From NCBI GenBank assembly GCA_947585595.1, contig CANPXB010000002.1, forward strand, positions 6,841-70,840: a DNA stretch of 64,000 nucleotides, read 5' to 3'. Source of the stretch: an uncultured Bacilli bacterium. Lineage in GTDB: Bacteria > Bacillota_I > Bacilli_A > RF39 > UBA660. Numbering within the stretch: the first letter of the stretch is position 1; each line of letters opens with the position of its first letter. This document shows positions 1-64,000 of the stretch, piece after piece. The position numbers and the translations under genes were made by a program. The notes under the pieces are model-generated. The model did no database searches. It was not told where the DNA came from and saw only the letters and a list, made by a program, of their open reading frames with translations.

Positions 1-938
1 TAAAAATTATTAAATTTAAACCCTTCATTTATCATTTTATATAATGTTGGTGTTCTATCTTTATCAACAGCTATTTCATTAAACCCTTCAGCTAAAATAA
101 ATATTAAGTTTTTCCCTTTAAACATTCCAGTATATTTAGTCTTATTACTGGCTTGTTGTTTACTCATATAATTATTAAGTGAATTAATAGTTTTATTATT
201 AGAACTTAATTTACTAAAATCAATATCTAATTCATTAAATCCATAATCTATCTCTCCTTCTGGTATCGAAGGAGTACTAATATTATTTTCTTCAACAACT
301 AATTTAGTTTCAAAACCAAATAATTGTCTTTTAATATCAACCTTAGTATAAGTAATTAAACCAAACTTATCAATTAAAGCTATTTGATCATCAATATTAA
401 AATATAATTCTTTAGTATATTTAGCATTATCATTAATTGGTACTAAAAGTAAATATGTTGATAAGTATGAAATTATTAACATAACAAATAAAGCTATAAT
501 ACTCTCTTTATGATATTTTCTTGTATCTAATAATTTATTAAATATAACACCTAATATAAATGGTAATAATATTAAAATAAAGCCATATAAATGAGATATA
601 ATTGCTTCTTTAATTATCGTCACAAAATCTAAAGCTTGATTAGCTAAACTTATTGTTGAAAAAGAAAATGGTACAGAAAATAAATTAAAGAATATATATT
701 GTATTTCAAAGTATACTGTAATAATAAATACTAATAATAAACTAATTATTTTATTAATCGTATTACCAAATAATTTACTAATTATTGTCAATAAAAAAAC
801 AAAAGGTATCATAAAGATAACTAAATAAATAAGATTACTATCTATAATATTTTTAGTCATAACCATTTTAATGATTAATTCTAAATATAATAGTGTTATA
901 AAAAAGTATATAAAAGGATGAATCTTTATTTTCTTCAT
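1..938 (-). CDS. LTA synthase/sulfatase-family membrane protein (partial, runs off window start)
   Basis: Not in ORF track. Read manually: ATG at 938 with GTGAGG RBS, MKKIKIHPFIYFF..., several TM helices, then 'GKNLIFILAEGF...RTPTLYKMINEGFKFNNF' typical of the LtaS-like sulfatase domain start. Confidence 0.8.
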   Translation of the reverse strand, partial: MKKIKIHPFIYFFITLLYLELIIKMVMTKNIIDSNLIYLVIFMIPFVFLLTIISKLFGNTINKIISLLLVFIITVYFEIQYIFFNLFSVPFSFSTISLANQALDFVTIIKEAIISHLYGFILILLPFILGVIFNKLLDTRKYHKESIIALFVMLIISYLSTYLLLVPINDNAKYTKELYFNIDDQIALIDKFGLITYTKVDIKRQLFGFETKLVVEENNISTPSIPEGEIDYGFNELDIDFSKLSSNNKTINSLNNYMSKQQASNKTKYTGMFKGKNLIFILAEGFNEIAVDKDRTPTLYKMINEGFKFNNF

Positions 939-1041
939 GTCCTCACTTCTTTCATAAACTTACGTTAGTTATTATACCACAAATTGCCATATATTATTTA
1001 TTTTAAACCCAAGAAAAAAAGATATTTACGTTATATCTTTT

Positions 1042-3207
1042 TTAGTTTTTAAGTAAAGTTAATTGTACTTTTTGTTTAGTTAAATCTATATTATCAACAT
1101 AACAAGTTATAATATCACCAACATGCAATATATCATTAGGATTCTTAACAAATGACTTACTCATTTTAGAAATATGAATTAAACCATCATCATGTAAGCC
1201 GATATCGACAAACGCTCCAAATGAAGCAACATTTCTAACTGTACCCTGTAGTTCCATTCCTACTTTTAAATCTTCAATATGTAAAACATCACTTTTTAGT
1301 ATTGGTGCTTCTAACTCATCACGTGGATCTAAACCAGGATTTAATAATTCTTTAATAATATCTTGAATTGTATAAATATCCGAATTTAATTCACTAGCTA
1401 ATTTAGATGCATTTTGTTTCTTTAATGTATCTTTAAATTCATCACTATTAATATCTTTAATATCTAAATTTAATTTTTTAAGTAGATTATTAGTTACTTC
1501 ATAACTTTCAGGGTGAATACCTGTTTTATCTAAAGGATTAGTTCCATCAGGTATACGTAAGAATCCTATTGATTGTTCATATACTTTATCAGTCATTCCT
1601 TTTATTTTTTTAATTTCTTCACGAGAAGTAATCTTCTTTTCTTCTTTGTATTTATATATATTATCTATAACTGATTTAGTTAAACCAGATACATATTTTA
1701 AAATACTTTTAGAAGCTGTATTAATATTAACTCCTACACTATTAACTACTTTAGAAGTTGTAAAATCTAATGCTTCACCTAATTGTTTTTGATTAACATC
1801 ATATTGGTATTCTCCTACCCCAATACTCTTCGGATCTATCTTAACTAATTCAGATAGTGGATCTTGTAAACGACGTCCAATTGATACGGCACTTCTTTTT
1901 TCGACAGCTAAATCAGGGAACTCTTCAATTGCTAACTTAGAAGCACTATATATTGAAGCCCCAGCTTCAGAAGTAATAATATACTTACAAGGTAATTTAT
2001 ATTCATTAATTAATTCAGCGCAGAACTTTTCTGATTCTCTTGAAGCCGTACCATTACCAATAGATATAATATCTACTTTATATTTATCAATTAAATTCTT
2101 AACAATAATCTTACTTTGTTCTATATATTTATCTTGATTACTACCATTTATAAAAGGTTTAATAACAGTTGAATCTAAATACTTACCTGAAGGATCAACT
2201 ACTGCTAACTTACATCCATTAACATACCCCGGATCAAAACCTAATACTGTCATACCTTTAATAGGTCTTGTTAAAAGTAAATGTTCTAAATTAGTACCAA
2301 AAGTTTCAATAGCTATTGTTTCCGCTTTCTCGGTTAATTCTGCTCTTATTTCTCTTTCAATACTAGGTAGTATTAATCTCTTTAAAGAATCCTTAATACT
2401 ATTCTTAACTAATTCAACAACAAAAGAATCTTTATTCTTTATTAATTTCCCTTCTAAATAAGACTCTATAGCGTCATTATCCATCTCAATGGATACAGTT
2501 AAGACTTTTTCACTTGCACCTCTATTTAGCGCTAAAACACGATAATGTTTAATATACTTAACACGATCACTAAACTCATAATACATTTCATAAACTTTAT
2601 TTGGATCTTCAGCATTCTTCTTTACTTTAGAAGTAATAACCCCATTACTGAATACATTATATCTAATCCATTTACGATAAGCTGCATTATCACTAATCCA
2701 TTCCGCAATAATATAACCTGCTCCTTCTAAAGCACTATTAGTATCCTTAACATTTTCATTAATAAACTTCTTCGCCATCTCTTCTAAAGAACCCGTAACT
2801 GGAAAAGCCATAATCATCTTTGCTAAAGGTTCTAAACCATTCTTAATAGCTTCCGAAGCTTTCGTCTTTTTCTTCTCTTTATATGGACGATATAAATCTT
2901 CTACTTCCGTTAACTTACTACATTTCATAATACTATCTTTAAGTTCCGGTGTTAATAAACCCTTTTCATCAATTAATCTTATTACATCTTCTTTTCTGTT
3001 TAAAAGATTCTCTTGATACTTATATTGTTCTTCAATAGCTCTTATTTGATCTTCATTTAAATTACCAGTTCTATCCTTACGATATCTAGCTATAAAAGGA
3101 ATCGTCGCCCCTTCACTTAACATACTTAATACTTCTTTTATTTGTTTTTCTTCTAATCCTAAAGAAGAAACTAAAAAACTTATTACTTCTTCCATCTTTA
3201 TCACCAA
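1042..3207 (-). CDS. tex: Tex family RNA-binding transcriptional accessory protein
   Basis: GATIPFIARYRKDRTG N-terminus, YqgF-like DPGYVNGCKLA, DPLSELVKIDPKSIGVGEYQ, C-terminal S1 domain. Confidence 0.96.
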   Translation of the reverse strand: MVIKMEEVISFLVSSLGLEEKQIKEVLSMLSEGATIPFIARYRKDRTGNLNEDQIRAIEEQYKYQENLLNRKEDVIRLIDEKGLLTPELKDSIMKCSKLTEVEDLYRPYKEKKKTKASEAIKNGLEPLAKMIMAFPVTGSLEEMAKKFINENVKDTNSALEGAGYIIAEWISDNAAYRKWIRYNVFSNGVITSKVKKNAEDPNKVYEMYYEFSDRVKYIKHYRVLALNRGASEKVLTVSIEMDNDAIESYLEGKLIKNKDSFVVELVKNSIKDSLKRLILPSIEREIRAELTEKAETIAIETFGTNLEHLLLTRPIKGMTVLGFDPGYVNGCKLAVVDPSGKYLDSTVIKPFINGSNQDKYIEQSKIIVKNLIDKYKVDIISIGNGTASRESEKFCAELINEYKLPCKYIITSEAGASIYSASKLAIEEFPDLAVEKRSAVSIGRRLQDPLSELVKIDPKSIGVGEYQYDVNQKQLGEALDFTTSKVVNSVGVNINTASKSILKYVSGLTKSVIDNIYKYKEEKKITSREEIKKIKGMTDKVYEQSIGFLRIPDGTNPLDKTGIHPESYEVTNNLLKKLNLDIKDINSDEFKDTLKKQNASKLASELNSDIYTIQDIIKELLNPGLDPRDELEAPILKSDVLHIEDLKVGMELQGTVRNVASFGAFVDIGLHDDGLIHISKMSKSFVKNPNDILHVGDIITCYVDNIDLTKQKVQLTLLKN

Positions 3208-3257
3208 TGTTTATTATATCTAAAATTATTATTTATTTCCATAGAAAAAAGAGAAAC

Positions 3258-4205
3258 TTAATTCTCTTGACTTTCTTTCTTTTTACTTATCTTTTTCTTA
3301 TGTTCACTAATTGTTTTATCTTCCATAATTGGTGCACTATTCGCCGATTCTTCTTTTAATTTATTAATCTCTATAACTCCTGTTTTTTCCATCTCTTCAT
3401 GATAATTCATTGCCATACCTATAACTAAGATATATGAAAGTAAATAAGTCCATAACATCAAAATAACAATATTAGCTAAACTACCATAGAAGATTGAATA
3501 ATTAGCATAATGAGCTATATAGTATGAATAAGCGGCCGTAACTAAAATCCAACCTATAGTAGTAAAAATAGCTCCCCCATTAACATTACGACTAGGTATC
3601 TTACGATCAGGTGCCATAGTATATATCATCTTAATAAATAAGAAAATAATTAACCAAGATAATGGACCACTTAAGAAATGTAATACTTTAACAACTATTG
3701 AAGTCGTCTCAGCATCTAAATTAAAATAATGTATTAAACTAATTAAACTCTGTCCTAATAATGGAAAGACTAAAATAAATAGAAACAAGATAACAATAAC
3801 TAATTCCATAATTATTGCTTTTAATCTTCTTTTAAAGAAACCAGAATCAGGTATATTATATATTGTATTAGAAGCTACTATTATTGAAGCCATACCATTA
3901 CTAGCAATAAAATAACCAATTCCTAAAGTAATAAAGAAGGTCGGTGTTATTTTAGTTGCCGTAATAATTGGTGTTACTAAGTTAGCAACATCTCCCCCTA
4001 ATACATTAGTAATTAAATTCTGTACTATATCATTAGATAATTTTAAATAAGAACAAGCATAACCAATTAAAGTTATTGTTGGAACCATTGATAAGAAGAT
4101 AAAGAAGGCAATTTGACCAGGTAAGATAAGCATTTCAGGGCGCCAGAAAGCTTCCCAAAATCTTTGAAAAAAGTTTTTACGATTCTTTCTTTTCATCTGA
4201 ACCAT
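3258..4205 (-). CDS. YihY/virulence factor BrkB family membrane protein
   Basis: QIAFFIFLSMVP and YSIFYGSLANIVILMLWTYL motifs, about 6 TM segments. Confidence 0.88.
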   Translation of the reverse strand: MVQMKRKNRKNFFQRFWEAFWRPEMLILPGQIAFFIFLSMVPTITLIGYACSYLKLSNDIVQNLITNVLGGDVANLVTPIITATKITPTFFITLGIGYFIASNGMASIIVASNTIYNIPDSGFFKRRLKAIIMELVIVILFLFILVFPLLGQSLISLIHYFNLDAETTSIVVKVLHFLSGPLSWLIIFLFIKMIYTMAPDRKIPSRNVNGGAIFTTIGWILVTAAYSYYIAHYANYSIFYGSLANIVILMLWTYLLSYILVIGMAMNYHEEMEKTGVIEINKLKEESANSAPIMEDKTISEHKKKISKKKESQEN

Positions 4206-6234
4206 CTTCTAATTCTTCTTTTTTCGTACGCATATCTTCTACTGATTCATTAATTGAATCTTCAATTGTCTTCATATCATTTAATATCATACTATAACCA
4301 ATAGCTGCTCCATATTCAAATGGTAAATTCTTAAATTCTTTATATAACTTTCTTATATAACTTACAACTTGTTTCTCTTGATAACCAACTAAATATATTA
4401 AGAATTCATTACCATCAGTTCTCATAATATCTGTATTATCTAATTGAGTCTTAATTAAAACATTAGCAGCTGCTTTTATCTGTGTATCCCCTTGTTCATA
4501 TCCTAATGTATCATTAATCTTTTGAACTTCATTTAAATCAATAATAATTGTTGCTTGTGGATAAATCGTATTCTTATTCCAACTATTAATATTTTCATTT
4601 AAATAATTACGATTCTTCAATGAAGTTAATTGATCTATATACTTCATCTTATCTTCTTTCTTAATCTTCTTCGCTATCTTAATTTGTTTAGTCGAACGAT
4701 AAGCTAAATAAAGAATAATAATAAAGACAACAATAACTATTACTGAATACTTCGCCACTTGACCCAATACAGTTCCAGAATTAACTGTATAAGTATGATT
4801 ATAAGTTCCTTTAACTATTACTTCATTAGGATCTAAAGTAGCAATATATCTACTAAATAATAAACTAAAGATATCATTTTCTTTAACATAGAAATTATAA
4901 GTATCAGATAAAGTATTACTATATCTAATAGTATATTCACTTAATAAAGACTTCTTATAATAATTAAATACTTCTTTATCCATTAAAAGTATTTCTTCAT
5001 TACGTACTGCCTTTTTAAGTTCTGATTCATTACTATAAGTCTTAACTTTAACATTACCAATACCTGAAATATACTTTTCTAATATACTATTAGCACTTAC
5101 ATAAACTTCATTATTACTTAAAGAAGTAACTGAATTTATAATTAAAGAATTTTGTTCTGGTGCTACTACAACAAAAGATAAATTCATTAGAGAATCAATA
5201 CTTTGATACTTTGTATCTAAATTATAATAATTATAAAATAAATCTACTTTATTATTAGCAATTGCTTCTGTAAATTTAGCAAAATTCTTATACTTAACCG
5301 GATTAATCTCAGTCTTACTAAAAGCAGTAAATCTCGCTAAATACTCACTAACTATTCCTCCATAAGAACCACTAATTAATACTTCATAAGGACTATTATT
5401 AATAAATCCATAAGTATATGATTTAGCTTGAATATTAGCTAATTCTTTATCAGAAATAGATAAAGCACTAGTAAAAGTTAATAATTCATTTTCATTAATG
5501 GATTCCTCTAATTCTTTCTCTTGATATGAAGAAAAAGTCTTCTTAACTATATCACTAAAAGTATCATTTTCTTTAACTCTAAATATCATATACTTATTTA
5601 AATCGCTAATATGATAATCTATAGAATAATTAGATGTTAATATAGATGTTAAATTTTCTTCTAAAGGTAATACTGCATAATCAATATTCTCTCCAGTTTC
5701 TAAAGCATTAAACAAATCTGTTGAAGTTTCATAAGCACTAACTGCTACATTATTTGTATCCGTTAAATATTTAGAAACTAATTTTTCATCTGTTGCTAAA
5801 ACTCCTAACTTACTATTAGATAATTGTGCTAAAGAACTAATATTTTGTTTTTCTTTACTAACAACTACATAATGTTCCGTATAAAATACAACATCACTAT
5901 CTAATGTATCATAAGTAATCATAAATGCTCTATCACTTACATCTTCACCAACATTATAAGTAATAGGATTTATATCAATGCCGTATTCTTCTTCAACATA
6001 ACCAATATAATCAAAGAATACTCCGGTTCCATTTTTACCAAATATATCTAAATTAACAGGAACATAGATATTTTGTACTTGATTAATATTCTGTGTAATC
6101 CATTCTTTCTCTTCTACAGTTAATTTATTTTCATCATTTAATATATTAAAAGTAATAATTCCTAAACTAGCAACAAATAAAATAACTAGTAAGACGATTA
6201 AGACTATTTTCTTATTCGATTTACCTTTTTTCAT
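4177..6234 (-). CDS. Membrane protein with extracellular solute-binding-like domains and degenerate GGDEF domain
   Basis: Two TM segments. C-terminal DQLTSLKNR, INDTLGYEQGD, and RTDGNEF in place of RxGGDEF. Confidence 0.85.
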   Translation of the reverse strand: MKKGKSNKKIVLIVLLVILFVASLGIITFNILNDENKLTVEEKEWITQNINQVQNIYVPVNLDIFGKNGTGVFFDYIGYVEEEYGIDINPITYNVGEDVSDRAFMITYDTLDSDVVFYTEHYVVVSKEKQNISSLAQLSNSKLGVLATDEKLVSKYLTDTNNVAVSAYETSTDLFNALETGENIDYAVLPLEENLTSILTSNYSIDYHISDLNKYMIFRVKENDTFSDIVKKTFSSYQEKELEESINENELLTFTSALSISDKELANIQAKSYTYGFINNSPYEVLISGSYGGIVSEYLARFTAFSKTEINPVKYKNFAKFTEAIANNKVDLFYNYYNLDTKYQSIDSLMNLSFVVVAPEQNSLIINSVTSLSNNEVYVSANSILEKYISGIGNVKVKTYSNESELKKAVRNEEILLMDKEVFNYYKKSLLSEYTIRYSNTLSDTYNFYVKENDIFSLLFSRYIATLDPNEVIVKGTYNHTYTVNSGTVLGQVAKYSVIVIVVFIIILYLAYRSTKQIKIAKKIKKEDKMKYIDQLTSLKNRNYLNENINSWNKNTIYPQATIIIDLNEVQKINDTLGYEQGDTQIKAAANVLIKTQLDNTDIMRTDGNEFLIYLVGYQEKQVVSYIRKLYKEFKNLPFEYGAAIGYSMILNDMKTIEDSINESVEDMRTKKEELEDGSDEKKES

Positions 6235-6237
6235 AAA

Positions 6238-6738
6238 CTATTCCTCATCAGTCGTCGAAGTCACTTCACGGTTATTATTCCATGATATTCCATTACCATT
6301 TCTATTATGTGCCCCAGATATTAAGAAACCATCACTTGTTTTAGTTGCATTTTTCTCTAAAGTAATATTAAAATCATAGAATCCTTGTTCATCTTCACTA
6401 AAACTTTCTAATGATTTAGCAGCTATACTTTCTGCTTCTTCTAAAGAACAATTGTCTTCATAAGTAACCTTAATATATATTATTCTTCCTTCTATTATTA
6501 AATCAGCTGTTTTAACTTTATCATTATTAGCTAAGTTATTTTCATAATCACTTATCTTAGCATCACTAATTTCATGTTCTTCAATACCATCTAAACGATC
6601 TCCATATTTATCAGTACCCTTACCAATATAGAAACATTGAATAAGTATTGTTGAAATTATTATCACACAAACTAATACAATTGCCATTAATATTGTAAAA
6701 ACACGATGTTCCCTATAAAACTTTTTTATTCTTTTCAT
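6238..6738 (-). CDS. Hypothetical membrane-anchored protein
   Basis: 166-aa ORF, N-terminal TM, GAGGTGG RBS. Confidence 0.75.
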   Translation of the reverse strand: MKRIKKFYREHRVFTILMAIVLVCVIIISTILIQCFYIGKGTDKYGDRLDGIEEHEISDAKISDYENNLANNDKVKTADLIIEGRIIYIKVTYEDNCSLEEAESIAAKSLESFSEDEQGFYDFNITLEKNATKTSDGFLISGAHNRNGNGISWNNNREVTSTTDEE

Positions 6739-6831
6739 TAGTATCCCACCTCTTTAATAGGTATTTAAATTATACTACATTATGACTTTATAAGCAATCC
6801 AACTAACCTCGATATTAGAGAAAAAAAGAAA

Positions 6832-9719
<2,888 letters not shown>

Positions 9720-9736
9720 TTTAAATCTCCTTTATC

Positions 9737-11827
9737 TTAAATCTTCTTAATACTTTTATGATTTTTCATCAATTTTTTAATTCCATAATTCTTCGCAAAA
9801 GCTACAGTTAAGAAATCTCCCTTAACTTCAATAACAACCCCTCTACCATATATCATATGCATAATAATATCGCCATCTTTAAATTCAACATCTTCATTAT
9901 TACGATATAATTCTTCTCGATTAATCTTTTCTTCATCAACCATCTTTTCATTTACTATATCTAATAAACTACTATCTATTTCTTTAATAAATCTACTAGG
10001 AGGATTAACTACATCTTTACCATATAACATCCTTCTTTTAGCATTAGTTATATATAACTTCTCTTTAGCTCTTGTAATTCCGACATAACATAGTCTTCTT
10101 TCTTCTTCAAGTCCTCCCTCTTCTGTAAATGAATTCTGATGAGGAAATATACCATCTTCCATACCAATTAAGAAAACTACTTCAAACTCTAAGCCTTTAG
10201 CACTATGTATCGTCATTAAAGTAACAACATCATTATCTTCTTCTTGATGTTCGGTAATATCAGCAATTAAACTAATTTCTTCTAAGAAATCTGCTAAATT
10301 AACTGAACCAGTTCTCTCTTCAAATGTCTTTGTAATAGATTTAAATTCTTCTAAGTTATCTAATCTTAATTCACTTTCTAAAGTATTATCATTTTGATAT
10401 TCTTCTCGCATCCCTGTTTCATCTAGAATAATATCAATTAACTCCGTTAATGAATGATTATCTGCTTCCTTAGTCAATTCTAAGATAAGTTCTTTAAATA
10501 ATTGTTCTTTACCCTTACTTATTACTTCAAACATTGAAGTATTCTTTTCCCTTGCTTCTTTTTCTAACTTTAATAAAGTAGCATCACCTATTCCTCTTTT
10601 AGGAACATTAATAACTCTTCTTAAACTAATTTCATCATCATTATTTAGTATTAACCTTAAATAACAAATCAAATCTTTAATTTCTTTACGCGAATAGAAA
10701 TAATAACTACCTACTACTTTATAAGGAACATTAGCTTTTAAAAACATTTCTTCAACTAAACGAGCTTGGGCATTAGTACGATATAATACCGCAATATTCT
10801 TCTTTTGATAACCTTCATCAACCAATCTTTTTATTTCATCTAAAACTAATTGTATTTCATGTTTATCATCATAAGCTCTTAAATACTTTGTCTTACTACC
10901 TTCTCCATTACTACTCCATAAGTTCTTTTCTTTTCTCTCTTTATTATTTCTAATAACTGAATTAGCTGTATCTAAGATATTCTTAGTTGAACGATAATTT
11001 TCTTCTAAAGGAATAACAACAGCATCTTTATAATCTTTTTCAAAATTTAATATATTTCTAAAATTAGCTCCTCTAAACATATATATAGATTGATCAGGAT
11101 CACCAACAATAAATATATTCTTATACTTTCTTGCTAATAACTTAGATAATTTATATTGTACTTCATTAGTATCTTGATACTCATCAATTAAAATATACTT
11201 AAATTTATCTTGATAACTTTCTAAGATATCTTTATTTTCCATAAATAATTTAACTGGTAATCTTAGTAAATCATCAAAATCAACGGAATTATTTTTACCT
11301 AAAATATCCATATATTCATAATATACTTTTTTAGCAACTTCATCTTGTGGTGTTTTAAACATTCTATCTATTTCATCATTAGTTAACATTTCATTTTTAA
11401 TTGTACTAATCTTATTTCTAATATAAGCAGGACTTGTTAATTTAGGATCATAATCATTATCTTTCATAATCTTTTTAATAATTGATAAAACATCATCACT
11501 ATCTACTATTGAAAAATTACGATCTAAACCTAAGATAGGAGCATTTTCTCTAATAATTCTTACTCCTAAAGAATGAAATGTTCCAACAAAAGCATTATTA
11601 TCAGGTAATAATTTATCAAGTCTTTCTCTCATTTCCCTCGCTGCTTTATTCGTAAAAGTAATGGCTAATATATTATAAGAAGGAATTCCTTTATCTATTA
11701 AATTAGCTATTCTAGTTGTTAAAACTCTTGTCTTACCACTACCAGCACCTGCTAATACTAAACAAGGCCCATCTATATGATTAACTGCTTCTAATTGTTT
11801 ATCATTAAGTCCATTTAAATAATTCAT
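9737..11827 (-). CDS. pcrA: ATP-dependent DNA helicase PcrA/UvrD
   Basis: AGAGSGKT, DEYQD, GDPDQSIY, TIHSAKGLEF, EERRLCYVGITRAK. Confidence 0.97.
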   Translation of the reverse strand: MNYLNGLNDKQLEAVNHIDGPCLVLAGAGSGKTRVLTTRIANLIDKGIPSYNILAITFTNKAAREMRERLDKLLPDNNAFVGTFHSLGVRIIRENAPILGLDRNFSIVDSDDVLSIIKKIMKDNDYDPKLTSPAYIRNKISTIKNEMLTNDEIDRMFKTPQDEVAKKVYYEYMDILGKNNSVDFDDLLRLPVKLFMENKDILESYQDKFKYILIDEYQDTNEVQYKLSKLLARKYKNIFIVGDPDQSIYMFRGANFRNILNFEKDYKDAVVIPLEENYRSTKNILDTANSVIRNNKERKEKNLWSSNGEGSKTKYLRAYDDKHEIQLVLDEIKRLVDEGYQKKNIAVLYRTNAQARLVEEMFLKANVPYKVVGSYYFYSRKEIKDLICYLRLILNNDDEISLRRVINVPKRGIGDATLLKLEKEAREKNTSMFEVISKGKEQLFKELILELTKEADNHSLTELIDIILDETGMREEYQNDNTLESELRLDNLEEFKSITKTFEERTGSVNLADFLEEISLIADITEHQEEDNDVVTLMTIHSAKGLEFEVVFLIGMEDGIFPHQNSFTEEGGLEEERRLCYVGITRAKEKLYITNAKRRMLYGKDVVNPPSRFIKEIDSSLLDIVNEKMVDEEKINREELYRNNEDVEFKDGDIIMHMIYGRGVVIEVKGDFLTVAFAKNYGIKKLMKNHKSIKKI

Positions 11828-11949
11828 GTTGCATCCTGCTTTCTTTTATTTATTATAACATGTCTCTATCTTTAATGATAGCTTTTTTATCATCAAAAAC
11901 GAACTTTTGTTTAGCAAATAAAGTAAAAGAAAAAAGGGTTAAAACCCTT

Positions 11950-12240
11950 TTATAGATATTCCATTATAGCTACATTTTTTTCTAATTTAGCAATTAAATC
12001 TTCTGTATCATATTTAGAAAAAATATCATCAAATGTCTTAGTATCAATCAAGAACATATTATAGAAACTAGCAAATGCATCAACATAATTAGTAATTCCT
12101 AAATTCTTTAAACAATTAATATTAGTTGCTACAACACTTTCATTCTTTTTAAGTTCTTCAATTACTTTTTCTGGTATATTTTTACTTAATACCTCTACTA
12201 CATCTTCAGGAAAACCTAAATTAACTAAATAATTCATCAA
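11950..12240 (-). CDS. Hypothetical protein
   Basis: 96-aa ORF overlapping the upstream stop by 4 nt, GGAGG RBS. Confidence 0.7.
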   Translation of the reverse strand: MMNYLVNLGFPEDVVEVLSKNIPEKVIEELKKNESVVATNINCLKNLGITNYVDAFASFYNMFLIDTKTFDDIFSKYDTEDLIAKLEKNVAIMEYL

Positions 12241-14555
12241 GCTTCGCCTCCATCTTTAGTAGAATCTTTATCATAAGAATCTATTATTTCTTTTAATACA
12301 TCAACAGACTGTCTTAAATTATATAATACTGCACTAAGTACTAATTCTCTTTCATTACCAGTAACACTATCTCTACCTTTAACTAATACTGCTAAATTTC
12401 TTTCTACTTTATTCTTAGATATTGCTACATCATTAACAAGATATGTATGAGTACCACTACTTACAACATTTAATTTTTCTTCTAATAAAGCATTTAAACT
12501 ATTATATAATTCTTTCTCATGATCATTTAATTCAATATCTTTAAATTCTGTTGTTTGTTCATAATATTCATTTAAAGTCTTAATTGTCTCTTTATTAATT
12601 AATTCTTCTAAAGAACTATTAACTTCTTCTCTTTCACGAGGCATATATTCATTAACATCTTGATGATAAGTACGATAGAACTTAAGTCCATCTATAATAT
12701 TCTTATTAAATACACCATTTTCTTCATCTTCATATATTGATTCATTATTAGATAATGCATATCTACTTCTGGCAATAAGTGTATCTACTCTATTACTTAA
12801 TACTTCAGGATGAGCTTCTAATAAGTCTTCTAACTTAGCTTCTAAAGCATCATCTATATCAAATAATAACTCTTTAGCATCTTTAAAGAATACTCCTAAA
12901 GCATACTTACCATTCTTTCTTTGAATAGATAATAAATAATTCTTTAATACTTCCACATCATCTTTAACATTATCTGAATTATATAATACTGCTTGATAAT
13001 TTCTTAAATCTTTATCATCTATTTCAAACCCATTATCATTTAATACATTTAAATTATTATTATATTTGTTAGCATCTAATGCTAATAATTGAACATTTTC
13101 ATCACTAAGCTTATCAGTAGTATCCTCAATAGTTTTAATACGTCCTTCTAAGACTTCATAATCTTCTCTAAAACCACTATCACTATTTTCTACTAACTCT
13201 TTAATCTTAGCTTCACTAATTCCTTTAGCTCTTAATAAAGTAATTTTCTTATTTAAATCTTGATCTACTAAGTAATTAGCATCTTCACTATATATTGTTT
13301 CATCATTAACATTTAAAGCTCTAAGTGTTTCATAGTTTTCTTCAATATGTTTAATATCTTTATTACTTAAAACTTCTAGTAACTCTGGTTTATCTTCTAC
13401 TAATTCCATATTTAAACCAATATTACTTAAATTTTCTTTAAGTTCTTGATAAGGATCTTCCTCTTTAACTTCTTCTTCATTATTTTCTATAACTGGTTCA
13501 GGAACTTCTTGTGTTTCTTCAGCTTCTTCAACTGGTTCTTCTTCACTTTCTTCTTCCTCATCATTTTCTTCTTTATCTTCTTTTTTATCTTCAGAAGTTA
13601 AAACGATAGGTTCTTCTTCCTGTAAATTAAATGCTGCTAATGAAGGTTCTTCAATCTGAGGTATATCCTCAATTGGTTCTTTTTCTTCTTCCTCTTCATC
13701 ATCATGACGATTTAAATTAGTTATATCAAATATTTGCGTTGGTTCATCATCTTCATATGTTTGTGAAGTTAAATCCTCATTACTAGTTTTTTCTTCATCT
13801 TCATCTTGATATGTTTGCGTAGTAACTTCATTATTAGATTCTTCTATTTCTTTTGGTTCTTCTTCTACTTCTTCTTCTACTTTTGGCACATCAACTACAT
13901 GATGATCTCTCTCATCATAAGTTTCATCAAATTCAATCAAACCATCTTCAGGGAATAAAATTACTTTAGCTAAAGTAGCTACTTCAGCCGAAGAGAATAA
14001 ATTAAACTTACCTATTACATCTTTAGCATACTTAGTAGTTAAAGACTCTCTTTCCGTAACATTAGGTGATAAACTTTGTTCAAGTAAATTAACTAATTGT
14101 TCTCTATCATCTTTGGCTGAATCTAATTCTTCATTTAACTTATTAAGTTCATCATTAAGTTCTTCTCTAGCTTTCTTAGCTTCTTCTATTGCTAAAGATG
14201 CATCTTCTATTTGATGATTTAAATCATCACAATAAACTGGTGCTTTCTCATCAATAGTCTCTAACATTGTTGAAATATCTAAATTAACCCCAATTGCTTT
14301 TAAAGCATTAAAAGTATCGTTATCAATTCCCGTAAATGTTGAACAAAAAGCTTCTTTTTGCGTCATAAAAATAGAAAGTTGACTCTCAGTTTCAACCTTT
14401 GTTACTTCATTATGAGATTGCTTTTCTGCTTCAGAAACAATTTTATCTTCAACATCTTTAATTTCTTCATTAATGTTAGCGATAATAATGTTATTTTCTC
14501 CCTTTAGATTGTACAATTTTTCTAATAATTCCGCTAAGTCTTGTGTCATTTTCAT
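12237..14555 (-). CDS. Large acidic protein: N-terminal coiled coil, Glu-rich linker, helical-repeat C-terminus
   Basis: ORF track 12237..14627. Start more likely at MKMTQDL (14555), downstream of a GTGGGGTG RBS-like motif. Confidence 0.75.
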   Translation of the reverse strand: MKMTQDLAELLEKLYNLKGENNIIIANINEEIKDVEDKIVSEAEKQSHNEVTKVETESQLSIFMTQKEAFCSTFTGIDNDTFNALKAIGVNLDISTMLETIDEKAPVYCDDLNHQIEDASLAIEEAKKAREELNDELNKLNEELDSAKDDREQLVNLLEQSLSPNVTERESLTTKYAKDVIGKFNLFSSAEVATLAKVILFPEDGLIEFDETYDERDHHVVDVPKVEEEVEEEPKEIEESNNEVTTQTYQDEDEEKTSNEDLTSQTYEDDEPTQIFDITNLNRHDDEEEEEKEPIEDIPQIEEPSLAAFNLQEEEPIVLTSEDKKEDKEENDEEEESEEEPVEEAEETQEVPEPVIENNEEEVKEEDPYQELKENLSNIGLNMELVEDKPELLEVLSNKDIKHIEENYETLRALNVNDETIYSEDANYLVDQDLNKKITLLRAKGISEAKIKELVENSDSGFREDYEVLEGRIKTIEDTTDKLSDENVQLLALDANKYNNNLNVLNDNGFEIDDKDLRNYQAVLYNSDNVKDDVEVLKNYLLSIQRKNGKYALGVFFKDAKELLFDIDDALEAKLEDLLEAHPEVLSNRVDTLIARSRYALSNNESIYEDEENGVFNKNIIDGLKFYRTYHQDVNEYMPREREEVNSSLEELINKETIKTLNEYYEQTTEFKDIELNDHEKELYNSLNALLEEKLNVVSSGTHTYLVNDVAISKNKVERNLAVLVKGRDSVTGNERELVLSAVLYNLRQSVDVLKEIIDSYDKDSTKDGGEA

Positions 14556-14640
14556 CACACTACACACCCCACTTATTATAATATAAATTATAACAAAAAA
14601 GTTATATAGTGTAAATGTTTTTTTCATAAATTTCGCCCAC

Positions 14641-14670
14641 GCACCAGAAAGTTATAAAGCGAATATAATA
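14641..14670 (+). promoter_or_regulatory. Putative SigK-type promoter of the ytlA-like operon
   Basis: GCACC-N16-AATATAATA resembles the SigK consensus (AC-N16-CATANNNTA, one mismatch), followed by AGGAGG RBS. Low specificity in AT-rich DNA. Confidence 0.4.
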
Positions 14671-14694
14671 TTAGTATAAATAGGAGGGATTTTT

Positions 14695-15278
14695 TTGAAA
14701 AAAACGATTGTTATTATATCTAGTTTAGTCTTAATAATCTTATTAGGATTACTATTATTTATTAATTATAAAGATAATAAAAAAGACAATCTTACTAAAA
14801 TTAAACTAGCTGAAGTTACCCATAGTATGTTCTATGCTCCATTATACGTATCAATTGAAAATGGTTACTTCAAAGAAGAAAGCTTAGATATTGATTTAAT
14901 CTTGACTAGTGGTGCTGATAAAGTAAGTGCCGCTGTCTTATCAAATACTGTTGATATAGGTTTTGCTGGTCCTGAATCAGCTATCTACGTTTATAAAAAT
15001 GGTGAAAAAGATTACTTAGTAACCTTCGCAGGTTTAACTAAAAGAGATGGTCAATTTATTGTCTCTAGAAAACCAATTAAAAATTTCACTATCAAAGATT
15101 TATATGGTAAAGAAATACTACCCGGTCGTCAAGGTGGAATGCCTATATTAAACTTCTTAAATGCTGTTAAAAATGCTAATGGTGATATTTCTAAAATAAA
15201 TATTAATTCAAGTATTGATTTTGCTTCCCTATCAGGATCATTTATTTCTGGTGTTGGTGACTTTGTTAATCTATTTGA
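14695..15278 (+). CDS. ytlA: NitT/TauT-type ABC substrate-binding protein, 5' segment of split gene
   Basis: AEVTHSMFYAPLYV...GRQGGMP...DFVNLFE matches B. subtilis YtlA as I recall it. Interrupted at LFE|P; the unexcised ORF stops at 15294. Confidence 0.88.
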
Positions 15279-15306
15279 ACTTAATGCAACATAAAGAAGT
15301 CGCTAA
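15274..15306 (+). repeat. attL of element 1
   Basis: GAACTTAATGCAACA (15277-15291) vs GAACCTAATGCAACA (32087-32101), 14/15 identical. Confidence 0.9.
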
Positions 15307-15331
15307 AAAACAACCAACTTAGTTTTCAATC

Positions 15332-15383
15332 AAAAAAAGAGTAATTTCACTTTAATTTTTAAAGTCAAATTTACCCTTTTTTA
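15332..15383. terminator. Imperfect hairpin with A/T tails just inside attL1
   Basis: AAAAAAAGAGTAATTTCACTTTA...TAAAGTCAAATTTACCCTTTTTTT inverted repeat. Confidence 0.45.
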
Positions 15384-15525
15384 TAAAAACGTTAAACATA
15401 GTTTGTATTTCATCATTTTGGATTACTTTAAACAACAAAATTTATTAAAGCTATAGTAAAGCATAAGTACTATTGCTCATATGAACCAAAAATTAATTTT
15501 AAAATCTCATTAGTTAATAATACAT

Positions 15526-16500
15526 TTACCAGTTAATACCTGTTAGAGTAGCTTGAGCTGTATTTATTGAATCAAACTTGCTCGCTATGCCATTAGAAAC
15601 ACTTATTCCACCACCCATATCAAATGAAATGCTGTATGAAGTGTTAGTTGCATCACCTTGTAAATGTTTATAATCTCCATAGGCATTTAAAACAGAAATT
15701 TTATCCTTAGTATTTTTTTCAACTTCAAAATACATATCTACTTCAATTGTCGTACCAGAAACAAAATTTTGAGGTTCTACAGGATAATTGAATTCAACAA
15801 TATATCCTTGACTACTCAATGTCCAAGTATTTGAGTCTCCAAAATAATAGCAACTTTTCCCGTTATCATAGTATGCGCTAAATCTTTTTGTGCTTGAAAC
15901 TCCATATACCTTATTGTCTTCTATACCTATGCTGATAATATCTAATGTTTGCCAATATGGAAGCTTTTTCCATTTAACATGATTTTTATATCTGTATCTT
16001 CCATTTACACTAACAATAGTAGTTGTCATTTCTTTGTATTCTGTAACTGTTTTACCTGGTGTTAAACCCTGAGCCGATTCTTCATTAATTAATTTTTGAA
16101 CATCAATACTATCATATTCCTCTTTAGTGATTTCTCTAGAGTGTGTTAATAAGACATTAGATATATAATTATAATTTCCATTGGGAATAATAGTAGTAGT
16201 TTCATAATACTTGGTAGTAGATGCCTCTACATGTCCTTTTAAATCTTTATTTTCATTAAATTCATTTCCACGCATATGGATAATATCAGTATCTGTAAAA
16301 CCTAAATTTCTTAAATTGTCAACATTCTCTTCGGTCATCTCTATACCATTTTGATTAACATAGATACCATTTTCAATATTTATATTTGTCTCCAATGCTG
16401 AAACATTCTGAACAAATAATATACTAATTAACATTGTAATTAGCAAAAACAATTTTTTCAAAATTATCACTCCTCTATCTTTGAAAGAATATCTATGCAT
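15526..16500 (-). CDS. Secreted hypothetical protein (paralog of 16597..17313)
   Basis: Signal peptide ending VSA, shared motif TEYKEMTTTI...YRYKNHVKW...DIISIG. Confidence 0.75.
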   Translation of the reverse strand: MHRYSFKDRGVIILKKLFLLITMLISILFVQNVSALETNINIENGIYVNQNGIEMTEENVDNLRNLGFTDTDIIHMRGNEFNENKDLKGHVEASTTKYYETTTIIPNGNYNYISNVLLTHSREITKEEYDSIDVQKLINEESAQGLTPGKTVTEYKEMTTTIVSVNGRYRYKNHVKWKKLPYWQTLDIISIGIEDNKVYGVSSTKRFSAYYDNGKSCYYFGDSNTWTLSSQGYIVEFNYPVEPQNFVSGTTIEVDMYFEVEKNTKDKISVLNAYGDYKHLQGDATNTSYSISFDMGGGISVSNGIASKFDSINTAQATLTGINW

Positions 16501-16596
16501 AGTTTTTTCTTTCTAAATAAAATGATATTATTCTTTTTTTCAATTATAAAGAACCAATTTGTCGAAATACCGAGCCTGTTTTTCACAATCAAAAAA

Positions 16597-17313
16597 TTAC
16601 CAGCTTCCACTCCAAGATGTTTGTGCATAATTAATTTCATCATAATAGTCTTTTATTGAACTTTTTAATGACAAGCCATCAATATTAACTGAATAATTTA
16701 AAGCATTACTTAAAGAAATAGATTTCACTGCATGAGCATAATCCCCAACCGCTATTTGTTTTAAAATTGTAGCATCAACATCTTTTTCTACATCAAAATA
16801 TAATTTTTGACCTAAAGAAATATAATTTCCCGAAGGCAATAAAAATGTTACTCCAACACCATTAGCAAATTTTTTTAAAGAATAATCATTATCAGTATAA
16901 CAATCATTAACCGAAGTACAATATGTTTGACTAAAATTGATATTTTTAGTTTTAACACTTGAATAACGACCAATAGATATAGTATCATAACTCCTAATCT
17001 TAGGTAATGTATTCCAAAGTAATTCATTTTGATATCTAAATCCTGACCCATTAGACAATATACTTGTTGTCATTCTTTTATAAGCAGTTTCAATGGTTGC
17101 ATTACCTATTGTTTCTACAGGATTATTAAATTCATCCTCACTTATTTCCGTATCAATAGCAATGTATCTATTGCTGTTAATTGACCTAATTATTATTATT
17201 TTAAAAAATTTTTCAGACTGACTAACAACAATATAATCTTCATCATTAGCATAAACAATTAATGGAAATAGAAACATAAACATTATTAATATAAATTTTC
17301 TCATTTCTTTCAC
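16597..17313 (-). CDS. Secreted hypothetical protein (paralog of 15526..16500)
   Basis: Signal peptide ending VYA, TAYKRMTTSI...FRYQNELLW...DTISIG, C-terminal Trp. Confidence 0.75.
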   Translation of the reverse strand: MKEMRKFILIMFMFLFPLIVYANDEDYIVVSQSEKFFKIIIIRSINSNRYIAIDTEISEDEFNNPVETIGNATIETAYKRMTTSILSNGSGFRYQNELLWNTLPKIRSYDTISIGRYSSVKTKNINFSQTYCTSVNDCYTDNDYSLKKFANGVGVTFLLPSGNYISLGQKLYFDVEKDVDATILKQIAVGDYAHAVKSISLSNALNYSVNIDGLSLKSSIKDYYDEINYAQTSWSGSW

Positions 17314-17410
17314 CTCTTTTCTAAAACAAAAATTCTTTTGTTTAAAATATTTTAAATTTATAATACAAAAATAAAAATAGCTATTATTTCACATTTATGA
17401 GACAAAATAG

Positions 17411-18154
17411 CTATTTTCTTTCAAATTTAAGTTTAAAATCAAACACCTTTAGTTCATTATTGATAATATATTTAATTCTAAGCGACAAATTATTTTCATC
17501 AATTTCTACATTTTCATTTTCAGTATCCAACTCAATGTTAATATTTTTTAAGAATTCATTTATACTTTTCGAATCATTACACCCATCAGAACGATAATTA
17601 TAAACATTATTATCATTAGACACTAAAGATACATCTACATTATTAATCAATAATTCTTTGCTAGTACCTATATATTTTTCGTTATATACTAAATTGTTTA
17701 TTATTACTATCTTTCTAAATTTATTAACCATAAAATATCCATCTAATATAAAATCTTTATTATCAGAATGAATTTCATATATTTTATATTCATTTACTTT
17801 AAAAGAAAATAATGCAACTACAAAAATAAGGGTAATTAGCGTTAACATTATAGCACCACGCTTAATAAGTTTTGATTTAAAACTTGAATTATAATATTTA
17901 ATGGCTTCTACTTCAGCTTTAACACCAGTTTTTAAATTATGTTCTTGACTTTGTCCGTTTAATAGTTCCGATAAAGAAATATCAAGAATCTTACACAATG
18001 GCTCTAATAACGAAATATCTGGTAAACTAACAGCACGTTCCCATTTAGAAATCAATGTACGATCAACATCAAGCTTACTTGCCAGTTGCTCTTGAGTTAA
18101 ATTATGTAATTTTCTTTGCTCAGCAATAAATTTACCCACTTTTACTTGATCCAT
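17411..18154 (-). CDS. XRE-family HTH protein with TM helix and extracellular domain
   Basis: LTQEQLA...ISKWERAVSLPDISLL, TM near aa 100-118. Confidence 0.85.
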   Translation of the reverse strand: MDQVKVGKFIAEQRKLHNLTQEQLASKLDVDRTLISKWERAVSLPDISLLEPLCKILDISLSELLNGQSQEHNLKTGVKAEVEAIKYYNSSFKSKLIKRGAIMLTLITLIFVVALFSFKVNEYKIYEIHSDNKDFILDGYFMVNKFRKIVIINNLVYNEKYIGTSKELLINNVDVSLVSNDNNVYNYRSDGCNDSKSINEFLKNINIELDTENENVEIDENNLSLRIKYIINNELKVFDFKLKFERK

Positions 18155-18182
18155 TTAATCACCATCTTAAACATTGAATATT

Positions 18183-18521
18183 TTATTTATAAAACTCATC
18201 GATACTAATCTCAAAAACATCTGCTAATTTATAAAGATTATCACTACTAATATTTTTATATTTATCATTAGCATTTTCTAATCTCTGATAATATTTATTA
18301 GATATTCCTAATATCGAAGAAATATTTATAGTACTATAAGAATTTTCAGTACCCTTTTTGTTATCATAAAGCTTTTTATATTCATCATAATGCTCTTTTC
18401 TAATTCTTTTAACGTTCATACAAATTCTTTTTCTGACTTCTACCAAGTTCCATTTTGATGACTTTTCATACATTTCATAAATTTGAATTATTTTCAAAAC
18501 AATCACCAAATTTATTATCAC
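18183..18521 (-). CDS. Small HTH (XRE-like) protein
   Basis: ISSILGISNKYYQRLEN...LYKLADVFEISIDEF. Start uncertain. Confidence 0.6.
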   Translation of the reverse strand: MIINLVIVLKIIQIYEMYEKSSKWNLVEVRKRICMNVKRIRKEHYDEYKKLYDNKKGTENSYSTINISSILGISNKYYQRLENANDKYKNISSDNLYKLADVFEISIDEFYK

Positions 18522-18715
18522 ATTGATAATATATAGTTTTGCCTATGTATAAGGACACTTTTTGCTATTTTATTCATTACTGCATAATAATAAAATTATT
18601 AATAGAATATTTGGTTTATAAGTTAAAATAAATAGTACAATAAATCATTAAAAATCTAAATAAAAAATTCTTATTCGTGATATAATAAATATGAAACAAT
18701 TATATTAAATGAGGA

Positions 18716-19366
18716 GTGTTTAATTTGAAAAAGAAAATTTTAATAGCATTAGGAATAATAGCAATAGTAGCAATAACAAGTTTTATATCTATTACAGTGT
18801 ATAAAAACTATAATAGAAAAATTGATATTCGTGAAGCTAACAAAAGTTGGAATATTTATGATGAAAACATTAATGATATCAAAGCTAATATGGATTCTAT
18901 TATGGAACCAAATAAAGACTTTGATTGGGGAAAATTAAAAGATTTTGATATCAAAGATGATGACTATGAACAAGCATTAGGAGAACTAGCTAGCGACATT
19001 AAATGGTGTTATATTGGATATACCGACGAAGGTGAATTTTATACTGATTCAAACCCTATAAGAAAATATAGAGATAAAAAATATATTACAAAAAAAGAAT
19101 TAGAAACATTAAATTTCTATTCAAAAAGTGATAGCTGCTTAAATAGGTTTAATGGATTCTTTGGTGTGAAATTAAGTGATAACAAAGAATTAGAAGAAAG
19201 ATTACAAAAGCACCTAAAAAATATAGATTTAAATAGTAAATCAAAATTATTTTCCTATTATGACCAAGCTACTTATAATGAACTTTTAATGCGTAAAATA
19301 AATGAAGTTCAATTAGTAAAAGAAGCTAGTGATTTCTTAGTAGAAGAATACAATAATCTAAAATAA
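18716..19366 (+). CDS. Hypothetical membrane-anchored protein
   Basis: N-terminal TM, GAGGAG RBS, upstream TATAAT. Confidence 0.7.
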   Translation: MFNLKKKILIALGIIAIVAITSFISITVYKNYNRKIDIREANKSWNIYDENINDIKANMDSIMEPNKDFDWGKLKDFDIKDDDYEQALGELASDIKWCYIGYTDEGEFYTDSNPIRKYRDKKYITKKELETLNFYSKSDSCLNRFNGFFGVKLSDNKELEERLQKHLKNIDLNSKSKLFSYYDQATYNELLMRKINEVQLVKEASDFLVEEYNNLK

Positions 19367-19620
19367 CTATCCATAAAAATTAATAATTAAATTCAAATAT
19401 AAATATTTGTTTATGACATAGAATGAAATTTTTACATAGTTAGTAATGATTTTTTAAAAAAATATAAATTAAATAAAGAATATAAATTAAAAAAATAGAG
19501 TTCAAATAAAATAACTCTATTTTTTTAAAAGCCAAAAAAGAAAGAATATTAAATAAAAAAATATAACGCTTATATATTAGATTGTACAAATTGCCTAGGA
19601 AAATGATTATCTAAAATTAA

Positions 19621-19650
19621 TTTGAACTTAGTGCAGCATAAAGAAGTCAC
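19621..19650 (+). repeat. Internal degenerate copy of attL1
   Basis: TTTGAACTTAGTGCAGCATAAAGAAGTCAC vs TTTGAACTTAATGCAACATAAAGAAGTCGC (15274-15303), 27/30 identical. Confidence 0.85.
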
Positions 19651-19664
19651 CTATAAGTAAAATT

Positions 19665-20232
19665 TTACTTTAGAAATCTCTGAGGGACATCTTCTTTTTT
19701 TATTGTAGAAAATTCTTTTGAATCTAAATCAAATCTCACATAATTATCTCTATCGATTTCCTTATAATATACAAATTTATCATCTTTTCCTAATAAACTT
19801 ATATTTCCATTGTAATGGTTATTAAATTCTTCTAAATTATCAATTACATTACCAGTAGTACAATCATATATTTTCTTATCGCCAACTAACCATATCAGTT
19901 CATTATCCTTTAAAGCAATTACTTTTGAAATACCAATAAGATTCATACTATCAAAACTTGGTTTACTAATTTTTTTAAATTTATTGTTTTCAATCGGAAT
20001 ATACACATTATATATTGTTATTTCTGATCGTATTTTTATTATTATAAGCTATTACGCATTTTGAACTTTGAAGTGCAATATCTAAATCTTCTATAGACAC
20101 AAGATCACTATTACTTTGCTCTTTATTATTTTGTTCTTTTGTATGTATACCTACAATTACCATACCCATAACTATAATAACTATTATTACTACTAATCCA
20201 ATTATTAATTTTAAATTTTTTTCATAAAACAT
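19665..20232 (-). pseudogene. Probable frameshifted membrane-anchored protein (two ORF-track fragments)
   Basis: The frame of 19665..20006 extends upstream (KIRSEITIYNVYIP) to an A-run inside the 20008..20232 ORF, so a 1-nt shift joins them. Confidence 0.5.
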
Positions 20233-20277
20233 ACTCCTTTGATATATTTTATCGGAAAAAGCAAACCATTTAGTTTG

Positions 20278-21264
20278 CTAATTAGTACCTATCTTTTCAA
20301 CTTCTTTATTTAATATATCTAAATAATCTTTTTCGGCTATCGTTAAATGAGTAGCCATATATTTATCATATTATTCATGAGCCTTTTTTAAAGCTTGCTC
20401 ATGAGAAATAACTCCTTTAGAATTAAGAATATCTTTTCTTGTCATTTTCAAAAATGAATCTAGTTCATTAATCCAATCTTGCATTGTCATAGTTCTTCTT
20501 TCTAAAGCATTAATTTCTGCAATATCTAAATAAGCAGATACCATTCTATTTAAAATATTTAATTCATCCTCTGTTAAATAATTTTTGGCAACCTCTGTTT
20601 CACTTCTAGTCGGATAGTCACCCTTAAAATTTGTAAGTCCTAAATAATCTTTTTCAGAATCAGCTCTTGTAAAGATAATTTCAGCAGCGGTTTGATGAGA
20701 AACAGCATAATGCATTTTATTTTGAATTGTTTTAAAAAACTGAACCGAAAGATTATTTTTTGGATCATAATCTACACTTGTTGCATAAAGATCTAATACC
20801 TTACGCCAAAATACTTTTTCTGATGATCTAATATCACGAATTCTTGCTAATAATTCTTCAAAATACGGATTTGTTCCATTATTTTTTAATTTTTCATCAT
20901 TAAGAGCAAATCCTTTTATCATATATTCTTTTAGTACTTTAGTCGCCCATATTCTAAACTCCGTCGCTTTTTTAGAATTTATACGATAACCAACTGCAAT
21001 AATGGCATCTAAGTTATAATGTAAAACATTATATTTTTTCCCATCAGAAGCAGTTGTTAAGAATTTCTTAACAACTGAATCCTTTTGTAATTCACCATCT
21101 TCAAATATATTCTTTAAATGCATAGAAATATTATTTTTAGTTGTATCATAAAGATTAGCCATTACATCTTGACTCATCCAAATAGTTTCATCTTCAATAC
21201 TGACATCAACTCTTACATTTCCATCGCTAGATACATAAATAATCATATTGTTTTTCATAGCCAT
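20278..21264 (-). pseudogene. RhuM-family DNA-binding protein with premature stop near the C-terminus
   Basis: YNLDAIIAVGYRINSKKATEFRIWAT, RIRDIRSSEKVF. TAA at 20371-73 is followed in frame by YDKYMATHLTIAEKDYLD...GTN*. Confidence 0.75.
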
Positions 21265-21338
21265 TACCTCCTATCACTTATATTATACTAAAAATAAGTG
21301 TTAATCTGTAATTTTTATGAAGCTAAATATATAATTAA

Positions 21339-22367
21339 CTAATCTACTTTCTCACTACTATACCAATAATACTTACCATTTTTATCTTTTCTAAAAGTAT
21401 GTTTATATAATCCACCTTTACTAAAGTCTTTAGTATTAGAATCTATCAACTTATCTTCATCTACATGAGGTGAATCATAGTACTTTTTCCCATCGATATC
21501 ATAAGTAATCATTATAAAACGATCATAAATTTCTATTGCATTACCCGCCATTTCAAAATGATCATACATAGTTTCAAAATGTTCTGGAGAGGTATCTCCT
21601 CCTACCTCTCCATGACATAGGAAATTATCTTTTTCTTCCGAATACAAACAAACTCCCGTAACTTCAATAGCAAAACTCTTTAATGGCATTACCTTATCAT
21701 CACCAAATAATCTATGATAAGCTTTTTCTAATTTTTCTTTATCTACATCATAGAATCTCCACTCTACAGGTGATCCTTCTACCAAAACTTCTGGATCTTT
21801 TAAACATATTGTTGATAATTCTTCATCATTAAAATAATAACTTTTTAAATCTTCACAAGAACTTATATTAATACGTTTTGGATCTTTAATCGTTTTATAT
21901 GCATAATATAATTTTGCTTCATCACTTAATTTCTCATACTCATTACCATTAGAATAAAAATTATTACTAAAATTCATATATTTAGCAAAAGAAGGATATA
22001 TATCTGAAGGAGTATATACTTCTATCATATCGTATAAACTTCTCGCTATATTATAATTATGAATATAATAACAAACTAAGAATAATGGTGTTATACACAA
22101 AACTAAAATTATTAAAACAATATAACACTTTTTAAATTTTTTATTTTTATTAACAGAATCACTACTTCCTAATAATAAGTCATCTACAGATACACCAAAT
22201 ATTTCACTTAATCTAACTAAAGTAGAGGAATCAGGTATCGTTTCTCCTCTTTCCCATTTACTTACTGCTTGCCTACTAATGGGAATCATTTCTGCTAACT
22301 TACTTTGACTTAAACCCATCTTAGTTCTTAACTTTAAAATTAATTTACCAGTCTTTTTATTATCCAT
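21339..22367 (-). CDS. XRE-family HTH protein with TM helix and extracellular domain
   Basis: LSQSKLAE...SRQAVSKWERGETIPD, TM at about aa 80-100, Cys-containing ectodomain. Confidence 0.85.
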   Translation of the reverse strand: MDNKKTGKLILKLRTKMGLSQSKLAEMIPISRQAVSKWERGETIPDSSTLVRLSEIFGVSVDDLLLGSSDSVNKNKKFKKCYIVLIILVLCITPLFLVCYYIHNYNIARSLYDMIEVYTPSDIYPSFAKYMNFSNNFYSNGNEYEKLSDEAKLYYAYKTIKDPKRINISSCEDLKSYYFNDEELSTICLKDPEVLVEGSPVEWRFYDVDKEKLEKAYHRLFGDDKVMPLKSFAIEVTGVCLYSEEKDNFLCHGEVGGDTSPEHFETMYDHFEMAGNAIEIYDRFIMITYDIDGKKYYDSPHVDEDKLIDSNTKDFSKGGLYKHTFRKDKNGKYYWYSSEKVD

Positions 22368-22450
22368 AAAATCCTCCTACATCTTTCATAACTAAAACTA
22401 CTATAAAACAGTTAAAAAAGAAAGAACTTTTTAAGTTCCTCTAACTATTT

Positions 22451-23458
22451 TTATTTTAAAACAACTTCATCAATATAAGAAGATAAATAATTCTCCTCTA
22501 ATTTTAATCTCTTATTTTCAATAATAAAATTAGAAACAACCGGAATATTGATATTATCACCTTTAACTTCAATATCATCTCTATAATAAGTCAATACATT
22601 ACCATTTATTTCATATATACCAGTTGAACGTTCAATAGCATAGTAATCACCTTCATCTCTAACGTATACCTGCATTATTCCCTCAAATACCTTACTATCA
22701 CTACTTATACCAGGCAAAAAAGCAATATGTATTTTTTCATCTTCATTTTCATAATGAAAAAATGCTAATAATTTACCTAGTTTTTTACCATACTCATTAA
22801 TCTTTAACATATTACAATAATTTCCATATCTAACATCATAAGTTATAGTGTTATATAAAATATGATTTTCTACTTGGTAATCTACTATTGTAATATTAGA
22901 TTCTTTATCATAGTAATAAGCCGTATTATTACAAGTAATATGTTCTAATTTGTTAACATAATTTTTCAATTCACTTTTTAATACATTACTACCCCTTAAA
23001 CACTTAAAAGAGTAACTATTTTCATTATGTTTCATTAAGAATGAGAATTTAGGGACTCCTAAATTAATAGAATTATCATTACTACCATACTCTACTTGTA
23101 TAATGTTGTATCCAAAAGGCAATAGCTTAAATAAAATAACTAATATTATCAAAATAATTGGTATAGCTAGTATAATATTTCTTCTATTTAATTGTTTTCT
23201 TATTTTAACTCTTTCTTCTTCTAATATCTTTTCAACCTTTATATTCTTTTTATTCTCAATTTGCAATAACTCATAAATATCGGTATCTAATACTTCAGCT
23301 AATTTTTCTAAAATAGAAATATCTGGCAAACCTATTCCACGTTCCCATTTACTAACCGCTTTATCTGTAACAAATAATTTAGCTCCTAGTTCTTGTTGCG
23401 TTAAACCTTTCTTCTTTCTAAGAGCAGCAATATTCTTACCAATTTCATTCATATTCAT
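22451..23458 (-). CDS. XRE-family HTH protein with TM helix and extracellular domain
   Basis: LTQQELGAKLFVTDKAVSKWERGIGLPDIS, TM at about aa 95-115. Confidence 0.85.
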   Translation of the reverse strand: MNMNEIGKNIAALRKKKGLTQQELGAKLFVTDKAVSKWERGIGLPDISILEKLAEVLDTDIYELLQIENKKNIKVEKILEEERVKIRKQLNRRNIILAIPIILIILVILFKLLPFGYNIIQVEYGSNDNSINLGVPKFSFLMKHNENSYSFKCLRGSNVLKSELKNYVNKLEHITCNNTAYYYDKESNITIVDYQVENHILYNTITYDVRYGNYCNMLKINEYGKKLGKLLAFFHYENEDEKIHIAFLPGISSDSKVFEGIMQVYVRDEGDYYAIERSTGIYEINGNVLTYYRDDIEVKGDNINIPVVSNFIIENKRLKLEENYLSSYIDEVVLK

Positions 23459-24249
23459 AATGCCTCACCACTTTAATTATATAATAATGACTCTTTAATT
23501 CATCTCAACTTATAGTTTAGTAATAAAACATATAATACAATACTATTCACATGTTGGACTTCCTTGTACTTGATCTAATCCTATTTTATCAGTTTCTTTT
23601 ATTGCAAGAATTTCTGTACTATCAAAAATTTCATTAACATTATCTTCTTTAATTTCTTTAATTCTTTTTAAAGTAAATTCGTAATTATTCCCTTCAACAA
23701 ATTCATCTTCAGATAAGTTTTTATTTACTCTTATAGTTACCGCCTCTTCACAGTTAAATTCTCTAATAGTTAATAATAAATAATCTTCATCATTACTCTG
23801 TAATATGTTTTCTACTCTATATGTTTTTATGAACACACATTCCTTTAAATTATCAACTACTTTTTCATTACTAGGTTTATAAATAATATTTTTAACTACT
23901 AAACCCATACTTACACACATCAAAACAAATAATAAAGCTATAACAATTTTAAGTAAAAATTTCTTTTTAATTCTATATCTTTCTTCTTCTAATATCTTTT
24001 CAACCTTTATATTCTTTTTATTCTCAATTTGTAATAATTCATAAATATCGGTATCTAATACTTCAGCTAATTTTTCTAAAATAGAAATATCTGGCAAACC
24101 TATTCCACGTTCCCATTTACTAACCGCTTTATCTGTAACAAATAATTTAGCTCCTAATTCTTGTTGCGTTAAACCTTTCTTTTTTCTAAGAGCAACAATA
24201 TTCTTACCTACTTTATTAATATCCATAATGCCTCACCACCCTAATTATA
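23210..24249 (-). repeat. Near-identical ~270-bp duplication (23210-23481 and 23978-24249) covering -10 box, RBS and HTH domain
   Basis: Both proteins share ALRKKKGLTQQELG...KILEEER and the upstream AATGCCTCACCAC, then diverge completely. Confidence 0.9.
23543..24226 (-). CDS. XRE-family HTH protein with TM helix and extracellular domain
   Basis: HTH nearly identical to 22451..23458, unrelated C-terminus. Confidence 0.85.
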   Translation of the reverse strand: MDINKVGKNIVALRKKKGLTQQELGAKLFVTDKAVSKWERGIGLPDISILEKLAEVLDTDIYELLQIENKKNIKVEKILEEERYRIKKKFLLKIVIALLFVLMCVSMGLVVKNIIYKPSNEKVVDNLKECVFIKTYRVENILQSNDEDYLLLTIREFNCEEAVTIRVNKNLSEDEFVEGNNYEFTLKRIKEIKEDNVNEIFDSTEILAIKETDKIGLDQVQGSPTCE

Positions 24250-24313
24250 CAACATCTCTAAATAAACCTATCTCGACTTTTAGTTTACCAAAAGAAAAAA
24301 AGCACCTCAGTGC

Positions 24314-25345
24314 TTATTCAGTTATTTTTTTATACTTTTCTAATTGTTCATTCCATAAAGTATAGTTCTTTTCATCTTTATGACTCTTAAAATCATAATT
24401 ATCATTTAAATATTTAACAAAGTAATCTGTTACTTTAGTTGCTCCATATAAATTTAAATGATCTCCTCCATCGGAACTATCTTTAAGCCAATCAAAACTC
24501 ATTTCATCTAATACTAAGTTAAAATCAATAAATTTTAAATTATTTTCTTTAGCATATTTACTTATAGCATTAGATTTTTTATAACTCCAAGAATCAGCTG
24601 AAGGTAATTCAAATAAAATTAATTCTGTCTTATTCTCTTCACATAATTCTTTCATTTTATCCAAATATACTTTAGTCTTCTCTGGTATTTCCGCAACTTC
24701 ATCAGTATAAGCCATATAATCAGTATCATCAACATAAGGAATATTATATTTAACTAAATCCATTCCTTTTAAATAATCAGTATAATCATAAAAAGCATAC
24801 TTAAAATCTTCCCTATTTAATTCATTATAACGACTGTGATAGGCGAATATTGGTAAGAAATGAGATAACTTACTACCTACATTTCTTTTATAATTATGAT
24901 CAAAAACCCCTTCAATCTTAGTTACACTAAAAGGCATATTATCATATACTTTATGATAATTACCAATTGAAGCATTTGATTGAAAGAATACTTCATCAAC
25001 ATTAAAGAAAACTATTTTAGGACTCTGTGTCTTAAACATTTCTTCTAACAATGGATAAGCTATCCACATTCTTTGACCAGCGGAAACAAAGTTATAACTA
25101 GTAATCCCTGTCTCATCATATAAATGCATAGGTGAAACTCCACGATATACATCACTATTTCCAGTAAATACAACATCTAAAGAATTCTTATCTTCTTTAT
25201 AAAATCCTTTAATTATATAACTCATTCGATTATCTTCATCTGTTAACCATTTAGGTATAAATACTTTAGATGCACCCCATAAAATAACAAACAACATAAT
25301 ACAAGTTAAAACTAAAGTAATAATTAAATTCTTAACACTATCCAT
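24314..25345 (-). CDS. SGNH-like/DltD-like extracellular acyltransferase
   Basis: N-terminal TM, GNS block I motif, DGGDHLNLYGA (DxxH-type), adjacent to MBOAT gene. Confidence 0.75.
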   Translation of the reverse strand: MDSVKNLIITLVLTCIMLFVILWGASKVFIPKWLTDEDNRMSYIIKGFYKEDKNSLDVVFTGNSDVYRGVSPMHLYDETGITSYNFVSAGQRMWIAYPLLEEMFKTQSPKIVFFNVDEVFFQSNASIGNYHKVYDNMPFSVTKIEGVFDHNYKRNVGSKLSHFLPIFAYHSRYNELNREDFKYAFYDYTDYLKGMDLVKYNIPYVDDTDYMAYTDEVAEIPEKTKVYLDKMKELCEENKTELILFELPSADSWSYKKSNAISKYAKENNLKFIDFNLVLDEMSFDWLKDSSDGGDHLNLYGATKVTDYFVKYLNDNYDFKSHKDEKNYTLWNEQLEKYKKITE

Positions 25346-25353
25346 AATATCAC

Positions 25354-26910
25354 CTAGAATGCTCCATATATGAAGTCAGCAGCATTATAACCTTCTCCAT
25401 ATATTCCAAACATAATTATTGTACATATTAATATGGTATAAACTATTGATCTTACAATTGGGTTATTAGTAAATCCTTTTTCTATATTAATTTTATTCTT
25501 TTCTTCTAAAATACCTACTAATAGAATAAATAAATTACTAATAATTAAAATAATAAAATCTATTCTAACAAGTCCATGATTTAATAAACCATTTCCTTTA
25601 TGAAATATATTAACTAGCATTGTCCCAAATTCACTAATTGTACTAGCTCTAAATAAAGTCATACCTATTATAACTAAGATACAAGTTCTAATTATTTGTA
25701 ATCCTTTTAATAAATTACCTTGTATCTTTAACTTTTTAACTATCCAATCAGTAACCGGTTTAATAAGTAATCCTATCATCATTACAAGATAATAATACAT
25801 ACCATATAATAAATATTTAAAACTAGCACCATGCCATATACCATTAACTATCCAAACAAATAATAAAGGAAAAGCTACCATAATAAATTTAGCTAAAAAT
25901 GGCTTTAATTTCTCACGACTAAACTTACTTACTTTAGTATTCATCTTTGATAAAGATACAGGATAGAAAACATATTCTTTAATCCAAGCTCCAAGTGATA
26001 TATGCCATCTTTGCCAAAACTCTTGAATACTCTTAGAAAAGAATGGTCTTTTAAAGTTAAGTGGTAATGGAATACTAAATAATAAAGATACTCCTCTTAT
26101 TATATCTATACATCCACTAAATTCTGCATATATCTGAATAGTATATAAAATCATTGCTCCTACTACTGTAATACCACCCATATTACTACCAAATATTTGA
26201 TTAACAAAAATACCAGCTCGATCAGCAATAACCATCTTTTTAAATAAACCATAAATAATTAAATCTAATCCAATAATAATATTATTTATTTTTAATTTAT
26301 TATCTTCAAAGAAATTCTTACTTAATTCATTAAATCTAGTAAAAGGTCCTTCAGTAATCTTCGGAAAATACCATAAATATAAAGCTACTTTAAATATGTT
26401 CTTTTCTCCTTCATACTTAGATCTATATATATCTACAATATAACTTATTGCTTCTAAAGTATAATAAGATACCCCTAATGGTAATAATATCTTACTTATT
26501 GTAAAACCTAAATCTATATTAACTAATCCTAATAAATTATTAATATTTTCAATTAAGAATCCTGAATACTTAGTAACAATAATTCCTAATATATTAAAAC
26601 ATACTCCTAGTATGACAATTCTCTTTTTATCTTTTTTATATTTTTCTTTTAATTCATTCTTTTTTTCTTCTTTAAGTTTACTACTTTTTAAATCACTAAT
26701 CTTCTTATTATATTTAGATAAACTTAAACCTATTAAGTATGTAATTATTGTACTTAAAATAATAAATACTATTAATTTCTTACTAGATAAGTAATAAAAG
26801 ATAATACTTCCTATTAATAAAACTATCCAACGATGTTTAGATGGGATTATATAATAAACTACTAATAATCCTAAAACAAATACCAGAAAAGAAAAAGACA
26901 GAATAGACAT
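25354..26910 (-). CDS. MBOAT O-acyltransferase (DltB/AlgI-like)
   Basis: LPLGVSYYT, EFWQRWHISLGAWIKEYVFYP, GIWHGA. Confidence 0.92.
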   Translation of the reverse strand: MSILSFSFLVFVLGLLVVYYIIPSKHRWIVLLIGSIIFYYLSSKKLIVFIILSTIITYLIGLSLSKYNKKISDLKSSKLKEEKKNELKEKYKKDKKRIVILGVCFNILGIIVTKYSGFLIENINNLLGLVNIDLGFTISKILLPLGVSYYTLEAISYIVDIYRSKYEGEKNIFKVALYLWYFPKITEGPFTRFNELSKNFFEDNKLKINNIIIGLDLIIYGLFKKMVIADRAGIFVNQIFGSNMGGITVVGAMILYTIQIYAEFSGCIDIIRGVSLLFSIPLPLNFKRPFFSKSIQEFWQRWHISLGAWIKEYVFYPVSLSKMNTKVSKFSREKLKPFLAKFIMVAFPLLFVWIVNGIWHGASFKYLLYGMYYYLVMMIGLLIKPVTDWIVKKLKIQGNLLKGLQIIRTCILVIIGMTLFRASTISEFGTMLVNIFHKGNGLLNHGLVRIDFIILIISNLFILLVGILEEKNKINIEKGFTNNPIVRSIVYTILICTIIMFGIYGEGYNAADFIYGAF

Positions 26911-27140
26911 TAGCTATTCTTAATTCTTTCTATTGTTTTATATAATGTTTCTACAGTTTCAAAATTTTCTGGTACTATTTCAGCAACTGAAAAATCAATG
27001 CCAAATTCTTCATTAATATTAGCAATAATATTAATCATATCAAAAGAATCTATTAATCCTTCTTCAATCATATTTTTACTATTTTTAAAATCAACTCCCG
27101 GTTTTAAACTTTCTAATAATTTTAATAATTTTTCCATCAT
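26910..27140 (-). CDS. Acyl/aminoacyl carrier protein (DltC-like)
   Basis: 76 aa, GLIDSFD phosphopantetheine site, PENFET. Confidence 0.9.
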   Translation of the reverse strand: MMEKLLKLLESLKPGVDFKNSKNMIEEGLIDSFDMINIIANINEEFGIDFSVAEIVPENFETVETLYKTIERIKNS

Positions 27141-28657
27141 TATCTCTCCATTTCTCTTAATTTAACTCTATCTATTTTACCATTGGCATTCATAGGCATT
27201 ACTTTTAATCTAATTACTTCATTAGGAACCATATATGGTACTAATCTTTCTTTAGCTTCTTTTATAACATCTTCTTCACTTAAATTATTAGATTGATAAT
27301 ATAAAACTATATGACTATTAGCTATATCATATATACAAGCACAAGATAAAATACCATCTATGGCAAAGATATTACTTTCTATCTCCCCTAATTCTATACG
27401 ATAACCCATATGTTTTATTTGAAAATCTTTTCTTCCTAAATAAATTATTTCCCCATTTTCATTATATTTAACTAAGTCTCCTGTTTTATATAATAACTCT
27501 GGATAATAAGGGTTTAATGGATTTTGAACAAAAGCTTCTTTTGTCTTTTCTGGTTGATTATAATAACCCAATCCTAAGAAAGAACCTCTTACATACAACT
27601 CTCCCGCTTCACCTTTCTTAGCTTCTTTATTATCATCAGTAATAATTAAAACATCACAATTATCAAATGGTATACCAATTGGTAATGATTCATTATCTTT
27701 AAATTCACGATTAACTATATAATAAGTACATGTATCAGTTATCTCTGTAGGTCCATATAAATTAGCATATAAAGCCTTAGGTAATTTACTTCGCCACATA
27801 TTAAGTTGTTTAGTTGGCATTACTTCACCAGCAAATAATATAGTATGTAGATATTCTGGTAATATTGTATCTAATGTTTTAAAATTAACTACAATTGATA
27901 AAGCAGATGGTACCCAATAAATAGTATTTATTTTAAACTTATTTAAATGTTCAATTAACTTAACTGGAAATGAAAAATACATCTTAGGAATTATATTAAA
28001 TGTTGCACCACTAACTATTGTTGCAAATATATCTAATATTGACATACTAAAATAAAATGGTGTCTGACTACCAAAAACAGTCTTATCATCTATCTTAAAA
28101 GTCTTACATATAACTGTCGCATAATCAATTACTGAACGATGACATATAACTGAACCTTTTGGTACTCCAGTTGATCCACTCGTAAATAAAATATATAAAG
28201 GATCAGTATCAATTAATATTTCATTAACATGATCTACATTATCTATATCTATCTTACATTTAACTAAGTCTTCAACCATTATCTTCTTTAAATTAAATTC
28301 ACTACATTTATTACTATTCTTCTCATCCGTAATAATAGCTTTAGGATTTAATGTCTCAATAATTGAATTAATTCTTTCTATTGGACTATTAACATCAATT
28401 ACTGTATAACAAGCTCCAGCTATAGCCGAAGAAAACATTGCTTCTAAACAATTAATAGTCTTATCTATAAAAATAATAACATTCTGTTTAGTTAAATCTT
28501 CTTTTATTAAATATGAAGCCCCTTTTAAACAATCATTATAAAAATCATTATATGATATTTCACGATTTACTTCTGAAAATATTATTTTATCTTTATATTT
28601 ATTAGTCGTGTCTTCTAATACTTCTTTAATTGTCTTATACACTTCAATCACCCACAC
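27140..28657 (-). CDS. Stand-alone adenylation-domain ligase (DltA-like)
   Basis: FTSGSTGVPKG, NLYGPTE, YKTGDL, RIELGEIE, NGKIDR. Confidence 0.9.
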   Translation of the reverse strand: MWVIEVYKTIKEVLEDTTNKYKDKIIFSEVNREISYNDFYNDCLKGASYLIKEDLTKQNVIIFIDKTINCLEAMFSSAIAGACYTVIDVNSPIERINSIIETLNPKAIITDEKNSNKCSEFNLKKIMVEDLVKCKIDIDNVDHVNEILIDTDPLYILFTSGSTGVPKGSVICHRSVIDYATVICKTFKIDDKTVFGSQTPFYFSMSILDIFATIVSGATFNIIPKMYFSFPVKLIEHLNKFKINTIYWVPSALSIVVNFKTLDTILPEYLHTILFAGEVMPTKQLNMWRSKLPKALYANLYGPTEITDTCTYYIVNREFKDNESLPIGIPFDNCDVLIITDDNKEAKKGEAGELYVRGSFLGLGYYNQPEKTKEAFVQNPLNPYYPELLYKTGDLVKYNENGEIIYLGRKDFQIKHMGYRIELGEIESNIFAIDGILSCACIYDIANSHIVLYYQSNNLSEEDVIKEAKERLVPYMVPNEVIRLKVMPMNANGKIDRVKLREMER

Positions 28658-28688
28658 ACGTCTTCAAAAAAATTATATCACTATATCT

Positions 28689-29195
28689 TTATCTTTGTGC
28701 AATATAGTTATCAATATTAGCCATTTCTTTATTTAAAAGAGTTTCTTCACCATGTCCTGGATATAATCTAGTTGTTCCTGGATATTTCTTTATCTTTCTT
28801 AAACTATTCATCATTTCTTCTTTATTACTACCAGGTAATCCTAATATTCCAATATCTCCCTTAAGAATAAAATCTCCTGTAAACATAACTTCTTCTTGAG
28901 GAAAATAAAAGCACTTTAAATCTCTAGCATGTCCTGGTGTATAAACTATTTCATAATTAAAATCAGGTATTACAGCATCTTCTTTTATTTGAAAATAACT
29001 TTCTATATCTTTTAATGCTCCAACATGATCAAAATGATGATGCGTAACTAACACTCCAACAATATTCTTATCATTACAAAATTTAATTATCTTATCAGCT
29101 TCCGCTCCGGGATCAATAATAATTGATTTATTATTGAATGTTAAAACATAACAATTTTCTTTTAAAAACCCTACAACTATTTTTTCAATTTGCAT
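28689..29195 (-). CDS. MBL-fold metallo-hydrolase (glyoxalase II-like)
   Basis: THHHFDHVG, TPGH, FTGD, PGHG. Confidence 0.92.
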   Translation of the reverse strand: MQIEKIVVGFLKENCYVLTFNNKSIIIDPGAEADKIIKFCNDKNIVGVLVTHHHFDHVGALKDIESYFQIKEDAVIPDFNYEIVYTPGHARDLKCFYFPQEEVMFTGDFILKGDIGILGLPGSNKEEMMNSLRKIKKYPGTTRLYPGHGEETLLNKEMANIDNYIAQR

Positions 29196-29283
29196 AAAAT
29201 CATCTCTTAAGTATTATAGCACTATTCTAAGGTAAATTTGGCAAATTCTTCTTTTTTTGTTATATTTTTTATAGGGTGATTAA

Positions 29284-30264
29284 ATGATGGGACAGAGAAA
29301 TAGAAAATTAGCAGCTCTTTTAACTGGCACTATTATCGCTGCCAATACTTTTACTATGTCCACCCCTCATTCTCACGAATATCTTAAAAATACTTATCGT
29401 TTATCATCACCAATTATATATACTTCAACTGAAACTCACAGTTTAATTAGTGATTTTATGACTGAAACCCAAGTTAAAGTTCCTTTAAATGATGCAATGG
29501 TTCCTCAAGGTTTAACTATTGCCAATGAACAATATTTAATAAGTACTTATGATTATAAAAAAGAACAATCATCAAGAATCTATGTCTGTGATGAAGAAGG
29601 TATTAAAAATGAATGTTCTTTAGGTTTTAAAGCTCATGTTGGTGGTATAGCTTATGATGAAAATAATGATTTAGTCTGGGTTGCTGCTAATGATGGTTAT
29701 GTTAATGCTTATCCCTGTAATTCTATTACTAAAGAAAAAGATACTTTAACCTGTGATACTACTTTTAATGTTGGATCAGGTTGTAAAAACTACTTAAATC
29801 CTTTAAAAAACTCTATATCATATCTAACAGTTGATAACAATCATTTATATGTTGGTAGTTTCGCCTTATCTAAATATGGTTTAGTAAAAAAATATCATAT
29901 TACTAATAACCATGGTACTATCAATTTATCATTAGTTAATACATTTAAAGTCCCAACTAAAGTCCAAGGATTAACTATCTATCATAAAGATGATAAAGAT
30001 TATTTACTTCTAAGTCGTTCATTTGGGGAAAACACTCCATCTATCTTACAAATATTTCCTTATGAAGAAGATATTGATGATTATACTAATTCTAAAATAA
30101 ATAGTGTTTGTTATAAAACCGATGCAATGATGGAACAAATTACAATTAATAATGATACTTTATATGCTATTTTTGAATCATCTGCTTATCCATATCGTTA
30201 TAGTTCATCAAGTGCTGATAACTTAGAATCTACTGATATGTCCTTAGTTCTACTACCTAAATAA
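29284..30264 (+). CDS. Secreted probable beta-propeller protein
   Basis: Signal-like N-terminus, repeats VPQGLT / HVGGIAYD / KVQGLT / MMEQIT. Confidence 0.65.
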   Translation: MMGQRNRKLAALLTGTIIAANTFTMSTPHSHEYLKNTYRLSSPIIYTSTETHSLISDFMTETQVKVPLNDAMVPQGLTIANEQYLISTYDYKKEQSSRIYVCDEEGIKNECSLGFKAHVGGIAYDENNDLVWVAANDGYVNAYPCNSITKEKDTLTCDTTFNVGSGCKNYLNPLKNSISYLTVDNNHLYVGSFALSKYGLVKKYHITNNHGTINLSLVNTFKVPTKVQGLTIYHKDDKDYLLLSRSFGENTPSILQIFPYEEDIDDYTNSKINSVCYKTDAMMEQITINNDTLYAIFESSAYPYRYSSSSADNLESTDMSLVLLPK

Positions 30265-30274
30265 AGGTAGTTTT

Positions 30275-31894
30275 TTAATTGCTAACTTTTACTTCATAAT
30301 AAACAATATATCTTTTAGTCCCCATAGTATCAAATCCTCTTTTAAATTCATAATTAATATATAATTCTTTCTCTATTAAATAATTTAAATAAATATCTAA
30401 ATAAATCTTTTCCTCTATCTTAGATACTCTAATTTCTTTAAGTAATAAACTAATTATCTTCTCTTCTATCTTTTTAGTCTTAACTTTATCTTCTATAATC
30501 TTTTTTATATCCTTATTAACTACTTTATTTCTTTTAAATATCTTCATTCTTTTCTTAATATCTTCTATCTCTTCATTAAAACTATTATTTCTTTTTCTAA
30601 ACTCTTCATCACTTATTAAATCTTTAATCTTTAAATCTAATAACTTATCTTTTTTTATTTCAATTCTTCTAATATCTTCTCCTAATTTATTCTCATCTTT
30701 CTTATTAATATTAACTTTCTCATAATAATTTAATAACATATTAACTACTTTATTTAAATCAATATTTAATTTATCAATAATATCTTTAAATATATATTTT
30801 AATTCTGATTCTCTTATATTAGCTGTATCACAATATTCTTTACCATACCTTAAATACTTAGAACATACCCAAGTAATATCTTTCTTATTAGTTCTAAATA
30901 TTCTTCGATAAAATAAAGCATTATGACATTTACAATATATCTTCCCACTATATAAATATTGTTCTTGTACTATTATCTTTTTCTTTCTTTTATTTAATCT
31001 ATTATTTGCCATCTCCCATAACTTACTATCTATAATAGGTGGAATATTCTCTTTATCTTCATACATAACCCATTCATTTTGTTTAAAATATTTAATTTTT
31101 TTCGTCATATAATCTTCGACTTCTGATTTCCTACCACAATAAAAACCCTTATACTTAGGATTTGCTATCATTCTTGTTATCGTTGCTACCGACCATTTTC
31201 TTACCTTCCTAGATAATATATTATCTTTATTTAATTCCTTAACTATTTTATTTACTGATAATTCATCTATCGCATACCAACTATATATCTTTCTTATTAT
31301 ATCTGCTTCATCCTTAATAATAATTAATTTCTTCGTATTCTTATCTTTCTTATAGCCATATAACATATCATTACCTAAAATCTCCCCTCTTAAAATAGCT
31401 CTTTTCATGCCAAACTTAACTCTTTCTGATAATCTTCTAATTTCATCTTGTGCCATCGAAGCCATAATTGTAAGTCTTAGTTCCGCATCAGGTAATGCTG
31501 TATTAATATTATCGTTAATAAACAAAACAGCCACACCATATTTAAGTAATTCCCTTGTATATTTAATACTATCTAAAGTATTACGTGAAAACCTTGATAT
31601 CTCTTTAGTCACTATTAAATCAAATTTATTCTTCTTAGCATCATCAATCATCTTCATAAAATTATCTCTTTTTACATCACTCGTCCCTGTAATTCCATCA
31701 TCAACATAACCTGGTATATAAGTCCAATTACTATTACTTTTAATCATTTCTTCAAAGTGTTCTATTTGATTTAATAATGATTTATGTTGCTCTAAATGAT
31801 TAGTTGAAACTCTTACATAATCAGTAACTCTTAATTTTATATTACTAAGATTAACTCCCATATTTAATTGTTCTCTTATTTTATATAGATCCAT
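30275..31894 (-). CDS. Large serine recombinase of element 1
   Basis: YVRVST catalytic Ser, DDGITGT, KEISRFSRN, recombinase domain, Zn ribbon (CKCH...C...C), coiled coil. Confidence 0.96.
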   Translation of the reverse strand: MDLYKIREQLNMGVNLSNIKLRVTDYVRVSTNHLEQHKSLLNQIEHFEEMIKSNSNWTYIPGYVDDGITGTSDVKRDNFMKMIDDAKKNKFDLIVTKEISRFSRNTLDSIKYTRELLKYGVAVLFINDNINTALPDAELRLTIMASMAQDEIRRLSERVKFGMKRAILRGEILGNDMLYGYKKDKNTKKLIIIKDEADIIRKIYSWYAIDELSVNKIVKELNKDNILSRKVRKWSVATITRMIANPKYKGFYCGRKSEVEDYMTKKIKYFKQNEWVMYEDKENIPPIIDSKLWEMANNRLNKRKKKIIVQEQYLYSGKIYCKCHNALFYRRIFRTNKKDITWVCSKYLRYGKEYCDTANIRESELKYIFKDIIDKLNIDLNKVVNMLLNYYEKVNINKKDENKLGEDIRRIEIKKDKLLDLKIKDLISDEEFRKRNNSFNEEIEDIKKRMKIFKRNKVVNKDIKKIIEDKVKTKKIEEKIISLLLKEIRVSKIEEKIYLDIYLNYLIEKELYINYEFKRGFDTMGTKRYIVYYEVKVSN

Positions 31895-32021
31895 TATCTA
31901 ATTCCTTTAGTATACTCACTTCAACTTGTTTATAAACTTGATAAGTAATTCTATTTTCTTCAAATAATTCTTTATTAATTAATAAAGCTATCTTTAAATA
32001 AATTAATCTTTTATTCATCAT
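31881..32021 (-). CDS. 46-aa protein overlapping the LSR1 start (SHOCT-like; candidate directionality factor)
   Basis: Manual translation MMNKRLIYLKIALLINKELFEENRITYQVYKQVEVSILKELDNGSI, AAGTGA RBS, below ORF-track cutoff. Confidence 0.6.
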   Translation of the reverse strand: MMNKRLIYLKIALLINKELFEENRITYQVYKQVEVSILKELDNGSI

Positions 32022-32057
32022 TAATCACTTACTTAACCCTATGTATAATATTTATTA

Positions 32058-32101
32058 TTTAGTACTTTCTTTTACTATCATTAAGAGAACCTAATGCAAC
32101 A
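32058..32101 (+). repeat. attR of element 1
   Basis: CATTAAG (32079-85) is the perfect inverse of CTTAATG (15280-86) about a central GA. Confidence 0.9.
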
Positions 32102-32494
32102 AAGTTAGAAAAAGAAGGCTTAGGTTATGTTGTTGGAAGTATTGGAAAACTATCTGGTGAAATGCCATATACTGCTTTCTATGCTCGTCAAAGTTTCATT
32201 AATAAAAACCAAGACCTAATTAATAAATTTAATAAAGCTATCAATAAAGGTTTAAATTACGTTAATAATCATTCAGCTAAAGAAATAGCTGAAATAATAC
32301 TACCTCAATTTCCAGATAACTCTCTTAATGATATTGAAGTTATAGTAAAAAGATATAAAGATGCCGATTCTTGGCTTAATAATACAACCATTTCTGAAGA
32401 ATCATATAAAAACTTAGAGAATATAATGATAGATAATAATTTATTAAATGATTATGTTCCATTTAAAGATTTAGTAATTAATTTAAATGACTAA
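32089..32494 (+). CDS. ytlA: ABC substrate-binding protein, 3' segment of split gene
   Basis: Frame upstream of the ORF-track Met reads EPNATKLEKEGLGYVVGSIGKLSGEMPYTAF. The joined gene is 990 nt / 329 aa. Confidence 0.88.
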
Positions 32495-32902
32495 ATTATT
32501 AGAAGTAAAAAATATAAGTAAAAAGTTTAATACTACTAAAGGTGAAATAGAAGCTATTAAAGATATTAGCTTTGATGTTAATGAAGGTGAGTTTATTGCA
32601 ATAGTTGGCACATCTGGTTGTGGTAAAAGTACTCTACTTTCTATATTAGCTAATCTAACTAAACAAACAGATGGTACTATTAAATATTATAAAGATAAGC
32701 CAATTATTGGTTATATGTTACAAGAAGATGCTTTATTTGAACATTTAAAAATAATCGACAATGTTTATCTTGGTTTAAAAGTTCAACATAAATTATCTGA
32801 TAGTAATAAAGAATATGCTTTAAATTTATTAAAAAAATATAATTTAGAAAAATTCATTAATCAAAAACCAAGTGAATTATCTGGTGGTATGAAACAAAGA
32901 GT
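32487..32902 (+). CDS. ytlC: ABC ATPase, 5' segment of split gene
   Basis: Walker A GTSGCGKS, Q-loop MLQED, signature LSGGMKQRVA, then TGA at 32907-09. No Walker B in this segment. Confidence 0.88.
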
Positions 32903-32925
32903 TGCTTGAATATTCTAAACACACT
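32895..32925 (+). repeat. attL of element 2
   Basis: CAAAGAGTTGCTT (32895-32907) is identical to 40930-40942. Confidence 0.92.
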
Positions 32926-32949
32926 TTCTATCATAAAAAAACTGATAAA

Positions 32950-33927
32950 TTATTCTTTATCAGTTTTAATCTCTTTAACTTTTTTAGGTTTAATAGCTAA
33001 GAAACATATTGTTCCCGCTAAACCTACTAAAGCAACACCAATAATAATTTCTACTATCTTAGATAAGCCATCTTCTTCATCGGTAATCTCTTCTTCATTA
33101 TTATCTTTACTTTCTTCATCATCGTCTCCATCTTCACTATAATCATTATAGTCATCATAATTATCATCATCACCTGATACTCCAGATCCATTACTATCTG
33201 TTCCATTATTAGATGAAAATCCGTTAGAAGAATCATTATTACTTGAACCACTATTACTAGAACCATTACTACTATTACTACTTGATCCACTACTTTGTGA
33301 TCCATTATTACTTACATTATTACCCGAAGAAGATTGATTATCTTTGTTATCATCTTTCTTATCATCAGTATCTTTTTTATCATCGTCTTGCTTATTATCA
33401 TCTTGTTTATCATTATCAGTACTAGGACTATTTATTTTATAGGTAAATGAATGTGTTCCTAATTCAGGTGTTAAATTCTTTGAATACCAATCATTAGCAA
33501 CAATTGTTAATTTAGTACACTCAAATGAATAAGTTGTATTACTTTTCGCATCACTTTCAAAAATAATATTTCCTAGAACTAATTCCTTATTAGCATTTAA
33601 TAAGTTATGACCAGTACCTACTCCCCCAGTTGATACAATTATTCTTATAGTATGATTATTTTCATCATGTTTAATTTCTTTAGTACTACTTTTAGCTACA
33701 TTACTATCAAGATTAATTTGTTTATATTTAACATTACCACTATATTTTAAAGTAATATCAAATCCCCCAACAAACCCTTCTTCAAAATGCAAAGTAGCTT
33801 TTATATTACCATTGCTATTTTCACTAAATGTTAATTTATCAGCAGCACTAACTGAAGTAAGTGAGATAAAGATGCTTATTACAAATACGACAATAGCTGT
33901 TATAACTCTCTTCTGCATCTTTATCAC
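32950..33927 (-). CDS. Membrane-anchored cohesin-like protein with D/K/S/N-rich stalk
   Basis: Signal peptide, ~135-aa beta-sandwich pattern (GGFDITLKY...IRIIV...LGNIIFE), low-complexity linker, C-terminal TM plus basic tail. Confidence 0.6.
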   Translation of the reverse strand: MIKMQKRVITAIVVFVISIFISLTSVSAADKLTFSENSNGNIKATLHFEEGFVGGFDITLKYSGNVKYKQINLDSNVAKSSTKEIKHDENNHTIRIIVSTGGVGTGHNLLNANKELVLGNIIFESDAKSNTTYSFECTKLTIVANDWYSKNLTPELGTHSFTYKINSPSTDNDKQDDNKQDDDKKDTDDKKDDNKDNQSSSGNNVSNNGSQSSGSSSNSSNGSSNSGSSNNDSSNGFSSNNGTDSNGSGVSGDDDNYDDYNDYSEDGDDDEESKDNNEEEITDEEDGLSKIVEIIIGVALVGLAGTICFLAIKPKKVKEIKTDKE

Positions 33928-36900
33928 TCCTTATTACTATTTAAATCTGAACTAGTTATCTTCATTTTTGGTAATTGATTATAACCTAACTCTTTAACAT
34001 TTACCGCTTTAGAAGTACTAGTTAATCTTTGACCTTCATTCGTCTCGGCATCATTAACACGATACAAGTAAGCACGAATAGATTCTTCAGCAGCTAACAT
34101 TGCTTCATATTGCTCTTTAGTCATTACATATAACCAAGTACCACTAGCAACTTCATATACTGATTTATCACTATTTAATTCAGCAAAGATCAATTGATAT
34201 CCACCATAATTTTTCGTTCCATTAGATGCATTACCTATTAATAGGACATTAAATGCTGGATTACCACGATAAGTACCTTTAATTACAACTGAACCAGCTT
34301 CAATCTTACCTTTAACTTTTCCATTTTCGTCTTTAACTTCATCCTTGCATCCTTCTGTTAAATAACAGTAATCTTCTTCTAAAACTCCAATAGATGGTTT
34401 ACCATTATCTACATCAATATCAACATTATCTCCAGGAGGAGCAATAACATCAATTTCTGCTCCAGATAAACCAGTTATATTACCAACAGATTCTATCTTA
34501 ATATAAGTAATATTATTATAAGTCCATAATTGATTCTTACTATCAGTACCTTCCTTCATGAAGTAGATAGTTTTTTCAGCACTTTCAGCACTTAAATCAA
34601 ATGATCCAGTACCAGCAAGAGTCCAACTATTATCATTACCAGTCGCACTTACATAAATATTATATTTATTAATTGTATTAGAATCTAATGCTCCGTCAGT
34701 AACTATCGCTTTATACTTAATACCACTTACAGACATTGAATTATTTAAATTAATAATTACATAAGCATTACTATTATCATCAGATGCACTAGGTTTATCT
34801 CCACTAATATTGTATTGTTTAATCTTTTCTGTACCTTTAAATACCGTATCAACTCTACCATCAATTAAGTTATTTACTTTTAATGTAGAATAATCCATCT
34901 TTTCATCTTCAGCATTAACAACTTCATTAGGTTCTTTAACATTAGATGTAATTGTAAAGGCATCTTTCTTAACGCTACCATCATGAGCTATTTTAACTTC
35001 TTCTAAAGTAACTTTCTTTGTAGGTGTTAAATAATAATCATAAGCAACTACTGAATATGTATAAGCTCTATTATTTTCTGCTCCTACATTATCAACAAAC
35101 TCACTAACATTATCTTTATTTTCGACAAAGGCAATTGGTACATCATTACGTAAAATTTCATAACCTAGTATTTTATCAGAATCAGCTTTTAAACCTAAGT
35201 TAATTGTTACTCTTTTATTTCCTGCATCAGTATTCTTAATACTAGCCGTTAAAATATCTGCATCATTAGTAATACCTTGACTACCAGCTAATTTATAACG
35301 CCATGCCTTATCATTTAAATAATAGATAGGTCTAGTTTCTTCAGGATATCCTAATTCCTTAATTTCTGCTTTTAATGTATCACTCGCATATAAACCCCAA
35401 GTTTCAAAGAACTTAGTTAAATCTTTTTCTACTGCTTTAGAAGCAAATAGAATAGTTAAATCATCACGACTATATTTCTTTTCTGTATTAGAATAAGCTC
35501 TACCTATTTTATTTACTCTAGCTAATACAGAGTCTTTATCTTCAAAAGTCTTACCTTCATCATAAGCTAGATGTAATTGCCAATACATACCAAGTTGAAC
35601 AAATACATTTTGGGCTCTTCCTATTGTATGTGAAGTAACTTTATCATAAATCTTATCATAACCTTGAAGTTCTAATCGTGAATTATCTTTATCATTACTT
35701 GTTTGCGCAAGTAAAGCATAGATATTATTTGTTACTTCCGCAAATACAGTACCACTTAAATTGATTTGGTGACCAACTTCATGGCTGATACCCCAACCAA
35801 AGTAACCAGTTGCATCTGCTCTATTTCTATGAGCTGTAACAAGACCACCAATTGAACCATATTCAATACCTACATGATATCCCCCAGCATACATAAACGC
35901 TCCATAGAACATCTGCATGTAACGAATATTAATTCTTGCTTTAGGCATTTTATCCGCTGATTTTGTATCATCTGTTTCAATAAATCCCTTTTGACGATAG
36001 AAGAATTCCATCATTTCATCAAATGCTTCCATTGATTCATATAAACGATCAACTTTTTGATCAGTACTAGTAAGCCCTGAATCTAATGCATCCTCTACCG
36101 CTTTACTTGATACAGAGAATAATCCATATTTTGTAACTATTTCTGTTGAACCTAAAACACTTGTCCCTTTATTAAATGTACCTTTACCTTCACTTGCATA
36201 AACACTATCAAGTTTGCTATTGTAATTTTTTAATTCTTCAATATATTTTTTAATTTCTGCTTTTTTCTCGGTATCATCCATAAGTAATGTTGTATCAACC
36301 ATTGGTATTTTAGTACCACCACTAACACGTACTTTAATTGGTGTATTCGCATTAGGAGTTGATGTATAACGAATATATACACTACCACCACGTTCAGCAT
36401 CAACTGATGAACCAATTGTTGGTACTTGAATTATATTTAAACCTTTATTTAAACTTACAACACTATTCCATTCACTAGCTTCTGCATGATATTGCGTAAA
36501 CACTATTTGCGCATTAATTGGACCATTTGATCCAACATAAACATTTAATGTTTCACCAGGTCTTGCTATAACACCTAATGGTTGATAATCACTAATTGTC
36601 ATTGCAAATTTAACATGATTATTATAATAATTTGATATATTTGGATTTAGTTCAATAACATCATCAATTTTTTCATCTTTTAATATCTTTTCTGCATATT
36701 CTAAATCAGCTAGAATACTTGCTTTATAAGGATTATCTTCACCATGATCTTGTTCATTTGCTCTTTTTCTTAATTCATCAATCTTTTCTTGATTAACCCC
36801 ATCAGCTAAAACTAATCTTAAATCATCAGTAAATAGTTTAGCAACATCATCAACTAAAGAATCATAATGATAGAATTTAACTTCATCTATTTGAATATCA

Positions 36901-39152
36901 TTAACATTATTAGCAACAGTTAAAGCAAAAGATACTGCTCTCGCTTCAATTGGATCTTCTAGTTTTAATAAATAATATTTACGTTCCATTTCATCGTATT
37001 GAGCCGTTAAAGTCCCTTTAACAACTTTACGATCAGTATTATCATAAATAGTATGTTCAGTGTCCCAATAATGTACTTGAATATCATTACTATTAGGTCC
37101 ACCTGATTTTAATGAAGCTGCATAACTATCTGGAACAGTTAAAACAAATTCATCCATTTTATATAAATTATCTAAAACAATAACTGGAGCTCCTGTATTA
37201 AAACCATTATGAGCAGATATTTGCCAATCTTTATGAGCCCAATAAGTATTAAAGTCATCATCAACCATTGAATACTTATTATCATTGGTCATTGTTCCTG
37301 TATGATAATGAACTTCTTTAATATGATTTGTTTTACCATTTTCTACTGTATCATTAATTAATTTATATTTAGGATATATTACTGCACCATTAGCTTTAGT
37401 TCTAGCTTTAACTAATGTATAGTCATTACTCTCCCCAATTTCATTAACACCTATTACATATCCTTCATATTCAGTACCAGCTTTTAATCCTCTTGCTTGA
37501 TAATTATCAGTTTGAAGATTATCTACTAATGTATATTCATTAGTACCTACTTCACGATAGTAAAGTTTATAGTATTGGGTATCATCCATCTTTTTCCACT
37601 TGAAATCGATACCACCATAAGCACCTACAGCACTCACCATATCTACTTTAGGAGCACGTCCATTAGCTTTCGGAGTTCCCTCATGAGCATCACTCCATCC
37701 ACTGCGCCATTCTTGGTTACTAGATTGAACATAAATTTTATATGTTTGATAATTTTTTAAATCTTCAATCGTAAAAGTTGGAAAAGTTGTTTGGAAAATA
37801 ACTCCATTCATCTTACCACCAACTATTTTAATTTCATAACCAGTTACATTTGGTACACTATCAAATGTAATAGTTAATTGTTCACTCTTAGTATCATCAA
37901 TATGAATATTTTGTGGTGTATAAAAACCATCTGGTTCTTTTGTTTCTACTTTTACATTATTTAAGAATTCTACTTTAGCTATTTCTGCTAAATTAGTACT
38001 AGAAGATTCTGTAATAACAATCGTTACTTTTTTAACTGCTACTTGTTTGCCTAAATCAACCTTAATAGTATCATCAGAATTATCTTCCGTAAATAAATGA
38101 ACTCCTTCTAATCCTTGATCAGGATCATCAACTGTATATTCTAAAGTTTCATTACTATCATCTATAACAAGTAATTTCATTTTCTGTGGAACATTTTCTT
38201 GTCCAACTCCAATTCTTACTTCACTCATTTCGATAGCTTTATCTTCACTACCACCTAAGTCTAAATCTAGTTGAATTGGATTTTCTTCTGATATATCACT
38301 ATTACTTTTTAATTTTACTGTTCCATCTTCATTAAATAAATTATCTAAACTACTACCTTCTTCTAATATTGTTCCTTCAGCTAAACAAAATGAAACATTA
38401 TCACTATTCATTATGGCGCTAGTATCCTCTATTTTAATTTTCTTTTCACTAGAATTAATAATCGCTGTAATATAATTTAAATCTGCTACATCAACACTAC
38501 CATCTAAATTTAAATCTTTACTAAGATCATTACTTTCTATTGCTTTAATCATTTCTTTTTCATCATTAGTATCTACTTTATTATCTTGGTTAACATCACC
38601 AATTTCAAATAACCCTTTTTCATCAGATAAACTAATTCTTTTTGAAAAATCTTTTAATTCTACTGGAACATTATAAGTAACAAAATTCTTTCCCTTAAAT
38701 TCTAAATTATATTTACCAGTATTTAAGGAATATAAATTTATACTATAATAAACAAGATTATTATTTTCTAAATTACCTCCAAGTAATTTTCCATCATAAC
38801 CACGTTTAGTAATCATTACACGGATGTTTTGTGAATTTCCTTCACTACCTAAACTAATATGGTTTTCATAAATACCATCTTGTGCACTATTCACATCACT
38901 TAAATTAATTGATGCTTTATTATTACTTTCATCAGTTATTGATAGAACTATTCCATTATCTTTACCATCTCTAACTGGTAATGCTAATTGAAATTCTATT
39001 TCTATATTTCCTTTAGCTTTGATATTATTAGCACTAATAGTTGTTATTTTACTAATATCACTTTCTAAAGCCATTACTACTAATGGTGAAATGTTATTGA
39101 ATAACATTGCCATTACTAATAAAATTGATAAAATCCTGTTCCAAAATTTCAT
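33924..39152 (-). CDS. Secreted M60-like (enhancin/mucin glycopeptidase) metallopeptidase with dockerin, FN3 and CBM32-like modules
   Basis: WGISHEVGHQ...AEVTNN (HExxH...E), duplicated Ca-loop GDVNQDNKVDTND...DLNLDGSVDVADL, two FN3 repeats, F5/8-like segments. Confidence 0.88.
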   Translation of the reverse strand: MKFWNRILSILLVMAMLFNNISPLVVMALESDISKITTISANNIKAKGNIEIEFQLALPVRDGKDNGIVLSITDESNNKASINLSDVNSAQDGIYENHISLGSEGNSQNIRVMITKRGYDGKLLGGNLENNNLVYYSINLYSLNTGKYNLEFKGKNFVTYNVPVELKDFSKRISLSDEKGLFEIGDVNQDNKVDTNDEKEMIKAIESNDLSKDLNLDGSVDVADLNYITAIINSSEKKIKIEDTSAIMNSDNVSFCLAEGTILEEGSSLDNLFNEDGTVKLKSNSDISEENPIQLDLDLGGSEDKAIEMSEVRIGVGQENVPQKMKLLVIDDSNETLEYTVDDPDQGLEGVHLFTEDNSDDTIKVDLGKQVAVKKVTIVITESSSTNLAEIAKVEFLNNVKVETKEPDGFYTPQNIHIDDTKSEQLTITFDSVPNVTGYEIKIVGGKMNGVIFQTTFPTFTIEDLKNYQTYKIYVQSSNQEWRSGWSDAHEGTPKANGRAPKVDMVSAVGAYGGIDFKWKKMDDTQYYKLYYREVGTNEYTLVDNLQTDNYQARGLKAGTEYEGYVIGVNEIGESNDYTLVKARTKANGAVIYPKYKLINDTVENGKTNHIKEVHYHTGTMTNDNKYSMVDDDFNTYWAHKDWQISAHNGFNTGAPVIVLDNLYKMDEFVLTVPDSYAASLKSGGPNSNDIQVHYWDTEHTIYDNTDRKVVKGTLTAQYDEMERKYYLLKLEDPIEARAVSFALTVANNVNDIQIDEVKFYHYDSLVDDVAKLFTDDLRLVLADGVNQEKIDELRKRANEQDHGEDNPYKASILADLEYAEKILKDEKIDDVIELNPNISNYYNNHVKFAMTISDYQPLGVIARPGETLNVYVGSNGPINAQIVFTQYHAEASEWNSVVSLNKGLNIIQVPTIGSSVDAERGGSVYIRYTSTPNANTPIKVRVSGGTKIPMVDTTLLMDDTEKKAEIKKYIEELKNYNSKLDSVYASEGKGTFNKGTSVLGSTEIVTKYGLFSVSSKAVEDALDSGLTSTDQKVDRLYESMEAFDEMMEFFYRQKGFIETDDTKSADKMPKARINIRYMQMFYGAFMYAGGYHVGIEYGSIGGLVTAHRNRADATGYFGWGISHEVGHQINLSGTVFAEVTNNIYALLAQTSNDKDNSRLELQGYDKIYDKVTSHTIGRAQNVFVQLGMYWQLHLAYDEGKTFEDKDSVLARVNKIGRAYSNTEKKYSRDDLTILFASKAVEKDLTKFFETWGLYASDTLKAEIKELGYPEETRPIYYLNDKAWRYKLAGSQGITNDADILTASIKNTDAGNKRVTINLGLKADSDKILGYEILRNDVPIAFVENKDNVSEFVDNVGAENNRAYTYSVVAYDYYLTPTKKVTLEEVKIAHDGSVKKDAFTITSNVKEPNEVVNAEDEKMDYSTLKVNNLIDGRVDTVFKGTEKIKQYNISGDKPSASDDNSNAYVIINLNNSMSVSGIKYKAIVTDGALDSNTINKYNIYVSATGNDNSWTLAGTGSFDLSAESAEKTIYFMKEGTDSKNQLWTYNNITYIKIESVGNITGLSGAEIDVIAPPGDNVDIDVDNGKPSIGVLEEDYCYLTEGCKDEVKDENGKVKGKIEAGSVVIKGTYRGNPAFNVLLIGNASNGTKNYGGYQLIFAELNSDKSVYEVASGTWLYVMTKEQYEAMLAAEESIRAYLYRVNDAETNEGQRLTSTSKAVNVKELGYNQLPKMKITSSDLNSNKE

Positions 39153-39310
39153 ATAAATTCACCTCGCTAATATTATATAGTATGACAAGATTTCTGACAA
39201 TAGAATTCTTTCATTTTTCGCCTAAAATATCCCAAAAAGTTCTACATATTAAGAATCTTAATATAATAATATTAAGTAATAACTATTTATTATTAGCGAG
39301 GTGATTTATT

Positions 39311-39406
39311 ATAACTTTCCATATTACTAATTTGTATCAAAATATAACTAAAGAAATTATTAATTATAAACTATCTCTTATTATTAAATTAATGGAGCAG
39401 AATTAA
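39311..39406 (+). CDS. Possible 31-aa ORF translationally coupled to LSR2
   Basis: GAGGTGA RBS at 39298, non-canonical ATA start, stop overlaps the LSR ATG (TAATG). Confidence 0.35.
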   Translation: MTFHITNLYQNITKEIINYKLSLIIKLMEQN

Positions 39407-40914
39407 TGAATAATTATCTAAGAGTTGGTATCTATTTAAGATTATCTAAAGAAGATAAAGATAAACTAAATAAAGAAGATGATAGTGAGTCAATCAAGAA
39501 TCAACGCCATCTTCTTTATGATTATATATCTCATCATAATAACTTTATCTTAGTTGATGAATATTGTGATGAAGACTTATCTGGTGCCGGTACTTATCGT
39601 CCTGAATTTAATCGTTTAATTAATGATTGTGAAAATAAAAAAATCGATATTGTTCTATGTAAAAGTCAATCCAGATTCTCTCGTGATATGGAGATAATCG
39701 AAAAGTATCTTCATAATAAATTTAATGAATGGCATATTAGATTTATCAGTCTTGCTGATAATGCTGATACTTTTAATTTAGGTAACAAAAAAGCTCGTCA
39801 AATAAATGGTTTAGTTAATGAATGGTACTTAGAAGATATATCTAATAATATTCGTAGTGCTTTTAATTCTAAAATGAAACAAGGTGAACTAATCTCCCCA
39901 TTCGCCCCATTCGGTTATGACATTAATCCTTTAGATAATAATAAATTAATCATTGATTCTCCTGCTTCTTTAATAGTTAAAGACATCTTTAATCTTTACT
40001 TAAAAGGATATAGTTTTACTAAAATAGCTAATTATTTAAATAAACAAAATATCCCTAGTCCATCCTATTATAAATATTTAAAAGGTATTAAACTTAATAT
40101 CGTTAGTTCTAAAAAAAGAGAAGATATCTTATGGTCGAATAATGCTATTAAAAATATTTTAACTAATGAAGTATATATTGGTAATTTAATTCAAGGCAAA
40201 AGAACTACTATTAGTTATAAAAATCATAAAGTAATCAAAAAAGAACCTCATACCTGGTTAAAATCATTAAATACTCATGAACCAATTATTTCTAAGGATA
40301 TCTTTAATAAAGTTCAAAGTATTATTAAAACTAAAAGTAAACCTCTTAAAAAAACTGGTCTTCTCAATCCCTTTTCCCATAAAGTATATTGTTTAGAATG
40401 TCATCACTTAATGCGGAAGAAAAATTCATCTCTTCACGAATATCTTTATTGTCCAAACCCTCTATGTTCTAACCCTTCAATTAGATATGATACATTATCT
40501 AATCTTATTTTAAATCATTTAAATTCTTTAATAAAAAACTATTATAAAGAAGAATTATTTCATAACTACCTAAATAAATTAAATAAAGACAATAACTTAA
40601 TTAAAGAACAAAAAGAATTAGAAACTAAGATTAAACATAATCAAAATATCTTTATAACTTTATATGAAGATAAACTAAACAACTTAATAACTCCATTAGA
40701 ATATAAAAAATTACTAAGTACCTACCAAAAACAAAATATTATTTATAAAAAAGAACTTAAACAAATAAAAAATAAATTATTAGCAAAAGAAAATATCTCT
40801 TTCAATCAATTTACTAATTTAAATAAAATAATTACTGATGAATTTATTACTAAAATATATATTAGTAAAATAAATAAACAAAATAGAGAGATAAAAATTA
40901 TTTGGAATATATAG
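39406..40914 (+). CDS. Large serine recombinase of element 2
   Basis: YLRLSKED...SESIKNQ, DEDLSG, KSQSRFSRD, APFGY, Zn ribbon CLEC...CPNPLC. Confidence 0.96.
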   Translation: MNNYLRVGIYLRLSKEDKDKLNKEDDSESIKNQRHLLYDYISHHNNFILVDEYCDEDLSGAGTYRPEFNRLINDCENKKIDIVLCKSQSRFSRDMEIIEKYLHNKFNEWHIRFISLADNADTFNLGNKKARQINGLVNEWYLEDISNNIRSAFNSKMKQGELISPFAPFGYDINPLDNNKLIIDSPASLIVKDIFNLYLKGYSFTKIANYLNKQNIPSPSYYKYLKGIKLNIVSSKKREDILWSNNAIKNILTNEVYIGNLIQGKRTTISYKNHKVIKKEPHTWLKSLNTHEPIISKDIFNKVQSIIKTKSKPLKKTGLLNPFSHKVYCLECHHLMRKKNSSLHEYLYCPNPLCSNPSIRYDTLSNLILNHLNSLIKNYYKEELFHNYLNKLNKDNNLIKEQKELETKIKHNQNIFITLYEDKLNNLITPLEYKKLLSTYQKQNIIYKKELKQIKNKLLAKENISFNQFTNLNKIITDEFITKIYISKINKQNREIKIIWNI

Positions 40915-40942
40915 TGTCTTTATTTCCTTCAAAGAGTTGCTT
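40913..40942 (+). repeat. attR of element 2
   Basis: AGTGTCTTTA and TTCAA arms are inverse to TAAACACACT and TTGAA of attL2. Confidence 0.92.
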
Positions 40943-41271
40943 TAATCAGAACACTTGCTATTAAACCTGATATTCTTTTCTTAGATGAACCATTCTCTGC
41001 TTTAGATTTCCCTACTAGTTTAGAAGTAAGTAATGATGTTTATCGTATTATTAAAGAAGAAAAGAAAACCGCTATTATGGTTACTCATGATATATCATCA
41101 GCTATTAGTATGGCCGATAAAATTATTGTCTTAAGTAAAGGACCTTCCATAATTAAAAATATTTATCAAATAAAATTAACTAAAAAAGATATACCAACTA
41201 TTAATCGTCAAGATGATAAATTTAATTACTATTATGATTTAATCATGAAAGACTTAGATAATATTGTCTAA
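40938..41271 (+). CDS. ytlC: ABC ATPase, 3' segment of split gene
   Basis: Frame reads ALIRTLAIKPDILFLDEPFSALD (Walker B, D-loop)...MVTHD (H-loop). The joined gene is 750 nt / 249 aa. Confidence 0.9.
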
Positions 41272-42046
41272 AGAACAAGAACTATTTTTAAAGAAGTATA
41301 AAAAAAATAAAAGAATTATTCTTTTAATTCAAATTCTCATCATTGTTGCTTTTCTTCTAATATGGGAATTACTAAGTAGATATCATCTTATTAATTCTTT
41401 TATTTTTAGTAGTCCTACTAAAGTAATTAAAACTATTTATCATCTATATCTTAAACAAGAATTATTTAAACATATATTAATAACTATCTATGAAACTATT
41501 ATATCTTTTATTATTGGTTTATTTATAAGTATTATTTTATCAATCTTATTATATCTATATCATAACTTTTATAAAGTAATGGATCCTTATTTAACTTGTT
41601 TAAATTCCTTACCTAAAGTAGCATTAGGTCCCATGATAATTATTATCGCCGGTGCTAATACCAAAAGTATTATTCTTATGGCTATCTTAATTAATGTTAT
41701 TGTTAGTACTATTGTTATTACCAATGGTTTTTATAATACTGATAAAATCAAATTAAAATTAATGTTATCTTTAAAAGCTAATAAATATCAAACATTAAAA
41801 TATTTAGTTATACCAAGTTCTTATAAAACAATTATATCTTCTTTTAAATTAGGTATAAGTATGAGTTTGATTGGTGTTATAACCGGTGAATTTCTAGTTA
41901 GTCGTGCTGGTTTAGGTTATTTGATTATCTATGGTACACAAGTCTTTAATCTAGACTTAGTAATTAGTGGTATTTTACTTTTAATTATCATATCATTTAT
42001 TCTATATAAATTAGTTGAATTATTAGAACATAAATTATTAAGTTAG
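41264..42046 (+). CDS. ytlD: NitT/TauT-type ABC permease
   Basis: FSSPTKV, NSLPKVALGP, GVITGEFLVSRAGLGYLI. Overlaps the ATPase stop. Confidence 0.9.
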   Translation: MSKEQELFLKKYKKNKRIILLIQILIIVAFLLIWELLSRYHLINSFIFSSPTKVIKTIYHLYLKQELFKHILITIYETIISFIIGLFISIILSILLYLYHNFYKVMDPYLTCLNSLPKVALGPMIIIIAGANTKSIILMAILINVIVSTIVITNGFYNTDKIKLKLMLSLKANKYQTLKYLVIPSSYKTIISSFKLGISMSLIGVITGEFLVSRAGLGYLIIYGTQVFNLDLVISGILLLIIISFILYKLVELLEHKLLS

Positions 42047-42053
42047 GGGGTCA

Positions 42054-42080
42054 AAGAAGTAAATTTATATTTACTTTTTT
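42054..42080 (+). terminator. Rho-independent terminator after permease
   Basis: AAGTAAAT-TTAT-ATTTACTT plus T-run. Confidence 0.6.
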
Positions 42081-42116
42081 GTTGTATGAAGGTTTTCAAA
42101 AAAATAAAGAAGAATA

Positions 42117-42146
42117 TTGACGAACACTAGTTCGTTATTGTATAAT
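42117..42146 (+). promoter_or_regulatory. SigA promoter overlapped by a Firmicute LexA (SOS) box
   Basis: TTGACG-N18-TATAAT. CGAAC-ACTA-GTTCG at 42121-42134. Confidence 0.7.
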
Positions 42147-42152
42147 TATCTT

Positions 42153-42325
42153 ACAGGGAAGATGGTTATGATTATAAGTTGTATATAAGTTGTATAAAAA
42201 ATAGTGTACGGTGGCGACCATCGGAATTTAGGCTTGTGGAGGAGGAAACTCCAGCGAAGCAAGAAAAAGAAACCGCGAGATTTCTTAATGTAAAATAATC
42301 ATTTTAGTTATTTATTTTACTTTTG
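42153..42325 (+). ncRNA. Candidate structured ncRNA or leader, family unassigned
   Basis: Locally GC-rich. GATGGTT/GACCATC pairing, GGAG-GAAA-CTCC and AAGAAA-CC-GCGA-GA-TTTCTT GNRA hairpins, terminator-like GTAAAATAA...TTATTTTAC-TTTT. Confidence 0.5.
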
Positions 42326-42399
42326 TTCTTGTAAATATAAAGATATATTAAATAAGATAATAAAATTATTATGTTATAATTTACATAGTAGGTGGTTAA

Positions 42400-43500
42400 A
42401 TGAGTACAAAGAAAAAAGAAAAAGCCCTAGATAATAAATGTCCTAGTTGTAAAGCCCCTATCTTTTTTAACCCTAGTCTTGGTAAATGGAAATGTGAGTA
42501 TTGTGATAGTGAATTTACTTTAGAAGAAATTCAAGCTAAAACTAACGCTGGTAAATTAGAAAATAATGAAGCACCAGAAAAAGAAGTTCAACCTGTTGAA
42601 GAAGATAATACTAATTATGTTTCTTATCGTTGTGAAAACTGTGGTGCTGAAATAATTACTGATGAAGAAACAGCTGCTACATTCTGTTTATATTGTGGTA
42701 ATACAGCTATTTTAAAAAATAAATTATCAGGTAAGTTTGCTCCTAATTATGTTATTCCTTTTAAAGTACCAAAGGAAAAAGCAATTGAAGCATTCAAAGG
42801 TTTATCTAAAGGACGTCCTTTTGTTCCTAAAGATTTTAATAACGAAAATAATATTGAAAAAATTAAAGGTTTATATGTTCCATTTTGGTTATTTGATGTT
42901 GATGTTGAAGGCTCATTAGATTGTGATGCTACATCAATTAGCACATGGACTTCAGGTGATTATCAATATACTAAAAAAGATATATATAAAATATTCCGTA
43001 CTGGTAATATGAAATTTAACAATATTCCCGCTGATGGTTCAACTAGATTTGATGACAAAATTATGAATTCGATAGAACCATTTAATTTTAAAGAACTAGT
43101 TCCATATAACCATGCTTATTTAGCTGGCTTTTATGCTGAAAAATATGATACTGAAGCTGATCAAGTTTCAAACATAGCTATGGATAGAGCTAAAGAAACA
43201 GCTAAAGATACTATGTATAACGATAGTTTAGCTTATAGTACTAAAATAATTACTAATAACACTTTAGTTCCAGCTATCAGTGAAAAAAAATATGTTTTAC
43301 TACCTGTCTGGATGGTTAATGTTAAATATAAAGATAAATATTATATCTTTGCTATGAATGGTCAAACTGGTGAATTCATTGGTAATATACCATTAGACAC
43401 AAATAAAGTAATTCTTTGGACTATTTTAATTTTTGTTGGTGTATTTGCTTTAGTTATCTTAATAAGTTTTATCTTTCATATCGTGGGAGGTATAGCATGA
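42400..43500 (+). CDS. Zinc-ribbon membrane protein (YdjG-like)
   Basis: Four CxxC pairs, YVPFWLFD, LLPVW...MNGQTG, C-terminal TM. Confidence 0.8.
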   Translation: MSTKKKEKALDNKCPSCKAPIFFNPSLGKWKCEYCDSEFTLEEIQAKTNAGKLENNEAPEKEVQPVEEDNTNYVSYRCENCGAEIITDEETAATFCLYCGNTAILKNKLSGKFAPNYVIPFKVPKEKAIEAFKGLSKGRPFVPKDFNNENNIEKIKGLYVPFWLFDVDVEGSLDCDATSISTWTSGDYQYTKKDIYKIFRTGNMKFNNIPADGSTRFDDKIMNSIEPFNFKELVPYNHAYLAGFYAEKYDTEADQVSNIAMDRAKETAKDTMYNDSLAYSTKIITNNTLVPAISEKKYVLLPVWMVNVKYKDKYYIFAMNGQTGEFIGNIPLDTNKVILWTILIFVGVFALVILISFIFHIVGGIA

Positions 43501-44423
43501 AAAAAATAATTTTTACTATTTTATTATTCTTAATTAGTTTTAATATCTGTTATGCATCTACTAATACCTATGAAAGAACAGAAGATAATCTTCGTGTTAA
43601 TAAAAAATGGGATATTAACTATAAAAATATTAATGATGTCTTAGAAACTCCAAGTGTAGATGCCTCAGAAAAAGTTTATGACTTTGCTAACATATTAACT
43701 GACGAAGAAGAAAAAGAGCTAAAAAAACTAAGCGATGAATTTATCGCTGAAACTGGCTTTGATTTAGTTTTCGTCTTTGATAGTTTTTCATATTCTAAAG
43801 ATAATCAAAACGAAGACTATGCTGCTAATTTTTATGATTACAATGACTTTGGTATTGATGATGAAAAATATAGTGGTATCTTATTCCTTATAAATGAATA
43901 TCCCAATCAAAGATATTATAATATGTATACATTTGGTAATGCTCAATTATATTATCAATCTGCCAGAACCGAACCAATTTTAGATGACGTTTATTATAAT
44001 CTTTATAATAAAAATTATATGGATGGTTTAAAAACATTTATCGAAGATTGTTATGATTATTATGAAGAAGGCATTCAACCAGATTTAAAAGATTACTACA
44101 TCGATGATATGGGATACCTTCAAAAGCATTACAAACCACCAATTCTTATTGGTTTATTAGTTTCTCTAATTGTTACAGCAATTACCATAGGTATCTTAGT
44201 TAAGAAAAACTTTATGATTGCTCAAGAAACGAAAGCTCTTGAATACTTAGATCAAAATAGTATTCACTATACTAGAAAGTTAGATCAATTTATTACATCC
44301 CACACTACATCACATTATATTTCATCAAGTAGTGGTGGCGGTTACTCTGGTGGTGGAAGTTATCATAGTAGTAGTGGTTCATCTGGTGGTGGACACTCAT
44401 CAGGTGGCGGAAGACACATGTAA
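43497..44423 (+). CDS. TPM-domain protein (YdjH-like)
   Basis: Start at ATGA overlap 43497 (MKKIIF signal peptide), VYDFANILTDEEE, TM, Gly/Ser-rich tail. Confidence 0.85.
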   Translation: MKKIIFTILLFLISFNICYASTNTYERTEDNLRVNKKWDINYKNINDVLETPSVDASEKVYDFANILTDEEEKELKKLSDEFIAETGFDLVFVFDSFSYSKDNQNEDYAANFYDYNDFGIDDEKYSGILFLINEYPNQRYYNMYTFGNAQLYYQSARTEPILDDVYYNLYNKNYMDGLKTFIEDCYDYYEEGIQPDLKDYYIDDMGYLQKHYKPPILIGLLVSLIVTAITIGILVKKNFMIAQETKALEYLDQNSIHYTRKLDQFITSHTTSHYISSSSGGGYSGGGSYHSSSGSSGGGHSSGGGRHM

Positions 44424-44453
44424 AAAGTTCTCAAACGAGAACTTTTATTTTTT
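44423..44453. terminator. Bidirectional terminator
   Basis: AAAAGTTCTC-AAAC-GAGAACTTTT between convergent genes. Confidence 0.7.
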
Positions 44454-45755
44454 TTCAATAACAATTAATTTCTTTTTAGGTTTAGGTCTATTGTTTGGTC
44501 TATTGCGACTAACCCTTTTAACGTTATTAGGATTTAAATTTAAATTACGATTACGATTTCTATTGTTATTATTACTACGATTAGGTCTTCTAACCTTTTT
44601 AACATTACGTGGATTTAAATTTAAAGACTTATTATTTTCATTATTCCTTGGTTCTATAACAGGTTTACCAATATCAACACTATGTGGTCTTTCAATAATA
44701 CTACGATCATTTTCTAATGGAATAATATCTTCTAACTCGTTATTATCAGCTTCTTCTTCAAAATCAAGATCAATAATACGATTATCATGTCCATGATCAT
44801 TAACACCAAATCTCTTCTTTTTCGCATCTTCCATATTAGTAACTTTAATACGTCCACCAGTTAAATAATTTTCTTCTACCGGTTCTTCTTTTTCTTCTTC
44901 AGGTAATTCTCTAGACATTCTATCTAAAACATTACCTAATTGACTAATACGATCATCATATTCTTTAATTTTAGTTGTTAAAGGATCTGTATCTAATACT
45001 TCAACAGCATCCTCTTTATACTTAGCAATCTCTTCTCTAGTTGTTGGTAATGGTACTGGATTCATATTAGCATTTTTAATTCTTAATTCTTCTCTAATTT
45101 TTTCTTTACGAGCATTTTCATATTCTTCTTGTTCTTTAGCTAACTCTTCTTGTTCTGTATCATTAACTACTTCTCTAACTTTACTCTTTATCCCAAATAA
45201 ATTAATTAACTTATATATTTCTAATAAAGTATAAATAGATACTGGAATAAGTAATAAGAATAACCAACCTTTTTGATTAGCAATTAAGAATTGAATTCTT
45301 CCTAAGTATGGAATAATTACTATTTCTTTACCTATTACTTGATCAAATGAAACATATAAACGATCAGGTTCACTATTATTATCACCTTGTGTACGATACT
45401 CATAACCACCATCAGGAGTTCTCGTTACTTCTGTAACACGGTGCGTTATGGTCATACCTTCTGATGTTGAAGCTTTAGATATATAAGTAATAATATCTCC
45501 TACTTTAATATTAGCTGGATTATCTTCTCTAATATTAATAACAACATCATATACTTTAATTGTTGGTGTCATACTAGGACTTACTATTGTATATATTGAA
45601 AACTTAGGTTTATAGTCTTCATTATCAGCATTCATTTGTGAAGAAATAATATAATAAAGTAAAAATAAAGCAATTAAGCATATAAAAGCAACTACTACGT
45701 AATATAGTATTTTACCTACAACATATAATATACTTTTAGGTTTATTATTCTCCAT
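44445..45755 (-). CDS. sipW: Signal peptidase I, SipW/S26B type, with long C-terminal extension
   Basis: IVSPSMTPTI (Ser), GDIITY, ITHRV (His), TQGDNN. Confidence 0.8.
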   Translation of the reverse strand: MENNKPKSILYVVGKILYYVVVAFICLIALFLLYYIISSQMNADNEDYKPKFSIYTIVSPSMTPTIKVYDVVINIREDNPANIKVGDIITYISKASTSEGMTITHRVTEVTRTPDGGYEYRTQGDNNSEPDRLYVSFDQVIGKEIVIIPYLGRIQFLIANQKGWLFLLLIPVSIYTLLEIYKLINLFGIKSKVREVVNDTEQEELAKEQEEYENARKEKIREELRIKNANMNPVPLPTTREEIAKYKEDAVEVLDTDPLTTKIKEYDDRISQLGNVLDRMSRELPEEEKEEPVEENYLTGGRIKVTNMEDAKKKRFGVNDHGHDNRIIDLDFEEEADNNELEDIIPLENDRSIIERPHSVDIGKPVIEPRNNENNKSLNLNPRNVKKVRRPNRSNNNNRNRNRNLNLNPNNVKRVSRNRPNNRPKPKKKLIVIEKK

Positions 45756-45765
45756 AGCCAGCCTC

Positions 45766-46392
45766 TTATTGTTCTAATAAATTTGATTTATTATCCATTT
45801 GTTCTACTATAATTGATGCATGATAATAATTATTATTTTCTCCTTCAAATGTTGTTCCTTGAAAAACTACATCAATTGTATATGTTCTAGTCTCTTTAGG
45901 TTCTATCTTAATATTATCTAATATAACTTTATCAGTTAATGGTAATTGCTTAGTACTACTAGTCTCCCCATTACTATTAATTGTATAGAATAAATTATTA
46001 GTCGATAGTAATGATGTCTTAATTGAAGCAATCTTAATATTATAAGTAACTGCTGTATCCCCATCATTAGTTATTTCAATAGTCTTTGGGGTTCCCAGTC
46101 TATAACCAGTTACAATATTATCTAATACTAAACTAGAAGATCCATTATATACTGTCGATAAAGTTTGATAATAAGTCTTTTCATCTTTAACATCTTCTTG
46201 AATATCCGAACTCCTTTTATAAGCCATAAAAGAAAAGACAGCATTAACAATAACTGCTAGTAATGTAACAGTTATAACTACTAAAATAGCTAAGAATCTT
46301 CTTTGTTCACTACGTTCTTGTGCTTGAATAAGAATGGTATACTGATTCTCTAAATCTGATTTAAAATTATCATTTTTCTCCATTCTTATCAC
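45766..46392 (-). CDS. TasA/camelysin-like beta-sandwich surface protein
   Basis: N-terminal TM, KTIEITNDGD...Y and IEPKETRTYTIDV pattern, adjacent to sipW. Confidence 0.5.
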   Translation of the reverse strand: MIRMEKNDNFKSDLENQYTILIQAQERSEQRRFLAILVVITVTLLAVIVNAVFSFMAYKRSSDIQEDVKDEKTYYQTLSTVYNGSSSLVLDNIVTGYRLGTPKTIEITNDGDTAVTYNIKIASIKTSLLSTNNLFYTINSNGETSSTKQLPLTDKVILDNIKIEPKETRTYTIDVVFQGTTFEGENNNYYHASIIVEQMDNKSNLLEQ

Positions 46393-46399
46393 TTCCTTT

Positions 46400-46945
46400 T
46401 TATTCTTTTATAATAACCTTATATGTACCTGTAAAAGTCTTATTTAAATTATAAGATTGATCTTGACCAGTATTTATAAAATTAATTTTTATCGTACATT
46501 CATTAGTTTTATTTGTTTCTAACTCTAAGTTATCTAAAATAACTTCATTATTTAAAGGCATTTGTTTATTTTCAACTTTTTCACCATTACTACAATTAAC
46601 TGAATAATTAAACTCTTCTGGCATACCATTACCACTATTCCAATTACTTGAAATATTCTGCCATTCAATTATATATTTAATTGTATTTGAATTATTATTT
46701 GTAATACTAAATTTTTGTTCTAAATTATAACCAGGGTTTAGGGAATTTAATCTTAAATTATTATTGGCTTCATAAACTATTGAAGTACTTTTATATATAT
46801 TTTTATTAGCTAAAACTTTATTACTATTAGCTTCAGTTCTTATTTCATCATTCATAAATATTATACTACTACCTATGACTGACGAGATAAAAGTAAGCAC
46901 GGAAAAAACACATATTAGTATCGTCCACTTCTTGTCCATTTCCAA
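46400..46945 (-). CDS. TasA/camelysin-like beta-sandwich surface protein
   Basis: N-terminal TM, LNPGYNLEQKFSITN...Y, TGQDQSYNLNKTFTG. Confidence 0.55.
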   Translation of the reverse strand: MEMDKKWTILICVFSVLTFISSVIGSSIIFMNDEIRTEANSNKVLANKNIYKSTSIVYEANNNLRLNSLNPGYNLEQKFSITNNNSNTIKYIIEWQNISSNWNSGNGMPEEFNYSVNCSNGEKVENKQMPLNNEVILDNLELETNKTNECTIKINFINTGQDQSYNLNKTFTGTYKVIIKE

Positions 46946-47052
46946 TCACCCTTTATTATATATAATAATAGCAAAATAATCATTCTTTATCAAGATTATA
47001 TTTGTATAGCAAAGCTCTAAAACTATGATATAATGATTACTGAGGTGCTAAG

Positions 47053-47997
47053 ATGAAATTAAGTATTATAATACCTTGTAAGAACGAAGAGGGTAATGTT
47101 AATAACCTATATGAAGCCATTTCTAAAGTTCTTGGTAAGAAAAAATATGAACTTATTTTTATAGATGATGGTTCAACTGATAAAACATTAGTTGAACTAA
47201 AAAAATTATACGAAAAAGATATGCAACATATGAAAGTCCTATCCTTTAGTCGTAACTTTATGAAAGAAGCTGCTATCTTAGCAGGTTTAGAAGCTAGTAG
47301 TGGTGAATATACCTGTATTATAGATGGTGACTTACAACAAAATCCTAAGTATTTAATCGATATGATGGAATTTTTAGATGACAATAGTGATTATGATGAA
47401 GTAGCTATGGTTATGAACAAAAGAACTACTGAATCAAAATTCATGTCATTCTGTAAAAACATGTTTTATAAAACTATGAACAATCTATGTGAAATCAACT
47501 TAGAAAATGCTGCTTCTGATTTTAGAATGTTTCGTAGTAATGTTAAAAATGCTTTAATTAGTTTAAGTGAAAAAAATAGATTTTCGAAAGGTTTATTTAG
47601 TTGGGTTGGTTTTAATATTAAATACATGCCATATGAAGTAGAACCTAGAGAATCTGGTAAATCATCATTTGGTTTTAAAGCTTCTCTACGCTATGCTATA
47701 AGTGGAATAATAGCTTTTTCAGAAAAGCCATTAAAACTAGGTATTTCCTTAGGATGTCTATCTATTCTCGCTAGTTTTATCTATTTAATTATATTATTAA
47801 TTCAAATCCTTGGTTTTGGTTTTGAAGCAACTGCTATTCATGCTTTAATAATAATTACCTTATTCTTATTTGGTCTTAACTTTATTCTTTTAGGAATTAT
47901 TGGTAAATACCTAGGTACTATAAATATTGAAGTAAGAAAAAGACCTACATATATTATTAAAGAAAAACTTGGTTTTGATAATGAAACAATACTTTAA
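47053..47997 (+). CDS. GT2 polyprenol-phosphate glycosyltransferase (GtrB/CsbB-like)
   Basis: IIPCKNEE, DDGSTD, FSRNF, DGDLQ, two C-terminal TMs. Confidence 0.92.
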   Translation: MKLSIIIPCKNEEGNVNNLYEAISKVLGKKKYELIFIDDGSTDKTLVELKKLYEKDMQHMKVLSFSRNFMKEAAILAGLEASSGEYTCIIDGDLQQNPKYLIDMMEFLDDNSDYDEVAMVMNKRTTESKFMSFCKNMFYKTMNNLCEINLENAASDFRMFRSNVKNALISLSEKNRFSKGLFSWVGFNIKYMPYEVEPRESGKSSFGFKASLRYAISGIIAFSEKPLKLGISLGCLSILASFIYLIILLIQILGFGFEATAIHALIIITLFLFGLNFILLGIIGKYLGTINIEVRKRPTYIIKEKLGFDNETIL

Positions 47998-48134
47998 GTA
48001 TTGTTTTTTTTAAAAGTAAATAAATATGTCTAATACCCTAAGATTCCTTGCATAAAAGCCATAGTAATAATATAATAATCTTAATAGTAGAGAATTACTA
48101 TCTTAGTTAAAATTTATTAAATGGAGGTATTAAA

Positions 48135-49256
48135 ATGGGTTTAATTAAAGCTTTAACTAGCTCAACATCTACGGCCATTGGTGATCAGTTTAAAGAGTAC
48201 GTCACATGTCCTAGTGTTGATAAAAATGTAATGATTGTGAGAGGAATAGTTAACCATGGTGAAGGAAATAAAAATCCTTCTGAAGGAGTTATTACTAATG
48301 GTAGTAAAATAGTTGTTCCTGAAGGTTATGCTATGATGTTAATCGACAATGGTAAAGTTGTTGAATTCTCATCAGAACCTGGTGAATATACTTATGACAA
48401 TAGTAGTGAACCAAGTGTTTTCTATGGCGGATTAGGAAAAGGTATTTTAGATACTTTAAAAACTATTGGATCAAGGATTACTTATGGTGGCCAAACAGCT
48501 AGGGATCAAAGAGTTTACTATGTTAGTTTACTTAATGTTCTAGGTAATAAATTTGGTTCTCCACAACCTAAAAAAATTACTGATGAAAAATATGGTATTA
48601 TTGAAGTAACATTCTTTGGTGAATATGCTTATAAAGTAGATGACCCAGTAACATTAGTTGGTAATGTAATTGGTGCTAATGCTAAAGATCAAGTTACTTT
48701 TGATGAAGTAATGGGTTCACAATTAAAAAATGAATTCGTTGAACAAATAACTAAAGCTATTACTGAAGTTATGAGACTTAAAAAAGTTTCTTTCGGTGAT
48801 ATGGGTATGTATGGTAGTGATATTTCAGATAAGATGAATGAAATATTAAGCCCTACATGGAAAGAAAAATATGGTATTATCGTAACTGATGTTGCTATGG
48901 GTGACATTAATGTTACTGATGAATCAATGGCCAGAATTAATAAAATTGATGATGCTACAATCTTCTCAGATGCTAAATTACAATCTGGTTTAATGGCCAA
49001 TGCTTCTGCTGAAGCTTTAAAAGCTGCTGCTAGCAATGAAAATGGTGCAATGATGGGATTCGCTGGATTAAATATGGCTAATAATGCTGGTGCTGGTATG
49101 ATGGGTGTTGCTAATCAAAATGCGCAAGCTCAAGCTGCTCAAAATCCTGCTCCTGCTCCTGCAGCTGGTGGTGCAGTACCAAACTTCTGTCCTAACTGTG
49201 GAACAGCAACTAATGGTGCAAATTTCTGCCCTAATTGTGGACAAAAACTAAATTAA
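48135..49256 (+). CDS. SPFH/band-7 domain protein with C-terminal zinc ribbon (YdjI-like)
   Basis: ITNGSKIVVPEG, GAMMGFAGLNMA, FCPNCG twice. Confidence 0.85.
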   Translation: MGLIKALTSSTSTAIGDQFKEYVTCPSVDKNVMIVRGIVNHGEGNKNPSEGVITNGSKIVVPEGYAMMLIDNGKVVEFSSEPGEYTYDNSSEPSVFYGGLGKGILDTLKTIGSRITYGGQTARDQRVYYVSLLNVLGNKFGSPQPKKITDEKYGIIEVTFFGEYAYKVDDPVTLVGNVIGANAKDQVTFDEVMGSQLKNEFVEQITKAITEVMRLKKVSFGDMGMYGSDISDKMNEILSPTWKEKYGIIVTDVAMGDINVTDESMARINKIDDATIFSDAKLQSGLMANASAEALKAAASNENGAMMGFAGLNMANNAGAGMMGVANQNAQAQAAQNPAPAPAAGGAVPNFCPNCGTATNGANFCPNCGQKLN

Positions 49257-49297
49257 AAAAAAAGATCTACGTAAGTAGATTTTTTTAATGCCATAAA

Positions 49298-49516
49298 TTA
49301 TTTTTTCTTTAATCGATTAAACTTTTCTTGTATTCTTTTTCTTCTTAATTCTTCTTCATTTAAATCTAATTCATAAACATCATTATTTAATTCTAAGATT
49401 GATCCTTCCTTAATACCATCTGGTAATAAAGCAATATCAACTTCCTTAATCTCATTATTCTCAATACCTTCTAAAACAACAACATTATCTTCAATACGAT
49501 CAACACTAAACTTCAT
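49298..49516 (-). CDS. DUF3006-family protein
   Basis: VDRIEDNVVVLE...LPDGIKEGSIL, usual neighbour of ComEC-like MBL genes. Confidence 0.8.
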   Translation of the reverse strand: MKFSVDRIEDNVVVLEGIENNEIKEVDIALLPDGIKEGSILELNNDVYELDLNEEELRRKRIQEKFNRLKKK

Positions 49517-49524
49517 TATTTCAC

Positions 49525-50418
49525 CTATCCATTCGTATCAGTAGCAAAACTACTAACCTCTATTTTCTTACCATCACTATCTATCATAATCGTCCCAAGT
49601 TCACTAGTCATATAAATCTTTCTTGTATAATTCATTAATCTATTTAAAGTATCTTTACTAGGATGACCATAACTATTCTCTTTAGCTACTGATATAAATG
49701 CATACTTAGGTGTTACTTTATCTAAAAATTCCTTAGAACTACTATAAGCACTACCATGATGACCAACTTTTAATACATCAACATCAATATTCTTATCTAA
49801 TAATATCTTTTCTACTTTATTGGTAGCATCACCTGTAAATAAATAAGAATAATTACCAAATATCATCTTTAAAACAATTGAAGTATTATTTAAATCACTA
49901 TCATCAGTACCTGTATACATTACTTCAAACTCTGCTTCCCCTAAACTAAACTTATCTCCTATCTTAGGAACAGTAATCTCTAATCCTTTACTATCTAAAG
50001 CATCTAATACATCTTCAAAAGTTTTCGTTGTTGTCATAACCTCTGGTATATAAAAATTATCTATCGTAAAGTTATTTATAATATCATCTAATCCCCCAAT
50101 ATGATCTTCATGAGGATGAGTTCCTACAACATAATCAAATTCACTTATCCCTAACTCATTCTTTAAGTATTTAACTAATTTTGGTCCATCTTCATTATTA
50201 CCTGCATCTATTAACATATAATGATCTTGATTAGTTATTAAAATACTATCCGCTTGACCAACATCTAAAAAATAAACTTGTAAATTACTACTTACTACAT
50301 TCTTATTAGAATAAGCTTCTTCTTGATTACTATATAGTGAAAAGATATAACATATTACAGCTATAACAAATATAAAAGTAATAAATTTATTATTATTTTT
50401 TCTTTTTCTTCTACTCAT
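49525..50418 (-). CDS. ComEC/Rec2-like MBL-fold hydrolase
   Basis: FLDVGQADS, THPHEDHIGG, FTGDA, KVGHHGS, YGHPS. Confidence 0.9.
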   Translation of the reverse strand: MSRRKRKNNNKFITFIFVIAVICYIFSLYSNQEEAYSNKNVVSSNLQVYFLDVGQADSILITNQDHYMLIDAGNNEDGPKLVKYLKNELGISEFDYVVGTHPHEDHIGGLDDIINNFTIDNFYIPEVMTTTKTFEDVLDALDSKGLEITVPKIGDKFSLGEAEFEVMYTGTDDSDLNNTSIVLKMIFGNYSYLFTGDATNKVEKILLDKNIDVDVLKVGHHGSAYSSSKEFLDKVTPKYAFISVAKENSYGHPSKDTLNRLMNYTRKIYMTSELGTIMIDSDGKKIEVSSFATDTNG

Positions 50419-50475
50419 AATAAAACCTACTTTATATAAATATTATACCATGTATAATACTTAAGTAGGTTATAA

Positions 50476-51402
50476 TTATTCCTTATTATCAGTCATTAAT
50501 TTCTTTAATACTTCTTCTTTTCCTTCATGACTAATTACATCTTCACTAAGATCTATTTCATTATATTTACCATTAACATATAAATCTACTAACATATAAA
50601 TCGTATCAAATAATAACTCACTATCTAAAAATAATAAATCAATTATCTGTTCTACTCCATTATTTTCATATAACTCAATATGTTCTTGTAATGTCTTATT
50701 ATCTTTAACTAAATTAACTAAATATTTACTAGCTCGATAATCTACTAAAGCTATTTCTAAACATAACTTCTTAGCATTTCTTCTATCTACTTTAAATAAA
50801 TCTTTAATAAAACCAACTACTGAATATATAATACCTTCTTGAAAATCAATCATTAAAGTTTTTTGATAAAACTTATTTTGATTTCTAATATTCTTAATTA
50901 ATTTGTCTATTGTTAAATCTTCATAATAAGTATCTAAATCTAAATCATGACAAGGGAATATAAGACTTAATTTTTGATTCTCAGTTAAAGATAATGATCT
51001 AACTACTAATATTTTACCTAAACCTGATAAATTATGAAAATCATAACTAGCTTTAATCATCGTATTAAATAATCCAATATTAGCACTAATCTCAGCTAAT
51101 AAATCATTAAAATCAACAATATTCCATAATTGATAAAAAATATCAATATCTTCTTCTGTTGCTATACCTTGTTTTAAACGATAAGCATACATCTTATAAG
51201 CATCTAAGTATACAACTCCCATAAAAAACTCGCGATATACTTCAATTGACTTCTCTTCATAATTTTCTAATGAATACATATAATCCATTATTTTATTAAT
51301 ACCTTCTTTAGTACTAATTCCCACTAATAGATTCTTTTCAACAATTGTATTTATTTGTTTTCTAATATCTTGATTAAAATTTTTAATTTTATATTCCGCC
51401 AT
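50476..51402 (-). CDS. Hypothetical protein
   Basis: 308-aa ORF with GGGGGA RBS, no recognised motif. Confidence 0.7.
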   Translation of the reverse strand: MAEYKIKNFNQDIRKQINTIVEKNLLVGISTKEGINKIMDYMYSLENYEEKSIEVYREFFMGVVYLDAYKMYAYRLKQGIATEEDIDIFYQLWNIVDFNDLLAEISANIGLFNTMIKASYDFHNLSGLGKILVVRSLSLTENQKLSLIFPCHDLDLDTYYEDLTIDKLIKNIRNQNKFYQKTLMIDFQEGIIYSVVGFIKDLFKVDRRNAKKLCLEIALVDYRASKYLVNLVKDNKTLQEHIELYENNGVEQIIDLLFLDSELLFDTIYMLVDLYVNGKYNEIDLSEDVISHEGKEEVLKKLMTDNKE

Positions 51403-51551
51403 TATAAATCCCCCAATGTTTTATATTGTAACAAATTATTTCCTAAAAAGATAATAATATTTACATTTCATTAAAAGAAAAAGATAGACAATTATTATAA
51501 AAAAAATTATCATTAATTTATAAGATATTAAACTTTAATCGGAGGATATTT

Positions 51552-52928
51552 ATGGAAAAGAAAAAACCTAATATCGTTTTATATACTCTACTTATGATTT
51601 TTTTATTCGTTATTATTACTGAAGGTATTATCTGGGGATATGGTGGAAGCTTACTATATACATCAATAACTAACTTCCCTCAAGGTGACTTAGTAATAAG
51701 TGAAGCTGTCTTAGCTATTATGGTCCTAATAGTTATGTTAATTTTTAAAAACTCCTATGTTTTTACGCAAAAGAAAGAAAAATTAGGAACAAGTTTATAT
51801 TATGGCTTATTCTATTTAATCGGTGCTGGTTTTTATACAATCATGTCTGGTGTTATAGCTGGTGGCTTATTTAGTGGTCCATTAACTATCGTTAACTTAG
51901 TAATTGGTTGTTTATTAGTAGGTATTTGTGAAGAATTTCTATGTCGTGGTTGGTTACTTAATGAATTCTTAGAAAGATTTGGTGATACTAAAAAAGGTAT
52001 TTGGTATTCCATTATTATCAGTGGTATTATCTTTGGTTTAATGCATCTTGGTAATATCTTTACTGTTCATCAGGGTGTCATAACAACTATTATGCAAGTA
52101 ATTAATGCCATGGGTTCAGGTATTCTATTTGGTTTAATCTATTACAAAACAAAAAACATTTGGTCTGTTATCATCCTACATGGTTTATGGGACTTCTCCG
52201 TATTCCTAGGAGATGTTGCACCTGTTACTGTAGCAACTGAATATTTCTCAACTATATCTATTCTTAGTTTAATCTTTACCATCTTAATTGTTCTATCACA
52301 ATTAATTAATATTATTCCATATCTTAAAGATATCAATGCTAAACCTAAAAAAGGAGTTATTGCATACCTAGCTATTTTAAGCTTCTTCCTATATATGTTC
52401 TTTTCAATCTTTATTGGTAATTTAACTACTAAATATGGTGAAACATATAAATATGATAGTATAAAACTTAAAAACTATGCTGTTACAAGAGATAATTATG
52501 AAGAGTATACAATGCGTTTCAATGAATTTGAAAATTACTCATTTACTCTAAGTCAAAATAAACATCATAACTTAGTCTTAACTAATAATAATACTGAATA
52601 TGCTATTGAAATAGAATGTGAAGATTTAAGAGATTATTTAATCATTGAACAAAAAGATTACTTTATTCTAAGCTATATAGATTATACTGATAGTCGAAAC
52701 TATTTCTTAAAATACATCTATTTACCAAAAAAAGAACTATCTAATGAAGATAGCTATCTAAATAACATTAAAAATAATCTAAAAAAATACTTAATACCTA
52801 CTTCTGGTGAATTATTAGTATTAAGTGATTATGATAATAATATTTCTTATGTTAGTTCTTATGATGTTGATTCAGGTTACTATGTTTTAGTTAGTGAAGA
52901 CAATGTTTCTATCTTAAATAGAGATTAA
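51552..52928 (+). CDS. CPBP (Abi/CAAX) intramembrane metalloprotease with C-terminal extracellular domain
   Basis: EEFLCRG, FGLMH, HGLWD. Confidence 0.9.
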   Translation: MEKKKPNIVLYTLLMIFLFVIITEGIIWGYGGSLLYTSITNFPQGDLVISEAVLAIMVLIVMLIFKNSYVFTQKKEKLGTSLYYGLFYLIGAGFYTIMSGVIAGGLFSGPLTIVNLVIGCLLVGICEEFLCRGWLLNEFLERFGDTKKGIWYSIIISGIIFGLMHLGNIFTVHQGVITTIMQVINAMGSGILFGLIYYKTKNIWSVIILHGLWDFSVFLGDVAPVTVATEYFSTISILSLIFTILIVLSQLINIIPYLKDINAKPKKGVIAYLAILSFFLYMFFSIFIGNLTTKYGETYKYDSIKLKNYAVTRDNYEEYTMRFNEFENYSFTLSQNKHHNLVLTNNNTEYAIEIECEDLRDYLIIEQKDYFILSYIDYTDSRNYFLKYIYLPKKELSNEDSYLNNIKNNLKKYLIPTSGELLVLSDYDNNISYVSSYDVDSGYYVLVSEDNVSILNRD

Positions 52929-52975
52929 TATGGTATAATATCTCCTGGCAGTCAAAAATAAAGGAGGTATTATAT

Positions 52976-53485
52976 ATGAAAACAAGATGCAAAATATTCA
53001 TCGCCGCCATTCTAAGTTGTGGTATAGCAACTAGTGTTAAAGCTTGTAGTGGTAATATAAAAATATCTAAACCTCCAATCATCAATTATGAACAATATGA
53101 TATTGAAGATAATCCCATCTTTGCTACTTATGAAGATGGCCAAATATATATTGTTGATAATGAAGAAGACATTAAACCAACACCAAATGATATAGTTATT
53201 GTTGATTTACGTGATGTTAAAGAAGATATGCAAATATCTTCTTCATATCGTATTGAAGACATTCCAACTCAATTAGAAATAATTAATTTAATCTTAGAAT
53301 ATAATGAATTACATCCCAGTGATACTCCTTGGGATAGATCAAAAAATTCTATGTTAAATGAATGGATAGCTCATAATATAGCTTATTTCTTTAACTATGA
53401 AAGACAAAGTAGTGAAAGTGTCGACTTTCAAAATAACGAAGAAGAAAGATACGATGTCTTAAAACTTATTAAAAAACCAAAATAG
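52976..53485 (+). CDS. Hypothetical exported protein/lipoprotein
   Basis: AAGGAGGT RBS, signal-like N-terminus with VKAC. Confidence 0.65.
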   Translation: MKTRCKIFIAAILSCGIATSVKACSGNIKISKPPIINYEQYDIEDNPIFATYEDGQIYIVDNEEDIKPTPNDIVIVDLRDVKEDMQISSSYRIEDIPTQLEIINLILEYNELHPSDTPWDRSKNSMLNEWIAHNIAYFFNYERQSSESVDFQNNEEERYDVLKLIKKPK

Positions 53486-53584
53486 AATATAATCTCATAT
53501 ATTCTATTTTTTATAGTTAAAATATTCATAGTCAAAACTAAACATTACATGATATAATTTACTAAAATAAGGAAGTGTAATCTA

Positions 53585-54967
53585 ATGAATAATAATTCAG
53601 ATAATAACAATAACAATCAAATAGGTTCTACTCCACCACCTGATTTTAATACTATTTTTGGTATTCCTCCAGAGTCAGAACCACAACCAAATGAGCCTAC
53701 TGAGACACTAGAACCAGTTCAAGCACCTGAAACACTAGAACCATCTCAATCACAAAATCAATTTTTTCAAACGACTCCTAACGATAACAATCAAAGTACT
53801 AATAACGAAGTATTAAGTCAACCTATAGAAACACCAAATAATAATCCAATAACTCCTACTGAACTTAATAACCAATCAATACCAGATAATAATCTGACAC
53901 CAGAAACACCAAATACAATTGATTATCAAAATAACTATATCGATGATGATATATTATTAAAATCATTTATTGGTAATAATTATGAAAAAATAACTACTAA
54001 ATCCTTTAATATAGCTGCTTTCTTTTTTACAGCCCTATATATGTTTTATCGTAAAATGTTTCTATATGGCTTACTATTAATTATTATAAGTACTATCTTA
54101 TCATTTATATTTAAATCATCATTTATTTCCTTAATAATCTGTGTTTTAGTTGGTTTATTTATTAACAAAATATATATTTCTTTTGCTAAAAATAAGATAG
54201 CCAAAATAAAAGCTAGTCATCCACTTAGTTCATCAGAAGAATTAAGAGCTCTTTGTACTAAAAAAGGTGGTACAAGTATTGGAACAGTAATTCTAGGTAT
54301 TCTTATCCAAACAGTAATTGGTATCATATCTATATTAGTTCTAGTATTAATTGGCTTTGGTAATATTTTAAAAGACTTTACTAATCTTCCAGATTGGAAT
54401 GTTACTTTTGAAAAAGATAATCAAAATCAAGAAGAAGGAAATCTAGTTGAAGATATCACAATTGATAACTATATGTGTTATGAAAAAGATTGTACACTTA
54501 CTATAGTTGATAAAAATAATAATTCAACAGAATATACTTCTAAGTCAATTGATACTGAATACTTAAGATTATTAGAACATTATAAAGACTATATTAAAAT
54601 AAATATCTATTATTCAGAAAAAAATATTACTAGTATAAAAACTTACACTAAAGATAATAATGAAGATATCAGTAATATTAAAGATGAAGAATCATTAAGA
54701 AAAAAATTAGGTTTATATACTTTAGGAACTTATACTGAAAATTTAACTTTAACTAGTATTGGTACTCCAGGTTTTGGTGTTAAAGATGATTATTCATACA
54801 CATATTCAAGTTATAAATTTACTGATAGTAAAAATAATAATTATGAAATGAAATATATTAATCCTCCTAGTACTTTAAATCTTAAAGAAGGACAATCATA
54901 TAAAGTTACTTTTGAAGTTGTTGAAGGAACATTCGAATATGAATATAATATAAAATCAATTCAATAA
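53585..54967 (+). CDS. DUF2628-like membrane protein with N/P/Q-rich disordered N-terminus
   Basis: FIGNNYE...FNIAAFFFTALYMFYRKM...KKGGTS. Confidence 0.75.
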   Translation: MNNNSDNNNNNQIGSTPPPDFNTIFGIPPESEPQPNEPTETLEPVQAPETLEPSQSQNQFFQTTPNDNNQSTNNEVLSQPIETPNNNPITPTELNNQSIPDNNLTPETPNTIDYQNNYIDDDILLKSFIGNNYEKITTKSFNIAAFFFTALYMFYRKMFLYGLLLIIISTILSFIFKSSFISLIICVLVGLFINKIYISFAKNKIAKIKASHPLSSSEELRALCTKKGGTSIGTVILGILIQTVIGIISILVLVLIGFGNILKDFTNLPDWNVTFEKDNQNQEEGNLVEDITIDNYMCYEKDCTLTIVDKNNNSTEYTSKSIDTEYLRLLEHYKDYIKINIYYSEKNITSIKTYTKDNNEDISNIKDEESLRKKLGLYTLGTYTENLTLTSIGTPGFGVKDDYSYTYSSYKFTDSKNNNYEMKYINPPSTLNLKEGQSYKVTFEVVEGTFEYEYNIKSIQ

Positions 54968-55011
54968 ACAAAAAAACTTACAAGCATTATCGTTTGTAAG
55001 TTATTTTTATA

Positions 55012-55085
55012 TGGAGGGGCCTACCGGATTCGAACCGGTGCTCAGGGAGTTGCAGTCCCTTGCCTTACCGCTTGGCTAAAGCCCC
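55012..55085 (-). tRNA. tRNA-Cys (GCA)
   Basis: Reverse complement GGGGCTTTAGCCAAGCGGTAAGGCAAGGGACTGCAACTCCCTGAGCACCGGTTCGAATCCGGTAGGCCCCTCCA folds as a cloverleaf with encoded CCA. Confidence 0.97.
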
Positions 55086-55145
55086 ATTAAAACATATCCG
55101 AAGACATGTCTTAATTTTATAATAATGATATGTAAAAGTCAATTA

Positions 55146-56762
55146 CTATTTAACTGATACAGTATAAATTTTATTACGAACTTTTATTAACATATCAATT
55201 TTACTAGCTCTTAGCATATTACCTGATACTTCATATACTTTAGCATCTTTATATCCTTCTGGGGTTACATTTTTCATTGTACTAACATTATATTTATCAA
55301 TACCAGCATCTACTCCTGAAACAAAATTATATGTATAACTTAAAGAACAAAAATCACTATAAAAGTCTTGACCACTATTTGCATAATAAGCCGTTGTTTG
55401 ATCCCATTTTATTTCATCTTTAATTATTACTAAAGCATTACCTGGTGATGGTACTAAAATACCTGATATATCAACACATTTATCCCCAACACAATTCTTA
55501 GAACTATAATTATAATGATCTACGACTTTTAAACTATCTAACTTATATATTGTCTCACCTATCATTGAATTTTTAAAAGATATTTCTGTTCCAGTTTTAT
55601 ATTTATCTTTTACAATATCTGTTTTAATAATATTAGTTGGTTTAATATTAATCTTTTTATATCTCTTAATTAACTTCTTATCTTTTTGTGTTAAACCATT
55701 AAGAATTCTCATTTGATAAGAGTTCTTAACTTGTTTCTTAGTTAATTCATATACAAAGACATATTCTCCTCCTGGATAATCTTTAACATTAGGAATAGTC
55801 TCTCCTTGATATACTTTACCAACATCAATAAATCTAGCCGCCCTATCATAACTTGGATATACTGCTTCATTATCTAAGTATATTCTAAAATGTGAATTAT
55901 CTATACTAGTTGCAGCTCCATTATTTATAATTCCTAATTTAATTGCTAAATAATATTTATCATCACTAATAATATTTCCATGATAATCAACATTAGTTAA
56001 ATAAGCATCTTTTAAAGATATCGTAAATTTTTCCATTGTAAATGCTTGATTTACTGAATAAGTCTTATTATATACTTGAAAATTTAAAAATAATGAAACA
56101 ACTATGGCTATTAAAGCTACTGCCCCAAAACAACTAAAGACAAATTTATTTTCTAATACATAATATTTTAATTCTCTAATTAAATGAACAAGAACTTTCT
56201 TAAGACTTTTATCTTCACTACCTAAACGTAGTTCAATATTCTCATCATCATTATCAGCAATAATTAACTCAGCATTATTATCAAACCTTAAGGTTCTAAC
56301 ATTAAATCCTGCTCCTTTAGCTAATCCAACAACGATAAAAAAGTATGATGGAATAGAACTTAAATTAGCACAGTCTCTAACAAAGTTAGCAAATGTTTCA
56401 TCTATTGCTGATAATTGCATTCCTTCCATAGTAACTCTAAAGAAGAATGCTAAAAATAACAATATAATATAATAAAAGGAAGCTGTTAAAAAATATAAAA
56501 CCCTTTTCTTTTTCGTTAAACATACAAAGTATATACCTAAGTTTACGGCAATCATTACTACCAGAACAAAGAAAGTAAAACCAGTAACATATTTAGTTGC
56601 ATAATCAGTTTCAACTGTCGTATAGTTAGATTTAACAAAATCTCTAAAGAAAGACCCAATATCTCCAAACTTAAGGGCTAAATATATTAAAGGAACTAAT
56701 AACAATAAATTAATTATCTTATAATGTTTAGCAATAAAACTATAAGGGTTTCTAATTACCAT
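55146..56762 (-). CDS. Hypothetical multi-TM protein with extracellular Ig-like C-terminus
   Basis: About 5 TM segments, GGAGGG RBS. Confidence 0.7.
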   Translation of the reverse strand: MVIRNPYSFIAKHYKIINLLLLVPLIYLALKFGDIGSFFRDFVKSNYTTVETDYATKYVTGFTFFVLVVMIAVNLGIYFVCLTKKKRVLYFLTASFYYIILLFLAFFFRVTMEGMQLSAIDETFANFVRDCANLSSIPSYFFIVVGLAKGAGFNVRTLRFDNNAELIIADNDDENIELRLGSEDKSLKKVLVHLIRELKYYVLENKFVFSCFGAVALIAIVVSLFLNFQVYNKTYSVNQAFTMEKFTISLKDAYLTNVDYHGNIISDDKYYLAIKLGIINNGAATSIDNSHFRIYLDNEAVYPSYDRAARFIDVGKVYQGETIPNVKDYPGGEYVFVYELTKKQVKNSYQMRILNGLTQKDKKLIKRYKKINIKPTNIIKTDIVKDKYKTGTEISFKNSMIGETIYKLDSLKVVDHYNYSSKNCVGDKCVDISGILVPSPGNALVIIKDEIKWDQTTAYYANSGQDFYSDFCSLSYTYNFVSGVDAGIDKYNVSTMKNVTPEGYKDAKVYEVSGNMLRASKIDMLIKVRNKIYTVSVK

Positions 56763-56832
56763 GTAATGCCCCTCCTACTCTAATATTAATTATATCACAC
56801 ATAATAAAAAGAAAAAATATGATTACTCATAT

Positions 56833-57282
56833 TTAATTCTTCTTAACTAATAATTGTCCTGGTAATAAATAAATAGTTTCATTAGTATCAACTACTTCAC
56901 CTTTAGATAAATTAAACTTCTCACTAACTATCTCTAAAGTATCTCCATCTTTAGTAACATAATAACTATAATTATTCTTAGGAATTAATATTTCTTGTTC
57001 AGGATAAATATAATCTTGACTATCTAAGCCATTAAGTATAGCTAATAAGTCAGGATTAATATTATATTCTCTAGCTATAGCATATAATGAATCTCCCTTT
57101 TTAATAGTATAATAATCAAAATATTTTTCTTTATTAATTGGCACTATTATCTCTTTGCCTGCTCTGATCATATCAGGAAAAGGTATATTATTTAAATCCA
57201 TAATAATACTTTCTTTAGTATTAAATTTCTTTGCAATACTCTTTATATCATCACCTGGTTGTATTAGGTATTTATCATACAT
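56833..57282 (-). CDS. Triple-LysM peptidoglycan-binding protein, no signal peptide
   Basis: YLIQPGDDIKSIAKKF, YTIKKGDSLYAIAREY, YVTKDGDTLEIVSEKF. Confidence 0.9.
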   Translation of the reverse strand: MYDKYLIQPGDDIKSIAKKFNTKESIIMDLNNIPFPDMIRAGKEIIVPINKEKYFDYYTIKKGDSLYAIAREYNINPDLLAILNGLDSQDYIYPEQEILIPKNNYSYYVTKDGDTLEIVSEKFNLSKGEVVDTNETIYLLPGQLLVKKN

Positions 57283-57320
57283 AAAATCACTCCTAATATA
57301 ACTTATGATTAATTTTAAAA

Positions 57321-58472
57321 TTAGTTATTAATAAATATTAAATTTTGATAATTAAATTCCCATTCACTATATTCTACTAATTTAGTTTCTCCTTCTAAAG
57401 GATTATATTTATATAAAGTATTATCTACTAAGTAATATACATTCTCTTCATTATTATAAACAATATATCTAATTTTATTATTTGATACTTTAATCTTATC
57501 TTTATTATTCCAATAATATAAATATAAATTATTATCTTCTACTACATAGTTATAATTAGTTTTATAAGTAAAAGACTTATTATTAGCTACTAAAGATTTA
57601 ATATTAATCTTTTCTTCAACTCCATTTTTATATATAACACCATTCTTATTCTTTGAAGCTAGAATACGCATCTTCTTTTTATGTGGAACTAATTCATATT
57701 CAATTCCACTCTTTTTATCAACTAAATATATTGATTTATCATTAATACCTAGAATATAACTATCATATGATATAGTATAATCCATCTTCCAAGTATCTAC
57801 TTTTAAATCATCTAAGTTAATTAGATATAATCTATTAAATTCATATTCTTGTTCATAATCTGGAACTACTAAGTAATTATTAATCTTTGTAGCTAAAGGT
57901 ATATCATAAATATCTTTATTAAATAGTTTAATAAATTCTACTTCTCCTCCATCTAAGTAATTAAATCCTTTATAATTCCATATTAAAACATTCGTATAAG
58001 TATTATATATTTTATAATTTTCATACGTTATATTCTTCTCCGTTGGCTTATCATAATATTCATTAAGTTCATCAAGTAATTCATCATTTACTAAATAAAA
58101 TGATATTTGTTTATTCTCATAACTACATAATGGTCTTGTCTTTAAACTAGAACTTTTAACTTCTAAGCATACATAACCATCACTTTCATACTTTTCAATA
58201 TTATTAATAAGTTTTTTCTCTTTTTGATAATCTGTCTCACTTATAAAAGTATATCTTATATCATTATCTGTTATTTCATAATAATATAAATTATTATCTT
58301 TATCATAGTTTTCATTTATCTTATAATCTTTTACATTATATTCTAAACTATATGACTTAACAGCAAATAATGACATAATAAACCATATTAGTGCTATAAC
58401 AGCAATTAAGATTAAAATTAGAACTATCATAGCACTCTTTTTTAATCTATATTTTTTCATTTTTATCTCCAA
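57321..58472 (-). CDS. Hypothetical membrane-anchored protein
   Basis: N-terminal TM, Tyr/Asn-rich beta ectodomain. Confidence 0.7.
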   Translation of the reverse strand: MEIKMKKYRLKKSAMIVLILILIAVIALIWFIMSLFAVKSYSLEYNVKDYKINENYDKDNNLYYYEITDNDIRYTFISETDYQKEKKLINNIEKYESDGYVCLEVKSSSLKTRPLCSYENKQISFYLVNDELLDELNEYYDKPTEKNITYENYKIYNTYTNVLIWNYKGFNYLDGGEVEFIKLFNKDIYDIPLATKINNYLVVPDYEQEYEFNRLYLINLDDLKVDTWKMDYTISYDSYILGINDKSIYLVDKKSGIEYELVPHKKKMRILASKNKNGVIYKNGVEEKINIKSLVANNKSFTYKTNYNYVVEDNNLYLYYWNNKDKIKVSNNKIRYIVYNNEENVYYLVDNTLYKYNPLEGETKLVEYSEWEFNYQNLIFINN

Positions 58473-58931
58473 CTATTCTGGTACTCTATTAAAAGAACCA
58501 TATTTCTTCTTTTCTTTCATCATAAATTCTGTAATAGCTGTTTCTACCTCAGGTAAACATTTCTTATCTAAGTTAGTTATAATTACTACTTCTTTAATTG
58601 TATCTATAGTAATCTTACCAAATAATAACCCTCTAAATACTTGCATATCATTATATAAATCAGGTGTTATTGAACTAAGTGAATATCCATATAAAACATG
58701 ATCTTGACCAATTAATATTCTTTTATTAGTTAAACATACTACACAAGTTGAAAATACATCTAACATATCATCATTCTTTTGACCCGCAAATGTATAAATT
58801 GGTTCTTCTCCAGGATTTAAATGTTGTTCTACTACTTTAGCATGTTTTCTAAGTCTCCACCATGTAATTGTCCCAGGGTATTTAGCTTTAAACATACATA
58901 CTTGATCATATACTTTTCCCATTTTATTCAC
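58473..58931 (-). CDS. Bacterial PH-domain protein
   Basis: LNPGEEPIY...VVCLTNKRILIG...GLLFGKITID. Confidence 0.75.
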   Translation of the reverse strand: MNKMGKVYDQVCMFKAKYPGTITWWRLRKHAKVVEQHLNPGEEPIYTFAGQKNDDMLDVFSTCVVCLTNKRILIGQDHVLYGYSLSSITPDLYNDMQVFRGLLFGKITIDTIKEVVIITNLDKKCLPEVETAITEFMMKEKKKYGSFNRVPE

Positions 58932-59439
58932 CTATTCCTTCTTCAAATTTATTTAAATATTCATTATTAAATGTCGTTATTGATAAAATCTTATTATTTC
59001 TTACTACCATTATATAATTACTATTTAATTCTTTAAATCTTTCATCTATATTATAAAATGCTATTACATCTTTATTAGATAATTTACTAGTTTCTAATAA
59101 ATATATATTTATTCTTCTATAATAAGCTATCTTATTAATTACTTCTAAGAACTTATTATAAGTATTAGAAGAATTATCTAATACTGCAATAACTCTTTCT
59201 TTATCACTCTTTAAATACTTCTTAAATTTACTATATTTAATTCTTTTATAGTATTCTTTATTCTTATCATAGCTTCCTTCAACTTTTTCATAGACATATT
59301 CTTCTGTTATATATCCCTCATCTTGTTGATTACTTAATTTATTTATAAAATAAACATTAGATACTACTAATATTAGTAAGATTATGATTAAAATAACATA
59401 TAACATTATAACTTTATTATGTTTAAACACCATAACCAC
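58924..59439 (-). CDS. Membrane-anchored hypothetical protein (possible thioredoxin-like fold, no CxxC)
   Basis: N-terminal TM, alpha/beta pattern. Confidence 0.6.
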   Translation of the reverse strand: MVMVFKHNKVIMLYVILIIILLILVVSNVYFINKLSNQQDEGYITEEYVYEKVEGSYDKNKEYYKRIKYSKFKKYLKSDKERVIAVLDNSSNTYNKFLEVINKIAYYRRINIYLLETSKLSNKDVIAFYNIDERFKELNSNYIMVVRNNKILSITTFNNEYLNKFEEGIGE

Positions 59440-59500
59440 CCTTTACTTAAGTTTATTTTATAATGATTTTTACGATAATGCAATAAAAAGGGAACTATCT

Positions 59501-60783
59501 CTAGCTCCTCATTTTAAGTACTATATAGACAATTCCTATTCCTATTCCACAAACTAAACCAACTATTGAAATAAGAACAGATGCCAATGTAAATCCCCCA
59601 TTATCTTTTTCTTTTTCTACTGTTAATTTAACATTATCTGTATTTTCTTTTTTTCTATTAGCTCTTATTGCATCTTTATGATCTTTTGGATTAATTGGAT
59701 ATTTCTTTTGAATCAAATCTAACTTAGTAGTAACTCTAACATTAAGACTTTGTGTAGCCATTGTTCTTTCTACTTTATTAGTTCTTTGACCTTTTTCTTT
59801 CTTAGCTTCCATCTCTTCAAAGCTACTAGCTACCTTATTTAAATTACTAAGTATCATATCTTCTAATACTGAAGCATGAGGAATATCTGTATTATTATAA
59901 ATTATTCTTCCTATTGCATCCGTATATAATTTCTTAGCATCAGCTATTGCTTGAGTTAATTTATTAATATCTTTCTGATACTTTTGAAATAATACTTCTA
60001 ATAAAGCATTTCTATCTATATACTTATTATTTAAAACATACTCATTATTTCCAATTAGTTCTTCTTTATTTAAATTACTTGATATTGAAATAGGAGCAAA
60101 GTAAGCATCCATCCATACTGGTTTACCATTATCATTAACTTTACTAATTAAATAATAATCAAAACCACGATATTTCTTACCGATTATATAATCAAATAAA
60201 ATCATTCTTAAATAATTTTTTCTAATTGCTTTACCTAATTTTACATCTATTGGTGTTCCAAGTTGAATCTCAATTGTTTTATTTAAAGCATATATACCTA
60301 AATCAATAATATCTCCTATTTGTTCTGGATCTTTAATACAACTTTCTTTAGAACCAGTAGGATATTTAAATATTTTATCTACCCATAAAGCTTCCTCAGA
60401 ATCTACTACTTTATCATTAATAGCATTAACTATCGCATTAATTGCTGCAGTTCCCGAAATACGTGTTTCTATATCTTTACTATAATTTAAAGTTGTAAAT
60501 GTTCCAACTGTCTTATCCTCAGTAACTATTCTTCTTGATTCTTCATGATCTATATCAAATAACTCAGCAATATCTGCTTTAATAATTGCATAATCATCTA
60601 TATACATTGTTTCTGGTTTTAAACTATTCATATTTAAAACCCCAAACACAGTATTATTTAATTGAACTAATTTTGAGCCGTCCTTAAAACTATTGAAAAC
60701 TTCAATAGAAATAGGTTCTTCCATACGGATTCCATTATCTAAAGATACGATATAATATTGTTCGTTTTTAAAGTCTTTATCCA
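59501..60783 (-). CDS. Tail-anchored hypothetical protein, possible HipA-like pseudokinase
   Basis: ORF track 59501..60856. Likely start MDKDFK near 60784 after AGGAG. C-terminal TM. Confidence 0.6.
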
Positions 60784-61029
60784 TAATAACAGCTCCTATT
60801 CTTATAACAAAATTATAGCAAATATTTGCTAAATATGATAGATAAAAATAATACAAAATATTATTTTACTCTCATAAACATAACTATTTATCTATTATAA
60901 CTCTGAAACATCCATAAGAATGTTATTTTTTTGTCAATATTTAACATGTTAATATAATTTATAATTATAATAAAGAACACTTTTAATTTTTATGATATAA
61001 TAACCTTATAATAGAAATGGGGTACTAAA

Positions 61030-61743
61030 ATGGCAACAGCTCATATAGAAAGTAACAAAGAAGATATTGCAAAAGTTGTATTAATGCCTGGCGATCCATT
61101 AAGAGCTAAATATATAGCTGATAAATACTTACAAAATGTTAAACAAGTTAACAAAGTTAGAAATATTTTTGCTTATACCGGAACCTATAAAGGAAGAACT
61201 ATAACTGTCTTTTCATCGGGTATGGGAAATCCTAGTATGGGAATTTATTCTTATGAATTATTTAAATTTTATGATGTTGATTATATAATTCGTATTGGTA
61301 CAGCTGGGGCTTATACAAAAGAATTAAAATTAATGGATTTATTAGTCGTAACTAATTGTTATTCTGAATCTGCTTATGCTAAAGAATTATATGGTGGACA
61401 AAGTTCTATAGCTACTGCTTCAAGTCTCGTCGTCCAAACAATAAAAGAAACAGCTTATGCTCAAGAACAAGTATTAAAATATGGCCGTGTTCATTGTGCT
61501 GATGCTTTCTATAATGAAAATATTGATATTCAAAAATTAGCTGAAGAATATGGTTGCCAAGCTGTTGAAATGGAAACTTTCGCTTTATTTAACAATGCCA
61601 AATTATTAAATAAAAATGCTGGCTGTATACTAACCGTTTCTAATAGTTTAATTACTAAAGAAGAAACAACTAGTGAACAAAGAGAAAAAGGCTTAGATGA
61701 TATGATTACTTTAGCTTTAGAAAGTGGTATTAGATTACTATGA
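61030..61743 (+). CDS. deoD: Purine nucleoside phosphorylase
   Basis: MPGDPLRAKYIA, GMGNPS, RIGTAG, VEME. Confidence 0.95.
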   Translation: MATAHIESNKEDIAKVVLMPGDPLRAKYIADKYLQNVKQVNKVRNIFAYTGTYKGRTITVFSSGMGNPSMGIYSYELFKFYDVDYIIRIGTAGAYTKELKLMDLLVVTNCYSESAYAKELYGGQSSIATASSLVVQTIKETAYAQEQVLKYGRVHCADAFYNENIDIQKLAEEYGCQAVEMETFALFNNAKLLNKNAGCILTVSNSLITKEETTSEQREKGLDDMITLALESGIRLL

Positions 61744-62699
61744 TTGATTTTCATAAAATACCTAAAGTAGAATTACATCTTCACTTAGATGGCTCTGTTC
61801 CTTTAAACCTTTTAAATAACGCAACAAATGAAGCGGTTGCTCCAGATAAATGTCGTAATTTAGCTGATTATTTAACTAAGTTCGATTTACCAATTGCTTA
61901 TCTAAAATACAAAGATAATTTAAGACTAGCATCTTATGAATTAAGTAAAGAATTAGAAAATGATGGTGTTATCTATGCAGAAGTAAGATATGCCCCTAAC
62001 CTTCTTTTAAGTGAAGAACTAGATTTAAACGAAACAGTTAAAACTATCTTAGAAGGTTTTAGTTTAGGTAACGTTAAAATAAATCTAATTCTTTGTATGA
62101 TGCGTCATCACTCATACGAAGAAAATCTTGCTGTAATAAATCTAGCCGAAAAATATTTAAATAAAGGTGTATGTGCTATTGACTTAGCTGGCGATGAAGA
62201 ACACTTCCCTACCAGTAACTTTAAAGAATTATTTAAAATAGCTAAAGAAAAGAATATACCTTATACTATTCATGCTGGAGAAGTAAACCTAAAAGATAGT
62301 TTAGAAAGTGCATTAAGTTATAATACAACAAGATTAGGTCATGGTATTCAAGCAATTAACTATCCCAATATTTTAAAACAAATAATTGATCAAAAAATCT
62401 TATTAGAAGTATGTCCAACAAGTAATATTCAAACTAATGTTATCGATACTTATGAAAATCATCCTATTAAAAAGTTATATGAATTAGGAGCTCTAATATC
62501 TATTAGTACTGATAATCGTACTGTATCAAATATTACTTTATCTGATGAATATGCTAAATTAAATAAATATTTTAATTTCACTATTCAAGATTTTTGTCGC
62601 TTTAATTACAATGCCATTAATAGTTCTTTTCTATCAAAAAAAGAAAAAGATGAATTAACCAATAAAATCTTAGAATATATGAAAAAAAGTATCGAATAA
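61740..62699 (+). CDS. add: Adenosine deaminase
   Basis: ELHLHLDGS, TIHAGE, RLGHG, EVCPTSN, STDN. Confidence 0.95.
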   Translation: MIDFHKIPKVELHLHLDGSVPLNLLNNATNEAVAPDKCRNLADYLTKFDLPIAYLKYKDNLRLASYELSKELENDGVIYAEVRYAPNLLLSEELDLNETVKTILEGFSLGNVKINLILCMMRHHSYEENLAVINLAEKYLNKGVCAIDLAGDEEHFPTSNFKELFKIAKEKNIPYTIHAGEVNLKDSLESALSYNTTRLGHGIQAINYPNILKQIIDQKILLEVCPTSNIQTNVIDTYENHPIKKLYELGALISISTDNRTVSNITLSDEYAKLNKYFNFTIQDFCRFNYNAINSSFLSKKEKDELTNKILEYMKKSIE

Positions 62700-62821
62700 G
62701 ATACTTTTTTTAGTTGTAATCCTTGTTTTAAAAACAAATGTTTGATATAATTACTTCAGGAATACTTAGTTAGTTTAGGTACTATTCTCCTTTACTTTTT
62801 AAAGTGAAAGGAGGTGCAGTT

Positions 62822-62914
62822 ATGAGAAAATCAGAGAGATATCTTTGTACTATCATAATACTCCTTATTATTGTGATTTTAATCATACTAATAAAAATAG
62901 TACCAACAATTTAA
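62822..62914 (+). CDS. 30-aa hydrophobic peptide, putative type I toxin
   Basis: MRKSERYLCTIIILLIIVILIILIKIVPTI. AAAGGAGGT RBS sequestered by CTCCTTT (62787-93). 5'/3' UTR long-range complementarity. Confidence 0.65.
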   Translation: MRKSERYLCTIIILLIIVILIILIKIVPTI

Positions 62915-63087
62915 GTCGGTACTAAAACCAAAATTTGGAATAGTACCTAGCTCAACAAAACTAGGTATTCCTTTTTATTATATTCAAGTTTCCTTGACAA
63001 ATACATAATATCATAAAAACGACTTTTTAACAAGTCGTCTTTTATTATACTCAATGCAATGACAATGTTCTTCTTCATTTTTTAAAA

Positions 63088-64000
63088 TTATTTTTTCAAA
63101 CTTTTCGATTCTGAATCAAATATATTATCTATACCAAAATAACGAATTATTCTTTCAATATTAAAATCCTCTAAATGTTCAGTTATAAATATCATCTTAT
63201 CAAGAGTGTTATCACTATCCTGTTTTTCTAAAATTCTGTTTGCTAAATAACTATCAATTAAATATTGATAACCATTCAATACTAATAATCCACTTTTTAT
63301 AAATTTAGCTATATCATCATCACATTCTTTATTAACTAATTCTTCATAATTGTAGTTTGGCATAGCTAAAAATTCCAAATCTTCTACCGGTTCACCTGCT
63401 GCTTCACAAATCCTTGCTAATTTTTTCTTAGTTTCGTATATGAGTTCCATTGATTCTTTAAATGGTTTTATTTTATCTTCTTTTGTTATTAAACCTGTTT
63501 TATTATATCTACATATATCAATTAAAAGGCCAAATAAAGAACTATATATATCAAGATTATTTTGATTTCTATCCCTAATAACTTGTTTAATTATATTTTT
63601 ATCATATCCAATTTGAACTAAATAATTTGCCGCAACTTTTTCATAATATATTGAAGGTAATTCAAATAATGAAAATGGTGGCATATTCCCTTGTAAAGAA
63701 ACATAATGCATAAATTCATGTACAAAAGAAACAAAACAATTAATTGTTCCATCAATTGTAACTCTAATTTTTCTTACTCCATCAATATCCTTAAATACTT
63801 CAGAGTGTTCCAGACCATCTATACTTTCTTCAAATAATATGTTATTTTCATTTTTTAATTTAATATAAATATTTTTCCATTGTTCAGGAGCTCTAATAAC
63901 ATCTAAGAAATCAAAAAACATTCTTTCTATATTTTCTAAAGACATTTTAGGTAGATCATAATCAGACTCATTAGGTAATGATAGAGCCGCTGCCATACTT
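63088..64000 (-). CDS. Zincin (M3/oligoendopeptidase-like) protein, probably extending beyond the window
   Basis: FVHEFMHY followed by FELPSIYYE. Confidence 0.6.
   Translation of the reverse strand, partial: SMAAALSLPNESDYDLPKMSLENIERMFFDFLDVIRAPEQWKNIYIKLKNENNILFEESIDGLEHSEVFKDIDGVRKIRVTIDGTINCFVSFVHEFMHYVSLQGNMPPFSLFELPSIYYEKVAANYLVQIGYDKNIIKQVIRDRNQNNLDIYSSLFGLLIDICRYNKTGLITKEDKIKPFKESMELIYETKKKLARICEAAGEPVEDLEFLAMPNYNYEELVNKECDDDIAKFIKSGLLVLNGYQYLIDSYLANRILEKQDSDNTLDKMIFITEHLEDFNIERIIRYFGIDNIFDSESKSLKK

Follow-up and report, generated by a model that had tools for sequence, protein, structure and literature searches.

A three-gene importer operon split by two elements

The window, a stretch of 64,000 nucleotides from an uncultured Bacilli bacterium, contains a three-gene operon (Table 1) encoding the binding protein (SBP), the ATPase and the permease of a NitT/TauT-type ABC importer. 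Profile searches recovered the make-up of such an importer in this one operon, namely an NMT1/SsuA-type binding protein, an ABC ATPase and a BPD_transp_1 permease, the last being the sole permease of that type in its genome. Judged by its sequence, the importer is of the ytlA-ytlC-ytlD kind, ytlACD serving here as a class label only; its nearest solved structures, 4nmy and a ThiY-like binder, are both weak matches. The SBP gene, preceded by a ribosome-binding site (14682-14688), opens at a TTG codon (14695), and its frame runs into a stop four codons past ...VNLFE, to be re-entered at about 32090. The ATPase frame, opened at 32487, stops immediately past LSGGMKQRVA (stop codon at 32907-32909) and is re-entered at 40943. 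The two halves of each gene match successive stretches of a single profile, NMT1/SsuA-like for the SBP (positions 12-106 and 158-281) and SaoA-type for the ATPase (positions 2-142 and 140-243). Joined by coordinates, they form genes of 990 nt (329 aa) and 750 nt (249 aa) with 0 internal stops, and the rejoined genes have start/stop overlaps with the next gene as in a normal operon. Coordinates, profiles and in-silico joining thus uphold the initial annotation, which had described both splits, their inserts of 16,810 and 8,035 bp, and the intact genes that excision would give. In a relative with an intact operon (G019), the reading is uninterrupted across both break points of the window, so the splits are real insertions.

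Table 1. Features of the interrupted importer operon and its two elements (positions in the window)
Feature	Position	Strand	Remarks
Sigma-K-type operon promoter	14643..14670	+	-35 AC 14643-14644, 17-nt spacer, -10 AATATAATA 14662-14670
SBP gene 5' half (NMT1/SsuA-like)	14695..15280	+	codons 1-195; interrupted-state frame continues to stop 15292-15294
attL1 core region	15277..15291		GAAC, one mismatch, TAATGCAACA
Element 1	15281..32090		16,810 bp; no prophage
LSR1, 539 aa	30275..31894	-	large serine recombinase; clade linked to binding-protein site C
46-aa ORF, candidate recombination directionality factor	31881..32021	-	overlaps LSR1 start; putative role
CATAGGGT box	32036..32043	-	sporulation-sigma-class -10-like; 22 nt upstream of 46-aa ORF
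attR1 core region	32087..32101		same shared core as attL1: GAAC, one mismatch, TAATGCAACA
SBP gene 3' half	32091..32494	+	134 codons plus stop
ATPase gene 5' half	32487..32907	+	Walker A through signature motif
attL2 13-bp core CAAAGAGTTGCTT	32895..32907		sequence repeated at attR2
Element 2	32908..40942		8,035 bp
33-aa ORF, candidate accessory factor or RDF	39305..39406	+	ends on LSR2 start; no visible canonical start codon; putative role
LSR2, 502 aa	39406..40914	+	large serine recombinase; clade linked to ATPase site 136
attR2 13-bp core CAAAGAGTTGCTT	40930..40942		sequence repeated from attL2
ATPase gene 3' half	40943..41271	+	Walker B, H-loop, C-terminus
Permease gene (BPD_transp_1)	41264..42046	+	intact in window; split near residue 206 in other genera

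The elements and their recombinases

The two islands are unrelated. The initial annotation gave each insert its own intact large serine recombinase (LSR) and att cores, and the domains and shared cores that we found agree with this. LSR1 and LSR2 both consist of Resolvase (PF00239), Recombinase (PF07508) and Zn-ribbon (PF13408) domains with the serine catalytic motif present, are 23% identical to each other, and are the only two LSR genes of their genome. Both lie at the edge of their element, LSR1 about 200 bp from attR1 and LSR2 ending 16 bp before attR2. In relatives, the attL and attR of the first site have GAAC alone in common, so crossover at this site most likely takes place there.

Element 1 contains dltA/dltC/MBOAT-like genes (24314-28657) and genes for an MBL hydrolase, RhuM, five XRE-HTH proteins and secreted proteins of unknown family. 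The cargo of element 2 consists of a membrane-anchored protein of 325 aa (32950-33927) and a 1742-aa surface protein of the M60-like peptidase/FN3 type (33924-39152). In the elements we detected no phage structural, packaging or lysis genes, the one exception being a weak endolysin-like N-terminus (E 2e-4) within 18716-19366, and we rejected a prophage identity for lack of phage structural genes; the best phage and IMG/VR relatives of the two recombinases are at most 44% identical over their full length. Assignment to the XisF-type heterocyst excisases was likewise rejected, as LSR1 and LSR2 score 95.7 and 95.2 bits against an NCBIfam equivalog cut-off of 375.

A small ORF occupies the position of the 46-aa ORF in 53 of 80 LSR1-clade loci, with a motif common to 40 of those 53, and the 46-aa ORF itself gave 0 matches to Pfam and PHROG. 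A CATANNNT box stands at the same spacing before the unit of small ORF and LSR1 in 41 of the 53 loci, against 3.8% of random windows; by sequence it fits sigma-E, sigma-K or sigma-G alike and cannot be assigned to one of them. The 33-aa ORF is kept next to LSR2-clade genes, and upstream of LSR2 we found no sporulation-type box comparable to that of the LSR1 unit.

A sigma-K-type promoter and the link to sporulation

The SigK-like promoter that had been noticed at 14641 could be placed precisely (Table 1) and is a conserved feature of the family. Of 40 family loci, 31 have a promoter of the sigma-K type (AC, 16-17 nt, CATATAATA) ahead of the operon, and 37 do so under a loose pattern. The search pattern was AC-N16-17-[CA][AG]TATA[AC]TA (shuffle mean 0.16), with the sigma-K consensus taken from PMC3789822; the C. 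difficile sigK P2 boxes given there, -35 AC and -10 CATATAAT, are matched by the operon promoter. The TTG of sigma-A promoters is missing (G in 1 of 36), and promoter-type sites of this kind occur near ORFs only four times in the whole genome. The -10 element contains TATAAT, and its sequence leaves room for use by sigma-A as well. The sigma-K control of ytlA, ytlC and ytlD in B. subtilis, cited in the initial annotation, finds its counterpart in the sigma-K regulon of PMC3416734, where they figure among the core sporulation genes. The operon occurs in 76 of 87 SpoIVA-positive genomes versus 2 of 13 SpoIVA-negative ones. The genome of the window has spoIIGA-sigE, an uninterrupted sigK, spoIVA and spoVAD, so that the sporulation sigma factors asked for by the initial annotation are present; spoIIID was not found in this 96% complete genome. 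A promoter of this type predicts late expression of the operon, in the mother cell during sporulation.

Recurrent interruption across the family

We surveyed a family sample of 100 genera plus the window. The initial annotation had regarded the double interruption as a singular oddity; it is instead a common state of the operon in this family, since LSR-associated interruptions occur in 30 of 79 operon-bearing genomes (39 insertions in total), eight of which have two or three insertions in the importer operon. The insertions fall at six fixed sites, SBP residues ~62-75, ~143-150 and ~188-198, ATPase residues ~136 and ~190, and permease residue ~206; a seventh, at SBP residues ~92-95, is found in two genomes (L114 and L115). 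In a tree of 36 full-length LSRs, all with open frames and the catalytic motif, six clades correspond to the six sites (SH-aLRT 95-100), and the site labels require five changes, the minimum possible, against a shuffled mean of 23.1. Among the best 80 species loci with LSR1-type genes, the SBP is broken at residue 188-198 alongside the recombinase in 73 and full-length in 0, and about 20 also have an ATPase N-half that ends at residue 135-142. Intact and interrupted alleles both occur among species.

Removal of the element restores the host reading frame in the window and in all 27 same-strand splits of the relatives fetched, where each stop-free join also restores residues present there in intact genes; even the 50-residue middle piece of the twice-split SBP genes (G089 and G093) can be rejoined. 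One genome (G064), with its SBP halves on opposite strands, is beyond repair by excision. At least 11 genomes of the family also have a split spoIVA gene.

Selection on the broken genes and competing explanations

The split halves and the recombinases are under purifying selection, and the halves evolve like intact genes. In the comparison of dN/dS that had been proposed for these apparently undecayed halves, omega was 0.11 and 0.09 for the ATPase N-half between the window and two relatives (L102 and L103; dS 0.42-0.48), 0.10-0.15 for close pairs of the SBP C-half and 0.03-0.10 for pairs of the SBP N-half, compared with 0.05-0.10 for intact control genes. LSR1 gave 0.27-0.28, with dS (0.63-0.66) near host-gene values, and LSR2 0.21-0.29. 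Among the split fragments, the matched segments of 2 of 49 SBP N-halves and 2 of 19 ATPase N-halves contain internal stops, perhaps because the match reads on beyond the junction.

From this selection, the late-sporulation type of promoter and the recurrent targeting of the operon, we take it as most likely that the gene pieces are restitched by DNA excision during spore formation. We consider it probable that the mechanism is a developmental excision like that of skin, SPbeta and gin, directed at a new operon and at several sites in it. The islands would remain in place during growth and in the forespore, and their cargo (dlt-like genes, M60-like surface peptidase) would serve the vegetative cell. 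In the terminally differentiating mother cell, we infer, each recombinase would join attL to attR and excise its island as a circle, probably assisted by its small partner ORF as directionality factor. The 329-aa and 249-aa genes would thereby be precisely rebuilt, and the transporter made only after both excisions. Several observations count against this explanation. Some inserts measure only 1.5-2.6 kb, which leaves little room for a directionality factor; further points are the opposite-strand SBP halves of G064, the failure to find spoIIID, the TATAAT within the operon's -10 element, the ambiguous box of the LSR1 unit and its missing counterpart at LSR2, the few internal stops, and the mobility of the elements and lack of excision junctions described next.

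An unlikely alternative is that the elements are plain insertional knock-outs, with the operon as a tolerated landing pad, or safe harbour, the transporter off as long as an island is present, and islands leaving only by transfer to another cell. The elements do move between genera, as the identity within some LSR pairs far exceeds that between their hosts (96% vs 53% and 88% vs 69%), so part of the conservation of the half genes could reflect time spent uninterrupted. The coexistence of occupied and empty alleles among species, and islands that hold useful cargo and zero sporulation genes, are also in keeping with knock-outs, as is the failure to see excision: no attB or attP junction was found among the joints listed for four public runs (Logan contigs, which drop rare variants) or in the own assembly, nor a same-strain empty site in metagenome contigs. 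Against this, the low omega of the halves was obtained in species pairs that share the interruption and with host-like dS in the LSR, and the in-frame joins are preserved in genomes of 0.7-1.5 Mb, where dead genes should vanish. Nor does a neutral pad explain why a single 2.3-kb operon draws six independent LSR clades and takes 39 of the 348 LSR matches in the family sample.

Regulated, gene-rebuilding excision in response to another trigger (stress, starvation or induction of transfer), after which whole cells would lose the island, seems to us very unlikely. Phage LSR/RDF systems answer stress, and SPbeta is described as leaving both on induction and in sporulation (PMC4191935); read by eye, two genomes (G087 and G089) have extended -10-like TGNTATAAT boxes upstream of LSR1, and the missing sporulation-type box before LSR2 would fit as well. 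However, islands that do not replicate would be lost on excision in the germ line, yet both are retained in three related species and in the contigs of the four runs, and both the operon promoter and the association with spoIVA speak for sporulation. An assembly or binning artefact, in which chimeric contigs placed foreign islands in the operon, is practically certain to be wrong despite the 55 contigs and 6% estimated contamination of the own assembly: attL1, attR1 and attL2 are spanned by contigs of the four runs, which come from at least two studies, the same architecture recurs in 73 of the best 80 other species, the circular long-read genome of L114 has the same kind of layout, and the GC content of the islands (0.249 and 0.277) is host-like, which settles the suspicion of misassembly raised beforehand.

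Comparison with known developmental rearrangements

Developmental excision as proposed here has its closest parallel in skin, an element with an LSR at its edge (SpoIVCA) that splits the mother-cell gene sigK in B. subtilis and C. difficile. Skin elements of different species are described as having the recombinase alone in common (bioRxiv 10.1101/2022.02.25.481979), and in C. difficile cell-type specificity is attributed to the directionality factor (PMC5025042). Here, by contrast, the target is a transporter operon and no regulator, the own sigK is uninterrupted, six sites and six LSR clades share one operon with up to three elements together, and excision is predicted. The non-phage element gin in gerE of B. 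cereus, where GirC and the 42-aa GirX rebuild a gene of the sigma-K period (PMC5595907), resembles the window in that the ORFs beside LSRs of the window types (33-57 aa) are GirX-like in size, but these candidates, whose role as directionality factors is putative, resemble no family in sequence, and the elements carry large cargo that benefits vegetative cells. SPbeta in spsM (SprA/SprB), vfbin in spoVFB, vrin in spoVR and yin in yabG are reported as developmentally excised from mother-cell genes (PMC4191935; PMC10747680); they are prophages or resemble them, and each gene has a single element, whereas the window elements have no phage structural genes. The ytlA-ytlC-ytlD operon of B. subtilis, whose function is given as unknown in PMC11466899, belongs to the same transporter class (NMT1-type binding protein, NitT/TauT-like ATPase and permease), a likeness at class level, and its interruption is unreported; a literature search, supplementary tables aside, turned up no paper that describes ytlA/C/D or spoIVA as targets of interruption.

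The heterocyst elements of cyanobacteria (in nifD, fdxN and hupL) provide another comparison: several elements, each with its own recombinase (XisA and XisC, which are tyrosine recombinases, and XisF), must exit genes that belong to a single pathway, in a cell that has differentiated terminally. The AND-gate logic is the one proposed here, in another phylum and another kind of differentiation. For this family of uncultured small-genome gut Bacilli as a whole, we lean slightly towards a reading in which the sigma-K-driven importer operon is a docking platform that at least six co-evolving recombinase lineages share. Between one and three independent excisions in the mother cell would then be needed to rebuild it, which would make it a DNA AND gate with several inputs in endospore formers. 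If the split spoIVA genes are counted in, these reduced genomes would use DNA editing in the terminal cell far more widely than any cultured spore former.

The cases known so far are single elements in single genes of cultured spore formers (sigK, spsM, spoVFB, spoVR, gerE, yabG). In this family, one transporter operon has six fixed sites and six dedicated recombinase clades, often several together, in dozens of uncultured gut species, and the selection data indicate that the broken importer genes have remained necessary. Should excision be confirmed, this would be the first multi-step rearrangement within one operon in Firmicutes and would indicate that the ytlACD-type importer, so far uncharacterised, has a genuine function in sporulation. 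It would also provide naturally orthogonal pairs of LSR and att site, acting at positions a few hundred bases apart, together with directionality-factor candidates of 33-57 aa, and would suggest that host-adaptation islands (dlt-like genes, mucinase-like M60 peptidase) survive by sheltering in genes that only a dying cell needs.

Anatomy of the interrupted operon

The window, with a G+C content of 26%, carries on its plus strand an ABC importer operon of the ytlACD type, the three genes of which lie in five pieces: the genes for the binding protein (SBP) and the ATPase are each broken in two, and the permease gene is whole (see table). The SBP halves match positions 12-106 and 158-281 of the SsuA-family profile and the ATPase halves positions 2-142 and 140-243 of the SaoA-type profile, the match continuing over the break in both genes. 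Joining the coordinates yields an SBP gene of 329 aa and an ATPase gene of 249 aa, both stop-free, with inserts of 16,810 bp (element 1, in the SBP gene) and 8,035 bp (element 2, in the ATPase gene), each flanked by short cores common to both ends (attL and attR). In a relative, G019, the operon is uninterrupted and its sequence is continuous at both break positions. The profile matches, the stop-free joins and this intact operon confirm the initial annotation, which had described one operon interrupted twice. Divergent from the operon lies the gene for a highly acidic protein of 796 aa without a Pfam family (12237-14627, minus strand); since the same divergent left neighbour (683 aa) adjoins the intact operon of G019, the intergenic region may hold both promoters.

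Features of the operon in the window, break positions across the family and split spoIVA genes
Feature	Position	Strand	Remarks
SBP gene, first piece	TTG start 14695, last codon 15277-15279	+	RBS 14682-14688; then four foreign codons and a stop
LSR1	30275-31894	-	~200 bp inside attR1
46-aa ORF	31881-32021	-	overlaps LSR1 start by 11 nt
CATANNNT box	32036-32043		upstream of 46-aa ORF
SBP gene, second piece	from 32090	+	
ATPase gene, first piece	from 32487, stop 32907-32909	+	start overlaps SBP stop; break just past signature motif
LSR2	39406-40914	+	ends 16 bp before attR2 core
ATPase gene, second piece	from 40943	+	
Permease gene	41264-42046	+	whole; overlaps ATPase stop
Break position	SBP residues ~62-75		3 genomes
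Break position	SBP residues ~143-150		7 genomes
Break position	SBP residues ~188-198 (site C)		8 genomes
Break position	ATPase ~136		7 genomes
Break position	ATPase ~190		5 genomes
Break position	permease ~206		9 genomes
Split spoIVA, G087	C10:14171-14545 and 24539-25663		LSR C10:23510
Split spoIVA, G082	C2:72632-73003 and 75618-76745		LSR C2:74613
Split spoIVA, G048	C3:119351-119716 and 101884-103005		LSR C3:103733
Split spoIVA, G064	C15:7331-8548 and 1076-1351		LSR C15:2073

Each element encodes its own large serine recombinase (LSR1 and LSR2), complete with Resolvase, Recombinase and zinc-ribbon domains; the two share 23% identity and are the only LSR genes in the 1.55-Mb assembly. Element 1 also carries a dlt-type set (AMP-ligase, carrier protein and MBOAT), an MBL hydrolase, a RhuM protein, secreted proteins of no known family and five XRE-HTH proteins, four of them with a membrane segment. 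Element 2 encodes an M60-like peptidase of 1742 aa that contains FN3 domains, together with a membrane-anchored partner. The cargo of both elements is not phage-like, and among phage and IMG/VR sequences the closest recombinases reach no more than 44% full-length identity to LSR1 or LSR2. Three XRE-HTH membrane proteins stand in tandem at 21339-24226, and those at 22451-23458 and 23543-24226 are almost identical over their first ~80 residues; a contig in public runs X1 and X5 lacks 22441-23539, which marks a polymorphism in copy number inside element 1. At the core of the ATPase break near residue 136, the element-side arm is conserved across species, loci L267, L270 and L271 sharing with window positions 32908-32930 a run like AAGAACACAAAAAAA; it echoes the AGAACAC of the host-side arm and probably represents a recombinase half-site.

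Support for the layout and search for excised forms

Contigs of four public runs (recorded as one sample of rabbit gut and, from a second study, three further gut samples) bridge attL1 (X1, X5 and X7), attR1 (X5) and attL2 (X5 and X6), and because the window itself may derive from one of them, the independent support that they give is limited. Such support comes from other species with the same architecture, including the circular long-read chromosome L114, and the split layout is not an artefact. A joint of ~15280 to ~32091 was not among the 15 of 70 joints listed for the four runs over 14300-34299, which come from assembled contigs blind to minority forms. In run X5, record 12 breaks off precisely at 32907 and record 13 begins at 32878, as does record 21 of run X6; the resulting 30-nt overlap (32878-32907) looks like an assembly-graph branch at the attL2 core, and these contig breaks in two runs are at most a hint of excision. 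The assembly of the organism contains no additional contig with a junction resembling attB (rebuilt gene) or attP (circle). A metagenome scan for the empty site, using as query the 26-nt stretch ending at the core, matched eight contigs, all from other species (66-79% nucleotide identity), five uninterrupted and three broken at the same point, with no same-strain empty site among them. Neither a rebuilt gene nor a circle of this strain was found in the contigs examined, which, being assembled, cannot show a minority form.

Recurrent insertion at fixed sites, each with its own recombinase clade

In a family sample of 100 genomes, one per genus and 0.5-1.6 Mb each, the permease was found in 77 genera and the SBP in 78. 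When the fetched loci were searched with the proteins of the intact G019 operon to map the breaks, 30 of 79 genomes that have the operon (window included) showed LSR-associated interruptions, with 39 insertions in total. Breaks at contig ends at these sites with no LSR in view (G024, G070, G016, G091, G022 and G039) were counted as probable only, and three genomes with extra intergenic DNA lacking an LSR (G056, G025 and G059) stand outside the interruption count. Eight genomes have two or three insertions: G089 has three in the operon, G093 has two within the SBP gene, and the pair of the window (SBP site C plus ATPase 136) is found again in G064 and G094. Inserts range from 1.5 to 17 kb, and the recombinase is their sole common part.

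A maximum-likelihood tree of 36 full-length LSRs, built without four partial contig-end sequences (G093 at site B; G030, G028 and G046 at the permease site), resolves six clades (support 95-100) in exact one-to-one correspondence with the six sites; the site labels require 5 changes on this tree, the minimum possible, versus 23.1 when shuffled. A scan with the LSR1-clade alignment over one genome per GTDB species retrieved 242 relatives. In 73 of the best 80 of these 242 loci, an SBP half with its break at residue 188-198 lies beside the recombinase (44 with both halves, 14 with the C-half only and 15 with the N-half only); none of the 80 has a full-length SBP gene, and the seven without an SBP half comprise five contigs shorter than 6 kb plus L135 and L173. 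About 20 of the same best 80 also contain an ATPase N-half ending at residue 135-142. The double layout of the window is shared by its two closest relatives, L102 and L103, in which LSR1 is 72% and 70% identical. The main alternative to programmed excision, namely that the insertions are tolerated knock-outs of a dispensable operon, is weakened by the finding that six recombinase clades converge on 2.3 kb.

Several loci depart from the common arrangement. L114 and L115 have a seventh break position near SBP residue 92-95 which, with site C and ATPase 136, makes three interruptions per operon. In L074 (G064:C17:3000-19000), the SBP N-half (12243-12842, plus strand) and C-half (7513-7118, minus strand) enclose an LSR1-type gene, so that excision could not rebuild the gene, only inversion; this may reflect a secondary rearrangement or an inversion-type switch. 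L083 (G056:C6:5000-19000) has ~6.7 kb between apparently whole SBP and ATPase genes; its entire genome yielded no LSR, and the insertion is of a different kind. Together, the 101 genomes, of ~1 Mb each, have 348 matches to the LSR Recombinase domain (up to 19 in one genome, G068), a very high load for reduced genomes.

A break also divides the mother-cell gene spoIVA in other genomes of the family: at least 11 of 101 have it at about residue 117-126, and G064 at about residue 401-407, with LSR genes between or beside the halves. The spoIVA gene in the genome of the window is intact. In the literature searched, neither ytlACD nor spoIVA was found described as a target of intervening elements.

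Selection on the broken genes

All 27 same-strand splits of the fetched loci rejoin in frame and stop-free, restoring the residues of intact genes each time (the joins were alignment-guided, and the picks for the window SBP and L084 are off by one or two residues), and all 36 LSR frames are open with the catalytic motif present. Since dN/dS was saturated in distant pairs (medians 0.28-0.37), we used close pairs only. For the window, L102 and L103, all interrupted, the ATPase N-half has dN/dS values of 0.11, 0.09 and 0.07 (dS 0.42-0.63); close pairs with both members interrupted give 0.15, 0.14 and 0.10 for the SBP C-half and 0.03-0.10 for the N-half, and close pairs of intact ATPase and permease genes 0.05-0.10. 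Among the same three species, LSR1 has a dS of 0.63-0.66, close to that of host genes, and an omega of 0.27-0.28, and LSR2 a dS of 0.87-1.08 and an omega of 0.21-0.29. The low dN/dS and the LSR dS thus imply that both insertions are older than the split of these species, and that selection has since kept the halves and the recombinases. The relaxed selection that the initial annotation had named as evidence against its reading is not seen, the halves ranging from 0.03 to 0.15 in close pairs. These data further weaken the tolerated knock-out explanation, as dead genes in genomes this small are hard to square with them. Some LSR pairs are far more alike than their hosts (96% versus 53%; 88% versus 69%), which counts against a purely vertical history; the elements also move between genera.

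Promoter and link with sporulation

The motif AC, 16-17 nt, (C/A)(A/G)TATA(A/C)TA precedes the SBP gene, at ~25-50 nt from its start, in 31 of 40 distinct loci of the family, compared with 0.16 of 40 after shuffling and 0.19% of random genome windows; a loose form occurs in 37 of the 40. The C of AC is kept in 29 of 36 anchored sequences, though C is rare in these genomes, and the G of the sigma-A TTGACA in one of 36. According to PMC3789822, sigma-E and sigma-K promoters of C. difficile have a common -10 and differ at -35 (ATA versus AC), and sigK P2 is CATATAAT with AC. In the genome of the window the strict motif occurs with an RBS and an ORF only four times and is therefore not the housekeeping promoter; as a guess at the regulon it adds three other ORFs of uninformative families. 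The SigK-like promoter proposed near 14641 is accordingly conserved across the family, and the SigK control of ytlA-ytlC-ytlD given in the initial annotation is borne out by PMC3416734, which lists the three genes as sigma-K-regulon members in a core sporulation gene set; their function is given as unknown in PMC11466899.

Presence of the operon parallels sporulation capacity in the sample: 76 of 87 SpoIVA-positive and 2 of 13 SpoIVA-negative genomes have it, these genomes being related and thus non-independent. Sporulation sigma factors, on which the initial reading depended, are encoded in the organism itself: spoIIGA lies directly upstream of sigE, sigK is uninterrupted, and spoIVA and spoVAD are present. 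No spoIIID was found in this genome, and the Spo0A model matches strongly over its C-terminal half only.

The 46-aa ORF beside LSR1 has homologues at the same position in other LSR1-clade elements; such an ORF occurs in 53 of the best 80 of 242 LSR1-clade loci, 40 of them with a shared motif. In 41 of these 53 loci the start of the ORF is preceded, at a distance of 18-45 nt, by a CATANNNT box, which occurs in 3.8% of random windows; nine further loci have CATATAAT at -13. By its sequence the box belongs to the -10 class of sporulation sigma factors and not to that of sigma-A, E or K being indistinguishable from G. Ahead of LSR2-type genes, too, and of those of other LSR clades, there are similar small ORFs (39305-39406 beside LSR2 in the window). 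No consistent promoter box was found upstream of these units, and the CATA-type box of the site-B clade is a by-eye reading. By analogy with GirX of the gin element, a protein of 42 aa (PMC5595907), we regard the small ORFs as candidate directionality factors.

Programmed, probably mother-cell-specific excision of the kind known for skin, SPbeta and gin is the best explanation of these data, and we consider it likely. Compared with those systems, what is new here is the target, an importer operon; the non-phage nature of the cargo islands; the presence of several fixed sites that each have a recombinase of their own; the frequent multiple occupancy; and the host, a group known from metagenomes only.
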